Shown: positions 1-36,527 of the stretch, piece by piece
Layout: every line of letters starts with the position of its first letter
How positions within the stretch are numbered: the stretch's first letter is position 1
NCBI GenBank assembly: GCA_902783515.1
Contig: CACZRK010000170.1
Coordinates: forward strand, 1 to 36,527
Reading direction: 5' to 3'
DNA from: an uncultured Coriobacteriaceae bacterium
GTDB lineage: Bacteria; Actinomycetota; Coriobacteriia; Coriobacteriales; UMGS124
Length of the DNA stretch: 36,527 nucleotides
Made by a program: the position numbers and the translations under genes
The notes under the pieces: generated by a model
What the model saw: the letters and a program-made list of their open reading frames with translations, nothing else
The model's database searches: none
What the model was told of the DNA's origin: nothing

Positions 1-1232
1 GCCAGCGTGTCCGCAGGCACGCCCATTGCCTCGGCAAGTTCTTCGAGCGTGTCTGCCGTGACGTAGGCGTCGGCGTGCGCGGTGATGTTGTTCTGGACCG
101 ACTTGGCTATGCAGCGAGCATCGAACGCCTGCTGGTCGAAGATGACCCACCACTCGCGGTAGCCGGCCGCGATCGCGGCTGCCGCGGCGTCGTGGCTCTG
201 ACCCTCCTGGATAAAGCGCTTGCCGTTGGGCAGCACGAGCACGAGCGGGGCCCAGTAGCCCCACGTCGTCGCGTTGGGGATGTCGCCCATCAGGTTACAG
301 TAGGTGGTTGAGGAGTCCATGCCCATGATCATTGCGCCAGCAGCCGCCGCCATGGCGTGGCCCTCGCCCATGCAGCCGTGCACGAGCTGGCCGTATGGCG
401 AGAAGTCGGGCACGTACTTCGCGACCATCTCGCCGTTGTCGGCGAAACCGCCGGTCGCAAGCACGACGGCGCCGGCCTTGATGTCCACGGCGTTCCCGTC
501 CTCGTCGCGGAAGCGGCAGCCGATCACCGCGCCGTCGGGGGCATCCTTGATGAGCGCCGTTGCACGCAGGCCGTAGTCAAACTCACAGCCCATCCGTTCG
601 AGCTTCGCCTGCAACGGTGCGAGGATGTACTCGTAGCCCGTGCCGATGCCCTCGCCGGGCAGGATGACCGTGGAGGCGAGGCGCGGCATCTCGTCGTCGG
701 TCGGCGGCTCTTGGAACGTGCAACCGAAGTCGTTGATGGCGCTGTCAACGAAGGCGGTGTTGGCGTACGTCTTGCCCTTGACCCAGTCGGGGTACCAGGC
801 GTACTGGTCAAAGCCACCCACGAGCTTGTCCCTGGACGCCTCCCAGTACTGGTCGATCGTCATCTGCTTGCCGGCGCCCAGCTGCAGCTCGGTGCCGTTG
901 GCGAACATGAACCAGCAGGAGAAGGCGGAGTCGCCGCCGAACGTGTCCTTCTTCTCGGCGAAGATGACAGACTTGCCCGCCTTCGCCGGCTCCATGGCGG
1001 CGGCGAGCCCGGAGAGGCCGGTTCCCACAATGAGGACGTCCGCCTCCTTGGTGAAGCTCACGGCGGCGTCGCCCACCGCGACGCCCGCGGTCGCCTCCGC
1101 GGCACCTGCGGTCGCCGTGCCGACGACGCCGGCCGCCGCGCCGCCGGCGACGAGGCAGGTGCCTCCCAGCTTGACGAGGTCCCTGCGCGTGAGCTGGCCG
1201 ATCTCGCGGTCGTGCTGCGTGCTGCTCTGCAT
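1..1232 (-). CDS. Tat-signal FAD-dependent reductase (fumarate/urocanate-reductase-like flavoprotein); C-terminus lies beyond the left window edge
   Basis: Absent from the ORF track because it runs off the edge. My own reverse-strand translation from ATG (comp. 1230-1232) gives MQSSTQHDREIGQLTRRDLVKLGG (twin-arginine motif), then DVLIVGTGLSGLAAA (GxGxxG FAD fold) and VVLATGGFADN. GGGGA lies 5 nt upstream of the ATG. Confidence 0.85.
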   Translation of the reverse strand, partial: MQSSTQHDREIGQLTRRDLVKLGGTCLVAGGAAAGVVGTATAGAAEATAGVAVGDAAVSFTKEADVLIVGTGLSGLAAAMEPAKAGKSVIFAEKKDTFGGDSAFSCWFMFANGTELQLGAGKQMTIDQYWEASRDKLVGGFDQYAWYPDWVKGKTYANTAFVDSAINDFGCTFQEPPTDDEMPRLASTVILPGEGIGTGYEYILAPLQAKLERMGCEFDYGLRATALIKDAPDGAVIGCRFRDEDGNAVDIKAGAVVLATGGFADNGEMVAKYVPDFSPYGQLVHGCMGEGHAMAAAAGAMIMGMDSSTTYCNLMGDIPNATTWGYWAPLVLVLPNGKRFIQEGQSHDAAAAAIAAGYREWWVIFDQQAFDARCIAKSVQNNITAHADAYVTADTLEELAEAMGVPADTL

Positions 1233-1266
1233 GATGTCCCCAATCCCCCGGTCTTGACCTGTGCGT

Positions 1267-1307
1267 GTTGCGGCCCGCCGGCGCGATGTGGCGCCGGGCG
1301 CCGCAAC
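1267..1307. promoter_or_regulatory. GC-rich interrupted palindrome in the divergent reductase/LuxR control region
   Basis: GTTGCGGC-CCG-CCGGCGC-GATGTG-GCGCCGG-GC-GCCGCAAC. The 8-bp outer arms and 7-bp inner arms are exact reverse complements. It lies 35 nt upstream of the reductase ATG at 1232. Confidence 0.35.
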
Positions 1308-1540
1308 GAGTCCGCGCGTCGTGTTCTCGCGCGGTTCCTCCCCGACGTCCGACGGGCGTCGACGGCATGCCGTATCATAGGGACCACCGCCGCGCAGTAC
1401 CTCACCGACATTCAATGAGACGCGCTGTTATCGCAGGTACAGAGGTAAAAACGGAACTCGTCTACACCACGGGCCACACGGTGTTCCGGCGGGGTGCGAC
1501 GGCTGCGGGGAATTCACGGACGATCGCGGGAGGGTGCGAC

Positions 1541-3199
1541 ATGCCATTGCGGCTCACGGGGACGGACGCTCGTTGCCTGAATCTCGCTGGTTCGCGCACC
1601 GCGCCGCTCGCCGTCGAGCCTCTCGGGCGCGGGCGGGCGGCGCTGCTCGTCATTGGATACGGCTGCTACCATGCCGCGAGCTCTGCCGGCTACCTGTCGG
1701 CGATGGGAACGGTGGAGTCGAGCGTGGGATTCGTCTCGTCGCTGGCGTTCATGATCGCGAACTGCGCTGCCGGCATCGTCGCGCCGACGCTGGTTGCGCT
1801 GTGCGCGGCTCATTTCGCGCGGCGTCCGAACCGCATGCTTTCCGGTATGGGTCACGTGCTCCTACTTGTGGCTGTCCTGGTCGGCGCGTTCCCTCTGAGT
1901 GTTGCTCCCGATGGAGTCCGCGTCGCGCTCGGCGTCATGCGCGGGGTCGGCGCGTCCCTCGCCGCCATCGCGTGGGTCGCCCTGTACGTCGCTCATGCAC
2001 GCGAGCGGCTGCTCCCGCTCTTCCTGACGATGTTCGCGCTTGATGGCGCCCTGGGAATCGTCTTGGGGGCGCTGCCGCCGGGCGCGGTCCGAGGTGCCGC
2101 CGTCGGGGCTCTGCTTGCCGTCTCGTGCGGATGCGCTCTTGCTCTGCCGTCGTCGCCGCGCTCGCGGCCATCGTCGCGCCCGCGGTCGCGAGCGACGGGC
2201 CGCGCTGTCCGCGACCTGCTCGCCGACGCGTCCGTTCGTCGTCTCGCCAGCGCCTGGCTCTGCTTCCTCGTCGCGCATTTCATCGTGGGGCTCGTGAACA
2301 CGGCAGTGTTTACCTCGGGCCTCACGGCTGCGCTCGCAAGCGTGAACGTCAGCCTTGCCATTCTCGGCGCGACCGTGCTCGTGGCCGTCGCGTCGCTGCC
2401 CGCCCATCGCGCGCCCAACCCCGAGGCGACGTTCGTGGTCGCGATGCCGATCATGCTCGTCGTGTTCACCCTCATGTCGTTCATGACGGATCGGCTCGGA
2501 GCCGTTGCGGGCTATGCGGTCGTCGGGAGCTATGAGGCCATGGCGATGTGCTTCTCGATTTTCTTTGTCGCGTTCCTGCGTGACGGCGAACACGACGTGT
2601 ATCTCTGCGATGGGATCATGGCTGCCGTCTCGAACGCCACGCTGCTGCTCGGCCTCGTAATGGGCGCGTGGCTGAATGCGCTGTGCAGCAGAAGCGGCGT
2701 GCCGCTGCTGACGCTGCTGGCGTTCGCGGCCATCTACCCCGTCGGCATCGCCCTGCTCCTGCTGCAGCGCAGCCGCATTCGCGACCGTGAGCGTGTCGAG
2801 CGAGAACGCCTCGTGAGCGAGATGCGCGAGGAGCAGGCGCGGCATGTCGACGAGGCCGTGCGCCAGTCCACTCGGGTCCTTCGCGAGCGCGGCGTCGACG
2901 CGTTCGCGTCGCGCCATGGCCTTACGCGTCGTGAGACGCAGGTGTGTGACCTGCTGACGCGCGGATATACGGCGAAGTCGGTCGCCGAGACACTCGGCGT
3001 GACTGACAACACCGCCTGGACGCACATCCGCAGCGTCTACCTCAAGTGCGGCGTCTCCGGACGGCAGGCGCTGATTGGCGCGTTCGAGGGGTTCATGGGC
3101 GACGATGGTGCGCCAACGACGTCCGACGGCCCGGCGGTTCTTGGGGCGTCGAGCAAACGCGGGACGTCCGGTGACGCCGACGGCGGCGCCCCCAGGTGA
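1541..3199 (+). CDS. Polytopic-membrane LuxR-family regulator (about 12 hydrophobic segments plus C-terminal LuxR/GerE HTH)
   Basis: Track ORF 1265-3199. I moved the start to the in-frame ATG 1541 (GGGAGG 7 nt upstream). The C-terminus reads LTRRETQVCDLLTRGYTAKSVAETLGVTDNTAWTHIRSVYLKCGV. The preceding ~450 aa are almost entirely hydrophobic stretches. Confidence 0.85.
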   Translation: MPLRLTGTDARCLNLAGSRTAPLAVEPLGRGRAALLVIGYGCYHAASSAGYLSAMGTVESSVGFVSSLAFMIANCAAGIVAPTLVALCAAHFARRPNRMLSGMGHVLLLVAVLVGAFPLSVAPDGVRVALGVMRGVGASLAAIAWVALYVAHARERLLPLFLTMFALDGALGIVLGALPPGAVRGAAVGALLAVSCGCALALPSSPRSRPSSRPRSRATGRAVRDLLADASVRRLASAWLCFLVAHFIVGLVNTAVFTSGLTAALASVNVSLAILGATVLVAVASLPAHRAPNPEATFVVAMPIMLVVFTLMSFMTDRLGAVAGYAVVGSYEAMAMCFSIFFVAFLRDGEHDVYLCDGIMAAVSNATLLLGLVMGAWLNALCSRSGVPLLTLLAFAAIYPVGIALLLLQRSRIRDRERVERERLVSEMREEQARHVDEAVRQSTRVLRERGVDAFASRHGLTRRETQVCDLLTRGYTAKSVAETLGVTDNTAWTHIRSVYLKCGVSGRQALIGAFEGFMGDDGAPTTSDGPAVLGASSKRGTSGDADGGAPR

Positions 3200-3253
3200 C
3201 GGTGGGCCGTCGCGAGCGACTAGCATGTGGTTGGCCCACGGGGCGGTCGTTCG

Positions 3254-3535
3254 TCAACCCCTGCGCACCTCGTCCACCATCGCGAACAGCTCGTTGCGCG
3301 TGTGGATGCCGAGCTTCTGGTAGACGTGGCGCACATGCGCCTTGGCAGTGCCGTTTGCCACACAGAGCTCGCGCTGGATGTCGCTCGCCGTCATGTGCCG
3401 CGCGAGGGGCAGCAACACCTCTTCCTCACGTCGCGAGAGGTTGTGAGAGATGCGCTGTCTGTCGGCGGACGATGACGAGATTGCGATGGAATCCTGTCGG
3501 TGATACAGCGAAATACGCGCAACGCTCTCGTCTCG
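3254..3535 (-). pseudogene. Orphan LuxR-type HTH remnant (about 93 codons, no usable start codon, no membrane domain)
   Basis: My reverse-strand translation between TGA (comp. 3536-3538) and the stop (comp. 3254-3256) reads LSRREEEVLLPLARHMTASDIQRELCVANGTAKAHVRHVYQKLGIHTRNELFAMVDEVRRG. The only ATG lies inside the HTH, and there is no in-frame GTG or TTG upstream. The flanking DNA switches to low G+C at about 3540. Confidence 0.7.
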
Positions 3536-3617
3536 TCAGACGATTCTGATGAGACAAGAGCTCTTGCCACTGTCGCGGTCTATCCCCGTTAAGGTCTTGC
3601 GACGGGGGGTCACGCAT

Positions 3618-3872
3618 CTACGTGGTGCAGACGAGTTCCTTTGCCTTGGCGACCCTGTGTTTCACCTCGATCGAGTCAATGCGGAATTCGTTGTTGCTGA
3701 AGAGACGGTAGTTTTGGAAGGCGTCATAGCGCGGGCACGCCCAAGTCTTTTGGTCGTGCGGGTCGATCTGGAATATCTCCCCACAGCCGAGGCATCGGAC
3801 TCTCATGGGAACGCGTTCGATGCTCACTTTGGAATCTGTTGCGACGGTGTAGCATGCGAGAAACTTAAACAT
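3618..3872 (-). CDS. HypA/HybF-like zinc-ribbon fragment, possibly a pseudogene
   Basis: The 84-aa ORF VSIERVPMRVRCLGCGEIFQIDPHDQKTWACPRYDAFQNYRLFSNNEFRIDSIEV matches the C-terminal HypA pattern (CxxC ... CPxC ... E-F-x-I-x-S-I-E-V). However, the second cysteine pair is degenerate (CPRY), the N-terminal third is missing and there is no Shine-Dalgarno sequence. Confidence 0.35.
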   Translation of the reverse strand: MFKFLACYTVATDSKVSIERVPMRVRCLGCGEIFQIDPHDQKTWACPRYDAFQNYRLFSNNEFRIDSIEVKHRVAKAKELVCTT

Positions 3873-4224
3873 ATATTATATATTGATCAATTATATCGCT
3901 AATATAACTACTGATGATATATTCTGCGATAACACGGACTATGTCATAACTATGGCTGCATTCTTCGAGCGCACTGTCCACTATATTGCGCACGAGAGCC
4001 ATCTCGTGCATCGAACGGACCCCTCTCAGCCTCTTTGCGCCAAGTTTGTCGTCAGCGCACCGAGTGTTGTTAGATCAGTCCACGCCCGAACCGATACGCC
4101 GCCTTCATGTTGCCGTCGTCCAAGAAGTCCTGAGGGAGGTGACATTCTCGTTGAGTCAAATACGTTGTCAACACGAGGCGTCTTCAGCTACGCTCGCAAG
4201 CTGGAGTGACTTGTTGCCAAGCTA

Positions 4225-5124
4225 ATGGGGGCGCGTATGGGAAATGCTACGCAATCGCCATCGGAGAGTGCTCGCAATAAGACCTACACGATCGGGGCGC
4301 TCCAAGAGACATTTGGTGTTTCTCGGAACACGTTGCTGTATTACGAGAAAGCAGGCATTGTCACGCCAGCGGTCGATTCCAACAACGGTTACCGAACATA
4401 TACCAATGACGATGTCTTTCGTCTATTTGAGAGCGTGGCCATGCGCAATGTGGGCCTAACGCTCGACGAATCGCGGGAGCTACTTGCGAGCTCAAGTATC
4501 AGTGCCGCAGATCGCCTTGATCGCTGCCTCGATATGTCACATCGTATGCGCAGTTGGCATGAAGCTGCCGAAGAAACTCTAGATGATGTTCGTGCGGTAG
4601 CTCGCGGCGAGAACGATGCTTGTCTTGCGCGTCTTGTTAGCGCGCCACGATGGTACCTCTATTTAACGGATGCTGAAACTGGATATGAAAATTTTTGCTC
4701 GAACAAGTCTCTAGATATCCTTCTTAGAAATTATCCTGTATCTTGTCCAGCAATCCTAATTGATGACGATTTTAATACACATGAGCATATCCAGCCGCGC
4801 TGGGGAAGGGCGATTGAGTCCGATCGTGCGGGCTTATTGCCCGAACCAGTTGACGTGGACGCATCAGATGCGGAGCTCGGTGGATGCTCGTGTGTCACGC
4901 TCGCATATGTGACGCGCTGCGCCGATGTGCCCGGCTTTGACCCAGATTATGAAGTTCGCGATTGCGTGCATGCGTTTATTAAGAAATATGGGCTATGCAT
5001 AGACGAAGACAAGCGGGCATTCGCTGTTAACGCATTTCCGGTGCACGGATTCTTTTTTTCGCGCCTATTCGTCCCCGTGCGTGCCCATACCATTCGCGGT
5101 AAGTTCGCGACGCGATGCATTTAA
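4225..5124 (+). CDS. MerR-family transcriptional regulator with a ~190-aa C-terminal putative effector domain
   Basis: YTIGALQETFGVSRNTLLYYEKAGIVTPAVDSNNGYRTYTNDDVFRLFESVAMRNVGLTLDESRELL is a MerR-type HTH plus wing. The alternative start ATG 4237 has GGGGG 6 nt upstream. Confidence 0.85.
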   Translation: MGARMGNATQSPSESARNKTYTIGALQETFGVSRNTLLYYEKAGIVTPAVDSNNGYRTYTNDDVFRLFESVAMRNVGLTLDESRELLASSSISAADRLDRCLDMSHRMRSWHEAAEETLDDVRAVARGENDACLARLVSAPRWYLYLTDAETGYENFCSNKSLDILLRNYPVSCPAILIDDDFNTHEHIQPRWGRAIESDRAGLLPEPVDVDASDAELGGCSCVTLAYVTRCADVPGFDPDYEVRDCVHAFIKKYGLCIDEDKRAFAVNAFPVHGFFFSRLFVPVRAHTIRGKFATRCI

Positions 5125-5182
5125 GTTGGCAAATTTTCTTGATCGTTTGGTCTTCAGACGTGAACCCAACAACTCTGGTCAA

Positions 5183-5198
5183 GTCAACCCACGTTGAC
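5183..5198. promoter_or_regulatory. Perfect palindrome GTCAAC-CCAC-GTTGAC overlapping a -35-like TTGACC, upstream of the MerR-linked reductase
   Basis: Read directly from the sequence. TTGACC (5194-5199), an 18-nt spacer, then CATAGT (5218-5223). It lies about 110 nt upstream of ATG 5309. Confidence 0.35.
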
Positions 5199-5308
5199 CT
5201 GCAATCCGTAGTCATCTCATAGTCGGGGCAATCACGGTGCGAGACGCAACGCGTCATTGCGTTGGCTCGTGATGATCTGTGACTGCACGCTTCGACAAGG
5301 AGGATGCT

Positions 5309-6883
5309 ATGTCTGAGATTACACGTCGCGGGTTTCTTTCGGGCATGGGGACGGCCGCCGCAGTGATGGGGACGAGCAGCGTTGCACTTGCGTCACAACC
5401 CAAGTCGTCGCGGTCGTCGGCAGCTAAGGACTTCGACGAGACATATGACGTTGTTGTCATTGGGGATGGGTTTGCTGGCAATACCGCCGCTCTGTTTGCC
5501 GCGAAGGCCGGTGCAAAGGTTCTCATCCTCGAGAAGGCTGATGAGGGCGCTCGCGGAGGAAACTCACGTGTCTGCGGTCAGATGATGCTATATGCGCATG
5601 ACTATGATGCATGTGTTAAGTACCTTACCGCGCTACAGGGTGAGATGAATCATGATGATGAATATATTTCAGCATATGCTGATGGCATAACCAATCTAAA
5701 GGATATCCTCTCAGAATTCGGTATTGATAACCCAGTAGAGTGGCATGCCCTCATTGAGGACAACGAAGAGACGGCCAAGAAGACGGGCATCAAGATGCTC
5801 GCGGGCATTATGGCTCCGGAGTATCCGGAGTTCCCAGGATCCGATCAGATGGACGCCATGTGTGCGCACGAAGGGGTCTTTGACTCATATTTCTACCAGA
5901 CGGTTGCTCAGACGGTTGACTCCCTGGAAAACGTGACCGTCGCGTTTCAAACGCCGGCGAAGCATCTTATCCAAGATCCTGAAACGAAGGCGATAGTGGG
6001 CGTCATCGCCGAGAGAGATGGGGCTGAAGTTCGCTACGGCGCCACGTCCGGCGTCGTTATGGCTTGCGGTGGATTTGAATGCAACAAGGACATGATTGAG
6101 AACTTCATCGGCTGCTCCTATATCGGTCATGTAGGCGGTGACTACAACACTGGGGATGGCATCAAGATGGCCCAGGAGGTAGGAGCCGACTTCTGGCATC
6201 TCACCAGCTACGAGGGCGGCGGACTGGTCGGTGGCCTGTCTTGGAGGGTGCCCGAGGGAGACCGTGCGCCGTTTATTCTGGGGTTCGGATCAGTCAAGAA
6301 GGGTGCCATCTTCATCGTCGCCGATGACGGGACGCGCTATTTCAACGAGGTTCAAACTTCACGTCACGGCAAGATTAACTTCCATGGTATTTATCGCGCC
6401 CCGAACACCTCTATTCATCCGTGGATGATCTTCGATCAGTCCCAGTATGACGCCTTCGATCAGAAGGGCGGTATCCTCCCTGACGACGCGAGCATCATTG
6501 TTACGGGAGAGACCATAGAAGAGATCGCGGAGAAGACAGGCATAGATCCCGAGAAGCTTGCCGATACCTATGCGCGCTTTAATGAGTATGCACAGACAGG
6601 CGAGGACAGGGACTACGGCCGTGCGGCCGAAAGCATGGCGCCCTTTGAGGGAACGATCTACGCCATTCCGCTCATCCATGTGATGTTGAACACTCAGGGC
6701 GGTGCACGTCGGAATGCAAAGGCTCAGGTGCTCGATCCAGACGGCAACCCGATTCCCAATCTGTACAGCGCCGGAGAGTTCGGCGGCGTTGCGAGCTTCT
6801 ATTACAACGGCGGTGGCAATGTCGCTGAGTGCCTGACCTTCGGCAAGATTGCCGGCACGAATGCGGCTGGCGGGGACAAGTAG
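5309..6883 (+). CDS. Tat-signal FAD-dependent reductase (fumarate-reductase-like flavoprotein)
   Basis: Track ORF 5279-6883. I moved the start to ATG 5309 (AAGGAGG, 5-nt spacer). MSEITRRGFLSGMGTAAAVMGTSSVALA is the Tat signal, YDVVVIGDGFAGNTAALFAAKAGAKVLILEK is the FAD fold, and the C-terminus has NTQGGARRN and IPNLYSAGEFGG. Confidence 0.9.
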   Translation: MSEITRRGFLSGMGTAAAVMGTSSVALASQPKSSRSSAAKDFDETYDVVVIGDGFAGNTAALFAAKAGAKVLILEKADEGARGGNSRVCGQMMLYAHDYDACVKYLTALQGEMNHDDEYISAYADGITNLKDILSEFGIDNPVEWHALIEDNEETAKKTGIKMLAGIMAPEYPEFPGSDQMDAMCAHEGVFDSYFYQTVAQTVDSLENVTVAFQTPAKHLIQDPETKAIVGVIAERDGAEVRYGATSGVVMACGGFECNKDMIENFIGCSYIGHVGGDYNTGDGIKMAQEVGADFWHLTSYEGGGLVGGLSWRVPEGDRAPFILGFGSVKKGAIFIVADDGTRYFNEVQTSRHGKINFHGIYRAPNTSIHPWMIFDQSQYDAFDQKGGILPDDASIIVTGETIEEIAEKTGIDPEKLADTYARFNEYAQTGEDRDYGRAAESMAPFEGTIYAIPLIHVMLNTQGGARRNAKAQVLDPDGNPIPNLYSAGEFGGVASFYYNGGGNVAECLTFGKIAGTNAAGGDK

Positions 6884-6963
6884 GCCGCGGAAGAGCTTCA
6901 TTACTTGGCAAGTGTTACTACGTAAAAGATGAAATGAACTAAGCAATATTTAGGAAATACTGT

Positions 6964-6997
6964 GGCCCGGCGTGCTCATGAGGTGAGACGCCGGGCC
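6964..6997. terminator. Hairpin between a convergent reductase gene and a reductase pseudogene
   Basis: GGCCCGGCG-16 nt-CGCCGGGCC, a 9-bp perfect stem. An A/T-rich flank on the left would form a U-rich tail for the minus-strand transcript. Confidence 0.45.
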
Positions 6998-7137
6998 CAA
7001 TTCACAGGACTGGGATTGCACGCCGCCGTTTCAGGGCGTTTCGCCACGACCCGAGCTATCGACCTTTCCAATCCGGCCGGCACTATGTTACCCGTGGCGG
7101 CGCTGACATCGCATGCTGCCTTTATCGATGCGCGATA

Positions 7138-7782
7138 CTATTTTGCAAGGTAATCCGATGCGCTCAGTGCTGCAATTCGACCAGAGTTAATTGCCCATGA
7201 AGCGCCGGATCCGGCGGCGATGCCAGCATCGTATACGTCGCCATAGAAGCCACCCGTATCTCAACCGCCTGCAAAAAGGCCGGGAATGACCATATCATCG
7301 GCTGTGAGCACGTTTGTGAGCGCGTTCACCTTCAGGCCACCGCAAGTCGTGAAGTATGCGTCCTGGCAGTCGAATGCGTAGTACGGGCCATCATCATCGG
7401 TCATGGCGATCATGTAGTCGCTCGGCGTGTGGAAGTCCTCGTCAAAGCCCTCATCGCAGAAGCCGTTGTACTTCTCGAATGTTGCCTGCAACGCATCCGC
7501 GTCAAGTCCGGAAGCCGCGGCGAGATCGGCAATGGTGTCGGCCTTTACGGCGTGACCATTACCGGATGCGAGGAGCCCCTCGACCTCTTCCTTTAGGCCC
7601 GTGAGCTTCTGTCCGGCTGCGACCCAGACCCCGATGCCCGTCAGAGCACCGTCGCCCGTCTCAAACCGATCAAGCAAGGCCTGGGTGAAAATCGCCCATA
7701 CCTTTTTTTGCTTGCGCATGGCGCAGCCCGCGAACGGGAAGTTCTTGAGAAACATGTCCTTGCAAATGCAGCGACGCTGCAC
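7138..7782 (-). pseudogene. Decayed C-terminal half of a flavoprotein reductase (in-frame TGA, N-terminal FAD domain deleted)
   Basis: Track ORF 7261-7782 reads VWAIFTQALLDRFE...KADTIADLAAASGLDADALQATFEKYNGFCDEGFDEDFH...GPYYAF...CGGLKVN...IPGLFAGG, then stops at TGA (comp. 7261-7263). The same frame continues as DTGGFYGDVYDAGIAAGSGASWAINSGRIAALSASDYLAK to TAG (comp. 7138-7140). No Tat signal or GxGxxG motif exists between 7782 and the LuxR stop at 7923. Frame-shifted traces may extend to 7861. Confidence 0.75.
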
Positions 7783-7922
7783 ATAATGGCTTTACCCATT
7801 CAGAACCTCTGGGCATTGAGCCGTAGAACATCATGGTGCCCGCCCCCACGTCAGCGATAGATCATTAATCTGTGGCGCTTGGGAATTTGGTCGGCATGCC
7901 AGCGCTGGCCTTGATGACGCGA

Positions 7923-9479
7923 TCATGCGTCGGTGTCGTGCCGCTCGATGACGGCAAGGAGCTCCTCGCGCGTATGGACGCCTAGCTTGCGATAGATCGA
8001 CTTCGTGTGCGCCTTCACTGTGTTCTCAGACAGAACGAGGCATGACGCGATGGACGCGATCGTTTTCCCACGCGCGAGTTCGCACAGGACCTCATGCTCA
8101 CGGGCCGAGAGGTGGTCGCTCGCTGCGATGGCGTCACAGCTACGCGTTAAGGCGGCAACGTATGACCCTTCGGAACCAGGAGCGATCGTGAGTTCTACGC
8201 TCTTCGTTCGCACCTTTGAGGAAGCAAGGCTAATCGGAATCACGGGCACCACATATTCGAAGGAGTATACGTCGCGATCGAAGTAGTTCACGCGAAAGAT
8301 GCTGTAGGAGCGGTTTGACAGCAGGACGAACCCAAAGAACAGGATGGCGTACGTGAGAGTCATGACCATGACGGAAGCAATTGACGAGTCCACAGCGCTT
8401 ACGAGGTGCTCGAGAACCGTTCCAAGCACAAGCCCACCGACGTTTGCGATCATCGCGGCAGAAAACACGCGCACGGGATTGTGTCCCGCCATGGCAACGA
8501 TGGGACCGAGCGCAAGATATACCATCGAGAGAAACAGATAGTAGCCGGAGAAGAGGAGCATCGGAACAAGCTGCGTGTCCGATCCGGTGGGGAGCGCATG
8601 GAAGAGCATCGCCGCGGAAAGCAGAACGAGCACGGCAGTGGGCGACAGAAGGAAGCCGTGTCGTTCTGCTGCAACTTCTGCCAGCGTGATGGCGATCATG
8701 ACAACGATGACAACGGAGAGCACCGAGGCCCATACGGTATGCAAGGACATTGTCGCCCGAATTCCCTCACTATCGATCAGATAGTTGTAAGGGATGGAGA
8801 ATATCGCAATGCAGATATAGAAAAGCGCCGCCGATCTGCGAGGTTTGCTTGCCGTTCTTGGGACCCACGAGTCCATGAGACCCTCCATGAGACGGTTCAC
8901 GCGTCGCAGGCACGCAAGGCTTGCCATGGGTAGGCATACATATACGATTAATGCGACAGCATCAGGCAACTCAACTTCAATAAAGTAGAGAACAACCGAC
9001 ATAACGATAGCAACAAGCGTGATGAAGAGCTGCTCGTCTTTAGGGTCCATGAACTTATACGTCTCTCCCCATGCCACGATGAGGGGGGTTGTTCCGCAAG
9101 CAAGCAGCACGTCGCTCGCGAGCAATAGGGGCAAGGGAAGGTGGACGATGGTGCTGACGAGAAGCGTTACCTGGCCGACGGCGATCAGCGCCCCCATGGT
9201 CTCAATCGAATGTTTCCAACGGAGGAGCGTTGACACTCTGCGCGAGAGCGCAAGACAGACGACGAACATGGCGAGTGTCGCGAGCGTGTTCACGACCCAG
9301 AAGCTTCCAACGCGTGACACTTGCGAGCCCTCGAATATCGTCCAGAAAAATGTCACGCCATGGAGCGTCGCCCACTGAGTGGCCATGCCTACGGTGGCGA
9401 GCATGACGGCGATGACGCGCTGCACATCGAACGACGAGCCGCCGCCCGCGCCGATGTCTCCTTCGCACAACGCTGCCAT
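7923..9479 (-). CDS. Polytopic-membrane LuxR-family regulator
   Basis: Track ORF 7923-9629 (TTG start). I prefer ATG at comp. 9477-9479 (AAGGGAG, 6-nt spacer). About 12 hydrophobic segments. The C-terminus reads LSAREHEVLCELARGKTIASIASCLVLSENTVKAHTKSIYRKLGVHTREELL. Confidence 0.85.
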   Translation of the reverse strand: MAALCEGDIGAGGGSSFDVQRVIAVMLATVGMATQWATLHGVTFFWTIFEGSQVSRVGSFWVVNTLATLAMFVVCLALSRRVSTLLRWKHSIETMGALIAVGQVTLLVSTIVHLPLPLLLASDVLLACGTTPLIVAWGETYKFMDPKDEQLFITLVAIVMSVVLYFIEVELPDAVALIVYVCLPMASLACLRRVNRLMEGLMDSWVPRTASKPRRSAALFYICIAIFSIPYNYLIDSEGIRATMSLHTVWASVLSVVIVVMIAITLAEVAAERHGFLLSPTAVLVLLSAAMLFHALPTGSDTQLVPMLLFSGYYLFLSMVYLALGPIVAMAGHNPVRVFSAAMIANVGGLVLGTVLEHLVSAVDSSIASVMVMTLTYAILFFGFVLLSNRSYSIFRVNYFDRDVYSFEYVVPVIPISLASSKVRTKSVELTIAPGSEGSYVAALTRSCDAIAASDHLSAREHEVLCELARGKTIASIASCLVLSENTVKAHTKSIYRKLGVHTREELLAVIERHDTDA

Positions 9480-9599
9480 TCGTCGCTCCCTTGGATCCAG
9501 TCGCATTGCCCTCTCATGGTTACATCTTCGTAGTTCGTCTCGACAGTGGCAATGCTTCCAGCTGTGTCGGCTGCAGTATGGCTGAGCCGCGGCGTGAGA

Positions 9600-9624
9600 G
9601 GCTTTACCCGTTTCGGGTAAAGCC
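9600..9624. promoter_or_regulatory. Perfect 25-nt palindrome in the divergent LuxR/reductase control region (candidate operator)
   Basis: GGCTTTACCCG-TTT-CGGGTAAAGCC. I checked all 11 arm positions base by base. Confidence 0.45.
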
Positions 9625-9792
9625 CGCAAGATCGAATTGAATTACCTGAGACAGGTGTATCGCGTTCGACTGGTTTCTCTCCACGATGAGCATGTCGAGC
9701 CTGCGCACGAGCGGCATGCCGCGTTGCTCGTGGCGGACTTTGAGCGGCATCCGTAATTTGAATGCACGTCCAGGGACAAGGAGGGCTTTTCC

Positions 9793-11742
9793 ATGGAGAT
9801 CACCAGAAGGGGATTCGTTGGGATGGCAGGGGCGATCGGCGCAACGGCGCTGGGAACACGCTCTTTGAGCGCGCCAGCGATTGCCTCCACATCTTCGACC
9901 GCCGATGACAGCGTGGCATCGAAGAGCCCTGTTGCCGCCTATGACGCAGACGTCTGCGTCATAGGCGGCGGCAACTCGGGACTTGCTGCCGCCGTCGAGG
10001 CGGCCCAGCAGGGCCTGGGCGTCGTACTGCTCGAGAAACAAGGGTCTACGGGCGGCGGCGGAATTGGCACGGAAGGCGTCTTCGCGGTCGGATCTCAGAT
10101 GCAGAAAGACGCTGGGATTGAGATTGAGCCCGCTGAGGTCATCGCCACCGAGATGAGCTACTCGCACAACCGTGCGAACGGGCAGAAGTGGCTTGATCTC
10201 ATCAACAACTCCGGCGACAACGTGAGCTGGTTGCAGGAGTGCGGTGTCAATTTCACCGGCGTCGTGGATGACTACCATGGCGGTCAGTACAAGACGTTCC
10301 ACTGGTTCGGCGTGAATCGCGCCCACGACGACTACACGCCTGCCATGACGAAGACGGCGGAGAGTCTTGGCGTGCAGATTCTCACGTGGACCCCGGCACA
10401 GTCCCTCCTGCAGGATTCGGACGGCACGATCACGGGCGTTCTCGCAGAGAAGCAAAACGGCGACATCGTCAAGGTTAACGCAAAGGCGGTCGTGCTCGCG
10501 ACCGGGGGCTTTGCAAACAATGATGACTATCTGCAAGAAGGCGGCTTCTCGGACACAACCAATGTCGTGCGTTTCCTCTACGGCTTCAATGGCGACGGCG
10601 TTCGCATGGCCGTTGAAGCGGGTGGCGCTGACAATATCCCGCGTATTTCCGGCCTCATGCAGCTCACTGTCTCCGGGGCTCCGGGAGGAGAGTACGGAAC
10701 GTTCGGCCAGGGAGACGGCCTTGTCGTGGCGGGGCACGCTGCGCAGTCAATCTGGGTGAATGAGGACGCCGAACGGTTCTGCGCCGAGTCCGCGGGCGTC
10801 GAGAACTGGATGGCGGACATGGTGCCGTCGCTTATGCACGCGAAGCTCTACTCCATCTATGACGCAAAGGTGTTCAAGGCCGCGTTTGACGGCATGATTG
10901 CTCCACGTATCGACTGGGACGCCACACAGGAAGAGCTTCGACAGCGCATCGAGGAGAACCCGTACAATGACTTCTTTAGCGCGGACACACTTGATGAGCT
11001 CGCAGGGAAGGCGGCTGATGCCTGCGGTCTTGACTATGACACACTGATCAGGACCATCGAGGACTACAACGACATGTGCGATGCCGGGGCAGACGCGTAC
11101 TTCGGCAAGCCCGCCGAGTATCTGCAAAAGCTCGAGAATCCACCCTACTACTTCTGCTATATGCCGCAGGCATGCATGGTGACGTTCGGCGGCATTCGCA
11201 CGAATCGCAAGATGGAGGTTGTTGACAGGAACGGCAGGGCGATACCTGGCCTGTATTCGTGCGGCGTCGACTCCGCCGACCTGTGGCCCAACGTCTACAC
11301 TATCAACGTTCCTGGCGGATGCAACGCGAACAACATCAACTCCGGGCGTAGCGCGGGCAGGAATGCTGCGACCTATATTGGCGCTGGTGCGCTTGGTGCG
11401 GTGAAGTCCCAGGGTGACACGAGCCCATCCGCCCCCGACGCACACTGGCCTGCACCGGAGGGCGCGTGGGCCGACGGCTCATACACCGACACCGAACGCG
11501 GGATGTTTGGCGACATTACGGTGAGCGTCACGATTCAGGGTGGCAAGGTCACGGCGATCACGCAGACAAACGAACTTGAGACCACCTACGTGGGAGTCCC
11601 GGCCATGGAGGATGAGCTCATCCCCGCTGTCATCAATGCACAAACCAGTGATGTGGCGACTGTGGCTGGTGCCACGATGACGTCGAATGGTTTTCGTTCG
11701 GCAGTACAGGCATGTCTGGAACAGGCGGCACATGCGTCTTAA
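9793..11742 (+). CDS. Tat-signal FAD-dependent reductase with a C-terminal FMN_bind-like domain
   Basis: AAGGAGGG lies 7 nt upstream of the ATG. MEITRRGFVGMAGAIGATALG is the Tat signal and YDADVCVIGGGNSGLAAAVEAAQQGLGVVLLEK is the FAD fold. The last ~90 aa (GMFGDITVSVTIQGGKVTAITQ...DVATVAGATMTSNGFRSAV) look like an FMN_bind module with a GAT flavinylation motif. Confidence 0.9.
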   Translation: MEITRRGFVGMAGAIGATALGTRSLSAPAIASTSSTADDSVASKSPVAAYDADVCVIGGGNSGLAAAVEAAQQGLGVVLLEKQGSTGGGGIGTEGVFAVGSQMQKDAGIEIEPAEVIATEMSYSHNRANGQKWLDLINNSGDNVSWLQECGVNFTGVVDDYHGGQYKTFHWFGVNRAHDDYTPAMTKTAESLGVQILTWTPAQSLLQDSDGTITGVLAEKQNGDIVKVNAKAVVLATGGFANNDDYLQEGGFSDTTNVVRFLYGFNGDGVRMAVEAGGADNIPRISGLMQLTVSGAPGGEYGTFGQGDGLVVAGHAAQSIWVNEDAERFCAESAGVENWMADMVPSLMHAKLYSIYDAKVFKAAFDGMIAPRIDWDATQEELRQRIEENPYNDFFSADTLDELAGKAADACGLDYDTLIRTIEDYNDMCDAGADAYFGKPAEYLQKLENPPYYFCYMPQACMVTFGGIRTNRKMEVVDRNGRAIPGLYSCGVDSADLWPNVYTINVPGGCNANNINSGRSAGRNAATYIGAGALGAVKSQGDTSPSAPDAHWPAPEGAWADGSYTDTERGMFGDITVSVTIQGGKVTAITQTNELETTYVGVPAMEDELIPAVINAQTSDVATVAGATMTSNGFRSAVQACLEQAAHAS

Positions 11743-11834
11743 GTGCGTCGTGTTCCTGCTGGTGGGCAAATGCACGCTATGCCCGAGGTTCGAGGAGGCT
11801 GCGCGGAGCCCCCATGTGGAGAGGATGGTATGAA

Positions 11835-13538
11835 ATGAGCAATGGTAGTCGAGTGAGCCGTCGTTCATTCATCGCCGGAGCCACAGCGACAGCAGGCGTC
11901 TTTGCTGTTTCCTCACTGGCGCAGGCATCTGAATCAACGAAGAAGGGCTTGCCGGAGTCCAGTGCAGGCGTCACTGCTGATGACAAGTGGGCATTTGAGA
12001 TTGCTCCCGACAAGATCGCCGAAAAGGACATCGTCAAGACGAAGTCCGCGGACGTAGTGGTCGTTGGCTGCGGCATGTCGGGCTTGGTGACCGCCGCTTC
12101 TGCCGCTGAGAACGGACTCTCGGTGATTATCGTCACGGCGTCCGAGGGGCCAGTCAGCCGGGGTGGATCTAACAATGCTATTTACTCCAAGACAATGGAG
12201 TCTCTTGGTTTAAAGAAAGTAGATCAAGACTGGTATAGAACACAGTATATGATAAATAATGGAAATTTTAAGCCAGGTTTCTGGTACAAGCACTATAACC
12301 ATTCCGAAGAGGCAATGAACTGGCTGATTGACATTGCAACAGCGGCGGGGATTAAGACGACAGTCGAGAGTGGTGCAGAGTACTCTGAGGACGACATCAT
12401 GTACACGCCTGCCGGTGCCCATGCGTTCTATGTCGATGACGAGGAACTCAATGGTACCGTCGGCACGGGTGAGGCGCACATTGCTGCGGAGCTCGCTCGC
12501 CATGTCGTCGAGGATTTGGGTCAAGAGATCGATTATCAGACTAGAGCGGTGCGATTGGTACGTGGATTGGATGACGCGAGCGGAAAAGTCACGGCAGTTA
12601 TCGCTCAAACAACGGCTGGTGACTATGTGAAGTACGAGGGTGCCAAGGGCATCGTCATGGCGACGGGAGATTTCACGCATAACCGCGACATGATGGCGAG
12701 ATATGCACCAGAGGTCATGGAGCTTTGCGACTTCTCAAAGGAGGTCGACTACGATGCGGGCCTCATGACTAACGGTATATATGACGGCGAAGGCCAGCAG
12801 ATGGAGCTTTGGATCGGCGCTGCGTGGCAGAAGACACCAAACGTCATCATGCTCGGTCGACCGAACTTGCCGGCAGACAACCCATATACTTCACATACCG
12901 GTCTTATGGTTGATAAGAACGGTCAACGATTCATGAACGAGGACGTGCTGGGCGGCGTTGCTTGTGCCACAATCATGCATCTGCCCGGAGATACGTGCTA
13001 CTGCATCTGGTCGGCAAATCGCGCTGCAGCCGGTGGTCCTTGGGGTAAGCCAAACTATGCCCATGGAGAGCGATTCGCTGATGCGGCAGAGATGCAAGCG
13101 ACGTGGGATGAGGATACGTATGGCTATGGCATTGTAAGGGAGGAGACACTCGACGAACTCATCAACAAGCTTGGTCTGCCCGCTGCGACGATGGATACCA
13201 TTGCGCGCTACAACGAAATGTGCAATGCGGGCGAGGACGTGGACTACTACAAGGATGCATCCAAGCTTATCCCGATAGAAGGGGGACCGTTCTATGGTTG
13301 CTCCTATAAACCTATGCTACTGACGGTTCTTGGTGGCACGCGTACAAATGTTGACCTGCAGGTTCTTGACGCTAAGGACGAGCCGATCGACGGCCTGTTC
13401 AACGTCGGAACAATGATCGGTGACTTTTATTCCGGCGTGTACACTTTTGCCATGGAGGGCATGAACTACGGGTCTACGTGCATTACACTGCCGTATCTGC
13501 TTGGCAAGGATCTCGCTGCCGGCAAGTTCGACAAGTAG
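11835..13538 (+). CDS. Tat-signal FAD-dependent reductase, second gene of a two-reductase operon
   Basis: Track ORF 11712-13538. I moved the start to ATG 11835. MSNGSRVSRRSFIAGATATAGVFAVSSLAQA is the Tat signal and ADVVVVGCGMSGLVTAASAAENGLSVIIV is the FAD fold. The gap to the upstream gene is 92 bp with no hairpin. Confidence 0.9.
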   Translation: MSNGSRVSRRSFIAGATATAGVFAVSSLAQASESTKKGLPESSAGVTADDKWAFEIAPDKIAEKDIVKTKSADVVVVGCGMSGLVTAASAAENGLSVIIVTASEGPVSRGGSNNAIYSKTMESLGLKKVDQDWYRTQYMINNGNFKPGFWYKHYNHSEEAMNWLIDIATAAGIKTTVESGAEYSEDDIMYTPAGAHAFYVDDEELNGTVGTGEAHIAAELARHVVEDLGQEIDYQTRAVRLVRGLDDASGKVTAVIAQTTAGDYVKYEGAKGIVMATGDFTHNRDMMARYAPEVMELCDFSKEVDYDAGLMTNGIYDGEGQQMELWIGAAWQKTPNVIMLGRPNLPADNPYTSHTGLMVDKNGQRFMNEDVLGGVACATIMHLPGDTCYCIWSANRAAAGGPWGKPNYAHGERFADAAEMQATWDEDTYGYGIVREETLDELINKLGLPAATMDTIARYNEMCNAGEDVDYYKDASKLIPIEGGPFYGCSYKPMLLTVLGGTRTNVDLQVLDAKDEPIDGLFNVGTMIGDFYSGVYTFAMEGMNYGSTCITLPYLLGKDLAAGKFDK

Positions 13539-13569
13539 GGAAGCTAGCCGATTGAGCTGATAAGCGCTT

Positions 13570-13610
13570 GACCCCGTCGGGATGCAGAAAGCGTCTCGAC
13601 GGGGTCTTTT
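13570..13610. terminator. Rho-independent-type terminator shared by convergent genes
   Basis: GACCCCGTCG-17 nt-CGACGGGGTC is a 10-bp perfect stem followed by TTTT. It ends 2 nt before the stop codon of the convergent LuxR gene (13612). Confidence 0.7.
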
Positions 13611-13611
13611 C

Positions 13612-15189
13612 TCACTGCCGCCCGTTATCTCCGATAGGCGAAATCATCTCGATGGCATCGAGCATCTCCTGACGGTCGGTCACGCCCATCTTCTGGTAGA
13701 TACGCGCGACATACGTCTTCACCGTGCTGCGAGAGATGGACAGTCGCTCGGCGATGTGCGGGATGCTACGGCCTCTCGCCACGAGACTCATCACCTCTGC
13801 CTCCCGCTTTGTGAGCTCGTAGCGCTGGATTGCCAGCATGCACTGGTCGGCGAAGAGATACGCCTCTGCCTTCGGATAGTTGATGGTGGGGTTGAGATGC
13901 GCTCGGTGAAAGATGCTGCGGCTATCGAGTAGAGCCGAGGTGAGGAGCACGAGGACGCAGATGGCGCTGACGACGAAGACGAGCGTCCCGTCCTCTGCCG
14001 CGAATAGTTCGTCGCGCAGATCGATGAAGGCCAGCGCGCCGAGGGGTACCGCGCTCTCGATCGCGCGATACACGCCGAAGGCCAGGCCGGGACGCACGCC
14101 ATCCTTGGCGCACAGGCTTGCGACAAGCACAAAGACGAACAGGTCAAAGCATGTGTAGCCAATCGATACAAGTGTTGAGCTGAGCCCCGAGTAATAGTTG
14201 AAGGCCACTGCGAAGAGCAAGCCGGAAAACACCAAAGGCAATACAAGTTTCGAGATATATGAGACGGTGAACGTGCCTTGCGTAGCGAGGCAGACGACGA
14301 GCAGGACAGTCATGATAACGAGCGATCCGACAATGGTCGCGATGCCGAGTCGCTCGGCGCCATCACCCGTCAATGACGCGCCCGTGCGCGCATCGAGCAT
14401 GATCATCCAAGTTATGATGCCGAACAGGACAAAGACGACCATCACACGCCAGATGTCCGCGACAAACGCGTTGTGTCGCGCGCCAGCATGCGCGGACGTG
14501 AGATATGGCGCGGTTGGAGTACCCGCGTCATTGCTGACGCTGCCACCCCCGCGCGGCGGTGCTAGATGATAGGCGACCATCGAGCCCGGTAGCAGCATTG
14601 CGAAGAGCGTTCCCCGCACGATCGTCGGCAGTGGCGCGAGGACGAGGCATGTGAGCAGCGCAATGCAAAAGCTCGATAGCGCAAGAGTCGTGATGACATG
14701 CGCATCAAGCGCACAGTAACGGATCCCCCAAGCAACGATTATGAATGCGGCAAAGACGCGACCGACGCCTCGATAAAGCGCGACGGACATGTCTGACCCG
14801 ATCGTGCCGTGCGTGGCAAGTATTAGCGTCGCGAGTGTTGTCAGCCCCGCGAGTATGGCAGCGGTGTCAGCCATCCTCGGAAAATGCGCGGTCTTTGAGA
14901 GCATCAGAGCGACGAGCAAATAGCTTGTCGCGTTGCAGATTGCGCCGATGACTGTTGCTGTCCACTGCACGCCTGCAAATCGGTCGGGTGGCACGACCGG
15001 AAAGAGGTAGATGTCAGTAAGATTCCACGCATAGAAGCATGCAAGGCCAATGGCATAGGGGAGAAGCGCCAGTAATGCTCCATCGCCGGAGGGGCGTGCC
15101 CATCGGGTGATCGGCACGCCCGGCGCCGCAAGTCGTACTTTCTGGTCGACGTGCTCTTCTACGGTGTTGGCCTGTTGATCTGACCACAT
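13612..15189 (-). CDS. Polytopic-membrane LuxR-family regulator
   Basis: Track ORF 13612-15282 (GTG start). I prefer ATG at comp. 15187-15189, though its RBS is weak. There are many hydrophobic segments. The C-terminus reads LTKREAEVMSLVARGRSIPHIAERLSISRSTVKTYVARIYQKMGVTDRQEML. Confidence 0.8.
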   Translation of the reverse strand: MWSDQQANTVEEHVDQKVRLAAPGVPITRWARPSGDGALLALLPYAIGLACFYAWNLTDIYLFPVVPPDRFAGVQWTATVIGAICNATSYLLVALMLSKTAHFPRMADTAAILAGLTTLATLILATHGTIGSDMSVALYRGVGRVFAAFIIVAWGIRYCALDAHVITTLALSSFCIALLTCLVLAPLPTIVRGTLFAMLLPGSMVAYHLAPPRGGGSVSNDAGTPTAPYLTSAHAGARHNAFVADIWRVMVVFVLFGIITWMIMLDARTGASLTGDGAERLGIATIVGSLVIMTVLLVVCLATQGTFTVSYISKLVLPLVFSGLLFAVAFNYYSGLSSTLVSIGYTCFDLFVFVLVASLCAKDGVRPGLAFGVYRAIESAVPLGALAFIDLRDELFAAEDGTLVFVVSAICVLVLLTSALLDSRSIFHRAHLNPTINYPKAEAYLFADQCMLAIQRYELTKREAEVMSLVARGRSIPHIAERLSISRSTVKTYVARIYQKMGVTDRQEMLDAIEMISPIGDNGRQ

Positions 15190-15424
15190 TGCAGCCCCGT
15201 TTCGATAGCGTAGGTGCAAGTCGTGGGCGCAGACGCGGATGACGCATGGATGGCGAGATGCTCTGAAGCGTCGGGCGACCACGCGTCATCAGGCGTGCAC
15301 CCAAATGGTCTGGTTGCGCGCGCCGCCGCTCGGGACGACGTGCGGTCGACAACGACCCATAACGGCGTCTCGATTATAGGGTGACGGGATGGCGTCGGGA
15401 ATATTCGAGTGAATGGGGGATGAA

Positions 15425-17092
15425 ATGGGGTCAGCGAATACGTCGCGTAGGAGCTTTATCGCACTCGGTGCCGCTGTCGGCGCGATGGCGGTGGGGTCAG
15501 GGAGCCTTTCTGCGCTTGCCAAGGATGGCGAGAAGGTGGACTCTTCGCGGAAGGGCGACGTTGCAAGCGCTGGGGTCGACGCCAAGACTGATGCGCAGGC
15601 GCCGCTGCTTATGCCGAATCCTACGGGCATTGAGTTTCATCCGCCCGTGGAAGGTGAGAGCGCGTTCATTGCCGCACCTGTCAAGGAAAACGAGATCACC
15701 GAGACGGTCACGACCGACGTTGTCGTGTGCGGTGCCGGTATGAGTGGGGTCACGTGCGCCCTTTCCGCCGCGCAGAACGGTCTGAACGTCGTTCTACTTG
15801 AGAAGGGACAGGTATTTGCGGCACGTGGCACCGAGGTTGGCGCTATCGGCGATCGCGTGCACGCTGAGGCCGGTGTTGAGCTCGATCCTGACAAGTACCT
15901 TGCGGACGCGATGGCGACGGCTCACTTCCGCTGCGACCGCAATGTATGGTTGCGGTGGATCCAGCGCTCGGGCGAAGCGCTCGACTGGGCAATGGACCAG
16001 TGCGGTGACGCTTGCGGGAAGTTCTTCTGTGTTGGCGGAAACGTTGAGTTCGCTGGTGTGACTACGTGGGGAACTGGCGTGCGCTGCGACAACGGCATCC
16101 ACTCGTTTGTCGAGGCGCTGCTGAACGCGGCTGTTGCCGCCGGTGTTGACCTGCGCTACGAGACGCCTGCCTGCCAGCTCGTCAAGGACGCGTCCGGCAG
16201 GGTCACCGGCGTCATCGCAAAGAGCACGGAGGGCGAATACGTTCGCTTTGAGGCGGCAAAGGGCGTCGTCCTGGCGACTGGCGGATATGAGCATAACTGG
16301 GAGATGATCTCCCAGCGCTGCCGTCCGCGTGACATGGCTGCCTACGCTTGGAACAACCCAACTGTCACAGACACGGGCGATGGCATTGCGATGGGCGTTG
16401 CTGCAGGCGCGTCCGAAGATGATTACCCGCATATCCTGATGAATGATCCCGCCGGTGCACTGACCGGCGACCGCGCCAATGGCATCATGCCGGCTTTTTT
16501 GCGCGTTAACGCGAACGGTGAGCGGTTCGTTAACGAGAGCCTGTCGTTTGAGTACATGACGAATGCGATCATGTACCAGCCGGGTGCGCGAGATTACGTG
16601 ATCATGAGCGGCGATCTCACCGCTGCGGTCGATGCGATCAAGGGCGGTGCGCCGTGGTCGACCGAGGACATGATCGCAACGATCGAACCTGTCCTCATCA
16701 AGGCTGACACGCTCGAAGAGCTCGCAAAGACATGTGGCATCGACGTCGATGGTCTTGCGAAGACGGTTGAGCGCTATAACGAGCTGTGCGACGCGGGCGA
16801 GGATGCCGACTTCGGAAAGAACCCGAAGGCCCTGCTGCCGTTGCGTGAGGGTCCGTACTATGCCGTTGAGGAAAGCGGTACGTGCCTTGTGACCGTGAAC
16901 GGCCTGCGCACTAACGCGCGCTCCGAGGTGCTCGACCTGAAGGAGAGGCCGATCCCCGGGCTGTATGCGCTGGGCAACTCCTCCGGTAGCATGTTCTTCG
17001 GAACCTACCCGCACCATCTGAGCGCTATCAGCCACGGTCGCTGCGTGACGTTCGGGTATCTGCTCGGCAGGGAGCTTGCCGGAATTGAGTAG
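15425..17092 (+). CDS. Tat-signal FAD-dependent reductase
   Basis: Track ORF 15413-17092. ATG 15425 has GGGGGA 4 nt upstream, and ATG 15413 is an alternative start. MGSANTSRRSFIALGAAVGAMAVGSGSLSALA is the Tat signal and TDVVVCGAGMSGVTCALSAAQNGLNVVLLEK is the FAD fold. Confidence 0.9.
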   Translation: MGSANTSRRSFIALGAAVGAMAVGSGSLSALAKDGEKVDSSRKGDVASAGVDAKTDAQAPLLMPNPTGIEFHPPVEGESAFIAAPVKENEITETVTTDVVVCGAGMSGVTCALSAAQNGLNVVLLEKGQVFAARGTEVGAIGDRVHAEAGVELDPDKYLADAMATAHFRCDRNVWLRWIQRSGEALDWAMDQCGDACGKFFCVGGNVEFAGVTTWGTGVRCDNGIHSFVEALLNAAVAAGVDLRYETPACQLVKDASGRVTGVIAKSTEGEYVRFEAAKGVVLATGGYEHNWEMISQRCRPRDMAAYAWNNPTVTDTGDGIAMGVAAGASEDDYPHILMNDPAGALTGDRANGIMPAFLRVNANGERFVNESLSFEYMTNAIMYQPGARDYVIMSGDLTAAVDAIKGGAPWSTEDMIATIEPVLIKADTLEELAKTCGIDVDGLAKTVERYNELCDAGEDADFGKNPKALLPLREGPYYAVEESGTCLVTVNGLRTNARSEVLDLKERPIPGLYALGNSSGSMFFGTYPHHLSAISHGRCVTFGYLLGRELAGIE

Positions 17093-17212
17093 CGCGTGAT
17101 TATCTGTCCGTACGGCTTGAGCGATCGTGCTCGAGCGACCGTCCAATCGCGGATGGGAGCATTGGTAGCACACGGTAGCGCGTGATCACAACTACCGGCG
17201 AGGCTGCTGGTA

Positions 17213-17230
17213 CGAGGGAGGGCTCCCTCG
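17213..17230. terminator. First of a short series of hairpins between convergent reductase genes
   Basis: CGAGGGA-GGGC-TCCCTCG, a 7-bp stem with no clear U-tract. Weaker hairpins follow up to about 17300. Confidence 0.3.
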
Positions 17231-17290
17231 CCCTGTCATCACGGGGCAAGGGAGTCCTTCCCTACATCGCGAGGGTCTTGCGAGAGGGGC

Positions 17291-19021
17291 CTATCCCCTC
17301 GGCTTCTCCGCCGCGACGTTCTGCCCGGCAACGCGACCGCACACGATGCACTCGGTGAGGTTGCCGCCCGCCTGATAGGTGAACTTGAAGACGCTCGAGA
17401 TCTCGCCGGCGGTGTAGAGGCGCGGGATGGGGTTGCCGGCCCAGTCGAGCACCTGACGCTTTGCGTTCGCCTCGATGCCGCCTTTGGTGTTGGGACCGCC
17501 GGGGTAGAGCTTCATGGCGTAGAAGGGCGCGGTCTGCACGGGCGCCATCGTGTCTACGACGCGACCGAACTCCTCGTCCTGTCCCTTGTCGCAGTACTCG
17601 TTGAACTTCTTGACGCTCTCGACGAGCTGGTCGGCGGTCATGAGGTTGCGATTCTCGGGGTCGGCGAGGATCTTCTCCGCAAGTTCCTCGATCGTGTCAG
17701 CCTTGAGGATCCATCCGTTCTCGACGGCCTTCTGGTTGTCCTTGCCCCACGGAAGGATGCCGAAGCCGGAGTTCGAGTAGCTTGTGGACACGGCGCACTT
17801 GGAGGAGCAGAGCGTGTCGTCGAAGATGATCCAGCTCGGGATGCGAGGATAGCTCATCGTGAGCAGCTCGTACTGCACGGCGTCCTTGTAGAACTGATAG
17901 CGATAAGGTCGCGTGGAGTCCGTGATGATGGACTCGTCGTCATAGCGCTTGCCGTAGTTGTCGACGATCATCGAGTTCTGCGCGCTCGTGATTGCGCATG
18001 CGGCGCCCAGCTTGAGCCCGTCCTTCTCATAGCACTCGCCGTACGGGACGCCCACTTCGATGCGAGAGGCTGCCTTGCCGACCTTGGCCAGCGCTGCTCC
18101 CACGCGCTGGGCCATCTCAATGCCGTCGCCCGTGTTTGACGTCGAGCCGTAGAACGTCCAGCCCTTGACGCCCGGTCCCTCAAGGAACGCGCGACGCATG
18201 GCCGCGTTGTACTCGAATCCGCCGCAGGCGAGCACGACGCCGCGCTTGGCACCGATGCGGAGCTCCTTCCCACCCTGCGTAGCAACGACACCCGTTATCT
18301 CGCCGTCCTCCATGACGAGGTCGGTTGCCGGCGTGTCAAAGAGGATGTCGACGTCGGGTCGCTTAGTCCGCAGTCCGTCCTCGACGAGCACGTTGTAGAA
18401 CGCCTCGCCTGAGCTCTTGGTGTCGCGCGGCCGGTCCTGCGGAAGCAGGCTGTCGTCGGCATTCTGCCAGTTGGCGTAGCAGCAGCGCTTGCTCGACCCG
18501 TACTTCGCTTGTTCGAACCCGGGGAACATGGGGAATGAGGCGTCGCCGCCCACCTCCATGAGTGAGGTGTCGAGGTCCGAGGCCTGGGCGAGGAGGAAGT
18601 CCGCGGTCTCTAGCGCGCCGTCGGCATACATCTTGGCCATCTCGTCCGAGACCTCAGGCGCCTCGCCCTCAAGCTTCCAGGGGCAGTTCTCACCGCTCAT
18701 CATGGCCTTGCAGTACTCGACGAGCGCGTCATGGTCGCCATTCGGGTCGGGGCGATGGAAGAAGCCGCCGGACATGCGCGTGTTGGGGAAGTGGGCATCC
18801 TCCGGGTCCTTCTCGATGATAACGACGCTCGCGCCGGCGTCATGAGCCTCGATTGCCGCGCAGGCGCCAGCTCCGCCAAGGCCGATGATGACGACGTCGT
18901 ACTCCTTATCAAAGCCCTGCGTGTTCGCCTCTGCAGCTTTGGCGATTGAGGATGCCGTGCCAATGGCCGTGGCGCCCACCGCGCCGATCTTCATGAAGTC
19001 CCTTCTGGAAACGCTTGCCAT
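17291..19021 (-). CDS. Tat-signal FAD-dependent reductase
   Basis: AAGGGG lies 6 nt upstream of the ATG. MASVSRRDFMKIGAVGATAIGTASSIAKA is the Tat signal and YDVVIIGLGGAGACAAIEAHDAGASVVIIEK is the FAD fold. The C-terminus has GPNTKGGIEAN and IPRLYTAGEISS. Confidence 0.9.
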   Translation of the reverse strand: MASVSRRDFMKIGAVGATAIGTASSIAKAAEANTQGFDKEYDVVIIGLGGAGACAAIEAHDAGASVVIIEKDPEDAHFPNTRMSGGFFHRPDPNGDHDALVEYCKAMMSGENCPWKLEGEAPEVSDEMAKMYADGALETADFLLAQASDLDTSLMEVGGDASFPMFPGFEQAKYGSSKRCCYANWQNADDSLLPQDRPRDTKSSGEAFYNVLVEDGLRTKRPDVDILFDTPATDLVMEDGEITGVVATQGGKELRIGAKRGVVLACGGFEYNAAMRRAFLEGPGVKGWTFYGSTSNTGDGIEMAQRVGAALAKVGKAASRIEVGVPYGECYEKDGLKLGAACAITSAQNSMIVDNYGKRYDDESIITDSTRPYRYQFYKDAVQYELLTMSYPRIPSWIIFDDTLCSSKCAVSTSYSNSGFGILPWGKDNQKAVENGWILKADTIEELAEKILADPENRNLMTADQLVESVKKFNEYCDKGQDEEFGRVVDTMAPVQTAPFYAMKLYPGGPNTKGGIEANAKRQVLDWAGNPIPRLYTAGEISSVFKFTYQAGGNLTECIVCGRVAGQNVAAEKPRG

Positions 19022-19304
19022 GACCTGCCCCTTTCTACTCGTGGGTGCGCGGGGTACCTATGTGACACCTTGTCGCGGGTGCCGATACGCACTCCAGGCG
19101 TTCTTTGGACACCCGCGCGCGTCTGCCGTCCCCGCCGCACGCCCCGTGCGCGTTGGCCCCATGGTGGCCGCTCGGTTGCCTTCGTCCATCGTGCGCGGCG
19201 GCTATGTATATGCGATTTTGGCGTATCATCCGTGACGGCCGATGCGCGCTTCGCGAGCCCGGCATCGTCGGACGTCTTGAATGGTGGGACGGGAGGTCGC
19301 GCTG

Positions 19305-20855
19305 ATGACGTTGCTGCGGGCGAGGAGAGACGTCAAGATCGCGCGCCTCCCCCTGGCCTGCGCGGTCATGTCGCTCATGTGGGTGTGGCTGAACGTGTCG
19401 AGCCGCGGCGGCTTCTTTGGCGAGAGCTACGCGGAACAGGGGCAGGTGGCGCTCTATGCGTGTCGCCTCCTCTCGCTCGTGCTCGTCGCGGCCCTTTCCC
19501 GCTTCCTCTGGTCACGCCCGCGCACGCTGCTCGCCGTCAGTGGATCGCTGGTATGCGTGGGCGCGCTCGTGCACGCGGTTGCTCTGGCGACGCAGTCAAT
19601 GGCGGGAGACTCGCTCGCCTGGGGGATGGACGTCATCGGCGAGGCGCTCTGCGGTCTCGGCTACCTGCCATGTCTCTTCGCGGTCCTGCTCGGACTTGCA
19701 CGGACATCATGCCGCATGCGGGACGTTTCTGTCGCGGTACTGATCGCGATGGCGTGCAAGGAGCAGGTGCCGCCCCTGCTCTCTCTCCTGCCGGTCGCAA
19801 CGCATGTCTGGGTGCTCCTGTTCCTTCTGGTTGCACTTGTGGCCACCTTGGCGTGCTATGGGCGCGTCATGGGCGCGGGAAGGCAGGCGGCGTCTGCCGA
19901 CGTCCCGGGCGACGGGTGCGCCACGAGGCGCGCCACGCGACAGGTGCTGCTGCTTGGCTGCGTCGCATACCTCACGACCTACGTGTTCGGCATGGCGAGC
20001 GGCATCGGGCTGGCGGGATCGCCGATGTCCACGGCAACCCATGGCGTGATCCTCGTCCCGGCAGGTAAGATCATTGCCCTCGCGGTCCTCGTCTTGCTGT
20101 CCTGCGGCGCGATCGTGCACACGGCTGACATGCCCCGTGTCTGGCGCTTCGTTCCCGCATTCGTTATCCTTGCGCTCTCCACGACGCTCTCACCGCTCAT
20201 CCTCGCCGTCGGCGCGAACCCGATTGCCGCCGACGCCGTCGCTGCCTGCCTCCAGGGTGTGTACGACTTCAGCCAAGTGCTCGTATGGGTGATCGTGGCG
20301 TCAGCCCTCAGGCTCGGTAACCCGATCGAGCTGGCGGTCGTTGCCGGCATGAACGCCTTCTACCATGTGCCCGCCGTGCTTGTTGGTTCACGACTGCCGA
20401 ACCTTTCCGAGGGGCTTGCCTCGAGTCTGATCGTCAGCTACGGTCTGCTCGTGATCATCATTGCCGTGCTGCTGCCGGCGATGGAAGCCCTACGCGCGGG
20501 GAGGGGTCACGGCGAGTGCGGGTCGTCGGGGGGTGACCAGGGCGAGACATCCGGCTCGGATCTGCTCAGGCGAGCTCTTGCGTGCAGGTGCCGCGTGGTT
20601 GCCGATCGTTTCGGCCTCACGAAACGCGAGACTGAGGTCTTCACACTACTGTGTCAGGGACTTTCCCGGGAGGCCGTCTGCGAGGAGCTCGGCGTGTCCA
20701 TCGGCACGGTCAAGGCGCACATCGCCCACATCTACGAGAAGACGGGCATCAACACGAGGGAGGGGCTCAGCGCGCTTGTGTTTGAAGACGGACGCGACGA
20801 CGAGGTCGGAGCCGAGGGTGAAGATCGCCGCTCGCTGCCGCCCATTCGGATCTGA
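19305..20855 (+). CDS. Polytopic-membrane LuxR-family regulator
   Basis: Track ORF 19281-20855. ATG 19305 has GGGAGG 8 nt upstream. The C-terminus reads LTKRETEVFTLLCQGLSREAVCEELGVSIGTVKAHIAHIYEKTGINTREGLS. Confidence 0.85.
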   Translation: MTLLRARRDVKIARLPLACAVMSLMWVWLNVSSRGGFFGESYAEQGQVALYACRLLSLVLVAALSRFLWSRPRTLLAVSGSLVCVGALVHAVALATQSMAGDSLAWGMDVIGEALCGLGYLPCLFAVLLGLARTSCRMRDVSVAVLIAMACKEQVPPLLSLLPVATHVWVLLFLLVALVATLACYGRVMGAGRQAASADVPGDGCATRRATRQVLLLGCVAYLTTYVFGMASGIGLAGSPMSTATHGVILVPAGKIIALAVLVLLSCGAIVHTADMPRVWRFVPAFVILALSTTLSPLILAVGANPIAADAVAACLQGVYDFSQVLVWVIVASALRLGNPIELAVVAGMNAFYHVPAVLVGSRLPNLSEGLASSLIVSYGLLVIIIAVLLPAMEALRAGRGHGECGSSGGDQGETSGSDLLRRALACRCRVVADRFGLTKRETEVFTLLCQGLSREAVCEELGVSIGTVKAHIAHIYEKTGINTREGLSALVFEDGRDDEVGAEGEDRRSLPPIRI

Positions 20856-20995
20856 TGTGATCCTTGCCGACGCTCGTGGTCTGACGTCTCCGACTTCGGG
20901 AGGCGGTTGGCGTGTCATCTCGCGTGACCGTCGTGGTGCTGCCGCGAGGCCGGAATCATGACGCGGTCGGATACGGACGCGGCCATTGTCGCCAG

Positions 20996-21031
20996 GCGGC
21001 GGGGACAGGACCATGGTCCTGTCCCCGCCGC
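20996..21031. terminator. Perfect 36-nt palindrome between a convergent LuxR gene and a reductase gene (probable bidirectional terminator)
   Basis: GCGGCGGGGACAGGACCA|TGGTCCTGTCCCCGCCGC. All 18 arm positions were verified as complementary. There is no U-tract on either side. Confidence 0.55.
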
Positions 21032-21090
21032 TGCCGTTCCTGACAGTTTGAGTGCCCGATAGAGGATGGCGCGGTCCCGTCGCCCGCGCG

Positions 21091-22719
21091 CTATCCGCGG
21101 GCGATGATGTCCTCGGCGCTCATGTAGCCGGAGGTGTATACGAGGCACACGCCGACGCCGACGCCGCAGTACGTGTCGTTGTACAGGTTGGAGCCTGCCT
21201 CGACGCCGATGGCGTATAGCCCCGGGATCCTCGCGCCGTTGGCGTTCAGCACGCCGTAGCCCAGGTCAACGCTTACGCCACCCCAGCTCGTGAGGTTGTT
21301 CTCGTAGGTGTACACGGCGTAGTAGGGGCCGGCGCCGTAGGGGACTAGATACGCGGGGTCCTTGCCGCACAGGGTGTCCTTGCCGGCGGCGCAGCAGGCG
21401 TCATAGTCGGCGAGGGTCTTGGCGAAGATCTCGGGATCCATGCCGGCGGCCTGTGCGAGCTCTTCGGGCGTCTCGCCCTTGAAGCCGGTGCCGTCCTGCG
21501 CCATCTGGTCGAACACGGCGGTCGCGTTCTCCCAAGGCGTCTCAAGGTCGTACTCGGGCGCGTACTTGGGCGGGATGGTCAGCTTGGCGGTGGCGCCGAG
21601 CGCCGCGATGCCGCCCTGTTCGAGCAGGGCGAGCTGGTCGGCCGAGACGATTGTCCAGTGGAAGTCGCCTTGGAACAGCGAGGAGTTCGCAGCCGCGTCC
21701 GCGCTGCCGAGGATGCCCTCGTTGCGGAAGCGACGGCCGTCCTTCGTCACGTTCATGAAGCCGGACATGTAGGTCGTGAGGAACGGGTACTTCGCGGGGA
21801 AGTCATCGAACGTCTCGGTGAGCTTGTCGGTGGCGGTGGTGAACGTCTGATGCGGCATCTGCATACCGTAGTTGAGCGGCTTGGCGCCGCCGGCCTCCCA
21901 GCACATCCTCAGCCCCTCGCCGACGTTCTGGGGCAGGCCCCCGCACACGGGCCTGCGGCCGAAGGCCTCAAAGACCATGTCCTCATTGGCGGCATAGCCT
22001 CCCGTCGCGATGACGACGGCCCTGGCCGCGTTGAACTGCCTTGCGGCGCCAGTCTCATCCAGCGCGATCACGCCCGTGACCCTGCCGTCGTCGTTCTGCA
22101 CGAGTGCCTTTGCGGTCATCGAGAGGCGCACGTCTATGCCTGAGCCGTCCACCATGGCCTGGTAGAGGGCCGGGCGGTCCTTGTAGGGGACGTCGATCTT
22201 CCAGTTCTTGACCCCCATGGAGTTGAAGTCCTTGACGAACGCCCAGCCCCACGACTGCTCGAGCCAGGTGAACGCCGTCGCGGAGTTGTTGAGCAGGCTG
22301 GAGATGGCCGTCGCGTCAACGCGCCAGTGGCAGTCGTTCACCCAGTCACTTACCTGTGCCGCGATGTCGTCGTCGGCCGTGCGGACCATCGCCGAGAAGA
22401 CCGAGTTGGAGCAGCCACCCAGCACCGTTGACTTCTCGAGCAGGGCGACCCGCAGACCGTTCTCCGCGCAGTGCGTCGCGCACGACATGCCGGCCGCGCC
22501 GGCGCCCACCACCACGACGTCAAAGGCCTCGGTCGACTCCGGCGCGTAGGAGCTCGGATCTGCCTCGTCGTTGGCTGCTGCCGCATTTGTGGGCGCGTCG
22601 GCCTTGGCAGACTCCATGGCCCCCGCCGCGGTGGCGCCCCCTGCCGCCGCCACGCTCACTGCGGCCGCGGTCGCCACGAAGTTCCTGCGCGTGACATTTC
22701 CCATCCCGTTGATTGCCAT
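21091..22719 (-). CDS. Tat-signal FAD-dependent reductase
   Basis: GGGAGGA lies 5 nt upstream of the ATG. MAINGMGNVTRRNFVATAAAVSVAAAGGATAAGA is the Tat signal and FDVVVVGAGAAGMSCATHCAENGLRVALLEK is the FAD fold. Confidence 0.9.
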   Translation of the reverse strand: MAINGMGNVTRRNFVATAAAVSVAAAGGATAAGAMESAKADAPTNAAAANDEADPSSYAPESTEAFDVVVVGAGAAGMSCATHCAENGLRVALLEKSTVLGGCSNSVFSAMVRTADDDIAAQVSDWVNDCHWRVDATAISSLLNNSATAFTWLEQSWGWAFVKDFNSMGVKNWKIDVPYKDRPALYQAMVDGSGIDVRLSMTAKALVQNDDGRVTGVIALDETGAARQFNAARAVVIATGGYAANEDMVFEAFGRRPVCGGLPQNVGEGLRMCWEAGGAKPLNYGMQMPHQTFTTATDKLTETFDDFPAKYPFLTTYMSGFMNVTKDGRRFRNEGILGSADAAANSSLFQGDFHWTIVSADQLALLEQGGIAALGATAKLTIPPKYAPEYDLETPWENATAVFDQMAQDGTGFKGETPEELAQAAGMDPEIFAKTLADYDACCAAGKDTLCGKDPAYLVPYGAGPYYAVYTYENNLTSWGGVSVDLGYGVLNANGARIPGLYAIGVEAGSNLYNDTYCGVGVGVCLVYTSGYMSAEDIIARG

Positions 22720-22932
22720 GCTGGTCCTCCCTGTGATTGTGACGCGGGTCGATCGTGCGGCGATCCCCCCATGTTCGCCACCCCTTGCCCAGCGCCGCCG
22801 ACGGACACCTCGACGCTAGCGCAGGGGTGACCGCTTGGCCATCGCATACCGTGGGTGAAGTGCTTGCGCACGGTCGCCGCGCCGCGATTTGCCCCGGCGT
22901 GCACGCTGCGATTCGGCCGCTGCGCCTCTCCC

Positions 22933-24483
22933 TCAGAGTCTCTCCAGGAGCTCGAGAAGCTCCTGGCGCGAGTGGACTTCGAGCTTGCGGTAGAGGTTGC
23001 GCAGGTGCGTGCGCACGGTGTTCTCAGTGACGCAGAGGCTCTCGGCGATGCCGCGCTGCGTGTACCCGCGTGCGAGCAGGCGCAGGACGTCGCCCTCGCG
23101 GTCCGTGAGCGCGAACCGAGCGATGGCGGCGTCGCAGCTTGCGCCGTACAGATCGTCGAGAAGCGCGGCGCCCGAAGCGGTGCGGCGACGGTCGGGTCCC
23201 CGCACAGCGTCGCAGTCGGCCCCCGCTCGCGCGTCGCGCGCGCGACGCTGCACGGCGACGTAAGCCATGGCCAGCACGTACACGATCGCAAGCGCGCAGA
23301 CGAGGACGTTCGCCTGGCTCGCCGCCCCGCCGCGATAGATGAGGTAGGCGATGAGCGTGGAGAGCGACACGGAGAGGAACGTCCCGGCGCCGAGGATCCC
23401 GAGGGCCACGCCCCGGCTGACGCCGTGGTCCTCGGCGCAGGTCGCACTGAGCACGATCAGCGTCGCGAGGATGACGAAGAACGCCGCGTGAAGCACTGCC
23501 GCGGCGATCACGATCAGCGAGGGACTGACTAGTGGCAGCAGCGCAGCGATGGTCACGATCACGGGGAAAGCCACGCGGTACATCCCGATCGCGTCAAGCC
23601 GACGCCCTGTCGTGCGCTGTCGACGTCCCGAGAGCCACCAGGCAAGTGCGACCATCGCGAACGCCACGCCGAGCACGGCGCCGAGCCGATTGATGAAGTC
23701 GGTGTCGCGAATGCTCGCGAGTGCCGTGGTCCGCACGAAGGAGAAGGCAAACACCGAGGCCATGACGCAGATGAGCTCGGTGGACAGGCGCGACAGGGCA
23801 TCGCCGAGCGTCGCGGGTTGGTCGCCGTCGCCATGCGCGCCAGGACCGTCGCCCACGCTCGCCTCGCCACCGGTGCCGTCGGCCGTCGCGCGGGTGCCCG
23901 CCACAGCCCCGTCGACCCGCATGCCATGGGTCATGGAGGCGTACAGGCATCCCGAGACCGCGACGCACGCGGCGAGGAACAGGATGCGGCCGTCGATGGC
24001 AAGTGCGTAGGCGATGGCGTACAGCAGGGCGTACGCGACCAGCGTACCCACGACGAGCCGTGTCGCGCCTGCCTGGTCCTGGCCGGCCTCGAGCAGGGCG
24101 AGGCCCCAGAGCCAGAGCGCGACGCCGCACGCCGCGCCGAGCGCGAGGAGGACGGCCGTGGCGATCGCCGCGCCCAAGCTGGTGGCGTACGCGTCGCTGC
24201 CAGGCAGACGGCTCAGCGCGAGCGTCGTCACGACGATGACGAGCGAGCCCATTGCCTGCGCGCCGACGCGGGCCCGCGTGCTCGCGCCGTGCCGTCCCTC
24301 GGCCCACGCGCACAGCAGCAGAGCGGCTCCGGACGACAGGGCCTGGGGGGCCGTCTTCACGAGAAGCAGGCCGGGCAGCCGTAGGCCCAGTAGCGCCCCC
24401 CAGGGAAGGCCGCCCCAGTTGGTCAGGCTGATGGCGAGCAGGGAGACGGCCGTGCCGAACGCGATGCACATGCGATTGCGCAC
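22933..24483 (-). CDS. Polytopic-membrane LuxR-family regulator
   Basis: Track ORF 22933-24540 (GTG start). The start is uncertain: GTG at comp. 24481-24483 has GGAGG 4 nt upstream, and ATG 24471 is also possible. The C-terminus reads LTDREGDVLRLLARGYTQRGIAESLCVTENTVRTHLRNLYRKLEVHSRQELL. Confidence 0.85.
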   Translation of the reverse strand: MRNRMCIAFGTAVSLLAISLTNWGGLPWGALLGLRLPGLLLVKTAPQALSSGAALLLCAWAEGRHGASTRARVGAQAMGSLVIVVTTLALSRLPGSDAYATSLGAAIATAVLLALGAACGVALWLWGLALLEAGQDQAGATRLVVGTLVAYALLYAIAYALAIDGRILFLAACVAVSGCLYASMTHGMRVDGAVAGTRATADGTGGEASVGDGPGAHGDGDQPATLGDALSRLSTELICVMASVFAFSFVRTTALASIRDTDFINRLGAVLGVAFAMVALAWWLSGRRQRTTGRRLDAIGMYRVAFPVIVTIAALLPLVSPSLIVIAAAVLHAAFFVILATLIVLSATCAEDHGVSRGVALGILGAGTFLSVSLSTLIAYLIYRGGAASQANVLVCALAIVYVLAMAYVAVQRRARDARAGADCDAVRGPDRRRTASGAALLDDLYGASCDAAIARFALTDREGDVLRLLARGYTQRGIAESLCVTENTVRTHLRNLYRKLEVHSRQELLELLERL

Positions 24484-24676
24484 AAGACCTCCGCCCCCCG
24501 TCGCCGCGTGCGCTTCCAGGCGCTTACCGCACGGTACCACATTCCTTCACGTCGGCATTTCGCATTGATTGTGCGAGTGCGCGGCGTCGGCCTCCGGCGT
24601 ATGGTCAGGGCGATGCGCCTCGCAGGACAGGGGGTCTGCGACGGGGCGTGTGGCCACGATGACAAGGGGGATACGC

Positions 24677-26503
24677 ATGAGCACAGAAATGACGGGTATG
24701 GGGGAGTCGATCGACCGTCGGGACTTCATCGGTCGCGCGGCCGCCGTGGGTGCCGCAGCGGCCGCGGCGGGCGTGGCGGGGGGCGCTGCGGGCGTCGCCC
24801 AGGCCGCGCAGCAGAAGACGTCGGCGCAGGCGGACGCATCGACAGAGGATGCGCCGGCGCCCCGGGATATCATGCCGGGCGACCTGAGCGCGCTGCCGAC
24901 GCCGCCGGCCATCACAGCCGATCAGATCAAGGTGACCAAGGACTGCGACGTGCTTGTCATCGGCGCGGGCATCTCCGGCCTTGCCGCCGCGCGCTCCGCG
25001 GTCGAGGCCGGCGCCAAGGTCATTGTCATGGAGAAGAACGCCCAGATCGAGATCCACGGTTTCGGTTGCGGTGTCGTGAACAGCTCGCTGGCGACTGACC
25101 ACGGTATTGTGGTCGACCCCGTCGCCGTGATGAACGAGTACGAGCGCCGCAGCTATGGCCGCGTGAATATGCAGCTCGTGAGCCTGTGGGCGAACCACTC
25201 CGGTGAGGTCTTTGACTGGTACAGCTCGGTTGCCGACGACTTCGTCAAAGAGAATATGACGCTCAACTTCTACCCGCCGTTCGAGGAGCACGACACGACC
25301 AAGGACCAGTTCCAAACGTTCCTTGGCTGCATCGACTTCAAGGAGGACCCGCTCAAGCAGTTCGATGTGGCCCCTTGGACGAAGCTTGGCCAGCTGAACC
25401 AGGCGAAGGCCGAGGAGGAGGGCGTCGAGTTCGTTTTCTCGACGGCTGCCCAGGAGCTCACGACCGATGCCACTGGACGGGTGACCGGTGCGATCGGCAT
25501 GGACGAGAATGGGGACTACCTGCAGGTCAACGCGAGCAAGGGCGTCGTCCTCACGACAGGCGGCTTCTGCCAGTTTGGCGCGGGCGCCGAGGTCATGTGC
25601 AAGGTGTTCACGCCCAACATGTACAAGAACTACCGGCTCATCAAGGGCGAGGAACCGAGCTGGCAGGAGATGTTCACGGTGAACCCCGGCCCCATCCAGG
25701 GGGCCACGGGCGATGGGCAGCTCATGGCCATCTGGGTCGGCGGCCAGATGGACCCGTTCGCGGACGCCGGCATGGGGTCGTGCGAGTCCGCGATTGGTGG
25801 CACGGTGGCTCTCACCGTGAACAAGAACGGCGAGCGGTTCCACAACGAGGACATCGGCATCTGGGAGAAGCACGACCAGGTCATGCGTCAGCCCGGGCAG
25901 ATTTGTTACGACATCATCGACGCGAACTGGCGCGACCGCCTGCCGTACCAGGCAACCGGCCACCGCAACTTTGATTATCACGAGCACCAGGTCGCGAAGG
26001 GCTTTGACGGCATCACATACGTGAACACGTTCAATGACGAGTTCCTGTCCGCGGTCGGCAACCCCGAGGGCATCACGCCGTCGCTCGACCGTCATGCCGG
26101 AACCGTCTACGCAGCGGACACGCTGGAGGAGCTCGCCGAGATTATCGGCGTTCCCACGGACGCGTTTCTGGCGACGGTTGCCCGCTACAACGAGTTGGCC
26201 GCCCAGGGGCATGATGAGGACTTCGGCTGCGACCCGCAGAAGCTCTTCCCGATTGATACCCCGCCGTTCATCGCGTGCAGCGCCACCGCCTCGCCGAACT
26301 TCGCGGCGTACGCAGGCCTTGTCACGAACGGCAGGCTGGAGGTCGTGAACAAGGACGGCCAGCCCATCGGGGGCTTGTGGGCAGCCGGCAATTGCTGCGG
26401 CGGAAAGTTCGGACCGAGCTACTTTACGCCGATCCCCGGCATGAACCACGGCAACGGGATCACGCACGGCTATTACGCTGGCCTCTACGCTGCGCAGGCG
26501 TAG
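24677..26503 (+). CDS. Tat-signal FAD-dependent reductase
   Basis: Track ORF 24569-26503 (TTG start). I moved the start to ATG 24677 (GGGGGA 6 nt upstream). MSTEMTGMGESIDRRDFIGRAAAVGAAAAAAGVAGGAAGVAQA is the Tat signal and CDVLVIGAGISGLAAARSAVEAGAKVIVMEK is the FAD fold. Confidence 0.9.
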   Translation: MSTEMTGMGESIDRRDFIGRAAAVGAAAAAAGVAGGAAGVAQAAQQKTSAQADASTEDAPAPRDIMPGDLSALPTPPAITADQIKVTKDCDVLVIGAGISGLAAARSAVEAGAKVIVMEKNAQIEIHGFGCGVVNSSLATDHGIVVDPVAVMNEYERRSYGRVNMQLVSLWANHSGEVFDWYSSVADDFVKENMTLNFYPPFEEHDTTKDQFQTFLGCIDFKEDPLKQFDVAPWTKLGQLNQAKAEEEGVEFVFSTAAQELTTDATGRVTGAIGMDENGDYLQVNASKGVVLTTGGFCQFGAGAEVMCKVFTPNMYKNYRLIKGEEPSWQEMFTVNPGPIQGATGDGQLMAIWVGGQMDPFADAGMGSCESAIGGTVALTVNKNGERFHNEDIGIWEKHDQVMRQPGQICYDIIDANWRDRLPYQATGHRNFDYHEHQVAKGFDGITYVNTFNDEFLSAVGNPEGITPSLDRHAGTVYAADTLEELAEIIGVPTDAFLATVARYNELAAQGHDEDFGCDPQKLFPIDTPPFIACSATASPNFAAYAGLVTNGRLEVVNKDGQPIGGLWAAGNCCGGKFGPSYFTPIPGMNHGNGITHGYYAGLYAAQA

Positions 26504-26530
26504 TGATGTCCTGAGGCTTCGCTCCCTGAT

Positions 26531-26587
26531 GCCTCCCCGGCCGTCGGGCATTCGCGGCCACACGCGGGTGTCCGACGTCGGGGAGGC
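26531..26587. terminator. Long hairpin between a convergent reductase gene and the MocR gene
   Basis: GCCTCCCCG ... CGGGGAGGC are 9-bp perfect outer arms, with partial inner pairing. It is followed by TTCTCGTCTC. Confidence 0.5.
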
Positions 26588-26600
26588 TTCTCGTCTCGGC

Positions 26601-28064
26601 CTACCCCCGCGGGAACCACGCTCGCCGCAGCGCGGCGACGCCGGGCGCGACGTCCTTGACGGCGATCGACGAGAACCCCAGCAGCAGCCTGCCGCGCGGG
26701 GCGGCGCGGGTGAACCAGTACGGTTCGGCGGCGTAGACCCGCGCGCCCTGCGCCAACGCGGACGCCAGCAGCTCTGGGTAGCCCATGCCGTTGCAGACGG
26801 TCGCGAACAGGTGCATCCCCGCATTGGCGCCTCGCAGCTCGAGCTGGGTCCCGTCAAACTCCCGCAGGAGGGCGTCGAGCAGCGCGTCGTGGCCGTGCCG
26901 TAGCCTCGTGCCCAGCCTGCGCACGTGTCGCTCGTACTCGCCGCCGTCTATCAGGCGGGCAAGCAGCTCCTGCTCGATGACCGACACCTCCGTCATGGCC
27001 AGTGAGAACGCGTCATAGTAGCGGCTCATGAGGTCGGGCGGGATCACGAGATAGGCGACGCGCAATGCCGGCGAGAGGGTCTTTGAGAAGTTGCCGAGAT
27101 AGATGACGCGCCGCCCGCCATCAAGCGACTGGAGCGAAGGGACCGGATCGACGTCGTAGCGGTACTCGCTGCACGAGTCATCCTCCAGGACCCACGCGTT
27201 GTCTTCGTGTGCCCATGCGAGCAGCCCCGCACGCACGTCAGCGCGCATCACCTCGCCAGTCGGGAACTGATGCGAGGGCGTGGCGAAGAGCAGACTGGCC
27301 CCCGATGATCGCACGCCGTCAAGGAAGGCTTGGGCGCCCTGGTCGCTGGGGACGCCGACGACGCGGAAGCCCATGCCACGGCTTACGTCAGGGAACACCC
27401 GATAGCCTGGTTCCTCGCCCGCGACGACGCCATCTCTTGGGGCAAAGAGGCGCAACACGCGCGCTATTGCCGCGGCCGTTCCGGGCATGATCACCACCTG
27501 CGTCGGATCGCAGGTGATCCCACGAGCGCGCCTCAGGTAGGCGCACAGGGATCGCTGCAGGTGGCTGGGCCGCGACTCGTCAAGGTAGCGAGCGGCCAGG
27601 CCCGGCTCGTCTCGCATGACGTCCCGCGCGGCTGACAGCCAGACGTCGGAGGGGAACGATCCCTCGGGGAGCTGCGCGAAAGCAAAATCGTACGTGACGC
27701 GAGCGTCGGAGCCGAACTGCGAGAAAAACGCGCCTCGCCCCGCGGGCTCCTTCGGTGGCGCCGTCGGCGCGCTCGTTGCCGTCGTCTGCAGGAACCTTGC
27801 GTCCAGGGGGCGCACGACGAATCCCGATTGCGGCACGTTCTCAACGTAGCCCTCCACCTCAAGCTGCAAGTACGCTCGCTCGACCGTCGGCCGTGAGACG
27901 CCCGCGTCCTGCGCGAGCTGCCGCAGTGAGGGGAGCCTATCTCCGCCGACGAGCGCGCCGGACGAGACGAAAGCGCAGATCTCACGGTATATCTGCTGGT
28001 AGACGGGTACGTCGCTTGCCCTGTCAACGTGTACGTCGAGCCTTCTGCCGCCCACGTTCCTCAT
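26601..28064 (-). CDS. MocR-type regulator (GntR winged HTH fused to a PLP-dependent aminotransferase-like domain)
   Basis: The N-terminus VYQQIYREICAFVSSGALVGGDRLPSLRQLAQDAGVSRPTVERAYLQLEVEGYV is a GntR-type HTH. The ~380-aa C-terminal domain contains YLGNFSKTLSPALRVAYLV, the PLP-lysine context of class-I aminotransferases. Confidence 0.9.
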   Translation of the reverse strand: MRNVGGRRLDVHVDRASDVPVYQQIYREICAFVSSGALVGGDRLPSLRQLAQDAGVSRPTVERAYLQLEVEGYVENVPQSGFVVRPLDARFLQTTATSAPTAPPKEPAGRGAFFSQFGSDARVTYDFAFAQLPEGSFPSDVWLSAARDVMRDEPGLAARYLDESRPSHLQRSLCAYLRRARGITCDPTQVVIMPGTAAAIARVLRLFAPRDGVVAGEEPGYRVFPDVSRGMGFRVVGVPSDQGAQAFLDGVRSSGASLLFATPSHQFPTGEVMRADVRAGLLAWAHEDNAWVLEDDSCSEYRYDVDPVPSLQSLDGGRRVIYLGNFSKTLSPALRVAYLVIPPDLMSRYYDAFSLAMTEVSVIEQELLARLIDGGEYERHVRRLGTRLRHGHDALLDALLREFDGTQLELRGANAGMHLFATVCNGMGYPELLASALAQGARVYAAEPYWFTRAAPRGRLLLGFSSIAVKDVAPGVAALRRAWFPRG

Positions 28065-28076
28065 ACGGGGGACTCC

Positions 28077-28119
28077 ATTCTGGCCAGATTAGAATAAGGA
28101 ATTCTGGCTATCAGAGAAT
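28077..28119. promoter_or_regulatory. Two tandem 19-bp units ATTCTGGC-N6-AGAAT (candidate MocR operator) in the MocR/cytochrome divergent spacer
   Basis: ATTCTGGCCAGATTAGAAT (28077-28095) and ATTCTGGCTATCAGAGAAT (28101-28119), with a 24-bp period. The first unit contains the perfect palindrome TCTGGCCAGA (28079-28088). Confidence 0.5.
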
Positions 28120-28258
28120 GACCATATACCTCATACGATGGACTGGCAACGATCGTCGGCCACATCGGCGCGCAGACGGCGCGCGGAGCGGCGGGCGGTC
28201 GGGATGGAAGGGGGAGATCGTGGGGAAGAGGGGTACGGACGTGGGCTCTCCGGGGCCC

Positions 28259-29722
28259 ATGAGGGCGAGGCGTCTGGCCGTGGCCGCGACGGTGGCGGCC
28301 ATGGTCGCCGTTGTCGCGTGCCTCGGCGCGCCGAGGGGTGCCGCCGTCGCCGATCGCGTGGCGTCCGCAGCTGAGGGAGACGGCGAGACGGCCCACGCGG
28401 TCGCGATGAGCTCCCTGGACGCGGGGGGCTCCTCCGCCGACGTCGACGCCGCGGCCGACGGGCAGGGCACGACCGACGCGGGCGACGACGACCTCGCGGC
28501 GGCCCGCGAGGCGTATGCCAAGGCGACGCCGCAGGCGAGCGGCACGTGCTACGAGTGTCACGCGAACGAGGACCTGCTGCGAGCGTCGCTGTCCGACAAG
28601 GACGATGACGCCTCCAAATACCTTGTCGACGAGAGCTTCGTCACAAGCACGCACGGCATGCTCGGGTGCACGTACTGTCACGGGGGACATTCGGACGAGA
28701 CTGACGCACGGGCGGCGATGGCAGGCATGAATGCGACGCCGACCGCCGACGGCGGCCAGGCGGTGTGCGGTCGGTGCCACCAAGGGGTGGTCGACACCTT
28801 CAAGACGAGCCTGCACTTCAACACGACCGGCATCAAAAACGCCTGGGACGCACGACTGGCGCCCTCAGAAGAGGCGCTGGGCACTGACCTGTCAGCGCAG
28901 TACTACCATCACGACGGGTATGACGGCGCCTGCATCGATTGCCACGCGACATGTGGCGAATGCCACGTGCGCAGCGCCAAGGACGCCATCGACCCCGACG
29001 CCGGGCTCACGAGGGGGCACGACTTCGTCGATCTGACCGACAACGCCGACATCACGTACACGTGTCTCTCATGCCATGCCGGGTCGATCGCGGGCTGCTT
29101 CACCGACTATGACGTGCACGGGCCCTCCGGGGCGAACATGAACTGCATGGACTGCCACAACATAGGGGAGATTCATGGCGACGGCACGAGCTATCAGACG
29201 ATGTCGCATTCCGGGGCCATCACGACCGAATGTACCGACTGCCATGACGCCTCCTCGCTTTCGGGAGAATGGCATTCCGACACGCACCTTGCCAAAAACG
29301 AGTGCTGGGCGTGCCACACGAGCACCTACCGCACATGCACCTCGTGCCATGGATGGGCTGCCGAAACGCGAGGGGACGTGCCGATCGAGATGAGCGAGCA
29401 GTGCTTCCTTGGCTATGACGCGGCTGATGGCAAGATCACGACGCTCGCAAAGGCGCCGGTGGACGAGGGGATGCTTGGCGACGTCTCTGACCTCGCGTTG
29501 GATGACGACCTTCTCAACGCTGGTAGCACCTGGTATCCCGCGTTCACGCACGGTGTGATCGTTCCGCAGCCAGACCAAGACTTTTGCGATCGCTGCCACG
29601 GTGCGGGAACCGCGTTGCTTGACGAGGATGACCTCCAGTATCCGGATTGGGAGAAAGGCCAGGTTGTGGGGAGTCTGCCTGAGGTATGCGCGAGTGACTA
29701 TGGCGGGCAGGCCGCGTCCTGA
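28259..29722 (+). CDS. Undecahaem c-type cytochrome with an N-terminal signal/anchor (lipobox-like VVAC)
   Basis: Track ORF 27755-29722. I moved the start to ATG 28259; an in-frame GTG at 28220 is an alternative. There are eleven CxxCH motifs: CYECH, CTYCH, CGRCH, CIDCH, CGECH, CLSCH, CMDCH, CTDCH, CWACH, CTSCH and CDRCH. The N-terminus reads MRARRLAVAATVAAMVAVVACLGAP. Confidence 0.9.
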   Translation: MRARRLAVAATVAAMVAVVACLGAPRGAAVADRVASAAEGDGETAHAVAMSSLDAGGSSADVDAAADGQGTTDAGDDDLAAAREAYAKATPQASGTCYECHANEDLLRASLSDKDDDASKYLVDESFVTSTHGMLGCTYCHGGHSDETDARAAMAGMNATPTADGGQAVCGRCHQGVVDTFKTSLHFNTTGIKNAWDARLAPSEEALGTDLSAQYYHHDGYDGACIDCHATCGECHVRSAKDAIDPDAGLTRGHDFVDLTDNADITYTCLSCHAGSIAGCFTDYDVHGPSGANMNCMDCHNIGEIHGDGTSYQTMSHSGAITTECTDCHDASSLSGEWHSDTHLAKNECWACHTSTYRTCTSCHGWAAETRGDVPIEMSEQCFLGYDAADGKITTLAKAPVDEGMLGDVSDLALDDDLLNAGSTWYPAFTHGVIVPQPDQDFCDRCHGAGTALLDEDDLQYPDWEKGQVVGSLPEVCASDYGGQAAS

Positions 29723-30028
29723 TTGCATTTGGTTGCGCATGGCAGCAGTTGATAGCAGACCCGATAGCAGCTGACGCGATGGGCGCTTGCGTGCGACGGA
29801 TGACGCGTTGCCCGTCGCAAGGCGCAGATTCTCGAGAAGACATGCATGCCAGGGGGTCCGACGTGGGGTGAGCATACCCACAGTTGGGCCACTGGCATGC
29901 GCGGCGCCCGCTTGTCGCCGTTTGCCGTGTCGGATGCACGTGACGCGTGGCCGTTCCCGCTGACGTTGGCGTGGCCGCTCCACGGTAAGCGGCCGGATTC
30001 CGCCCTTGATAGACCTATGAGAAATAGC

Positions 30029-30047
30029 GATACCATGCTATGGTATC
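30029..30047. promoter_or_regulatory. Palindromic candidate operator of the toxin-antitoxin operon
   Basis: GATACCAT-GCT-ATGGTATC has 8-bp perfect arms. It ends 29 nt upstream of the antitoxin ATG and is followed by TATCAT (30048-30053). Confidence 0.55.
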
Positions 30048-30075
30048 TATCATACAACCGAAAGGAGGGTTGCCC

Positions 30076-30471
30076 ATGCCTGCTGCCTCAATGGCGGGTG
30101 GTGCGCCGAAGAGCGTGCAGATGAACGTCCGGCTTGATCGCGAGGACAAGCGGCGCGGTGACGCGGCGCTTGCGGCCATGGGCTTCACGCCGACCCAGGC
30201 GGTGAAGTCGCTGTGGGCGCTTGCGGCCGGTGACGCGAAGGATCTTGACTTCGTGAGCGAGCTGCTGCGTCGCGGCCGAGACCGGCAGCTCGCGACGGCG
30301 AGCGACGGGACGACGGGCGAGGCCGACGACGTGCTCGCCCGTGGGTGGGCGCTGTACGAGGATGCCTGCAAGGAGGTCGGCGTCAGCGGGGGCGCGGATC
30401 ACGGGCGCGCCGACGACGAGCTTCTCGAGCAGGCGCTGCTCGACAGGTACGGCGAGGGGCGTGCGTCATGA
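30076..30471 (+). CDS. RelB/DinJ-family (ribbon-helix-helix) antitoxin
   Basis: Track ORF 30040-30471. ATG 30076 has AGGAGGG 5 nt upstream. VQMNVRLDREDKRRGDAALAAMGFTPTQAVKSLWALAA fits the DinJ/RelB N-terminal pattern. The stop overlaps the next start (ATGA at 30468-30471). Confidence 0.7.
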   Translation: MPAASMAGGAPKSVQMNVRLDREDKRRGDAALAAMGFTPTQAVKSLWALAAGDAKDLDFVSELLRRGRDRQLATASDGTTGEADDVLARGWALYEDACKEVGVSGGADHGRADDELLEQALLDRYGEGRAS

Positions 30472-30962
30472 GCGGGAATCAGGAGTGCATCGTCATCGAC
30501 ACGAACGTCTGGCTTGACAACTACATCCCGCATCGCGCGGGGCATGCGGACGCGCAGCGGCTTCTCGCGTGCGCGCGTTCCTGCGACGTCCAGCTCCTGT
30601 ACGCCGTGGAGAGCGTCAAGGACGTCTTCTACGTGATCGCCGCCGACTTCAAGGCGACGGTGAGGGCACAGGCCGGTCACGTCGGGGACGCCGAGGAGGC
30701 GGTCGCCCAGCAGCTCGCATGGTCGTGCGTCGAGAACATGCGGACGCTTGCCAACGCGATCGGCGCGGACGAGTCAGACGTCTGGCTTGCCGCGAAGTAC
30801 CGCTCGCTGCACGGCGACCTTGAGGACAACCTGGTGCTTGCGGCGACGAAGCGCGCCGGCGCGGACTACCTCGTCACGGGTGACCGCGCCTTCATCGAGA
30901 AGGCCACCGTGCCCGCGCTGACGCCGCGTGACTGGCTGGTGCTGCACGAGGCCGAGCGCTAG
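30468..30962 (+). CDS. PIN-domain (VapC-like) toxin
   Basis: Track ORF 30345-30962. I moved the start to ATG 30468, which overlaps the antitoxin stop by 4 nt. The sequence has IVIDTNVWLD, YAVESVKDV, LEDNLVLAAT and DYLVTGD, which give the four acidic PIN positions in the expected order. Confidence 0.8.
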   Translation: MSGNQECIVIDTNVWLDNYIPHRAGHADAQRLLACARSCDVQLLYAVESVKDVFYVIAADFKATVRAQAGHVGDAEEAVAQQLAWSCVENMRTLANAIGADESDVWLAAKYRSLHGDLEDNLVLAATKRAGADYLVTGDRAFIEKATVPALTPRDWLVLHEAER

Positions 30963-31260
30963 GCGACGCCCGCGGGTCCGGGGCGAGGCGACGGGCGTCT
31001 GGATTCTCGGGCAGCTCGTCGTCGACTTGCTTGCGCCTGCGCCCGCGCCCCGGCTCACGCGTGCACGTCACGCTCGTGGGGCTTGAGGAGATGTGCGAGT
31101 GGGTGTGCGTCGGGCTCACCGCTATCGTTGTACGGGAGTGTTCGAGCGGGTGCGTGCCGATTTGCCGCCGTTGTTGTGCGCGCGATAGATGGCTGGTGGT
31201 CTGTCGTGCACGAGCGTGAGAAGAACGCGCTTCTTAACGTGTCTTCCAATAGGCGCTCGC

Positions 31261-31329
31261 TCGGAAAATCGCCGACGAATCATTCGGAAAATCGTTGATG
31301 GCCTATTCGGAAAATAATCGATGAGCCAT
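31261..31329 (+). repeat. Three tandem 23-bp direct repeats (iteron-like)
   Basis: TCGGAAAATCGCCGACGAATCAT / TCGGAAAATCGTTGATGGCCTAT / TCGGAAAATAATCGATGAGCCAT. The first 9 nt are identical in all three copies and the period is exactly 23 bp. Confidence 0.7.
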
Positions 31330-31366
31330 TGGGCGATGTGGCGAGTCGGCGTTTACGTGCCCGCCA

Positions 31367-31615
31367 CTATGGCTCGACGCCATGGGCGCCAGAGGTCCCG
31401 GCGCTGTCGTCAGACCTCCCATCACCTTTGGCCAGCGCGGCTTGACTCTCCTGATAGCGCCGGCTGTATAACTTCCACGGGTTAGAGGGGACCGTGATGC
31501 CGCTCGCCGTGAGACATGCGAGCGTTAGGCTGTGCACGCTCGCGGCATAGTTGATGACGTCCGAGTCTACTTGCTCGCTGGTAACGATCGCCAGGTGCGA
31601 CACTTTGAAGGGCAT
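31367..31615 (-). CDS. Hypothetical 82-aa ORF with no recognisable motif
   Basis: Called from the ORF track only. It abuts the junction with the reductase fragment. Its coding status is uncertain. Confidence 0.25.
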   Translation of the reverse strand: MPFKVSHLAIVTSEQVDSDVINYAASVHSLTLACLTASGITVPSNPWKLYSRRYQESQAALAKGDGRSDDSAGTSGAHGVEP

Positions 31616-31623
31616 TCGACTGA

Positions 31624-31977
31624 CACGGGTGGAAACTGTCCGGCCAGCTTGACGCCTACAACGCTGCGTGCGACGCAGGCGAGGATGCGGACTTCGGCAA
31701 GGATGCGAAGTATCTCGTCAAGATGGACAAGGCGCCGTACTACGCCGTGCTCGCATACTCGTTCATCAGCGCGATCTCGGGCGGGATCAAGACGGATGCG
31801 GATTTCGCGGTCACCCGCGCGGATGGCTCGGAGACCCCCGGTCTCTATGCGGTGGGCATTGCGAGCAGCCGCGAGTTCTGGGGGGACTACTATCCCGGCG
31901 CCCTCGCGATCACGCTCTGCACGCACGGTGGGTTCGTTGCCGGGCGGAACGCGGCGGCGTATGCGCTGGGGAAGTAG
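31624..31977 (+). pseudogene. C-terminal ~117-codon remnant of a flavoprotein reductase
   Basis: The frame opens right after TGA (31621-31623) and reads HGWKLSGQLDAYNAACDAGEDADFGKDAKYLVKMDKAPYYAVLAYSFISAISGGIKTDADFAVTRADGSETPGLYAVGIASSREFWGDYYPGALAITLCTHGGFVAGRNAAAYALGK. This matches the C-terminal motifs of the intact paralogs (YNxxCxxGxDxDFGK, PYYA, PGLYA.G). No Tat signal or FAD fold lies upstream. Confidence 0.8.
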
Positions 31978-32115
31978 GCGAGTCTCTGTTTCTGATCCTG
32001 CATGTAGCATACGGTAGCTGATGGTTGCGCGCGGTTGCCCACGACGGGCTGCCGCGCGCAATCGTGTGTGATGTGCGCCGGGTGTGGCTATGCTCCCGCC
32101 GAGCGGAGCGCGGTG

Positions 32116-33705
32116 CTAGCCTTCGTCTCGCCGTTCCCGGTCGATAAGCTCGATGAGCTCCTGCCTGCTGTGCACGCCGAGTTTGACGTAGACGTTCTTG
32201 CAGTGGAACCGCACGGTGTTGGGCGAGACGCCCATGTACTCCGCAGCTGCGGGGATGCTCCGCCCGCTCATGAGCATGCTCACGACCTCGCGCTCACGTT
32301 CCGTAAGACCATGCGCCTGCGCGATTGGTCCAAGGGAGCTCTGTCGGGCCGTGTTGCGCGACTCGGTGTCATCAGGAGACGCCAGCTCGGATTCCCACGA
32401 GTAGACTCGTCTCGTGTCCTGCGCAGTCTGGAAGCGGTCGGAGAACACGTATGCGGCGAACATGACTAGCACGCTCGCGAGTGAGCTTGGGAGCGTGGCG
32501 AAGGCGGTCCCCTCAAGGTCCACGCCGCTGTTGGCCAGCGCATTGAAGGGAATTGCCGGCAGATAGCGCATAGAGTAGATGATCCCGAACGACAGCGCGT
32601 ACATGGCGACGGGCGAGATCAGATAGTGCCGCGAGACTTGGTTACACGCGAGGATCCCCATCATTGACGCGACGGAGAAGATCGTGTAGAGGGCAAACGA
32701 GAGCGCATAGCCATAGCCGACGCCGAGAAAGGGGAGCAGCGCGCAGGCCAGCCCAATGCCGGGTGCGGCGACCCTGTAGAAAATGCCCATGTCCAGGTGG
32801 TAGCGATTGCGCTCGAACAGCGCCCAGGTGATTCCCGAGCTTGCGACCAAGGCAAGGCTGTTGAGGTTGCCGACCAGCTCCTCCGAGGCCGGGGTCGCCA
32901 TCGAGAGGCCGAGCCGCACGATCTGCATCACGAACCCTATTGCCCCGATGGTGAGGCAGGGCGCGAGCAGGGCGAGGATGCCCTTGCGCAGATTCCCTCG
33001 GTGCTCTGGGCTGTCGCTTGGGAAACGGACAGTCCCGCCATAGAACGTGACCACGCGCGTCGTGGAGGGGCTTGACGGCTGCCGGGCGTCGTCGCCGGTT
33101 GCCGCCGGGATGAGACGAAACGCGCAAAGCGCGAGAAGCGCGCTTGTGCCAGGGGCAATGACCAGTGCGGCTATTGTCATCACTACCCAGGATGACAGCC
33201 ATGCGAGGAGGAAGTACAGCGCCCCTCCGACGGCGGTGCCGCCGATAATACAACGAGCGTCCATCGGCGTGTTCTGCGAGCAGAGCACGAAGACCCAGAG
33301 GATGAAATTGCCCGCAATGCCGCCACCAACAAGCGTTCCGCCGATGGTGGTATAGAGAAGGCTCGCCCATGATGGCGCCGCAAAGGCCTTTGGGAGACAA
33401 GTTGCCACCGCAAATCCCACGATGAAGGAAAGTGAGGGCGCCCAGTATATCGGGGGGCGCCGGAGGACGGCGTGCATGCGGGGCGATCCCGTTGACGTGA
33501 GCAGAAATACCAAGAGAAAGCAGAGACAGAAGACGAGGTTCTTCGCGATGGTGAACGGCGCCGCGATTTCGCTCGACACGAATGAGGGAGAGGCGCCAGG
33601 CCAGCCAGCGATGGAGACGAGGGCGATGTCCATCCCATAGCCCGCGATCGCCCACGGCAGAAGACGTGTATTGCCTGCTGCCTGGTCCGTCGTCTCGTGA
33701 GGCAT
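32116..33705 (-). CDS. Polytopic-membrane LuxR-family regulator
   Basis: Track ORF 32116-33789. I prefer ATG at comp. 33703-33705 (AAGGGA 9 nt upstream); ATG 33714 is an alternative. The C-terminus reads LTEREREVVSMLMSGRSIPAAAEYMGVSPNTVRFHCKNVYVKLGVHSRQELI. Confidence 0.85.
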   Translation of the reverse strand: MPHETTDQAAGNTRLLPWAIAGYGMDIALVSIAGWPGASPSFVSSEIAAPFTIAKNLVFCLCFLLVFLLTSTGSPRMHAVLRRPPIYWAPSLSFIVGFAVATCLPKAFAAPSWASLLYTTIGGTLVGGGIAGNFILWVFVLCSQNTPMDARCIIGGTAVGGALYFLLAWLSSWVVMTIAALVIAPGTSALLALCAFRLIPAATGDDARQPSSPSTTRVVTFYGGTVRFPSDSPEHRGNLRKGILALLAPCLTIGAIGFVMQIVRLGLSMATPASEELVGNLNSLALVASSGITWALFERNRYHLDMGIFYRVAAPGIGLACALLPFLGVGYGYALSFALYTIFSVASMMGILACNQVSRHYLISPVAMYALSFGIIYSMRYLPAIPFNALANSGVDLEGTAFATLPSSLASVLVMFAAYVFSDRFQTAQDTRRVYSWESELASPDDTESRNTARQSSLGPIAQAHGLTEREREVVSMLMSGRSIPAAAEYMGVSPNTVRFHCKNVYVKLGVHSRQELIELIDRERRDEG

Positions 33706-34034
33706 TAATGTCATTCCCTTCGCCGTGTGCTCTGAAGAGTGTAGTCGAGCGTATCCACTCATGCATCGTACGCTCGTGGCGAGGAGCAAGTTTTGGTATC
33801 GAAGGACCGACTCGAATCTAGGCGGCAGGGCAACGACAATGGCCAGTGGTGACGTCCAATGCCGCAGCGTGAAGGCGGCCGAAGCCTGGCGGGCGGGGGT
33901 TTATATCTACGCGATGTTCCGGCGGACACGAGCGCGCATAGAGCTCTCGAAAAGGGCGACGCAGAAAGGGGTGTCGGCTCTTCGTCCTTGTCATTGGCGC
34001 CCAAGGGCCGCGCGGAACGTCGTCGCAAACAATC

Positions 34035-34071
34035 ACGGCCCACGGGCGGACTTGGCACACCCGTGGGCCGT
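34035..34071 (-). terminator. Terminator hairpin downstream of the 700-aa reductase gene
   Basis: ACGGCCCACGGG-13 nt-CCCGTGGGCCGT is a 12-bp perfect stem that starts 12 nt after the stop codon. On the minus strand it is followed by GATTGTTTG. Confidence 0.65.
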
Positions 34072-34082
34072 CTTCGTACGGT

Positions 34083-36185
34083 CTATGCCTTCACTGCCTG
34101 TTCGAGAGCACGTTTGACCGCCATCTTGATGGCGTTTGACGTGACAGTTGCGCCCGCAACGCCGTCAAGCTTGTAACTCTGCGCTTCCTCGACCTGCTTC
34201 GCGTAGGTGCCGTCCTCGATCGCCTCGTAGCCGCCGATGCCCTTCGTCTCGTTGTTCGGTGAGATGTCGGACACCGCGATGTGGCCGTCCTTGACTTGGA
34301 TCGTGACGTCGATCTCGCCAACGATGCCGTAACCGTAGCCGGTGTACGTCCCATCGGCAAATGCGGCGCCGTCAAGATCCTCGTCGCTCTGCTTTGCCTT
34401 TGCGCTGTCGTCCTGATGACGCTGGATGCCCAGCGACGCGGGCGGCACGTAGTCGGGGTCGGCTGCGATGCCTGACCAGCCACCGGCGAGGTACTTGCCC
34501 GTGAGGTAGCCGAAGGTGATGCAGTTCATGCCGAGGTTGTGCCCCTCAACCAGGAAGTTGTAGCTGTTCGCGAACGCGTCGCCCACCATGGTGCCGATGT
34601 TGAACAGTCCCTCAATGGGGGTGTCGTCATCCTCGCACACCTGCATGTTGATGTTGGTGCGCAGGCCACCGAGGATCGTAAGGAACTTCGGAGCGTCCTT
34701 GCGATAGCCGTAGAATGGTGCGGTACGCACGGGAACGAGCAGCTCGGGACGCTTGTGGAAGTCCTCGTCAACGCCGGCATCGCACAGCTCGTTGTAGCGC
34801 TCGATGGAAGCGATCATGGCGTCGGCGTCGACGCCCATCTGGGAGGCGAGGTCCTCCAGCGTGTCCGCCTTGAACATGCTGCCCGCCTCGACCTTTGCAT
34901 CCCAGGACGCGAGCACCTCGTCCGCCGTCATGTCGCCCTCGCCGTAGACGTTCTTCCAGTTGTGCCACGGCATGTGATGCGAGGGATACTCGGCATCGAA
35001 CACGGCATTGATGGGGCCTTCGTGCTTGATCACGTACGGCAGGTGGCCGACGCCCATGTCCTCGCAGCAGAACCGCTTGCCTGCATCGTTGACCATGATG
35101 GTGTCGGGCGCGTTCCACGGCTGCGAGCATGGCGCGGCGAACGTGGCTGCCATCGCGGCGTTGGGGATCGTGCGCTGCCACGCCGCACCGACCCACAGGC
35201 CCATCTGCTGGCCCCGGCCCTTGTACAGTCCGCCGTAGACCTTGCCGAGCGTGTCGGGCGTCTGCGCCTCGTCCCAGTTGGTGACCCAATCGACGGCCTC
35301 GGGGGCGTAGCGCTCCATCATCTCGCGATTGCCCGAGAAGTCGCCTGTCGCAAGCACGATGCCCGTGGTTCCGACGAACTTGACGTAGTTTCCGTCGGCG
35401 TCGCTGCCGATCACTGCGTCCACGCGTCCGGTCGTTCCATTGGGGACGCCGCCGCGCACCAGCTGCTCAGCATGCGTGTTGAAGTAGAATGTGACGCCTT
35501 GCTCCTCGCAGAGCTTGCGCAGCGCGAAGACGAGAGACGGCTGACCGTCGGCGACGACGGGGAAGTCGTCGTTGTTCCAGCAGTGCGACTCCTCCGGGCC
35601 GAAGAGAGGATAGGTGCGCATGTCATCGGGCCAGACGTTGCTCTGCTCGATGGTGATGCGGATCCCCTCAACCTGGGAGGTGCGGTCAATGAGCCAGTTG
35701 ATGGACTCTTCGGAGTTGTTGTACCACTTGTGCCACTTTGCGACGTCGATGTTGAACGACGCCTGCGCCATCTGAGCCAGTAGGAATCGTTCGTCGATGC
35801 GCGGCAGGCCGTACTCATTCATGATCGTGGAGTACACGACGGCGTTAGATCCGCCGCGGGCGACGACGTTGGGACTTTGGGCGAACACCACGACCTTGAG
35901 CCCACGCTCCGCCGCCGAGAGCGCGCAGCACAGACCGGCGGTGCCGGCACCGACGATGACAACGTCGGCGGTGATCGTCTCGGTGATGTCGGCGTCGGCG
36001 ATCGGGTCCGGCGGCGTCATGAACGACGGGGTGGCATCGTGTGCCGCGGAATCCTTCGCTGCGGATGGCGACTCCGCTGCGAGTGCCGTGCTCGTGCCTG
36101 CCGAGACGATCGTCGCGCCGGCGGCCGTCATCGCGGCGCCCGTGATGAATGACCGGCGGTCCATCTGTGCTCCTGCGTGAGTCAT
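34083..36185 (-). CDS. Tat-signal FAD-dependent reductase with a C-terminal FMN_bind-like domain (700 aa)
   Basis: AGGAGG lies 5 nt upstream of the ATG. MTHAGAQMDRRSFITGAAMTAAGATIVSAGTSTALA is the Tat signal and ADVVIVGAGTAGLCCALSAAERGLKVVVF is the FAD fold. The tail GIVGEIDVTIQVKDGHIAVSDISPNNETKGIGG...LDGVAGATVTSNAIKMAV looks like an FMN_bind module. Confidence 0.9.
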   Translation of the reverse strand: MTHAGAQMDRRSFITGAAMTAAGATIVSAGTSTALAAESPSAAKDSAAHDATPSFMTPPDPIADADITETITADVVIVGAGTAGLCCALSAAERGLKVVVFAQSPNVVARGGSNAVVYSTIMNEYGLPRIDERFLLAQMAQASFNIDVAKWHKWYNNSEESINWLIDRTSQVEGIRITIEQSNVWPDDMRTYPLFGPEESHCWNNDDFPVVADGQPSLVFALRKLCEEQGVTFYFNTHAEQLVRGGVPNGTTGRVDAVIGSDADGNYVKFVGTTGIVLATGDFSGNREMMERYAPEAVDWVTNWDEAQTPDTLGKVYGGLYKGRGQQMGLWVGAAWQRTIPNAAMAATFAAPCSQPWNAPDTIMVNDAGKRFCCEDMGVGHLPYVIKHEGPINAVFDAEYPSHHMPWHNWKNVYGEGDMTADEVLASWDAKVEAGSMFKADTLEDLASQMGVDADAMIASIERYNELCDAGVDEDFHKRPELLVPVRTAPFYGYRKDAPKFLTILGGLRTNINMQVCEDDDTPIEGLFNIGTMVGDAFANSYNFLVEGHNLGMNCITFGYLTGKYLAGGWSGIAADPDYVPPASLGIQRHQDDSAKAKQSDEDLDGAAFADGTYTGYGYGIVGEIDVTIQVKDGHIAVSDISPNNETKGIGGYEAIEDGTYAKQVEEAQSYKLDGVAGATVTSNAIKMAVKRALEQAVKA

Positions 36186-36527
36186 GCATGCCTCCTAGTG
36201 TTCGCATGGTGCGTATCCCGCGTCCGCCTCATGGTTACTGCCCGGACACGGGCGCGCCGTCCCATCGCGAGACGGCTGATCTGAGGGACACGCTATCGGC
36301 ATGCAGCCGGCGGCGGAACACCTTGAGAGTGTGTCGGGCCCGCTCGAACTGCCCACATAAAACGGGTAGGGTGCGTCTCAGAACGTGGGCATTGACGTTG
36401 TAAGCAGGAAAAATGACGAACAGGGAGCATGGGAGGCGAGGAAAGACCAGCTATCTGAAGTCAAGCCCAAGAGGCTGACTTTTCGATAGGGACCTTGAGA
36501 GCCGGATATGGGATAAGGGGCGCGTCA

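Follow-up and report, generated by a model that had tools for sequence, protein, structure and literature searches.

Introduction

The closest described systems are those of Eggerthella lenta and other Eggerthellaceae. E. lenta DSM 2243 encodes 83 transmembrane (TM) LuxR regulators, 50 of them adjoining flavin enzymes (Dong 2022, PMC9734109). The LuxR activators located beside the flavin enzymes have 10-12 TM segments, the identity of TM domains among these regulators is below 20%, and knockouts demonstrated that three TM LuxRs activate the adjacent gene upon exposure to its substrate (PMC9734109). Eggerthellaceae also possess arsenals of substrate-induced, signal-peptide-bearing PF00890 reductases, in which the export signal is associated with respiratory members of the family as opposed to cytosolic, non-respiratory ones (Little et al., bioRxiv 10.1101/2022.12.26.521950). 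As to the cgr locus of E. lenta, Koppel et al. (2018, PMC5953540) describe Cgr2 as a Tat-predicted PF00890 flavoprotein with the LuxR-type regulator Cac3 nearby, frame it as a digoxin-inactivating enzyme, and report that in culture the majority of the cac genes around cgr are transcriptionally silent.

We analysed a contig of 36,527 nucleotides from an uncultured Coriobacteriaceae bacterium (CACZRK010000170.1), which in its entirety is referred to as the window. The initial annotation had likened it to the cgr neighbourhood and to the expanded respiratory flavin-reductase repertoires of some gut anaerobes, which agrees with all three reports cited above. The architecture is already published for Eggerthella-like gut bacteria, and the window is a further example of it, not a new kind of system.

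Results

Reductases with predicted export signals

The window encodes nine flavoproteins (FAD_binding_2 reductases with a putative Tat signal):

1..1232, minus strand: F1, cut by the contig end (508 aa in other assemblies)
5309..6883, plus strand: F2, Tyr at the FccA R545 position
9793..11742, plus strand: F3, with C-terminal FMN_bind; VprA-like best NCBIfam match
11835..13538, plus strand: F4, starts 92 bp after F3; 39% identity to F9
15425..17092, plus strand: F5, inherited with R3 in L030, L031 and L032
17291..19021, minus strand: F6, orthologues 50-75% identical in Firmicutes and other phyla
21091..22719, minus strand: F7, same strand as R5 and 213 bp downstream of it
24677..26503, plus strand: F8, identified by motif and Pfam FAD_binding_2
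34083..36185, minus strand: F9, with C-terminal FMN_bind (motif DGVAGATVTS)

All nine ORFs read through without an internal stop (F1 being truncated), and each begins with a [S/T/D]-R-R-x-[F/L]-[LIVM] motif (TRRGFL, TRRGFV, SRRSFI twice, SRRDFM, TRRNFV, DRRDFI, DRRSFI, and TRRDLV in F1), after which come an uncharged h-region rich in Ala and Gly, with an AxA-type site at its end, and then DVxVxGxGxxG. Since RRx[FL][LIVM] would occur by chance within the first 40 residues at an estimated frequency of about 0.005 per protein, its presence in nine of nine is not a chance effect. Each start is preceded, 5-14 nt upstream, by a purine-rich Shine-Dalgarno-like element. The nine Tat-motif FAD ORFs of the initial annotation were thus borne out, as was the domain content by hmmsearch: FAD_binding_2 in all nine (E 1e-25 to 1e-59), GerE in six regulators, and FMN_bind in F3 and F9 only, with AGAT in place of the canonical [S/T]GA[S/T].

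For F6 and F5, public gene calls give 567 and 535 aa, against 576 and 555 aa for the ORFs of this analysis, and the called starts therefore fall downstream of the RR motif; the longer N-terminus is kept in homologues, together with a Pfam TAT_signal match. Within the window, TAT_signal matches are sub-threshold and confined to F6 and F9. Tat export is a prediction from motif inspection.

The enzymes share 23-39% identity, which is in line with the strong divergence claimed previously; they are old paralogues and not recent duplicates. Membership of the SdhA, FrdA, NadB or KstD families, which the initial annotation had regarded as contrary to its reading, was not found: all NCBIfam scores were below the cutoffs (25-60 bits vs >450 for SdhA/FrdA/NadB; at best 223 vs 789 for KstD). 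The best match of F3 is the vinyl phenol reductase VprA (303 bits vs a cutoff of 600).

By sequence, the closest solved structures are those of Shewanella FccA/UrdA (PDB 1D4C/1QJD, 6T85; E 1e-23 to 1e-34), periplasmic respiratory enzymes with the same FAD and capping-domain scaffold. In contrast to these, the paralogues have no fused haem domain, and the catalytic Arg402 and the carboxylate ligands His504/Arg545 are replaced wherever the position is present: all three are absent from the eight full-length reductases (with Tyr in place of Arg545 in F2, F6 and F7), while in F1 R402 is missing and the 3' truncation cuts the gene off before H504 and R545. The fumarate/urocanate catalytic Arg/His set is therefore kept by no paralogue in which the positions occur. 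Since no NCBIfam cutoff was reached and these residues are missing, we consider that the enzymes are not housekeeping ones. The reductases of Little et al. (E. lenta UrdA, IrdA, CrdC and CrdD) share with them the PF00890 domain, the N-terminal export signal, many diverged paralogues per genome, adjoining transmembrane HTH regulators and an occasional FMN_bind fusion. However, none of the nine keeps the clade-1 (fumarate/urocanate) arginines, and the likeness is one of architecture. No substrate could be assigned to any reductase, as had been anticipated.

Regulators and control regions

Six regulators, five divergent control regions and one terminator were distinguished:

1233..1540: F1/R1 divergent control region, 308 bp
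1541..3199, plus strand: R1, multi-TM LuxR/GerE regulator, 11 hydrophobic segments
7923..9479, minus strand: R2, multi-TM LuxR regulator (GerE, hydrophobicity, model)
9480..9792: R2/F3 divergent control region, 313 bp
13570..13606, plus strand: intrinsic terminator (hairpin, 16-bp stem) between convergent F4 and R3
13612..15189, minus strand: R3, 12-TM LuxR regulator (model: 6+6 MFS-like fold, then HTH)
15190..15424: R3/F5 divergent control region, 235 bp
19022..19304: F6/R4 divergent control region, 283 bp, R4-proximal half nearly invariant relative to L026
19305..20855, plus strand: R4, multi-TM LuxR regulator, inherited with F6 in L026 and L036
22933..24483, minus strand: R5, multi-TM LuxR regulator (GerE, hydrophobicity)
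24484..24676: R5/F8 divergent control region, 193 bp
32116..33714, minus strand: R6, multi-TM LuxR regulator, downstream of F9 and co-directional with it

The coordinates reported earlier for the five intergenic regions are correct for the starts used; no operator motif common to them was found. Nine reductases and six regulators are indeed present, but the number of nine cassettes is too high, since no more than five or six of the reductases possess a TM LuxR of their own. A divergent one adjoins five; of the others, F9 points the same way as R6, F4 comes after F3, F7 lies downstream of R5 and F2 follows a MerR-family gene. The 92-bp gap between F3 and F4 contains no terminator, so these two probably form one operon.

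The claim of six multi-TM proteins with a C-terminal LuxR/GerE HTH also held (E 2e-8 to 1e-16). A crude Kyte-Doolittle scan revealed 8-11 strongly hydrophobic 19-residue segments per protein, and the AlphaFold2 model of R3 (pLDDT 77, pTM 0.69) contains 12 TM helices (6+6) followed by the HTH. R1-R6 can be aligned with one another over the HTH only, in keeping with the TM-domain identity below 20% given in PMC9734109. All 50 top Foldseek PDB matches of the R3 model were MFS transporters (E 2e-5 to 4e-4, TM 0.5-0.65), and the low-confidence R2 model agrees weakly with this fold; the Pfam scan of the window proteins gave no MFS match in the regulators. The sensor domain of R3 is thus predicted to have an MFS-transporter fold, resembling MelB, MdfA and SLC37A2 in its 12 helices (6+6) and central cytoplasmic loop. 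Unlike these transporters, it shows no detectable sequence similarity to the family and is fused to a DNA-binding domain. Transport by this domain would not be required, since the enzymes are predicted to act outside the cell.

The E. lenta regulators DadR, HcdR and CadR (PMC9734109) likewise combine an N-terminal multi-TM part with a C-terminal GerE HTH, adjoin (often divergently) a redox-enzyme gene, and have a conserved HTH and barely alignable TM domains. They control molybdenum catechol dehydroxylases, whereas those of the window adjoin flavin reductases, and an MFS-like fold is absent from the account of E. lenta TM LuxRs in PMC9734109.

Electron input and other genes

The remaining features are as follows:

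3254..3535, minus strand: orphan LuxR HTH without TM domain (54-aa weak GerE gene call in L033-L035)
4225..5124, plus strand: MerR-family regulator, upstream of and co-directional with F2 (pairing kept in L033-L035)
7096..7776, minus strand: pseudogene remnant of a reductase, C-terminal part (about 220 residues), in-frame stop, no N-terminus
26601..28064, minus strand: GntR-family regulator, 487 aa, MocR-type by length and sequence character, divergent from the cytochrome gene
28220..29722, plus strand: stand-alone cytochrome c with 11 CxxCH, N-terminal hydrophobic helix and lipobox-like VVAC
30040..30471, plus strand: putative antitoxin, paired with the PIN_3 toxin
30468..30962, plus strand: PIN_3 toxin (similar toxin-antitoxin pair in the related island L026)
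31633..31962, plus strand: another reductase remnant, C-terminal part (about 110 residues), stop codons upstream

The orphan HTH, the two reductase remnants, the GntR/MocR regulator, the cytochrome c and the PIN toxin-antitoxin pair had been missed previously. The 11-haem cytochrome c is a likely candidate for the electron donor. It belongs to a small separate family, homologues of which occur in other FAD_binding_2 and FAD_binding_2/GerE neighbourhoods. As described in PMC5953540, the cgr locus (Cgr1, Cgr2, Cac3) similarly joins a Tat-predicted PF00890 flavoprotein and a nearby LuxR-type regulator to a multihaem cytochrome c that is anchored in the membrane and has been proposed to donate the electrons. 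That cytochrome, however, resembles NapC/NirT and is co-transcribed with the reductase, whereas the one studied here stands alone beside a MocR-type regulator and is co-transcribed with no reductase; again, the likeness is architectural. Orthologues of F6 in Lachnospiraceae and Christensenellales carry a fused FMN_bind domain, and in Desulfitobacterium a cytochrome c3 gene lies downstream. The electron path is incomplete in the 36.5-kb window, because no quinol dehydrogenase, ApbE flavin transferase or cytochrome-maturation gene was found there.

The flavoproteins might instead be catabolic dehydrogenases or detoxification enzymes (KstD-like desaturases or non-energy-conserving xenobiotic reductases). 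KstD and 3-ketosteroid delta-4 dehydrogenases do fall within FAD_binding_2, KstD models are the best NCBIfam matches of F6, many homologues of which are named "3-oxosteroid 1-dehydrogenase" by JGI, and the Tyr replacements in F2, F6 and F7, like the treatment of Cgr2 in PMC5953540, point in the same direction. We consider this unlikely, given that the KstD scores are far below the cutoff, that all nine proteins carry predicted export signals (a respiratory-type trait according to Little et al.), and that the island contains a multihaem cytochrome and, in two reductases, an extracytosolic FMN_bind electron-input domain.

Dynamics of the island

The orphan HTH is what remains of a seventh regulator. 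In the block from 4.2 to 17 kb, the GC3 of the genes is 0.49-0.73, compared with 0.78-0.91 elsewhere. On the basis of this mosaic and the three remnants, the island has gained and lost cassettes. The remnants, the approximately 1-kb stretches without an identified intact long gene (3200-4224, 6884-7922 and 30963-32115) and the silence of most cac genes near cgr in E. lenta could also mean that much of the island is decaying, its cassettes being unexpressed or non-functional relics kept by drift alone. This is very improbable: apart from the truncated one, the reductase ORFs are intact (524-700 aa) with cofactor motifs, signal peptides and Shine-Dalgarno sites preserved, the orthologues of F5 and F6 are conserved at 73-85% across lineages, and the same array was recovered in the independent metagenome assemblies L033, L034 and L035 (R1 through F2 to F5) and L001 (remnant through R5). 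That the contig is a chimera of paralogous islands from different organisms, as the sharp GC3 shift and a highly paralogous and therefore misassembly-prone family might suggest, can practically be dismissed, since these contigs of other samples bridge both GC3 junctions (L033/L034/L035 and L001).

Homologues of R3 with 65%, 43% and 41% identity are each divergent to an F5 orthologue (85%, 73% and 51%, respectively). Similarly, an R4 orthologue (38%) is divergent to a 75% F6 orthologue in an unrelated neighbourhood (dnaX, ABC transporter), and another (90%) is found in L026, where the adjoining cassettes differ. In both pairs the regulator diverges faster than its enzyme. At least two regulator-enzyme pairs (R3-F5 and R4-F6) thus appear to be inherited as units and to move from one genomic context to another.

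Discussion

The explanation that we favour, with a probability of roughly 80%, is that the whole contig, from a high-GC metagenome-assembled genome that most likely belongs to the Eggerthellaceae (Coriobacteriia), represents an accessory island whose flavin reductases are extracytoplasmic and respiratory-like, with a separate one-component membrane sensor governing each of them; the enzymes are old paralogues, and at least two regulator-enzyme pairs are inherited as units. By analogy with the E. lenta systems, we infer that the genes of the window are inducible and that their products act as reductases.

An external organic electron acceptor would be bound by the 12-TM domain of the cognate LuxR-type regulator; such sensing has genetic proof for the E. 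lenta regulators DadR, HcdR and CadR (PMC9734109). Binding probably takes place in an intramembrane cavity, because the external loops are predicted to be 9 residues or shorter. The membrane-tethered C-terminal HTH would then, judging by homology, activate the adjacent, usually divergent, promoter. The reductase precursor, which carries the twin-arginine motif, would take up FAD in the cytoplasm and leave folded via Tat. In F3 and F9 electrons may enter through the fused FMN_bind domain. The other seven reductases contain neither a haem nor an FMN domain, and their donor would be a separate multihaem cytochrome c, for example the 11-haem protein, as proposed for Cgr1/Cgr2. With these electrons the enzyme, now outside the membrane, would reduce its substrate at the FAD, which may enable the cell to respire with the compound.

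Organization of the island

The six membrane-embedded LuxR regulators (R1-R6) each adjoin a gene for a redox enzyme; five are transcribed divergently from one of the nine reductases (F1-F9) and one is co-directional with its neighbour. We found the five divergent intergenic regions of the initial annotation where it had placed them, at 1233-1540 (F1/R1), 9480-9792 (R2/F3), 15190-15424 (R3/F5), 19022-19304 (F6/R4) and 24484-24676 (R5/F8). A divergent TM-LuxR is thus present for only five of the nine reductases; F9 is co-directional with R6, F4 begins 92 bp after F3, and F7 lies downstream of R5. The gap between F3 and F4 contains no terminator, while F4 and R3 are separated by one with a 16-bp stem (13570-13606); this strong terminator was the only informative result of a promoter and terminator scan of the window. 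Rfam and tRNA scans of the window gave no matches.

Besides a small zinc-ribbon ORF, several genes and gene remnants that the initial annotation had overlooked were identified.

Additional features of the island, in window coordinates
3254-3535, minus strand: orphan LuxR HTH without a TM domain, a regulator remnant
3618-3872, minus strand: 84-aa zinc-ribbon ORF (CLGCGEIF...WACPRY), annotated as HypA-like (PF01155) in contigs L033-L035, which match the window
4225-5124, plus strand: MerR regulator, 5' of F2
7096-7776, minus strand: reductase remnant, C-terminal part with an in-frame stop
26601-28064, minus strand: GntR/MocR-type regulator, one neighbour of the stand-alone cytochrome c
28220-29722, plus strand: stand-alone 11-haem cytochrome c
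30040-30962, plus strand: PIN_3 toxin and upstream putative antitoxin, within the island
31633-31962, plus strand: reductase remnant, C-terminal part

The zinc-ribbon ORF is situated in a low-GC stretch between R1 and the MerR gene, in which no intact long gene was identified. The PIN_3/antitoxin pair may be an island-stabilising module. The related genome L026 has a similar pair (6941-7827) beside its R4 orthologue.

Dynamics of the island

The genes located between 4.2 and 17 kb (MerR, F2, R2, F3, F4, R3 and F5, within the block 3200-17100) have a GC3 of 0.49-0.73, compared with 0.78-0.91 for every gene outside this block, which suggests that the block is younger or foreign. The two C-terminal reductase remnants and the orphan LuxR HTH are evidence that the island has lost cassettes. 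Together, the compositional mosaic and the three remnants indicate gain and loss of cassettes that differ in age or origin. The mosaic is not due to a chimeric assembly, since both compositional junctions are spanned by contigs from other samples (L001, L033-L035). In these spanning contigs F1, which is cut by the end of our contig, has its full length of 508 aa, and the island borders two SNF transporter genes and a gene for FMN_red, a flank that recurs in L026 next to different cassettes.

The reductases

All nine reductase ORFs proved to be real: each translates cleanly and has both an N-terminal [S/T/D]-R-R-x-[F/L]-[LIVM] motif and DVxVxGxGxxG (9/9), and each contains an FAD_binding_2 domain (PF00890) scoring 91-200 bits against a gathering cutoff of 20.4 (E 1e-25 to 1e-59). 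Between the RRx[FL][LIVM] motif and DVxVxGxGxxG, all nine have an uncharged Ala/Gly-rich h-region ending in an AxA-type site, and a purine-rich ribosome-binding element is located 5-14 nt 5' of every RR-containing start. At the level of these motifs the nine enzymes are predicted to be exported; the Pfam TAT_signal model remains sub-threshold for them. In combining an above-cutoff FAD_binding_2 domain with an N-terminal export motif, they resemble the signal-peptide PF00890 reductases of Eggerthellaceae described by Little et al.

The G+C content of the window is 52-71%, and a mechanical ORF list is therefore crowded by spurious frames. For F6 (567 vs 576 aa) and F5 (535 vs 555 aa), public annotation gives shorter genes than the frames read here, so that the annotated starts fall 3' of the twin-arginine motif. 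The two Arg codons of F6 read AGAAGG, which resembles a Shine-Dalgarno site, and the longer form is backed by 576-aa homologues and by homologues with a TAT_signal Pfam match. Automated surveys using the public calls would count both enzymes as lacking a signal peptide.

None of the nine reductases attains any curated NCBIfam cutoff. The closest named model for F3, F5 and F7 is the vinyl phenol reductase VprA, which reaches at best half of its cutoff (for F3), and no substrate could be assigned through an equivalog. The closest solved structures are those of the Shewanella flavocytochrome c fumarate reductase, urocanate reductase and ketosteroid dehydrogenases (E 1e-23 to 1e-34).

Three more specific identities were considered. 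For 3-ketosteroid delta-1-dehydrogenase (KstD), F6 is the best of the nine against the equivalog model, with 223 bits, far below the cutoff of 789; the match to a KstD in the PDB is partial (E 7e-28). To examine membership of the fumarate/urocanate reductase (FccA/UrdA) clade, the enzymes were aligned with residues 125-568 of FccA using MAFFT; HMMER alignments were concordant for F3 and F6. The proton donor Arg402 of FccA is replaced in all nine enzymes, and the carboxylate-binding His504 and Arg545 in the eight that extend that far, and on these residues the identity was rejected. The position of Arg545 is occupied by Y (F2, F6, F7), V (F3, F9), M (F4), L (F5) or I (F8); the tyrosine in three of them agrees with the non-clade-1 enzymes described by Little et al. 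(bioRxiv 10.1101/2022.12.26.521950), in which Tyr stands in place of Arg at the equivalent position. Housekeeping SdhA, FrdA or NadB can be dismissed, with about 25-60 bits against NCBIfam cutoffs of 450-830; the tight clustering with housekeeping clades named in the initial annotation as grounds for refutation was thus not observed.

The strong divergence of the paralogues was confirmed (23-39% identity among the reductases). At this level recent tandem duplication is rejected, and the nine reductases are ancient paralogues.

Membrane-bound LuxR regulators and their predicted fold

A C-terminal GerE/LuxR HTH (PF00196) is present in all six regulators (E 2e-8 to 1e-16), which can be aligned to each other only over about 60 residues of this domain. 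AlphaFold2 models show 12 helices in R3 and about 12 in R2, and Kyte-Doolittle profiles of the six proteins gave 8-11 strongly hydrophobic peaks. Taken together, these profiles and models agree with the 10-12 N-terminal TM helices of the family defined by Dong et al. in 2022 (PMC9734109), whose TM domains share less than 20% identity. In E. lenta these authors counted 83 such proteins, of which 50 have a flavin enzyme as neighbour (Cgr2 and Ber among them), and they demonstrated by knockout and complementation that three TM-LuxRs activate the adjacent gene in response to its substrate.

The R3 model (26-sequence alignment; pLDDT 77, pTM 0.69) consists of two bundles of six TM helices separated by a disordered loop and followed by the HTH. 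The top 50 Foldseek matches in the PDB were all transporters of the major facilitator superfamily (MFS), including SLC37A2, SUC1, MelB, FLVCR, MCT1, VMAT and MdfA (E 2e-5 to 4e-4, TM 0.5-0.65). The R2 model, of lower confidence (pLDDT 68), retrieved almost entirely MFS-type transporters, weakly. No Pfam MFS model (MFS_1 or related) matched any of the six regulators at E <= 0.01. The sensor domain of R3 is described here as having a predicted 12-TM, 6+6 MFS fold. Since the external loops of the model are at most nine residues long, a ligand site within the helical bundle is likelier than one on the loops, and the predicted fold offers a concrete place to look for it. Dong et al. (PMC9734109) make no mention of MFS, transporters or AlphaFold, and a search of the literature on Eggerthella LuxR proteins and the major facilitator superfamily returned only a paper on separate MFS genes; the fold may be noted elsewhere.

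Inheritance of sensor and enzyme as a pair

Two of the five divergent pairs, R3-F5 and R4-F6, were compared with other genomes. Homologues of R3 with 65% (L032), 43% (L030) and 41% (L031) identity are each divergent to an F5 orthologue, with identities of 85%, 73% and 51%, respectively, which far exceed the paralogue level. In L036, where the surrounding genes are unrelated (dnaX, ABC transporter), an F6 orthologue (75%) is divergent to an R4 orthologue (38% over its full length). Conservation of the R4-F6 pair is about 90% in L026, where the neighbouring cassettes are different. Judging by these identities, both pairs behave as heritable units in which the sensor diverges faster than the enzyme. 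Because the two are inherited together, a sensor-promoter pair could be used as a reporter for finding the substrate of the enzyme, as proposed by Dong et al. (PMC9734109).

A search for a shared operator was negative: repeats in the nine upstream or intergenic regions (five divergent and four others) were limited to short GC-rich matches, and a k-mer test allowing one mismatch in seven of these regions gave no clear excess over shuffles, the low-complexity 9-mer CGCCGCCGC alone being common to all seven. Within the F6/R4 intergenic region, the R4-proximal half (19145-19304) is almost invariant relative to L026, whereas the middle (about 19060-19140) has diverged. An imperfect palindrome (19240-19267) and a stretch richer in AT, TATGTATATGCGATTTTGGCGTATCAT, lie in the conserved part, which is a candidate promoter or operator.

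Electron supply

A C-terminal FMN_bind domain (PF04205) was detected only in F3 (40 bits) and F9 (46 bits; cutoff 22). The other seven reductases lack it, and these seven contain no haem or FMN domain. The canonical flavinylation motif of this domain is [S/T]GA[S/T]. In both F3 (VATVAGATMTS) and F9 (DGVAGATVTS) the motif reads AGAT, with the acceptor Thr present and Ala in place of Ser or Thr at the first position.

The stand-alone cytochrome c contains 24 His residues and 11 CxxCH motifs, and its N-terminal helix terminates at a lipobox-like VVAC. Its neighbours are the MocR-type regulator on one side and the toxin-antitoxin pair on the other. It has no close solved structural relative, and its family is small, with 27 matches in an indexed search and, in an exhaustive search among 1.84 billion, 385 representative proteins (one per 50%-identity cluster) at E <= 1e-3, of which 20 were at E <= 1e-30. 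Two homologues were examined for their context, and both are surrounded by other FAD oxidoreductase genes; for one (L029) this is an FAD_binding_2/GerE neighbourhood. By analogy with the Cgr1-to-Cgr2 model (PMC5953540), we infer that this protein is the best candidate electron donor, and it provides a testable candidate for the missing donor of the reductases without a haem or FMN domain. The window contains no gene for a quinol dehydrogenase, ApbE or cytochrome maturation.

In F6 orthologues of Lachnospiraceae and Christensenellales (70-72% identity) an FMN_bind domain is fused to the enzyme, while the Desulfitobacterium orthologue (63%) is flanked by a divergent TetR regulator and, downstream, by a cytochrome c3 gene. 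This shows that the electron-input module is interchangeable. The orthologues of F6 are unusually close across phyla (50-75% in Lachnospiraceae, Christensenellales, Desulfitobacterium, Treponema and Acidobacteria MAGs; loci L006, L007, L008), and its catalytic module is joined to differing regulators, either TetR or TM-LuxR.

Interpretation and significance

The resemblance to the E. lenta cgr neighbourhood and to expanded flavin-reductase repertoires, which the initial annotation had pointed out, is supported: the architecture matches that reported by Dong et al. (PMC9734109) and Little et al. The window is a further instance of this already described architecture. Judging by GC content and by how the families are distributed, it probably derives from a member of the Eggerthellaceae. 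It differs from the cgr locus, in which the reductase is co-transcribed with a NapC/NirT-like cytochrome, whereas here the cytochrome adjoins no reductase. For Cgr2, Koppel et al. (2018; PMC5953540) reported no homologue with more than 28% identity.

A more speculative joint reading, to which we give a probability of about one in three, is that the TM-LuxR sensors are MFS-derived transceptors, which would detect electron acceptors from outside the cell within the transporter cavity and transmit the conformational switch of the MFS fold to the tethered HTH. Sensor and reductase would co-evolve as a mobile unit of two genes, the sensor diverging at two to three times the rate of the enzyme, and the 11-haem lipoprotein cytochrome would act as the common electron hub of the reductases without FMN_bind. 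These three points are absent from the compared publications on such systems. Since the general biology is already established, the findings added here are of incremental value: sensor and enzyme inherited as pairs in which the sensor evolves faster, a predicted MFS fold for the sensor, gene remnants together with a mosaic composition, and an orphan cytochrome with 11 haems.

Islands of this kind determine which molecules from the diet, the host or drugs can be respired, and so chemically altered, by a gut actinobacterium, published examples being digoxin, itaconate, cinnamates and resveratrol. To this set the contig contributes nine orphan reductases and six orphan sensors.

Follow-up and report, generated by a model that had tools for sequence, protein, structure and literature searches.

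How a LuxR-type transcription factor without a recognizable sensory module could perceive a small molecule is the question raised by the locus analyzed here, a stretch of 36,527 nucleotides from an uncultured Coriobacteriaceae bacterium (contig CACZRK010000170.1; hereafter the window). In gut Eggerthellaceae, orphan respiratory-type reductases number from tens to hundreds; they act on drugs, on polyphenols from the diet and on metabolites of the host, and each membrane LuxR regulator effectively provides a highly specific, off-the-shelf biosensor of the substrate of its enzyme. The window contributes six such regulator-reductase pairs (Table 1) and no new principle. From the sequence, the initial annotation had proposed that these regulators bind DNA while staying in the membrane, and that their transporter-like polytopic domain senses compounds reduced outside the cell by an exported partner.

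Table 1. Regulators, flavoproteins and associated features of the window (nucleotide positions; R, regulator; F, flavoprotein or neighboring gene).
Feature	Position	Strand	Description
F0	3..1232	-	FAD_binding_2 flavoprotein reductase cut off by the window edge, with its first 410 aa present; carries TRRDLV, a Tat-type motif; divergent from R1, whose partner it is
R1-F0 intergenic region	1233..1540	.	308 bp, divergent; presumed site of both promoters and operator
R1	1541..3199	+	12-TM LuxR-type regulator, 552 aa; ATG start, GGGAGG 7 nt upstream
R1 membrane domain (aa 30-411)	1628..2773	+	12 TM helices, 6+6; K/R-rich central cytoplasmic loop, aa 201-238
R1 GerE HTH	2921..3106	+	Placed by Pfam, PDB profile matches, AF2 model and shared pattern
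R2	7923..9479	-	12-TM LuxR regulator, 518 aa; divergent from F2
F2	9793..11742	+	Tat-motif flavoprotein reductase, C-terminal FMN_bind domain
F3	11712..13538	+	Follows F2 on the same strand
R3	13612..15189	-	12-TM LuxR regulator, 525 aa; divergent from F4
F4	15413..17092	+	Tat-motif FAD_binding_2 flavoprotein reductase
F5	17291..19021	-	FAD_binding_2 flavoprotein reductase with a Tat signal (weak sub-cutoff match to the Pfam TAT_signal model); divergent from R4
R4	19305..20855	+	12-TM LuxR regulator, 516 aa; most divergent of the six; TM12-HTH linker disordered
F6	21091..22719	-	Tat-motif flavoprotein reductase, same strand as R5 and downstream of it
R5	22933..24483	-	12-TM LuxR regulator, 516 aa, GTG start; divergent from F7; 53.5 bits
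F7	24569..26503	+	Tat-motif flavoprotein reductase
R6	32116..33705	-	12-TM LuxR regulator, 529 aa; same strand as F8 and downstream of it; 62 bits
F8	34083..36185	-	Tat-motif flavoprotein reductase, C-terminal FMN_bind domain

All six regulator reading frames (R1 to R6) are intact, and their lengths (516-552 aa) agree with the earlier estimate of about 510-550 aa. Where roughly 11-12 hydrophobic stretches had been noted, optimal-segment hydropathy analysis gives 12 helices in each of the six, as do the AlphaFold models of R1 and R4; the 12th best segment scores 1.14-1.42 and the 13th just 0.38-0.97. The helices are laid out as 6+6 around a central loop of 25-51 aa. A crude single-threshold count of 10-11 TM helices is superseded by this analysis and the models. 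In R1, a short tail (aa 1-29) precedes the predicted MFS-fold membrane domain (aa 30-411), the helix of TM12 extends to residue 458, and the GerE HTH (aa 461-522) is followed by a disordered tail (aa 523-552).

The HTH had been described as the sole recognizable module, and the Pfam, NCBIfam and PDB profile searches indeed revealed no known sensory or enzymatic domain. PF00196 (GerE/LuxR) matches the last ~55-60 aa of all six regulators (E 2e-8 to 1e-16; 34-61 bits vs a Pfam gathering cutoff of 23.5), in R1 at aa 461-512 (E 1.9e-8), and Pfam found no domain in the first ~430 aa. NCBIfam returned sub-threshold matches alone, essentially all on the HTH region; those to NarL, SdiA and others are confined to the HTH and lie far under cutoff. 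The PDB sequence-profile search matched HTH relatives alone (GerE, NarL, VraR and others), apart from one insignificant match in the TM part (5wuf, E 0.39). The shared HTH pattern, L-[ST]-x-R-E-x-x-V...G...T[VA]..[HY]...[IV]Y.K...V..R, recurs in all six. Their C-terminal four-helix GerE domain is homologous to that of LuxR/TraR and NarL/FixJ-type regulators; in contrast to these, neither an autoinducer-binding domain (PF03472) nor a receiver domain (PF00072) was detected in the window regulators.

The number of TM helices is even and the distribution of positive charges places both termini, and therefore the HTH, in the cytoplasm, as the proposed DNA-binding role supposes. In R1, 25 K+R residues lie inside vs 3 outside; the counts for the six paralogues are 14-23 vs 2-6, and in the R1 family (71 members) the means are 17.6 and 1.3, and every one of the 71 has more K+R inside than outside. 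Since no outer-face loop is longer than 23 aa, there is no extracellular domain for ligand binding. The combination of sensing and output in one membrane-integral protein is shared with ToxR, CadC and TcpP, whose membrane-tethered DNA-binding domain is thought to bind DNA without release. These proteins differ in crossing the membrane once and in having a periplasmic sensor and, at the N-terminus, a DNA-binding domain of the winged-helix (OmpR) type; in the window regulators the DNA-binding domain is a GerE HTH at the C-terminus, and the sensor is polytopic and lacks an extracytoplasmic domain.

The impression that the membrane parts cannot be aligned between copies while the HTH is conserved was confirmed by pairwise BLAST, in which the best E value between membrane parts was 0.14 and the HTHs were 35-48% identical. 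When the TM part alone was compared with the R1 family by hhalign, the probabilities were 97.5% for R5 and R6, 95.6% for R2, 70.9% for R3 and 17.8-33% for R4, with reversed-sequence controls at or below 1.2%. At the level of sequence profiles the six membrane parts are thus homologous, with a strong link to the R1 family for R2, R5 and R6, a moderate one for R3 and a weak one for R4; the subfamily of R4 comprises five members even with a profile search.

Regulators of this kind have been described in Coriobacteriia as "10-12-TM LuxRs" (Dong et al., 2022, Nat Commun 13:7624; PMC9734109). In Eggerthella lenta, genetic work established that DadR (Elen_0473), HcdR (Elen_3038) and CadR (Elen_0506) each activate an adjacent reductase in a substrate-specific manner, substrate-specific induction being lost upon deletion of dadR, hcdR or cadR, and 50 of the 83 TM-LuxRs of this species adjoin flavin enzymes (PMC9734109). 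Likewise, Little et al. (bioRxiv 10.1101/2022.12.26.521950) report that 64 E. lenta reductase genes neighbor 10-12-TM LuxR regulators and that the electron acceptors of these reductases induce them. A TM-only profile of the R1 relatives scores 48.6 bits with DadR, 43.1 with HcdR and 28.6 with CadR, well above shuffled, block-shuffled and reversed controls (at most 3.3 bits); because of this, the six window genes can be assigned by homology to the same family as new, uncharacterized members. With the published regulators they share 12 TM helices and a C-terminal PF00196 HTH in ~490-570 aa, the host class and a position beside reductase genes, and in both the HTH is conserved while the TM domains, below ~25% identity, are detectably homologous. 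None of the six is orthologous to a characterized member, and the partner enzymes differ: flavin (FAD_binding_2) reductases in the window, molybdopterin catechol dehydroxylases for DadR, HcdR and CadR. The idea of a membrane-tethered sensor therefore rediscovers the family of Dong et al. (2022); what is new here is the predicted MFS fold. The initial annotation held the perception mechanism of the family to be unresolved, in agreement with the original description, which left it open (PMC9734109), and in the literature searched we found neither later mechanistic or structural work on 10-12-TM LuxRs nor any mention of an MFS fold. For the homologues, the literature establishes that the regulator is required for induction, that it is specific for its substrate and that neither of its domains is dispensable.

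The partner enzymes fit the proposed export. An RRxF[LIV]-type Tat motif stands near the N-terminus of all full-length flavoproteins in the window and of the R1 partner, and a Tat-motif FAD_binding_2 gene adjoins each of the six regulators, five of which are divergent from their flavoprotein. The true start of F7 is probably near 24677, given the position of its RR motif. A metagenome copy of the R1 locus on a 99.8% identical contig (L001) carries the full-length F0 gene, and there too a Tat-motif flavoprotein lies directly upstream of and divergent from the R1 copy. At the related genome loci this arrangement is found in six of eight, with the flavoprotein nearby in a seventh. In a scan of the genome collection with an 8-sequence alignment as query, R1 relatives were confined to Coriobacteriia; the same scan with R1 alone gave no match. 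A multihaem cytochrome gene is also present in the window.

The suggestion that 12 TM helices are transporter-like was borne out at the level of the fold. The AF2 model of R1 (pLDDT 86.9, pTM 0.79) gave 219 PDB matches in Foldseek at E<=1e-3, of which the best 50 are all MFS transporters; against VMAT2 (8t69), E is 4.8e-7 and the TM-score 0.65 by target length over ~400 aligned columns. The R4 model (pLDDT 82) gave 173 PDB matches at E<=1e-3, the top ones all of MFS type (MFS and the structurally related ENT1). As the R4 subfamily has five members only, this model was built from a mixed alignment that included the R1 family, so that the two fold results are not independent. The 12 TM helices of R1 and its paralogues are thus predicted to adopt the MFS fold. 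Similar to MFS transporters such as VMAT2, NorA, LmrP, GLUT3 and PfHT1, the regulators are predicted to have 12 TM helices in a 6+6 arrangement, both termini inside and a long cytoplasmic loop between the two six-helix halves (Foldseek E 1e-5 to 5e-7 and TM-scores 0.55-0.68 by target length for the R1 and R4 models). In contrast to these transporters, they are 10-16% identical in sequence, show no significant profile match and carry a DNA-binding domain fused at the C-terminus. The fold assignment rests on the AlphaFold models and has no sequence-level link to MFS: Pfam MFS models did not match any of the six regulators at E<=1, MFS_1 matched one of 71 R1 relatives, and merely at E 1.2e-4, the PDB profile search returned no MFS chains, and a comparison of the N- and C-terminal halves gave no signal of an internal repeat (hhalign probability 0.9%).

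A domain with this fold might still transport. As a true transceptor, it would import or export the compound, and the HTH would read the transport flux or the inward-facing, substrate-loaded state; the resemblance of the models to active carriers, including those of aromatic amines and acids (VMAT2, NorA and 6zgs with bound 3-phenylpropanoic acid), speaks for this. However, MFS motif A (G-x-x-x-D-[RK]-x-G-R-[RK], between TM2 and TM3 or TM8 and TM9) was found in 0 of 77 sequences by strict, loose and PROSITE-style patterns, and the same 77 sequences contain no conserved intramembrane acidic or basic residue; the TM residues conserved family-wide are Gly, Pro and aromatics. For these two reasons the membrane domain has probably ceased to transport, although the absence of motif A does not prove the absence of transport. 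Moreover, the compound need not be imported, since the partner reductases bear Tat motifs and work extracellularly, and separate MFS transporter genes have been reported in some Coriobacteriia reductase clusters. We therefore regard a sensor that also transports as unlikely.

Receptors with a transporter fold have precedents. UhpC of E. coli and Snf3/Rgt2 of yeast are MFS-type, non-transporting receptors for an external small molecule that signal from their cytoplasmic face. They pass the signal to separate proteins (the UhpB kinase, and casein kinase with Mth1/Std1), whereas the window regulators carry the HTH in the same chain. In our judgment, R1 and its paralogues are probably MFS-fold, membrane-integral one-component activators that bind the reductase substrate externally and thereby control a tethered GerE HTH. 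The compound reduced outside by the adjacent Tat-exported flavin reductase would enter the MFS-like central cavity from the outer face, and its binding would move the domain between rocker-switch-like states, altering the cytoplasmic face or the oligomeric state. The tethered HTH would thereby be freed or paired and, as a dimer, occupy the neighboring promoter region, which is divergent in most cases; this would activate the reductase gene and probably also the gene of the regulator itself. Where the ligand binds, how the conformational change is relayed, that the protein contacts DNA while membrane-bound and that transport has been lost are inferences; any member of the family may bind DNA while in the membrane and owe its ligand specificity to the membrane domain. 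If the MFS-fold cavity is the sensor, ligand perception becomes testable by cavity mutagenesis, domain swaps, docking and structure determination with the methods in use for MFS carriers. The fuller reading, that of an MFS transporter turned receptor that lacks motif A and coupling residues, binds the external electron acceptor in what was the substrate cavity and directly gates the fused GerE HTH by a rocker-switch, would make these proteins MFS "transceptors" with a built-in transcription factor, a group that has undergone massive diversification in Coriobacteriia (E. lenta has 83 copies). We advance it tentatively, as plausible and somewhat short of probable; if true, the residues of the cavity could serve as a code from which to read the specificity of orphan reductases.

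Membrane-tethered transcription factors freed by proteolysis are a known class, and ligand could similarly lead to cleavage in or after TM12, with a soluble HTH fragment activating transcription. The linker between TM12 and the HTH, which is disordered in R4 (aa 405-417), would suit such cleavage; in R1, however, the model has TM12 run on through it as a single uninterrupted helix, predicted with confidence. Because of this difference, the models make a single rigid relay mechanism across the paralogues unlikely. The published experiments on DadR also argue against release: DadR without its TM domain is expressed yet inactive (and without its DNA-binding domain does not complement), DadR with a shuffled linker still signals, retaining partial function, and N-terminally FLAG-tagged DadR is full length (56 kDa) after induction by dopamine (PMC9734109). 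We consider proteolytic activation very improbable.

Alternatively, sensing could be indirect, the membrane domain reporting on the reductase or the electron-transfer chain (e.g. quinone or cytochrome state) or serving as a mere dimerizing anchor. The conserved pairing with reductases, the cytochrome gene in the window and the structural, not obviously ligand-binding, character of the conserved TM residues are compatible with this. Yet the short outer-face loops offer scant surface for protein contacts, and a TM part that diverges extremely while the HTH is conserved is in keeping with a diversification of ligand pockets. In addition, dopamine induces dadh ~2^9-fold, in a DadR-dependent manner, in E. 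lenta DSM 2243, a dopamine non-metabolizer with an inactive Dadh variant, which argues against sensing of turnover (PMC9734109). Indirect sensing thus appears very improbable, and direct binding of the external substrate remains our preferred reading.

The divergence of the regulators is not simply that of their enzymes. An orthologous reductase that is 74% identical adjoins a regulator that is merely ~39% identical, which rules out simple co-divergence of the two. Operators were sought by inverted-repeat scans of seven regulator-reductase intergenic regions and none was identified; the palindromes in these regions are short and GC-rich, as expected by chance, and none is common to the regions. 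Elsewhere in the window, a hairpin (34035-34071) lies just downstream of F8.

The six LuxR-type regulators of the window (R1-R6) are encoded by intact ORFs in GC-rich DNA (53-69% across the window), and R1 starts at an ATG preceded by GGGAGG at a distance of 7 nt. GerE/LuxR (PF00196) is the sole Pfam domain of each protein and occupies the last ~55-60 residues (E 2e-8 to 1e-16), where the common HTH pattern put forward in the initial annotation is found in all six. Pfam gave no domain in the first ~430 residues, and the NCBIfam matches of the six proteins were sub-threshold and essentially all over the HTH. The HTH regions share 35-48% pairwise identity, whereas BLAST between the membrane parts gave a best E of 0.14. 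The initial description of six regulators with a conserved C-terminal HTH, membrane parts that look unalignable by eye and no known sensory module is thus confirmed.

Exactly this architecture has been described in Eggerthella lenta as a "previously unappreciated family" of LuxRs with 10-12 TM helices, common across the Coriobacteriia, with TM domains less than 20% identical and conserved DNA-binding domains (Dong et al., 2022; PMC9734109). Strain DSM 2243 encodes 83 TM LuxRs (74 with 10-12 helices), of which 50 adjoin flavin enzymes and 19 molybdenum enzymes; deletion and complementation identified DadR, HcdR and CadR as substrate-specific activators, their molecular mechanism being called unclear (Dong et al., 2022). 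Little et al. found 64 E. lenta reductase genes adjoining such regulators, and secreted reductases induced by their own electron acceptors. Using the published sequences (Supplementary Data 2 of PMC9734109; HcdR is Elen_3038 and CadR Elen_0506, from the translated constructs in Supplementary Data 6), a TM-only profile of the R1 family scored 48.6 bits against the TM domain of DadR, 43.1 against HcdR and 28.6 against CadR. The TM domains are therefore homologous, and R1-R6 are new, uncharacterised members of the family published in 2022, paired with flavin reductases. The interpretation in the initial annotation is supported, although the family and its biology were already known.

With the R1 membrane part as query, an exhaustive HMMER search across 1.84 billion representatives retrieved only 87 relatives, mostly of 440-600 aa and otherwise shorter fragments. 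The full-length ones align over residues ~30-415, and GerE is present in 70 of the 71 aligned. Among 185,579 species genomes searched, those with R1 relatives are all Coriobacteriia (Slackia, Paraeggerthella, Eggerthellaceae or Coriobacteriales MAGs). The membrane-only profile scored 62 bits for R6, 53.5 for R5, 21 for R2, 10.7 for R3 and -3 for R4, with shuffled, block-shuffled and reversed controls at no more than 3.3 bits; the hhalign probabilities were 97.5, 97.5, 95.6, 70.9 and 17.8%, respectively (reversed controls ≤1.2%). The R4 subfamily, five sequences, scored weakly against a broadened profile, yet above all controls and in a collinear, near full-length alignment. Judged by sequence, the six regulators form one family despite their divergence.

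A simple hydropathy threshold yields 10-11 TM segments. In an optimal-segment analysis of the six regulators the 12th segment has a hydrophobicity of 1.14-1.42 and the 13th of 0.38-0.97, in a 6+6 layout whose central loop spans 25-51 aa and whose outer-face loops are at most 23 aa long. The number is even, and the objection that an odd TM count would place the HTH outside the cell does not apply. With N-in topology, K+R counts inside/outside are 23/4, 19/2, 14/6, 21/2, 21/6 and 19/2 for R1-R6 (25/3 for R1 with helices taken from its model), and average 17.6 versus 1.3 in the 71 relatives, inside exceeding outside in every one. By these counts the HTH is cytoplasmic.

The AlphaFold2 model of R1 (71-sequence alignment; pLDDT 86.9, pTM 0.79) contains twelve TM helices (6+6), the last of which continues unbroken as far as residue 458; a four-helix GerE domain comes next. 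Foldseek returned 219 PDB matches at E≤1e-3, and the best 50 of these are all MFS transporters, including VMAT2, VMAT1, NorA, MelB, G6PT, FLVCR and LmrP; the alignments cover ~400 columns at 10-15% identity, and TM-scores (by target length) reach 0.68. This agrees with the transporter-like fold suggested initially. The R4 model (pLDDT 82) gave the same answer (PfHT1, SV2A, GLUT3, FLVCR, LmrP, YajR), but is no independent test of the fold because its alignment included the R1 family. In contrast to the likeness in predicted fold, a sequence-level link to MFS is not established: Pfam MFS matched none of the six regulators and only one of 71 relatives, weakly; a PDB profile search found no MFS chain; the membrane domain gave no signal of an N-half/C-half repeat; motif A is absent from 77 sequences; and the family has no conserved intramembrane acid or base. 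The residues conserved family-wide in the TM region are Gly, Pro and aromatics (Y51, F70, W145, G250, P303, Y331, G371, G375 and Y399 in R1). In the main text of Dong et al. (2022) the words MFS, transporter, AlphaFold and topology do not occur, the supplement gives a TMHMM/Protter topology for DadR, and our literature search found no later paper assigning an MFS fold to this family. What is added here is thus the prediction of an MFS fold in which the transporter motifs are degenerate; with it, the question of how these proteins sense can be put to concrete experiments.

The evidence best supports a receptor of MFS fold with its own output domain fused to it. Direct binding of the external compound in a membrane-embedded cavity is indicated by three observations: no loop on the outer face is large enough for a domain, the partner enzymes act outside the cell, and dopamine induces dadh ~2^9-fold in a DadR-dependent manner even in DSM 2243, a dopamine non-metabolizing strain with an inactive Dadh variant (Dong et al., 2022). 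Active transport by the membrane domain is conceivable, but is not required, and its usual sequence signatures are missing. From the receptor, we infer, the signal is relayed to the HTH. GerE domains function as dimers (NarL, TraR, GerE). In the models, the linker forms a long, confidently predicted helix in R1 but is disordered in R4; it is not conserved across the family, and that of DadR tolerates shuffling (Dong et al., 2022). These points favor a tethered HTH whose release or pairing would be under the control of the ligand, rather than a rigid piston. Cleavage that frees a soluble HTH fragment is disfavored, as a soluble fragment of DadR without its TM domain was inactive and tagged DadR was seen full-length after induction (Dong et al., 2022). 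The R1 linker (aa 411-458) is Arg/Glu-rich (RIRDRERVERERLVSEMREEQARHVDEAVRQ…) and is predicted to prolong TM12 in one unbroken helix; the corresponding stretch of R2 appears non-helical.

Besides MerR, MocR-like GntR, multihaem cytochrome c and PIN genes, the window contains nine genes for FAD_binding_2 flavoproteins and one gene fragment of this kind. An RRxF[LIV]-type twin-arginine motif near the N-terminus of every full-length flavoprotein bears out the proposed Tat-type partner. Divergent regulator-reductase pairs account for five of the six regulators (R1/F0, R2/F2, R3/F4, R4/F5, R5/F7), and R6 follows F8 in the same orientation. The R1 partner F0 is cut off by the left end of the window and for that reason was missing from the ORF list; a metagenome contig (99.8% identical) carries it at full length, with the Tat-motif flavoprotein likewise immediately upstream and divergent. 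This arrangement recurs in six of eight loci of R1 relatives, with such a gene nearby in a seventh. At a related locus in a Coriobacteriales MAG (L009), the reductase is 74% identical to F0 and the neighboring regulator only ~39% identical to R1, which does not fit a simple picture; it appears that either sensors drift much faster than enzymes or sensors are exchanged between loci.

Features of the window and of the related locus L009
Feature	Position	Strand	Remark
F0	3-1232	-	R1 partner, ORF translation; N-terminal 410 aa, starts MQSSTQHDREIGQLTRRDLVKLGG
R1	1541-3199	+	regulator
R1 linker	2771-2914		
HTH fragment	3254-3418	-	54 aa, …ELCVANGTAKAHVRHVYQKLGIHTRNELFAMVDEVRRG
MerR regulator	4225-5124	+	299 aa, soluble
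F1	5279-6883	+	reductase, Tat motif TRRGFL
Flavoprotein fragment	7261-7782	-	173 aa
R2	7923-9479	-	regulator
F2	9793-11742	+	reductase
R3	13612-15189	-	regulator
F4	15413-17092	+	reductase
F5	17291-19021	-	reductase
R4	19305-20855	+	regulator
R5	22933-24483	-	regulator
F7	24569-26503	+	reductase
GntR regulator	26601-28064	-	487 aa
Cytochrome c	~28256-29722	+	in ORF 27755-29722
R6	32116-33705	-	regulator
Inverted repeat	34035-34071		12 nt, perfect; 13-nt loop
F8	34083-36185	-	reductase
L009 divergent pair	4161-5660; 6001-7428	-; +	compared with window 3-1232 and 1541-3199

F1 is preceded by a MerR-family regulator, not a membrane LuxR, in a stretch of 52.5% GC (~65% elsewhere in the window). 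Downstream of R2, a C-terminal flavoprotein fragment, whose match to the FAD_binding_2 profile is confined to positions 315-395, probably derives from a reductase gene that has decayed. The cytochrome c carries 11 CxxCH haem-binding motifs and a single hydrophobic helix at its N-terminus; anchored in the membrane, it may supply electrons to the Tat-exported flavin reductases encoded around it. As listed, the ORF overlaps the GntR gene at its 5' end, so translation probably starts at the Met ahead of this helix. The GntR protein, encoded between a reductase gene and the cytochrome gene, looks MocR-like in its C-terminal part (aminotransferase-fold domain, GNFSKTL motif). The inverted repeat just 3' of the F8 stop codon, upstream of R6, is probably the F8 terminator, which would leave R6 with its own promoter. 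Convergent with R1 lies a short ORF that codes for no more than the C-terminal portion of a LuxR/GerE HTH and was also called, as a weak GerE match, on the metagenome copy of the R1 locus. This ORF appears to be left over from a seventh membrane LuxR gene whose membrane domain is gone.

Follow-up and report, generated by a model that had tools for sequence, protein, structure and literature searches.

A conserved divergent pair of a MocR-type regulator gene and an 11-haem cytochrome gene, with a predicted direct-repeat operator, in an uncultured Coriobacteriaceae bacterium

The 36,527-nt contig CACZRK010000170.1 of an uncultured Coriobacteriaceae bacterium (referred to as the window) carries a MocR-type regulator gene that is divergently paired with the gene of an 11-haem c-type cytochrome, and this pair is a real regulatory unit, of a rather conventional kind but directed at an unusual target. 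We consider it rather probable that the unit operates as a two-gene divergon in the style of GabR or PdxR, i.e., that the regulator represses its own gene and activates the cytochrome gene in a ligand-modulated manner. The two genes and the elements between them are situated as follows (positions are those of the window):

26601-28064, minus strand: MocR-type regulator gene (487 aa; GntR winged helix-turn-helix, linker and aminotransferase-like domain; full-length alignment to PdxR, 7PQ9, and GabR, 4N0B)
27081-27083, minus strand: codon of K328, the equivalent of the PLP-binding Lys312 in GabR (by alignment to GabR)
27813-28001, minus strand: GntR winged-helix DNA-binding domain (residues 22-84; PF00392, 54.8 bits) with recognition helix SRPTVERAY
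28077-28084, plus strand: box 1, ATTCTGGC, the conserved 8-bp core of a unit earlier extended to 28095; located at about -69 to -62 relative to the predicted cytochrome promoter, with 12 nt between it and the mocR ATG
28101-28108, plus strand: box 2, ATTCTGGC, in a unit earlier extended to 28119; about -45 to -38 of the predicted cytochrome promoter
28121-28149, minus strand: promoter-like site facing mocR, from a consensus scan only (-35 TTGCCA, 28149-28144; -10 TATGGT, 28126-28121)
28134-28139, plus strand: predicted -10 hexamer TACGAT of the cytochrome promoter, at exactly +33 nt from the box 2 start
28150-28201, plus strand: predicted hairpin in the cytochrome leader (-37 kcal/mol, z -3.2)
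28220-29722, plus strand: gene of the 11-haem c-type cytochrome with an N-terminal signal or anchor; start at GTG 28220 (preferred) or ATG 28259

A preliminary description of this DNA had recognised a 487-aa MocR-type reading frame, with a GntR winged helix-turn-helix and an aminotransferase-like domain, divergent from the gene of a multihaem cytochrome, and this was borne out by the reading frames, the Pfam and NCBIfam models and the structure alignments. The N-terminal winged helix-turn-helix expected of the MocR subfamily was found well above the Pfam cut-off (54.8 vs. 27 bits). Pfam Aminotran_1_2 (PF00155), although present in most homologues of the regulator, had no match in the window regulator even at E ≤ 10. 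Nevertheless, since the protein aligned over its full length with the solved structures of PdxR (E of 2.5e-68, residues 14-483) and GabR (E of 9.4e-63, residues 12-483), and end to end with the NCBIfam MocR-type models (375 bits for PdxR, 287 for GabR and 274 for MocR), its C-terminus is, as judged from these alignments, a fold-type-I aminotransferase-like domain. The PdxR score (375.2 bits) surpassed the cut-off of 320 of the NCBIfam equivalog NF052282, and the GabR score remained below the GabR cut-off of 600, so that the regulator does not classify as a GabR; no gabT or gabD was found near its gene. Some 68 MocR homologues share ≥40% identity with the regulator.

The PLP-lysine context, said earlier to be retained, is indeed present: K328, within GNFSKTLSPALRVAY, aligned with K312 of GabR, and D295, S327 and R335 of the regulator correspond to the conserved D279, S311 and R319. 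The position of GabR Tyr281 is occupied by S297 in the regulator, and by Ser or Ala throughout its clade. Since this Tyr hydrogen-bonds PLP in GabR, PLP binding by the regulator is not assured, in spite of the Lys/Asp/Ser/Arg set being kept. Arg207 and Arg430, which bind the ligand carboxylate in GabR, are replaced by Val and Pro, respectively, in the window regulator. The amine-bearing metabolite proposed earlier as the signal is a conjecture.

The reading frame from 28259 to 29722 (plus strand) contains 11 CxxCH motifs, all 11 of which are conserved in the family alignment, and a Cytochrome_C7 match (36.2 bits vs. 24.8). Since the in-frame GTG at 28220 corresponds to an ATG in a 98% relative (L001), has a ribosome-binding context (GGGGGAG-N3) identical to that at the ATG of orthologue L129, and agrees with the 500-aa gene calls, it probably is the start codon. 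The divergent layout given earlier thus stands, while the accompanying spacer length of 194 bp (28065-28258) assumed a start at ATG 28259 and probably has to be reduced to 155 bp. A basic and hydrophobic N-terminal segment occurs in all cytochrome orthologues, and upon inspection of this N-terminus the product is predicted to be exported.

The cytochrome is monocistronic and belongs, with its ~490 aa, to a small unnamed family of ~31 close homologues. Only weak partial matches were obtained, both to family models (NrfB-like or c3) and, with the family profile, to PDB sequences (NrfB/NrfA haem motifs), and the NapC/NirT family was absent among the Pfam hits at E ≤ 0.001, so that the protein does not classify as NapC/NirT/NrfH. 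A fold assignment was abandoned with the poor AlphaFold2 model from a 24-sequence alignment (mean pLDDT 54, pTM 0.45), for which Foldseek against the PDB yielded nothing (best E of 5.8). The Cgr1 and NapC-NirT cytochromes of Eggerthella lenta are also membrane-anchored c-type cytochromes, with a proposed electron feed to extracytoplasmic reductases (PMC5953540), but their class is defined by four or five haems and the NapC/NirT signature, vs. 11 haems here. Scans of genomes and metagenomes with the cytochrome profile mostly yielded Chloroflexota and Desulfobulbaceae cytochromes that are distant (<45%), have no MocR beside them and are uninformative for the MocR-cytochrome module.

The divergent mocR-cytochrome pair was found not only in L001, but also in six further, unrelated contexts (L003-6, L129, L134, L135, L142, and L138-140 with a truncated cytochrome), with MocR orthologues of 45-52% and cytochrome orthologues of 59-73% identity. 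Conservation of this synteny had been put forward as a check on the pairing, and the pair is evidently not unique to one strain. Conservation of the spacer boxes had been put forward likewise, and they too recur, albeit in a shorter form. In the window, two exact tandem units with a 24-bp period were verified (ATTCTGGCCAGATTAGAAT, 28077-28095, and ATTCTGGCTATCAGAGAAT, 28101-28119, of the form ATTCTGGC-N6-AGAAT), situated as described in an A/T-rich patch of a GC-rich spacer (GC of 0.41 in 28075-28140 vs. 0.74 in 28141-28258). The 5′ 8-bp part of this 19-bp unit, [A/T]TTCTG[G/A]C, is kept in the orthologous spacers, directly repeated with a spacing of 23-25 bp, whereas the 3′ AGAAT arm leaves only partial echoes beyond L001 (at box 2 of L129 and L135). 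Similarly, TCTGGCCAGA (28079-28088) is a perfect palindrome in the window but absent in orthologous spacers beyond L001, and the 19-bp unit with its palindrome was therefore rejected as the operator. The three substitutions that separate the window from L001 in the box region all fall within the N6 parts.

Phased box pairs matched ATTCTGGC with one mismatch in L129 (0/2000 shuffles), two in L003 (0/2000), two in L138 (1/2000) and three in L134 (3/2000), and L142 carries ATTCTGGC/TTTCTGGG, with L134, L138 and L142 being related spacers that are not fully independent. The pair within the window spacer was reached in 0/2000 shuffles. In L135, the three or four boxes are spaced differently, and the best phased pair there is weak (91/2000). 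Throughout 1.2 Mb of fetched loci, phased pairs with ≤2 mismatches were confined to the mocR-cytochrome spacers and one stray. Cytochrome orthologues were also encountered beside a TetR gene (L059, L131, L136), beside a response regulator gene (L008), or at loci where no regulator could be recognised directly upstream (L007, L009); upstream of these, the best box match still had 5-7 mismatches. From their sequences, the boxes track MocR and not the cytochrome. Moreover, the presence of 11-haem cytochromes beside differing one-component regulators (MocR, TetR or response regulator) suggests that they are inducible rather than housekeeping.

When the spacers were aligned on box 2 (with the register of L135 picked by eye), every one of them had a cytochrome-facing, -10-like TANNNT hexamer, of a class amounting to 1.3% of spacer positions, at exactly +33 nt from the box 2 start, this rule and the box consensus having been derived post hoc from the same loci. 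The same 24-bp phasing and +33 hexamer are found with the MocR paralogues L137 and L143, which adjoin Mo-bisPGD (molybdopterin oxidoreductase) operons. These paralogues have the box TCTGTCCG and the recognition helix SHTTVEQAY, and the cytochrome-linked MocR group has (S/A)R..VE(R/K)AY; in this comparison of sequences, the recognition-helix signature covaries with the box. The comparative data support a functional link, and not a chance juxtaposition, between mocR and the cytochrome gene.

In the divergon that we propose, a regulator dimer would bind the two direct-repeat [A/T]TTCTG[G/A]C boxes, 24 bp apart, with its two winged helix-turn-helix domains. Since the boxes would overlap the predicted mocR promoter or follow it directly (i.e., the candidate site at 28121-28149 would place them downstream of the mocR transcription start), the bound regulator is expected to repress its own gene. 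Towards the cytochrome, the boxes would precede a promoter that has a -10 hexamer and no recognisable -35 hexamer (TCAGAG at that position in the window). From this position, a changed state of the PLP-binding domain would most likely activate cytochrome transcription, in analogy to GabR, which is ligand-activated, and PdxR, for which PLP is an anti-activator. The resulting product would be an exported, membrane-tethered 11-haem cytochrome, presumably serving anaerobic electron transfer in this Eggerthellaceae-like bacterium. In several lineages, mocR and the boxes are kept beside a truncated or frameshifted cytochrome gene, so that the regulator may have other targets.

The architecture supports this explanation, since published MocR regulators form divergons, repress their own genes and have direct repeats spaced by 2-3 helical turns (PMC5320631). 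The preliminary description had cited repeated boxes about two or more helical turns apart for MocR regulators, and both the window repeats and the conserved 8-bp repeats (23-25 bp, between the divergent genes) fit that pattern. GabR of Bacillus subtilis has the same domain architecture and a divergent regulator/target pair, and its direct-repeat operators on the same DNA face, autorepression and ligand-dependent target activation (PMC5320631) resemble what is predicted here. However, GabR is only ~30% identical to the regulator, its Arg207, Arg430 and Tyr281 are not kept, the box sequence differs, and its target is gabTD instead of a multihaem cytochrome.

It is possible, but on balance unlikely, that the regulator instead represses the cytochrome gene via the same operator, in which case binding over the -35 region would block RNA polymerase until ligand release. 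Overlap of the site with the -35 region could indeed mean repression instead of activation, and box 2 covers the would-be -35 position. In addition, TetR-family genes precede orthologous cytochrome genes at other loci, and TetR-family regulators usually are repressors. EnuR is listed as a MocR-type repressor (PMC8739950). On the other hand, a -35 hexamer that could be occluded is not recognisable, a +33 phasing to the -10 that is kept so strictly at distant loci points more to an activator in contact with polymerase, and the divergent MocR regulators characterised so far are mostly activators (PMC5320631).

The boxes might also serve autoregulation of mocR only, with the cytochrome being transcribed independently. 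In the window, box 1 precedes the mocR start codon by just 12 nt, candidate mocR promoters overlap with the boxes, and the boxes are retained where the cytochrome gene has decayed. Yet the boxes lie anywhere from 12 to 84 nt from the mocR start, whereas they are always 33 nt from the cytochrome-facing -10, and the gene pair is kept as a unit in different neighbourhoods, which makes this explanation quite improbable.

Even less probable is that the regulator is an ordinary PdxR, i.e., a regulator of vitamin B6 biosynthesis, that lies beside the cytochrome gene by chance. PdxR of Bacillus clausii (7PQ9) is its closest solved relative and shares the divergent layout with repeated spacer boxes, the score against the NCBIfam PdxR equivalog exceeds the cut-off, and the arginine at the GabR Arg430 position is missing in both proteins. 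However, no pdxS, pdxT or other B6 gene was present among the annotated window ORFs or the called genes of those orthologous loci with a gene table, the conserved partner being the cytochrome instead; the PLP-contacting Tyr is replaced by Ser in the regulator (Ser or Ala in its clade); and the predicted operator consists of two direct repeats only, with no conserved inverted third box seen. Finally, although the window-wide statistic for the unit pattern is weak by itself (0.39 matches expected at ≤2 mismatches, and at least two matches in 5/100 shuffles), the recurrent synteny, phased boxes and +33 hexamer effectively refute chance as the origin of both adjacency and repeats.

With the activating divergon as the preferred reading, the preliminary claim that MocR control of a multihaem cytochrome follows a novel logic was overstated as far as respiratory targets are concerned. 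Predicted MocR regulons already cover cytochrome oxidases, class I cytochromes c and FdhA/BisC-type enzymes (PMC5320631), and the MocR-type MpaR of Pseudomonas aeruginosa, encoded beside the respiratory gene ccoN4, activates and is needed for expression of this oxidase subunit gene, for which its PLP-pocket residues are required (PMC10790758). MpaR, likened here by description and not by sequence, differs in its palindromic motif, its proteobacterial host, its haem-copper oxidase subunit target and its cyanide signal. As regards multihaem cytochromes, the literature searched contained nothing tying MocR to them, or to Eggerthellaceae.

So far, membrane-spanning LuxR-type sensors have been credited with the regulation of Coriobacteriia reductases (PMC9734109, in which GntR or MocR is not mentioned). 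These regulators (DadR and relatives) similarly pair one regulator gene with one respiratory module in Eggerthellaceae, but they belong to an unrelated protein family and sense via transmembrane helices; in the window itself, eight reductase genes are interspersed with six genes of the LuxR family. With the mocR-cytochrome locus, a further regulator class of Coriobacteriia becomes open to testing on a well-defined case, with a predicted operator, a predicted promoter geometry and a helix/box specificity pair. As a rather doubtful extension, the Eggerthellaceae MocR clade with the Tyr-to-Ser pocket might constitute, beside the membrane LuxR sensors, a second class of substrate sensors that is cytoplasmic and serves anaerobic respiratory modules, with one subclade directed to the 11-haem cytochrome, another to Mo-bisPGD reductases, and PLP as the chemical sensor of the respired or detoxified compound. 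If so, the compound sensed would be either an amine that lacks a carboxylate or a nucleophile that reacts with PLP (hydroxylamine, sulfite or cyanide; cf. cyanide and MpaR), and the cytochrome itself could be the terminal reductase. Among the compounds converted by respiratory reductases in gut Coriobacteriia are drugs, dietary polyphenols and host amines, and the ligand of the regulator, once found, would tie a metabolite to electron transfer in these bacteria.

The boxes in the window spacer are bracketed by a 23-nt direct repeat. A match this good is roughly estimated to occur by chance ~0.03 times per region of this size. No comparable repeat was evident by eye in the orthologous spacers, and its interpretation as an insertion or duplication footprint was set aside. 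Since an Rfam scan of 27900-30200 returned nothing near any gathering score, the cytochrome leader contains no known riboswitch. Besides the hairpin predicted in this leader, the leaders of several cytochrome orthologues have hairpins too, and these are non-homologous.

The mocR-type regulator gene and the multihaem cytochrome gene face away from each other across a short spacer, and lie within an array of LuxR-family and FAD_binding_2 reductase genes that occur mainly as adjoining pairs.

Annotated genes of the window.
1265-3199, LuxR-family gene
4225-5124, MerR gene (precedes the reductase gene 5279-6883)
5279-6883, FAD_binding_2 reductase gene
7923-9629, LuxR-family gene
9793-11742, FAD_binding_2 reductase gene
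11712-13538, FAD_binding_2 reductase gene
13612-15282, LuxR-family gene
15413-17092, FAD_binding_2 reductase gene
17291-19021, FAD_binding_2 reductase gene
19281-20855, LuxR-family gene
21091-22719, FAD_binding_2 reductase gene
22933-24540, LuxR-family gene
24569-26503, FAD_binding_2 reductase gene
26601-28064, minus strand, mocR-type regulator gene (ORF, 487 aa)
ending at 29722, plus strand, 11-haem cytochrome gene (ORF with 11 CxxCH motifs)
32116-33789, LuxR-family gene
34083-36185, FAD_binding_2 reductase gene

Since the reductase gene downstream of mocR is convergent and has its own LuxR, and since the cytochrome gene is followed at its 3′ side by ca. 300 nt of non-coding DNA (and then by a PIN toxin-antitoxin pair), the MocR-cytochrome pair is a self-contained two-gene unit. 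The cytochrome likely starts at GTG 28220 rather than ATG 28259, because L001, the 98% relative, has ATG at this position, because the GGGGGAG-N3 context preceding it also precedes the ATG of the orthologue in locus L129, and because gene callers give a cytochrome of 500 aa. With this start, the spacer measures 155 bp instead of the 194 bp of the preliminary description. At its N-terminus, the cytochrome has a basic, hydrophobic stretch and then an Ala/Ser/Glu-rich linker; its family is small (ca. 31 homologues at 45–99% identity, followed by a fall to ca. 30%).

Both ATTCTGGC-N6-AGAAT units initially noticed in the spacer (box 1 from 28077, box 2 from 28101) were found exactly in place, as was the perfect palindrome within the first, and the boxes indeed form an A/T-rich patch (41% GC vs. 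74% in the rest of the spacer). Conservation of the proposed 19-bp unit held for part of it only: the 8-bp element [A/T]TTCTG[G/A]C occurs twice, 23–25 bp apart, on the cytochrome-facing strand of every MocR-linked spacer, whereas the AGAAT arm is not kept. Apart from partial echoes in the second box of L129 and L135, this arm is missing from orthologous spacers other than that of the 98%-identical L001, and these spacers also lack the TCTGGCCAGA palindrome. Between the window and L001, all three substitutions in the 47-bp box region fall in the N6 parts.

With the window's ATTCTGGC and spacing as prior hypothesis, the best phased pair of each spacer was compared with 2000 mononucleotide shuffles. 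Summed mismatches amounted to 1 in L129 and 2 in L003 (each reached by 0/2000 shuffles), 2 in L138 (1/2000), and 3 in L134 (3/2000); the exception was L135, with several boxes at offsets 0, +14, +25, and +36 and a best pair matched by 91/2000 shuffles. Scanning both strands of all 1.2 Mb of fetched DNA recovered such pairs at ≤2 mismatches in MocR-linked spacers only, plus one stray; upstream of cytochrome orthologues without MocR, the best pairs had 5–7 mismatches. The boxes therefore follow the regulator gene, as its operator would be expected to. As a separate feature, a 23-nt direct repeat flanks both boxes (28052-28074 and 28122-28144; 78% identity, 70-bp spacing), with copy 1 covering the start codon of mocR together with its ribosome-binding site, and copy 2 the predicted cytochrome –10; nothing comparable was evident by eye in orthologous spacers.

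The MocR-cytochrome synteny, which had been put forward for checking in related genomes, recurs as a divergent pair in six contexts beyond the window, and the L003-6 neighbourhood (YitT, isochorismatase, UDG, SNF transporter, and rhomboid protease) is wholly unlike that of the window.

Divergent MocR-cytochrome pairs (locus; MocR identity; cytochrome identity; hexamer 33 nt after the start of box 2).
L003-6; 49%; 59%; TACAAT (L003)
L129; 50%; 73%; TAGACT
L134; 49%; 65%; TAGATT
L135; 45%; 65%; TAAGAT (box-2 register picked by eye)
L142; 52%; 66%; TAGATT
L138-140; 48%; C-terminal remnant only; TAGATT (L138)

The cytochrome is not always paired with MocR. TetR genes precede orthologues of 53–60% identity in L131-133, L136, and L059 (e.g., L131:4237-4782, L136:3877-4413, and L059:5008-5709), an OmpR-type response regulator gene precedes that of L008 (L008:369-1100), and the ORF directly upstream in L007 and L009 had no Pfam match. 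The boxes are absent from the TetR and L008 loci; the cytochrome stays the same, and the regulator beside it has been exchanged.

The cytochrome was repeatedly found damaged next to an intact mocR and boxes (L138:3219-3830, L139/L140:3220-3896, L141, and L004). Only residues ~254/274-476 remain in L138-140, L141 differs from L142 by a 52-bp duplication near 2611-2665, and the ORF is split in L004 (4339-5802), all of which may reflect either genuine pseudogenisation or assembly variants.

Two MocR paralogues (45% identity; L137:4001-5467 in a Slackia-like genome and L143:5001-6467 in Adlercreutzia sp. ZJ242) are divergent from Mo-bisPGD oxidoreductase operons that encode a catalytic subunit, a 4Fe-4S subunit, and a TorD-like chaperone, with NrfD in L143 only. 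The boxes in their spacers (L137:3840-4000 and L143:4892-5000) are again phased at 24 bp and followed by a hexamer at +33 (TAAAAT and TACCCT, respectively), but the box itself reads (A/C)(A/T)TCTGTCCG and their recognition helix SHTTVEQAY, versus (S/A)R..VE(R/K)AY in cytochrome-linked MocR. That helix and box change in concert while the architecture stays the same provides the strongest indirect evidence for recognition of the boxes by this protein. Of the 68 nearest homologues, most have the SH(T/I)TVEQAY helix and ca. 8 the cytochrome-linked type; genomic context was checked for two homologues of the former.

When the spacers were aligned on box 2, TANNNT was present exactly 33 nt after its start in all of them, serving as the predicted cytochrome –10 in the window (TACGAT, 28134-28139). 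This hexamer occurs at 1.3% of positions in MocR-linked spacers, and chance agreement of five independent loci is <1e-7 by our own arithmetic, allowing for ca. 100 post-hoc offsets. In the predicted cytochrome-facing promoter, box 2 lies at ca. –45 to –38 and box 1 at ca. –69 to –62, without a recognisable –35 (TCAGAG in the window), a layout that resembles an activator site replacing the –35.

In contrast to the fixed +33, box 1 lies at anything from 12 to 84 nt from the mocR start codon, depending on the locus. A consensus scan yielded a candidate mocR-facing promoter (TTGCCA-17-TATGGT, 28149-28121) with its predicted transcript start within the boxes, and further –10 candidates between the boxes; either placement predicts mocR autorepression. 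Comparison across loci supports a MocR-cytochrome regulatory link well, with binding and the sign of regulation inferred. We lean towards a GabR/PdxR-style divergon, in which MocR would bind the spacer boxes, repress its own gene, and activate the cytochrome gene under modulation by a ligand. The main rival explanation, in which MocR represses the cytochrome gene, seems unlikely.

The predicted cytochrome leader (ca. 77–144 nt) is predicted to form a strong hairpin (28150-28201 in the window; –37 kcal/mol, z –3.2). Hairpins in L134, L135, and L142 had mononucleotide-shuffle z-scores of –4.6, –3.7, and –2.4, and the four lack obvious sequence similarity to each other; Rfam gave no match for the leader. 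Leaders of the Mo-linked paralogues are 33–34 nt and without hairpin.

The sole Pfam match in the MocR protein is the GntR wHTH (residues 22-84), Aminotran_1_2 being absent even at E≤10. End-to-end alignment was obtained with the NCBIfam MocR-type models (PdxR, 375 bits, cut-off 320; GabR, 287 bits, cut-off 600; MocR, 274 bits, cut-off 650) and with the solved B. clausii PdxR (7PQ9, E 2.5e-68) and B. subtilis GabR (4N0B, E 9.4e-63). The retained PLP-lysine context noticed earlier was borne out, as K328, within the string originally quoted, aligns with GabR K312; D295, S327, and R335 align with D279, S311, and R319, leaving the Lys/Asp/Ser/Arg set for holding PLP intact. GabR Arg207 and Arg430 bind the GABA carboxylate. 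Because these positions are Val and Pro in the window MocR (and variable among orthologues), and that of GabR Tyr281 is Ser or Ala throughout the Eggerthellaceae MocR clade, the ligand is predicted not to be GABA-like; possible candidates are an amine lacking a carboxylate, a small molecule that reacts with PLP, and PLP itself. The amine-bearing metabolite of the preliminary description was no more than a guess drawn from the regulator's family. No vitamin B6 gene was present among the annotated ORFs of the window. Beyond one homologue at 98%, all next MocR homologues share ≤52% identity, the named ones being mostly from Eggerthellaceae.

The typical MocR gene is transcribed divergently from a target that its product regulates positively, autorepression is frequent, and the operators are direct repeats two or three helical turns apart (PMC5320631). 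Two or three direct repeats constitute the motif in 27% of reconstructed regulons, and predicted targets include cytochrome oxidases, class I cytochromes c, and FdhA/BisC-type enzymes; multihaem cytochromes are not among them, nor do Coriobacteriia feature in that study (PMC5320631). In P. aeruginosa, the MocR-type regulator MpaR activates the gene for a subunit of a terminal oxidase (PMC10790758). The mechanism class is therefore already known, while target, taxon, predicted operator, and pocket variant are new. The recognised respiratory-reductase regulators of Coriobacteriia are membrane-spanning LuxR proteins, and GntR and MocR go unmentioned in that key paper (PMC9734109); the papers searched contained no meaningful link of MocR to multihaem cytochromes or Eggerthella. 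The pair would constitute a solid and testable module of regulation in gut bacteria of medical relevance rather than a new principle, and would be more interesting if the PLP domain senses a respiratory substrate.

Elsewhere in the window, the toxin-antitoxin-like pair at 30040-30962 comprises a 143-aa ORF overlapped by one with a PIN_3 domain, and is also carried by L001. There, it adjoins an intact 671-aa FMN_bind/FAD_binding_2 gene in an arrangement differing from that of the window, where an 84-aa ORF (31723-31977) matches the FAD_binding_2 C-terminal end only (profile positions 355-405) and is probably a reductase gene remnant. Finally, a 60-nt stretch at ca. 3858-3925, in non-coding DNA ahead of the MerR gene, has a GC content of 18%, versus 62.5% for the window overall.

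Follow-up and report, generated by a model that had tools for sequence, protein, structure and literature searches.

The analysed stretch of DNA, 36.5 kb long and called here the window, carries an open reading frame at positions 28259–29722 of the forward strand (487 codons and a stop codon). Its translation contains 24 His, 26 Cys and, by regular-expression count, exactly 11 CxxCH motifs, the number given in the initial annotation. The motifs begin at residues 97, 137, 170, 225, 232, 269, 296, 325, 349, 360 and 443 (487-aa numbering), corresponding to 15-nt segments with first bases at 28547, 28667, 28766, 28931 and 28952 (motifs 1–5) and at 29063, 29144, 29231, 29303, 29336 and 29585 (motifs 6–11), and together they span 28547–29599 (+). 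Only four more CxxCH motifs were present elsewhere in the window in all six frames, which gives a chance expectation of about 0.03 per 487 codons. All 11 motifs were invariant or nearly so across 24 homologues with identities of 43–99%. Among 55 distant relatives, motifs 2–11 were kept in at least 96% and motif 1 in 51%. The apparent loss of haem 1 tracked N-terminally truncated records, and no residue co-varying with its presence was found in the family alignment.

The public gene calls disagreed on the length of the protein (534 aa from the ATG at 28118, 500 aa and 480 aa), and the initial annotation had used the ATG at 28259, giving the 487-aa form. The start codon is ambiguous. It is probably the GTG at 28220, for a length of 500 aa, because a Shine-Dalgarno-like run (GGGGGAG) lies just 5' of it and because the same codon is an ATG in a 98.4%-identical strain (locus L053). 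The homologues have 10–20 residues ahead of their hydrophobic segment. From the reading frame, its translation and the start-codon evidence, the undecahaem c-type cytochrome gene was placed at 28220–29722 (+).

Between the window and the 98.4%-identical strain, 15 synonymous and 9 non-synonymous codon changes were counted. The gene was 100% identical in three other samples, its GC content was that of the flanks, and about 30 gut-derived clusters kept all haem motifs and ligands. As judged from the codon changes and the conserved motifs, the reading frame is a genuine gene under purifying selection. The conserved motifs and ligands, the codon changes, the identical copies and the GC content speak against a passenger gene, acquired by horizontal transfer, whose product the host does not mature or does not use, for instance where a maturation system or a donor is missing. 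The patchy distribution of the gene would agree with such a passenger, as would the toxin-antitoxin pair that adjoins it and the lack of cytochrome c maturation genes within the 36.5 kb. In addition, haem loading of the Cgr1 cytochrome of Eggerthella lenta failed in heterologous hosts, and haem-loaded Cgr1 was never obtained. We nevertheless consider the passenger explanation very improbable.

The N-terminus, MRARRLAVAATVAAMVAVVAC, comprises a positively charged n-region (MRARR), a hydrophobic segment that is the only one in the protein, and a lipobox-like V-V-A-C (28259–28321, +) with the Cys codon at 28319–28321. A PROSITE PS51257-type pattern, taken as a hydrophobic core followed by [LVI][ASTVI][GAS]C, the Cys being at position 15–35 and a K or R in the first seven residues, was satisfied by the 487-aa and 500-aa readings alike (Cys21 and Cys34, respectively) and was failed by the 534-aa gene call. 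The lipobox-like anchor proposed in the initial annotation fits this pattern, but the Cys was present in just 8 of 29 full-length homologues, the remainder having a Cys-free hydrophobic segment. A single N-terminal hydrophobic segment followed by an acidic linker was found in essentially all full-length homologues. Across this alignment, the hydrophobic segment and the acidic linker are the conserved elements, and a lipid anchor does not appear as a feature of the family. The N-terminus is a predicted Sec-type signal, either lipid-modified or kept as an uncleaved signal anchor, and the description of the protein as a multihaem c-type cytochrome with an N-terminal export or anchor segment was borne out by the motifs and by this segment. 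The maturation of cytochromes c follows Sec export. Tat export of the cytochrome was considered and rejected, as its RR is not conserved and it is devoid of the [ST]RRxF[ILVM] motif of the neighbouring Tat reductases.

The 54 residues that follow (aa 22–75; 28322–28483, +) form an acidic low-complexity linker rich in Ala, Gly, Ser and Asp, with 83% of A, D, E, G, S, T, Q and P and a net charge of -9. It was predicted to be disordered, residues 1–75 having a pLDDT <50 in the earlier of two AlphaFold models. The linkers of the homologues varied from 14 to 86 aa and were acidic in every case. It would serve as a flexible tether joining the anchor to the haem domain.

The compact haem domain (aa 76–487; 28484–29719, +) was delimited from an AlphaFold2 model and from local profile matches. 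It accommodates 11 haems in 412 aa, a density of 37 aa per haem. An initial prediction from 25 close homologues (pLDDT 60.6, only noise in Foldseek) was replaced by a model based on a 78-sequence alignment, with a pLDDT of 90.5 and a pTM of 0.85. The Foldseek search of this second model against the PDB gave no significant match, the best being MccA (4rkm, E 4.4, TM 0.13). This is no proof of a new fold, given that loops make up much of haem proteins and that HMMER shows a collinearity with the enzyme Otr, a local similarity that in itself runs against a purely electron-carrying protein. From haem 10 to haem 11 the model is rich in beta strands (aa 357–427; 29327–29539, +; DSSP strands at trimmed residues 282–352). 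The sole haem motif of this stretch is that of haem 10 at its start (C360–H364). The stretch carries Met405, precedes His431, is conserved family-wide and aligns with the C-terminal part of Otr.

Axial ligands were assigned from conservation counts. The distant relatives have 10 conserved non-motif His for 10 conserved haems. The gut subfamily has, for 11 haems, nine His together with Met154, which replaces a His, and Met405, which accompanies the loss of His398. The conserved His and Met candidates therefore at least equal the haem number in both subfamilies, and six-coordination is probable for each of the eleven haems, with His/His ligation in nine and His/Met ligation in two.

The family profile, searched with HMMER, matched several known structures locally: GSU1996 (2e-14), MccA (1e-12), Otr (6e-12), MtrA (6r2q_A, 1e-11), OcwA (6i5b, 1.2e-10), octahaem nitrite reductases (1e-8), NrfB (2e-8) and NrfA (2e-7). 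The presence of MccA, Otr, the nitrite reductases and NrfA among them would fit a self-contained enzyme of the Otr/MccA/NrfA lineage, in which one haem is catalytic and the others form an internal wire, with tetrathionate, thiosulfate or polysulfide, sulfite, nitrite or selenite as substrate. The eight haems of Otr (1sp3) are collinear with haems 3–9 and 11, including an element made of a C-terminal His and the last haem, and a conserved Arg199 lies in the loop equivalent to that bearing Lys56 of Otr. Weak matches to ExtM and ExtN of the Geobacter selenite/tellurite operon point in the same direction, as do Cys280, specific to the gut subfamily and left without explanation, and the secreted tandem-rhodanese protein that follows, or is fused to, the homologue in 35 of 52 distant relatives and suggests sulfur or selenium chemistry. 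However, the gut subfamily is without a rhodanese neighbour, the non-catalytic GSU1996 and MtrA match the profile equally well, and 37 aa per haem leaves little space for a substrate pocket. A regular-expression search over the whole protein found neither CxxCK nor CxxxCH, and there is no independent CX15CH. No conserved Lys was found (no column of the 78-sequence alignment exceeds 47% Lys), Lys56 of Otr has no conserved counterpart, and the conserved His and Met suffice for every haem. The NrfA/ONR/Otr catalytic class was rejected for the missing CxxCK and Lys, including Lys56, and the MccA sulfite reductases for the missing CX15CH and the Foldseek result. The protein is not recognisable as an enzyme of the NrfA, HAO, Otr or MccA type, which agrees with the haem wire of the initial annotation. 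Chain lengths are 333 aa for MtrA, 163 for NrfB, 443 for Otr, 525 for TvNiR and 732 for MccA. With their established haem numbers, the haem density of the window protein is near that of the wires MtrA and NrfB and higher than in the enzymes Otr, TvNiR and MccA. Together, the sufficient ligands, the absence of a conserved Lys, CxxCK or CX15CH and the 37 aa per haem favour an electron-transfer wire over an enzyme, and we regard the enzyme explanation as improbable.

The cytochrome gene is monocistronic. Divergently from it is transcribed a gene for a MocR/PdxR-like GntR regulator with an HTH and a PLP-aminotransferase-like domain (26601–28064, -; Pfam GntR; NCBIfam PLP_TF_PdxR, 375 bits for a cut-off of 320). 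The pairing recurs in four other metagenome contigs, and this protein may be what regulates the cytochrome gene locally. Homologue loci in other lineages use TetR or OmpR-type regulators. Eight FAD_binding_2 flavin reductases, identified by Pfam and Tat motifs, are encoded in the window. The nearest (24569–26503, +), without FMN_bind, probably starts internally, near an RRDFI motif, and may be an electron acceptor of the cytochrome. Another with a C-terminal FMN_bind lies at 34083–36185 (-). The six others form an array at 5279–22719 on mixed strands: 5279–6883 (+), 9793–11742 (+, with FMN_bind), 11712–13538 (+), 15413–17092 (+), 17291–19021 (-) and 21091–22719 (-). Polytopic-membrane LuxR regulators are interleaved in the array (7923–9629, -; 13612–15282, -; 19281–20855, +), and further LuxR genes are located at 1265–3199 (+), 22933–24540 (-) and 32116–33789 (-). 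The LuxR proteins have 9–11 hydrophobic segments each. This architecture of reductases and transmembrane LuxR proteins is as in the published description of E. lenta and, together with the relatives, is the ground for assigning the window to Coriobacteriia/Eggerthellaceae. All eight reductases carry a twin-arginine signal and two of the eight an FMN_bind, as expected from the earlier claim that most of the neighbouring Tat reductases encode no electron-input module.

A flavin reductase was found within about 6 kb of the cytochrome in all eight Coriobacteriia-type loci, that is, in the window and in seven of the seven others, in which the neighbours and their orientations differ. At the locus L061, a six-haem lipoprotein cytochrome is co-oriented with a flavin reductase and is homologous to the haem 1–3 module (hhalign probability 96%, E 1.7e-9). 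The gene neighbourhood alone suggests that the cytochrome feeds neighbouring reductases. The idea of a wire serving several of them is in keeping with this recurrent proximity, but the cytochrome gene is monocistronic with a regulator of its own, and no operon or shared regulator links it to any reductase. These genomes are very densely populated with reductase genes, and the proximity may reflect shared genomic islands. The distribution is also telling: only three Coriobacteriia-type species among 185,579 GTDB representatives carry the cytochrome, whereas the reductase arrays occur family-wide. The cytochrome thus cannot be the general electron input, and most such reductases work without it.

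The family comprises 1036 representative clusters at E<=1e-3, whose members are annotated as "hypothetical protein" at NCBI. No full-length Pfam or NCBIfam model covers it, and literature searches on it and on multihaem cytochromes of Eggerthellaceae returned nothing specific. Three Pfam families matched the window protein at E<=0.01, NapC/NirT not being among them. The comparison with multihaem models that had been recommended in the initial annotation was partly positive, with Cytochrome_C7 (36.2 bits, cut-off 24.8) and Cytochrom_c3_2 (25.2 bits, cut-off 25) above threshold. The NrfB-like models remained below (PF22678, 26.1 bits against 27; TIGR03146, 24 against 166.6), and the MtrA/DmsE model TIGR03508 (decahem_SO) did not match the window protein, the distant relatives scoring 31–41 bits against a cut-off of 192. 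The ExtM and ExtN models scored 24 bits against 800 (NF040943) and 14.9 against 200 (NF040967), and the rhodanese (ExtH) expected for this type was absent from the window by Pfam. The best GTDB match, with 59% identity, is in a genome labelled Acutalibacteraceae. The family is carried by Chloroflexota, Desulfobulbaceae and Geobacteraceae and is widespread in sediments and groundwater. The relatives outside Coriobacteriia adjoin rhodanese proteins, other multihaem cytochromes or NrfCD modules, and no linkage to flavin reductases was found for them. The rhodanese and NrfCD partners are confined to distant relatives, and all-against-all clustering of the open reading frames of 52 loci revealed no conserved partner gene of the 11-haem subfamily. 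In a Chloroflexota relative, a quinol-oxidising module made up of NrfD, a 4Fe-4S subunit and a cytochrome with seven CxxCH is encoded separately beside the homologue, in line with a wire that is reduced by a separate module.

A Firmicutes relative (L007) has, about 0.7 kb downstream on the same strand and beyond one small opposite-strand open reading frame, a gene for a 754-aa protein with nine CxxCH and MtrC-like domains. This neighbour, together with the respiratory multihaem contexts of the Geobacteraceae and Chloroflexota relatives, may indicate that the cytochrome is the terminal extracellular reductase of a monoderm, similar to OcwA or OmhA and independent of the flavin reductases. Its acceptors would then be Fe(III), humics or quinones, flavins or soluble oxidants, located outside the cell or in the wall zone. 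The local match of the profile to OcwA and the existence of OcwA and the undecahaem OmhA as surface cytochromes of Gram-positive bacteria are consistent with this, as are the separate regulator and the patchy, accessory distribution, and the long flexible tether could allow the haem domain to reach the wall. Yet no global fold match to OcwA was obtained, and OcwA-type proteins have haems with open coordination whereas the ligand counts here suggest none. A cell-wall sorting signal, an S-layer domain and a partner cytochrome are all missing from the window, and the recurrent flavin-reductase neighbourhood would be left unexplained. We consider an extracellular reductase rather unlikely.

Extracellular electron transport in an uncultured gut actinobacterium is the likeliest function of the cytochrome. 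We propose that the undecahaem protein is exported by the Sec route and held by a lipid or helix anchor at the outer face of the cytoplasmic membrane, with an acidic flexible linker of roughly 55 residues between the anchor and the haem domain. Once loaded with haem, it would act as an electron-transfer wire and not as an enzyme, all its haems probably being six-coordinate. With the linker standing between the anchor and haem 1, it is unlikely to be a quinol dehydrogenase itself. In this proposal, it would be reduced by a separate quinol-oxidising membrane module encoded outside the window and would pass the electrons onward in the cell-wall space. The most likely acceptors in the gut Coriobacteriia lineage would be the surrounding Tat-exported flavin reductases, most of which have no electron-input domain. 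A point against the proposal is that neither quinol dehydrogenase nor cytochrome c maturation genes occur in the window. The sequence analysis establishes the motifs and their conservation, the N-terminal architecture, the ligand counts and the gene neighbourhood, while the export route, haem loading, ligation, donor and acceptors are inferred. Taken as a whole, this anchored wire with the flavin reductases as its likeliest acceptors is the reading that we put forward, tentatively, as something a little short of probable.

A broader and rather unlikely possibility is that the protein represents a gut-adapted branch of a large multihaem family without solved structure or functional study (10-haem core, probably all bis-His) which has become a tethered, shared electron hub. 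Elsewhere, the family is coupled to secreted rhodanese proteins. In uncultured gut Coriobacteriia, the branch would have lost this partner and exchanged His for Met at two axial positions, and it has the subfamily-specific Cys. If true, one wire would serve many "orphan" Tat flavin reductases or extracellular acceptors in a monoderm. The secreted respiratory reductases of gut Eggerthellaceae number from tens to roughly a hundred and transform drugs as well as metabolites from the diet and the host. No electron route to the flavin reductases is given in the study describing these reductase arsenals, Cgr1 being the only proposed input protein. For the lineages that carry it, a large tethered multihaem cytochrome encoded inside reductase islands offers a concrete candidate for this route. 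Alternatively, it could show cytochrome-based extracellular electron transfer in some gut actinobacteria. As the family is without a curated model or solved structure, any characterisation would annotate more than 1000 protein clusters.

Among the closest known systems is Cgr1, which the initial annotation had cited as a precedent. In the Cgr1/Cgr2 model, a separate cytochrome c feeds a FAD_binding_2 reductase. Like the window cytochrome, Cgr1 is an N-terminally anchored, extracytoplasmic multihaem protein of a gut Coriobacteriia lineage, and both are proposed donors to a Tat-exported FAD_binding_2 reductase. The analogy is one of function only. Cgr1, a small NapC/NirT-like protein whose gene is co-transcribed with that of its reductase, belongs to a different family, whereas the window cytochrome has 11 haems, a 54-aa linker and a monocistronic gene with its own regulator, a distinction drawn from the description of Cgr1 and not from its sequence. 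The quinol dehydrogenases of the NapC/NirT/NrfH type were rejected, as they have four to five haems and a transmembrane helix directly ahead of haem 1, whereas the window cytochrome has 11 haems, a disordered linker before haem 1 and no match to a NapC/NirT model. In the flavocytochrome Fcc3, the haems are fused to the FAD_binding_2 domain, and its haem domain was weakly matched by the profile (E about 1e-3). The methacrylate reductase of Geobacter sulfurreducens AM-1 is, as cited in the literature, a cytochrome c-dependent FAD_binding_2 enzyme fed by a separate cytochrome. Compared with the Fcc3 and methacrylate systems, the window cytochrome is separate, much larger and tethered, and it is not evidently paired with any one reductase.

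Other likenesses concern the haem domain. OcwA of Thermincola potens and OmhA of Carboxydothermus ferrireducens are surface multihaem cytochromes of monoderms, and OmhA also has 11 haems. Both carry catalytic-type haems, whereas the ligand counts suggest none in the window cytochrome. OcwA uses about 526 aa for nine haems, or about 58 aa for each, while the window cytochrome fits 11 into 412 aa. Its similarity consists of three local, non-collinear stretches, and Foldseek gave no match to it. Relative to Otr, the window cytochrome has two extra N-terminal haems and the inserted haem 10. The dodecahaem GSU1996 was matched through one profile region of about 75 residues, aligned four times along it. 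With GSU1996, the decahaem MtrA/DmsE and the pentahaem NrfB, the window cytochrome shares a similar haem density and a ligation that is probably all low-spin.

The ORF at 28259-29722 (+) translated into a protein of 487 aa, in which a regular-expression search counted exactly 11 CxxCH motifs (residues 97, 137, 170, 225, 232, 269, 296, 325, 349, 360 and 443), confirming the number read by eye in the initial annotation. CxxCK was absent from the protein, which contained 24 His and 26 Cys. A chance origin of the motifs was excluded because six-frame translation of the whole 36.5 kb window yielded merely four others. The window corresponds to an entire contig (36,527 bp) of a public metagenome-assembled genome, in which the cytochrome is annotated as a "hypothetical protein", and public gene calls on the identical sequence gave 534, 500 and 480 aa. 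The start codon is uncertain. We favour the 500-aa form, initiated at GTG 28220, because this codon sits after a GGGGGAG run and corresponds to ATG in a strain with 98.4% identity, and because 10-20 residues precede the hydrophobic segment in homologues. Residues are numbered here on the 487-aa form. The codon changes relative to the same strain were 15 synonymous and 9 non-synonymous, and three further metagenome samples carried the gene with 100% identity; it is highly improbable that the cytochrome is not functional.

The only hydrophobic segment of the protein was N-terminal. The sequence MRARRLAVAATVAAMVAVVAC, in which codon 28319-28321 encodes the Cys, satisfied a lipobox rule of the PROSITE PS51257 type and was followed by a linker of 54 residues (83% A/D/E/G/S/T/Q/P, net charge -9) predicted to be disordered. 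The lipobox-like pattern initially proposed is present in this protein, in which lipidation is plausible, and is not conserved across its family. The conserved trait is tethering rather than lipidation, since a lipobox-like Cys was present in only 8 of the 29 full-length homologues, while the hydrophobic segment and an acidic linker (14-86 aa) were common to essentially all of them. An exported, tethered and haem-loaded cytochrome is very probable. Direct oxidation of quinol, as in NapC/NrfH, is unlikely because the disordered linker separates the anchor from haem 1.

A word-indexed search retrieved about 30 clusters with 45-99% identity, nearly all of gut metagenome origin, plus a tail at about 30% identity. 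An exhaustive profile search gave 1,036 representative clusters at E<=1e-3, of which 86 reached E<=1e-30. The 11-haem subfamily was carried by only 7 of 185,579 GTDB species representatives: three Coriobacteriia-type records (48-59% identity), two Geobacteraceae (40-41%), one Thermoleophilia (43%) and one Firmicutes (35%). Another 45 loci, from Chloroflexota, Desulfobulbaceae and others, encoded mostly 10-haem relatives with 25-35% identity. No curated Pfam or NCBIfam model captured the protein. In Pfam, Cytochrom_c3_2 exceeded its cut-off, as did Cytochrome_C7, and NrfB-like fell just under, all as domain-level matches only. The best NCBIfam matches were ExtM (24 bits, cut-off 800) and NrfB (24 bits, cut-off 166.6). 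The cytochrome is best described as a multihaem cytochrome of the electron-transfer kind, from an uncharacterised family whose gut branch is marked by ligand substitutions of its own and sits in a new genomic setting.

In 55 distant sequences, ten non-motif His were conserved (132, 154, 186, 254, 287, 306, 340, 343, 398 and 431), equal in number to the ten conserved haems. The gut subfamily conserved nine (132, 186, 254, 287, 306, 317, 339, 343 and 431). There, Met replaced His at position 154 (codon 28718-28720), and His398 was lost with Met405 conserved at 96% (codon 29471-29473). This subfamily had 11 candidate ligands for 11 haems, M294 and M315 being spare. Glu280 was also replaced by Cys in 21 of its 23 sequences (codon 29096-29098). 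The changes at 154, 398/405 and 280, which otherwise are conserved positions, may alter the potentials of the haems or give rise to a His/Cys haem, and higher local potentials may result from two haems with His/Met ligation. No column showed Lys above 47%, the position of Otr Lys56 was not conserved in the family, and no CX15CH was present. The haem density was 37 aa per haem, like that of MtrA and NrfB and unlike that of Otr, TvNiR and MccA, according to the chain lengths of the PDB matches. The ligand counts, the absence of conserved Lys, CxxCK and CX15CH, and the haem density together favour a putative electron-transfer protein with all haems six-coordinate, although one haem may be open. 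None of the hallmarks of catalysis in NrfA, Otr and MccA was present, including those of the self-contained NrfA-type enzyme that the initial annotation had set against its own proposal. A catalytic role appears improbable, and the protein is probably a wire rather than an enzyme.

Residues 76-487 were modelled by AlphaFold2 from a 78-sequence alignment with a pLDDT of 90.5 and a pTM of 0.85. Foldseek found nothing significant for this model in the PDB, the top hit being MccA (E 4.4). A profile search of PDB sequences gave matches that were local only: the GSU1996 dodecahaem (3ov0, E 2e-14), MccA (4rkm, 1e-12), Otr (1sp3, 6e-12), MtrA (6r2q_A, 1e-11), OcwA (6i5b, 1e-10), octahaem nitrite reductases (1e-8), NrfB (2e-8), NrfA (2e-7), cytochrome c554 (9e-4) and the Fcc3 haem domain (about 1e-3). 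Most belong to the modular group termed "grafting and pruning", of which the undecahaem OmhA is another member. The Otr alignments were collinear and placed the Otr haems on haems 3-9 and 11; haem 10 would then be inserted, and haems 1-2 would extend the N-terminus.

The window contained eight FAD_binding_2 reductases, all with [ST]RRxF[ILVM] twin-arginine motifs. FMN_bind was present in only two, in agreement with the earlier remark that most lack an electron-input module. For the reductases at 11712-13538 (+) and 24569-26503 (+), the longest ORFs started 40-50 codons ahead of these motifs, and the first of them overlapped the gene before it. Translation probably begins further in, close to MSNGSRVSRRSFI in the first and to the SIDRRDFI motif in the second. 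Six LuxR/GerE regulators (1265-3199, 7923-9629, 13612-15282, 19281-20855, 22933-24540 and 32116-33789) each had 9-11 hydrophobic segments ahead of a C-terminal HTH, and are, as predicted from these segments, polytopic membrane sensors. This matches the Eggerthella lenta architecture of secreted flavin reductases beside transmembrane LuxR-type regulators, reported there to adjoin 64 reductase genes. Downstream of the LuxR gene 7923-9629, the 173-aa ORF 7261-7782 (-) matched FAD-dependent reductases over their C-terminal third only (vinyl phenol reductase model positions 286-443) and looks like a truncated remnant of another flavin reductase. The GC content was 0.52-0.58 over 3001-9000 versus 0.61-0.72 over most of the remaining contig; this segment may have a different origin, and takes in the MerR regulator 4225-5124, the flavin reductase 5279-6883 and, in part, a LuxR gene. 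The ORFs 357-1418 (+, 353 aa) and 31532-32017 (+, 161 aa) had no Pfam/NCBIfam match and may be spurious in GC-rich sequence or genes outside known families.

The cytochrome gene stood alone, and the window contained no second multihaem gene and no genes for a rhodanese, a quinol dehydrogenase or cytochrome c maturation. Its divergent upstream neighbour, 26601-28064 (-), was a MocR/PdxR-like GntR regulator. The NCBIfam PdxR (pyridoxine biosynthesis) name, reached with 375 bits for a cut-off of 320, is probably misleading as the gene diverges from the cytochrome gene and not from pdxST. RelB/DinJ-like antitoxin and PIN-domain toxin ORFs lay directly downstream (30040-30962, +), as also in L065 and L066, metagenome contigs of the same species.

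At least one flavin reductase occurred within about 6 kb of the cytochrome gene in the window and in all seven other Coriobacteriia-type loci, with non-syntenic neighbours. Assuming a genome of a few Mb with at most about 100 reductases, one is expected per ~35-50 kb, a rough chance expectation of about 0.2 per locus which over-states the significance because reductase genes cluster. In locus L061, a 206-aa lipoprotein cytochrome (7246-7866, -) carrying an LVAC lipobox and six CxxCH motifs lay about 0.8 kb from the 11-haem orthologue, in the same orientation as a FAD_binding_2 reductase; the N-terminal part of this six-haem protein was homologous to the haem 1-3 module of the 11-haem family (hhalign 96%, E 1.7e-9). 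Only gene neighbourhood points to the neighbouring flavin reductases as main acceptors, a possibility we place a little short of probable; that the cytochrome is a terminal extracellular reductase is less likely. A dedicated feeder role is opposed by several observations: the gene shares no operon with any reductase, its regulator (MocR here, TetR or OmpR-type elsewhere) is unlike the reductases' LuxR, it is rare within Coriobacteriia, and its contexts outside this class are unrelated. The cytochrome cannot be the general electron input to gut flavin reductases, although it bears on how electrons reach them. The lipid-anchored haem wire first proposed as a possible feeder of its neighbours is supported in part: the tether is conserved and the ligand counts favour a wire; the lipobox was not conserved and no reductase operon was found. 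We infer every functional step for this protein.

Outside Coriobacteriia, two Geobacteraceae species carried a Phenol_MetA_deg (PF13557) outer-membrane beta-barrel after the 11-haem orthologue on the same strand (L004:2878-3798 and L006:2799-3719), and in diderms the two may make up a small cytochrome-barrel pair. Near the Firmicutes homologue, an MtrC-like protein with nine haems was encoded. A Chloroflexota relative had a separately encoded donor module adjoining the homologue, made up of NrfD, a 4Fe-4S subunit of Tat type and a cytochrome (7 CxxCH in that locus); a four-rhodanese protein came after the homologue. Rhodanese followed the homologue in 35 of 52 loci (among L009-L050), as one or two secreted tandem-rhodanese proteins directly behind the cytochrome (e.g., L019:11192-12145 and L016:7289-9181). 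These cytochromes were distant relatives (25-35% identity), mostly 10-haem, and in one protein, P0036, the cytochrome was fused to rhodanese. The module, recurrent and apparently undescribed, was missing from the gut 11-haem subfamily.

Among known systems, OcwA gave no global match and NrfA, Otr and MccA are set apart by their catalytic hallmarks. Profile tests for NapC/NirT, NrfB, DmsE and ExtM/N were negative, and on this basis the cytochrome is assigned to none of the MtrA, NrfB and Cgr1 families. The closest in function would be MtrA and NrfB, tethered or periplasmic haem wires, and by context it resembles the role proposed for Cgr1, the NapC/NirT-like cytochrome of E. lenta.
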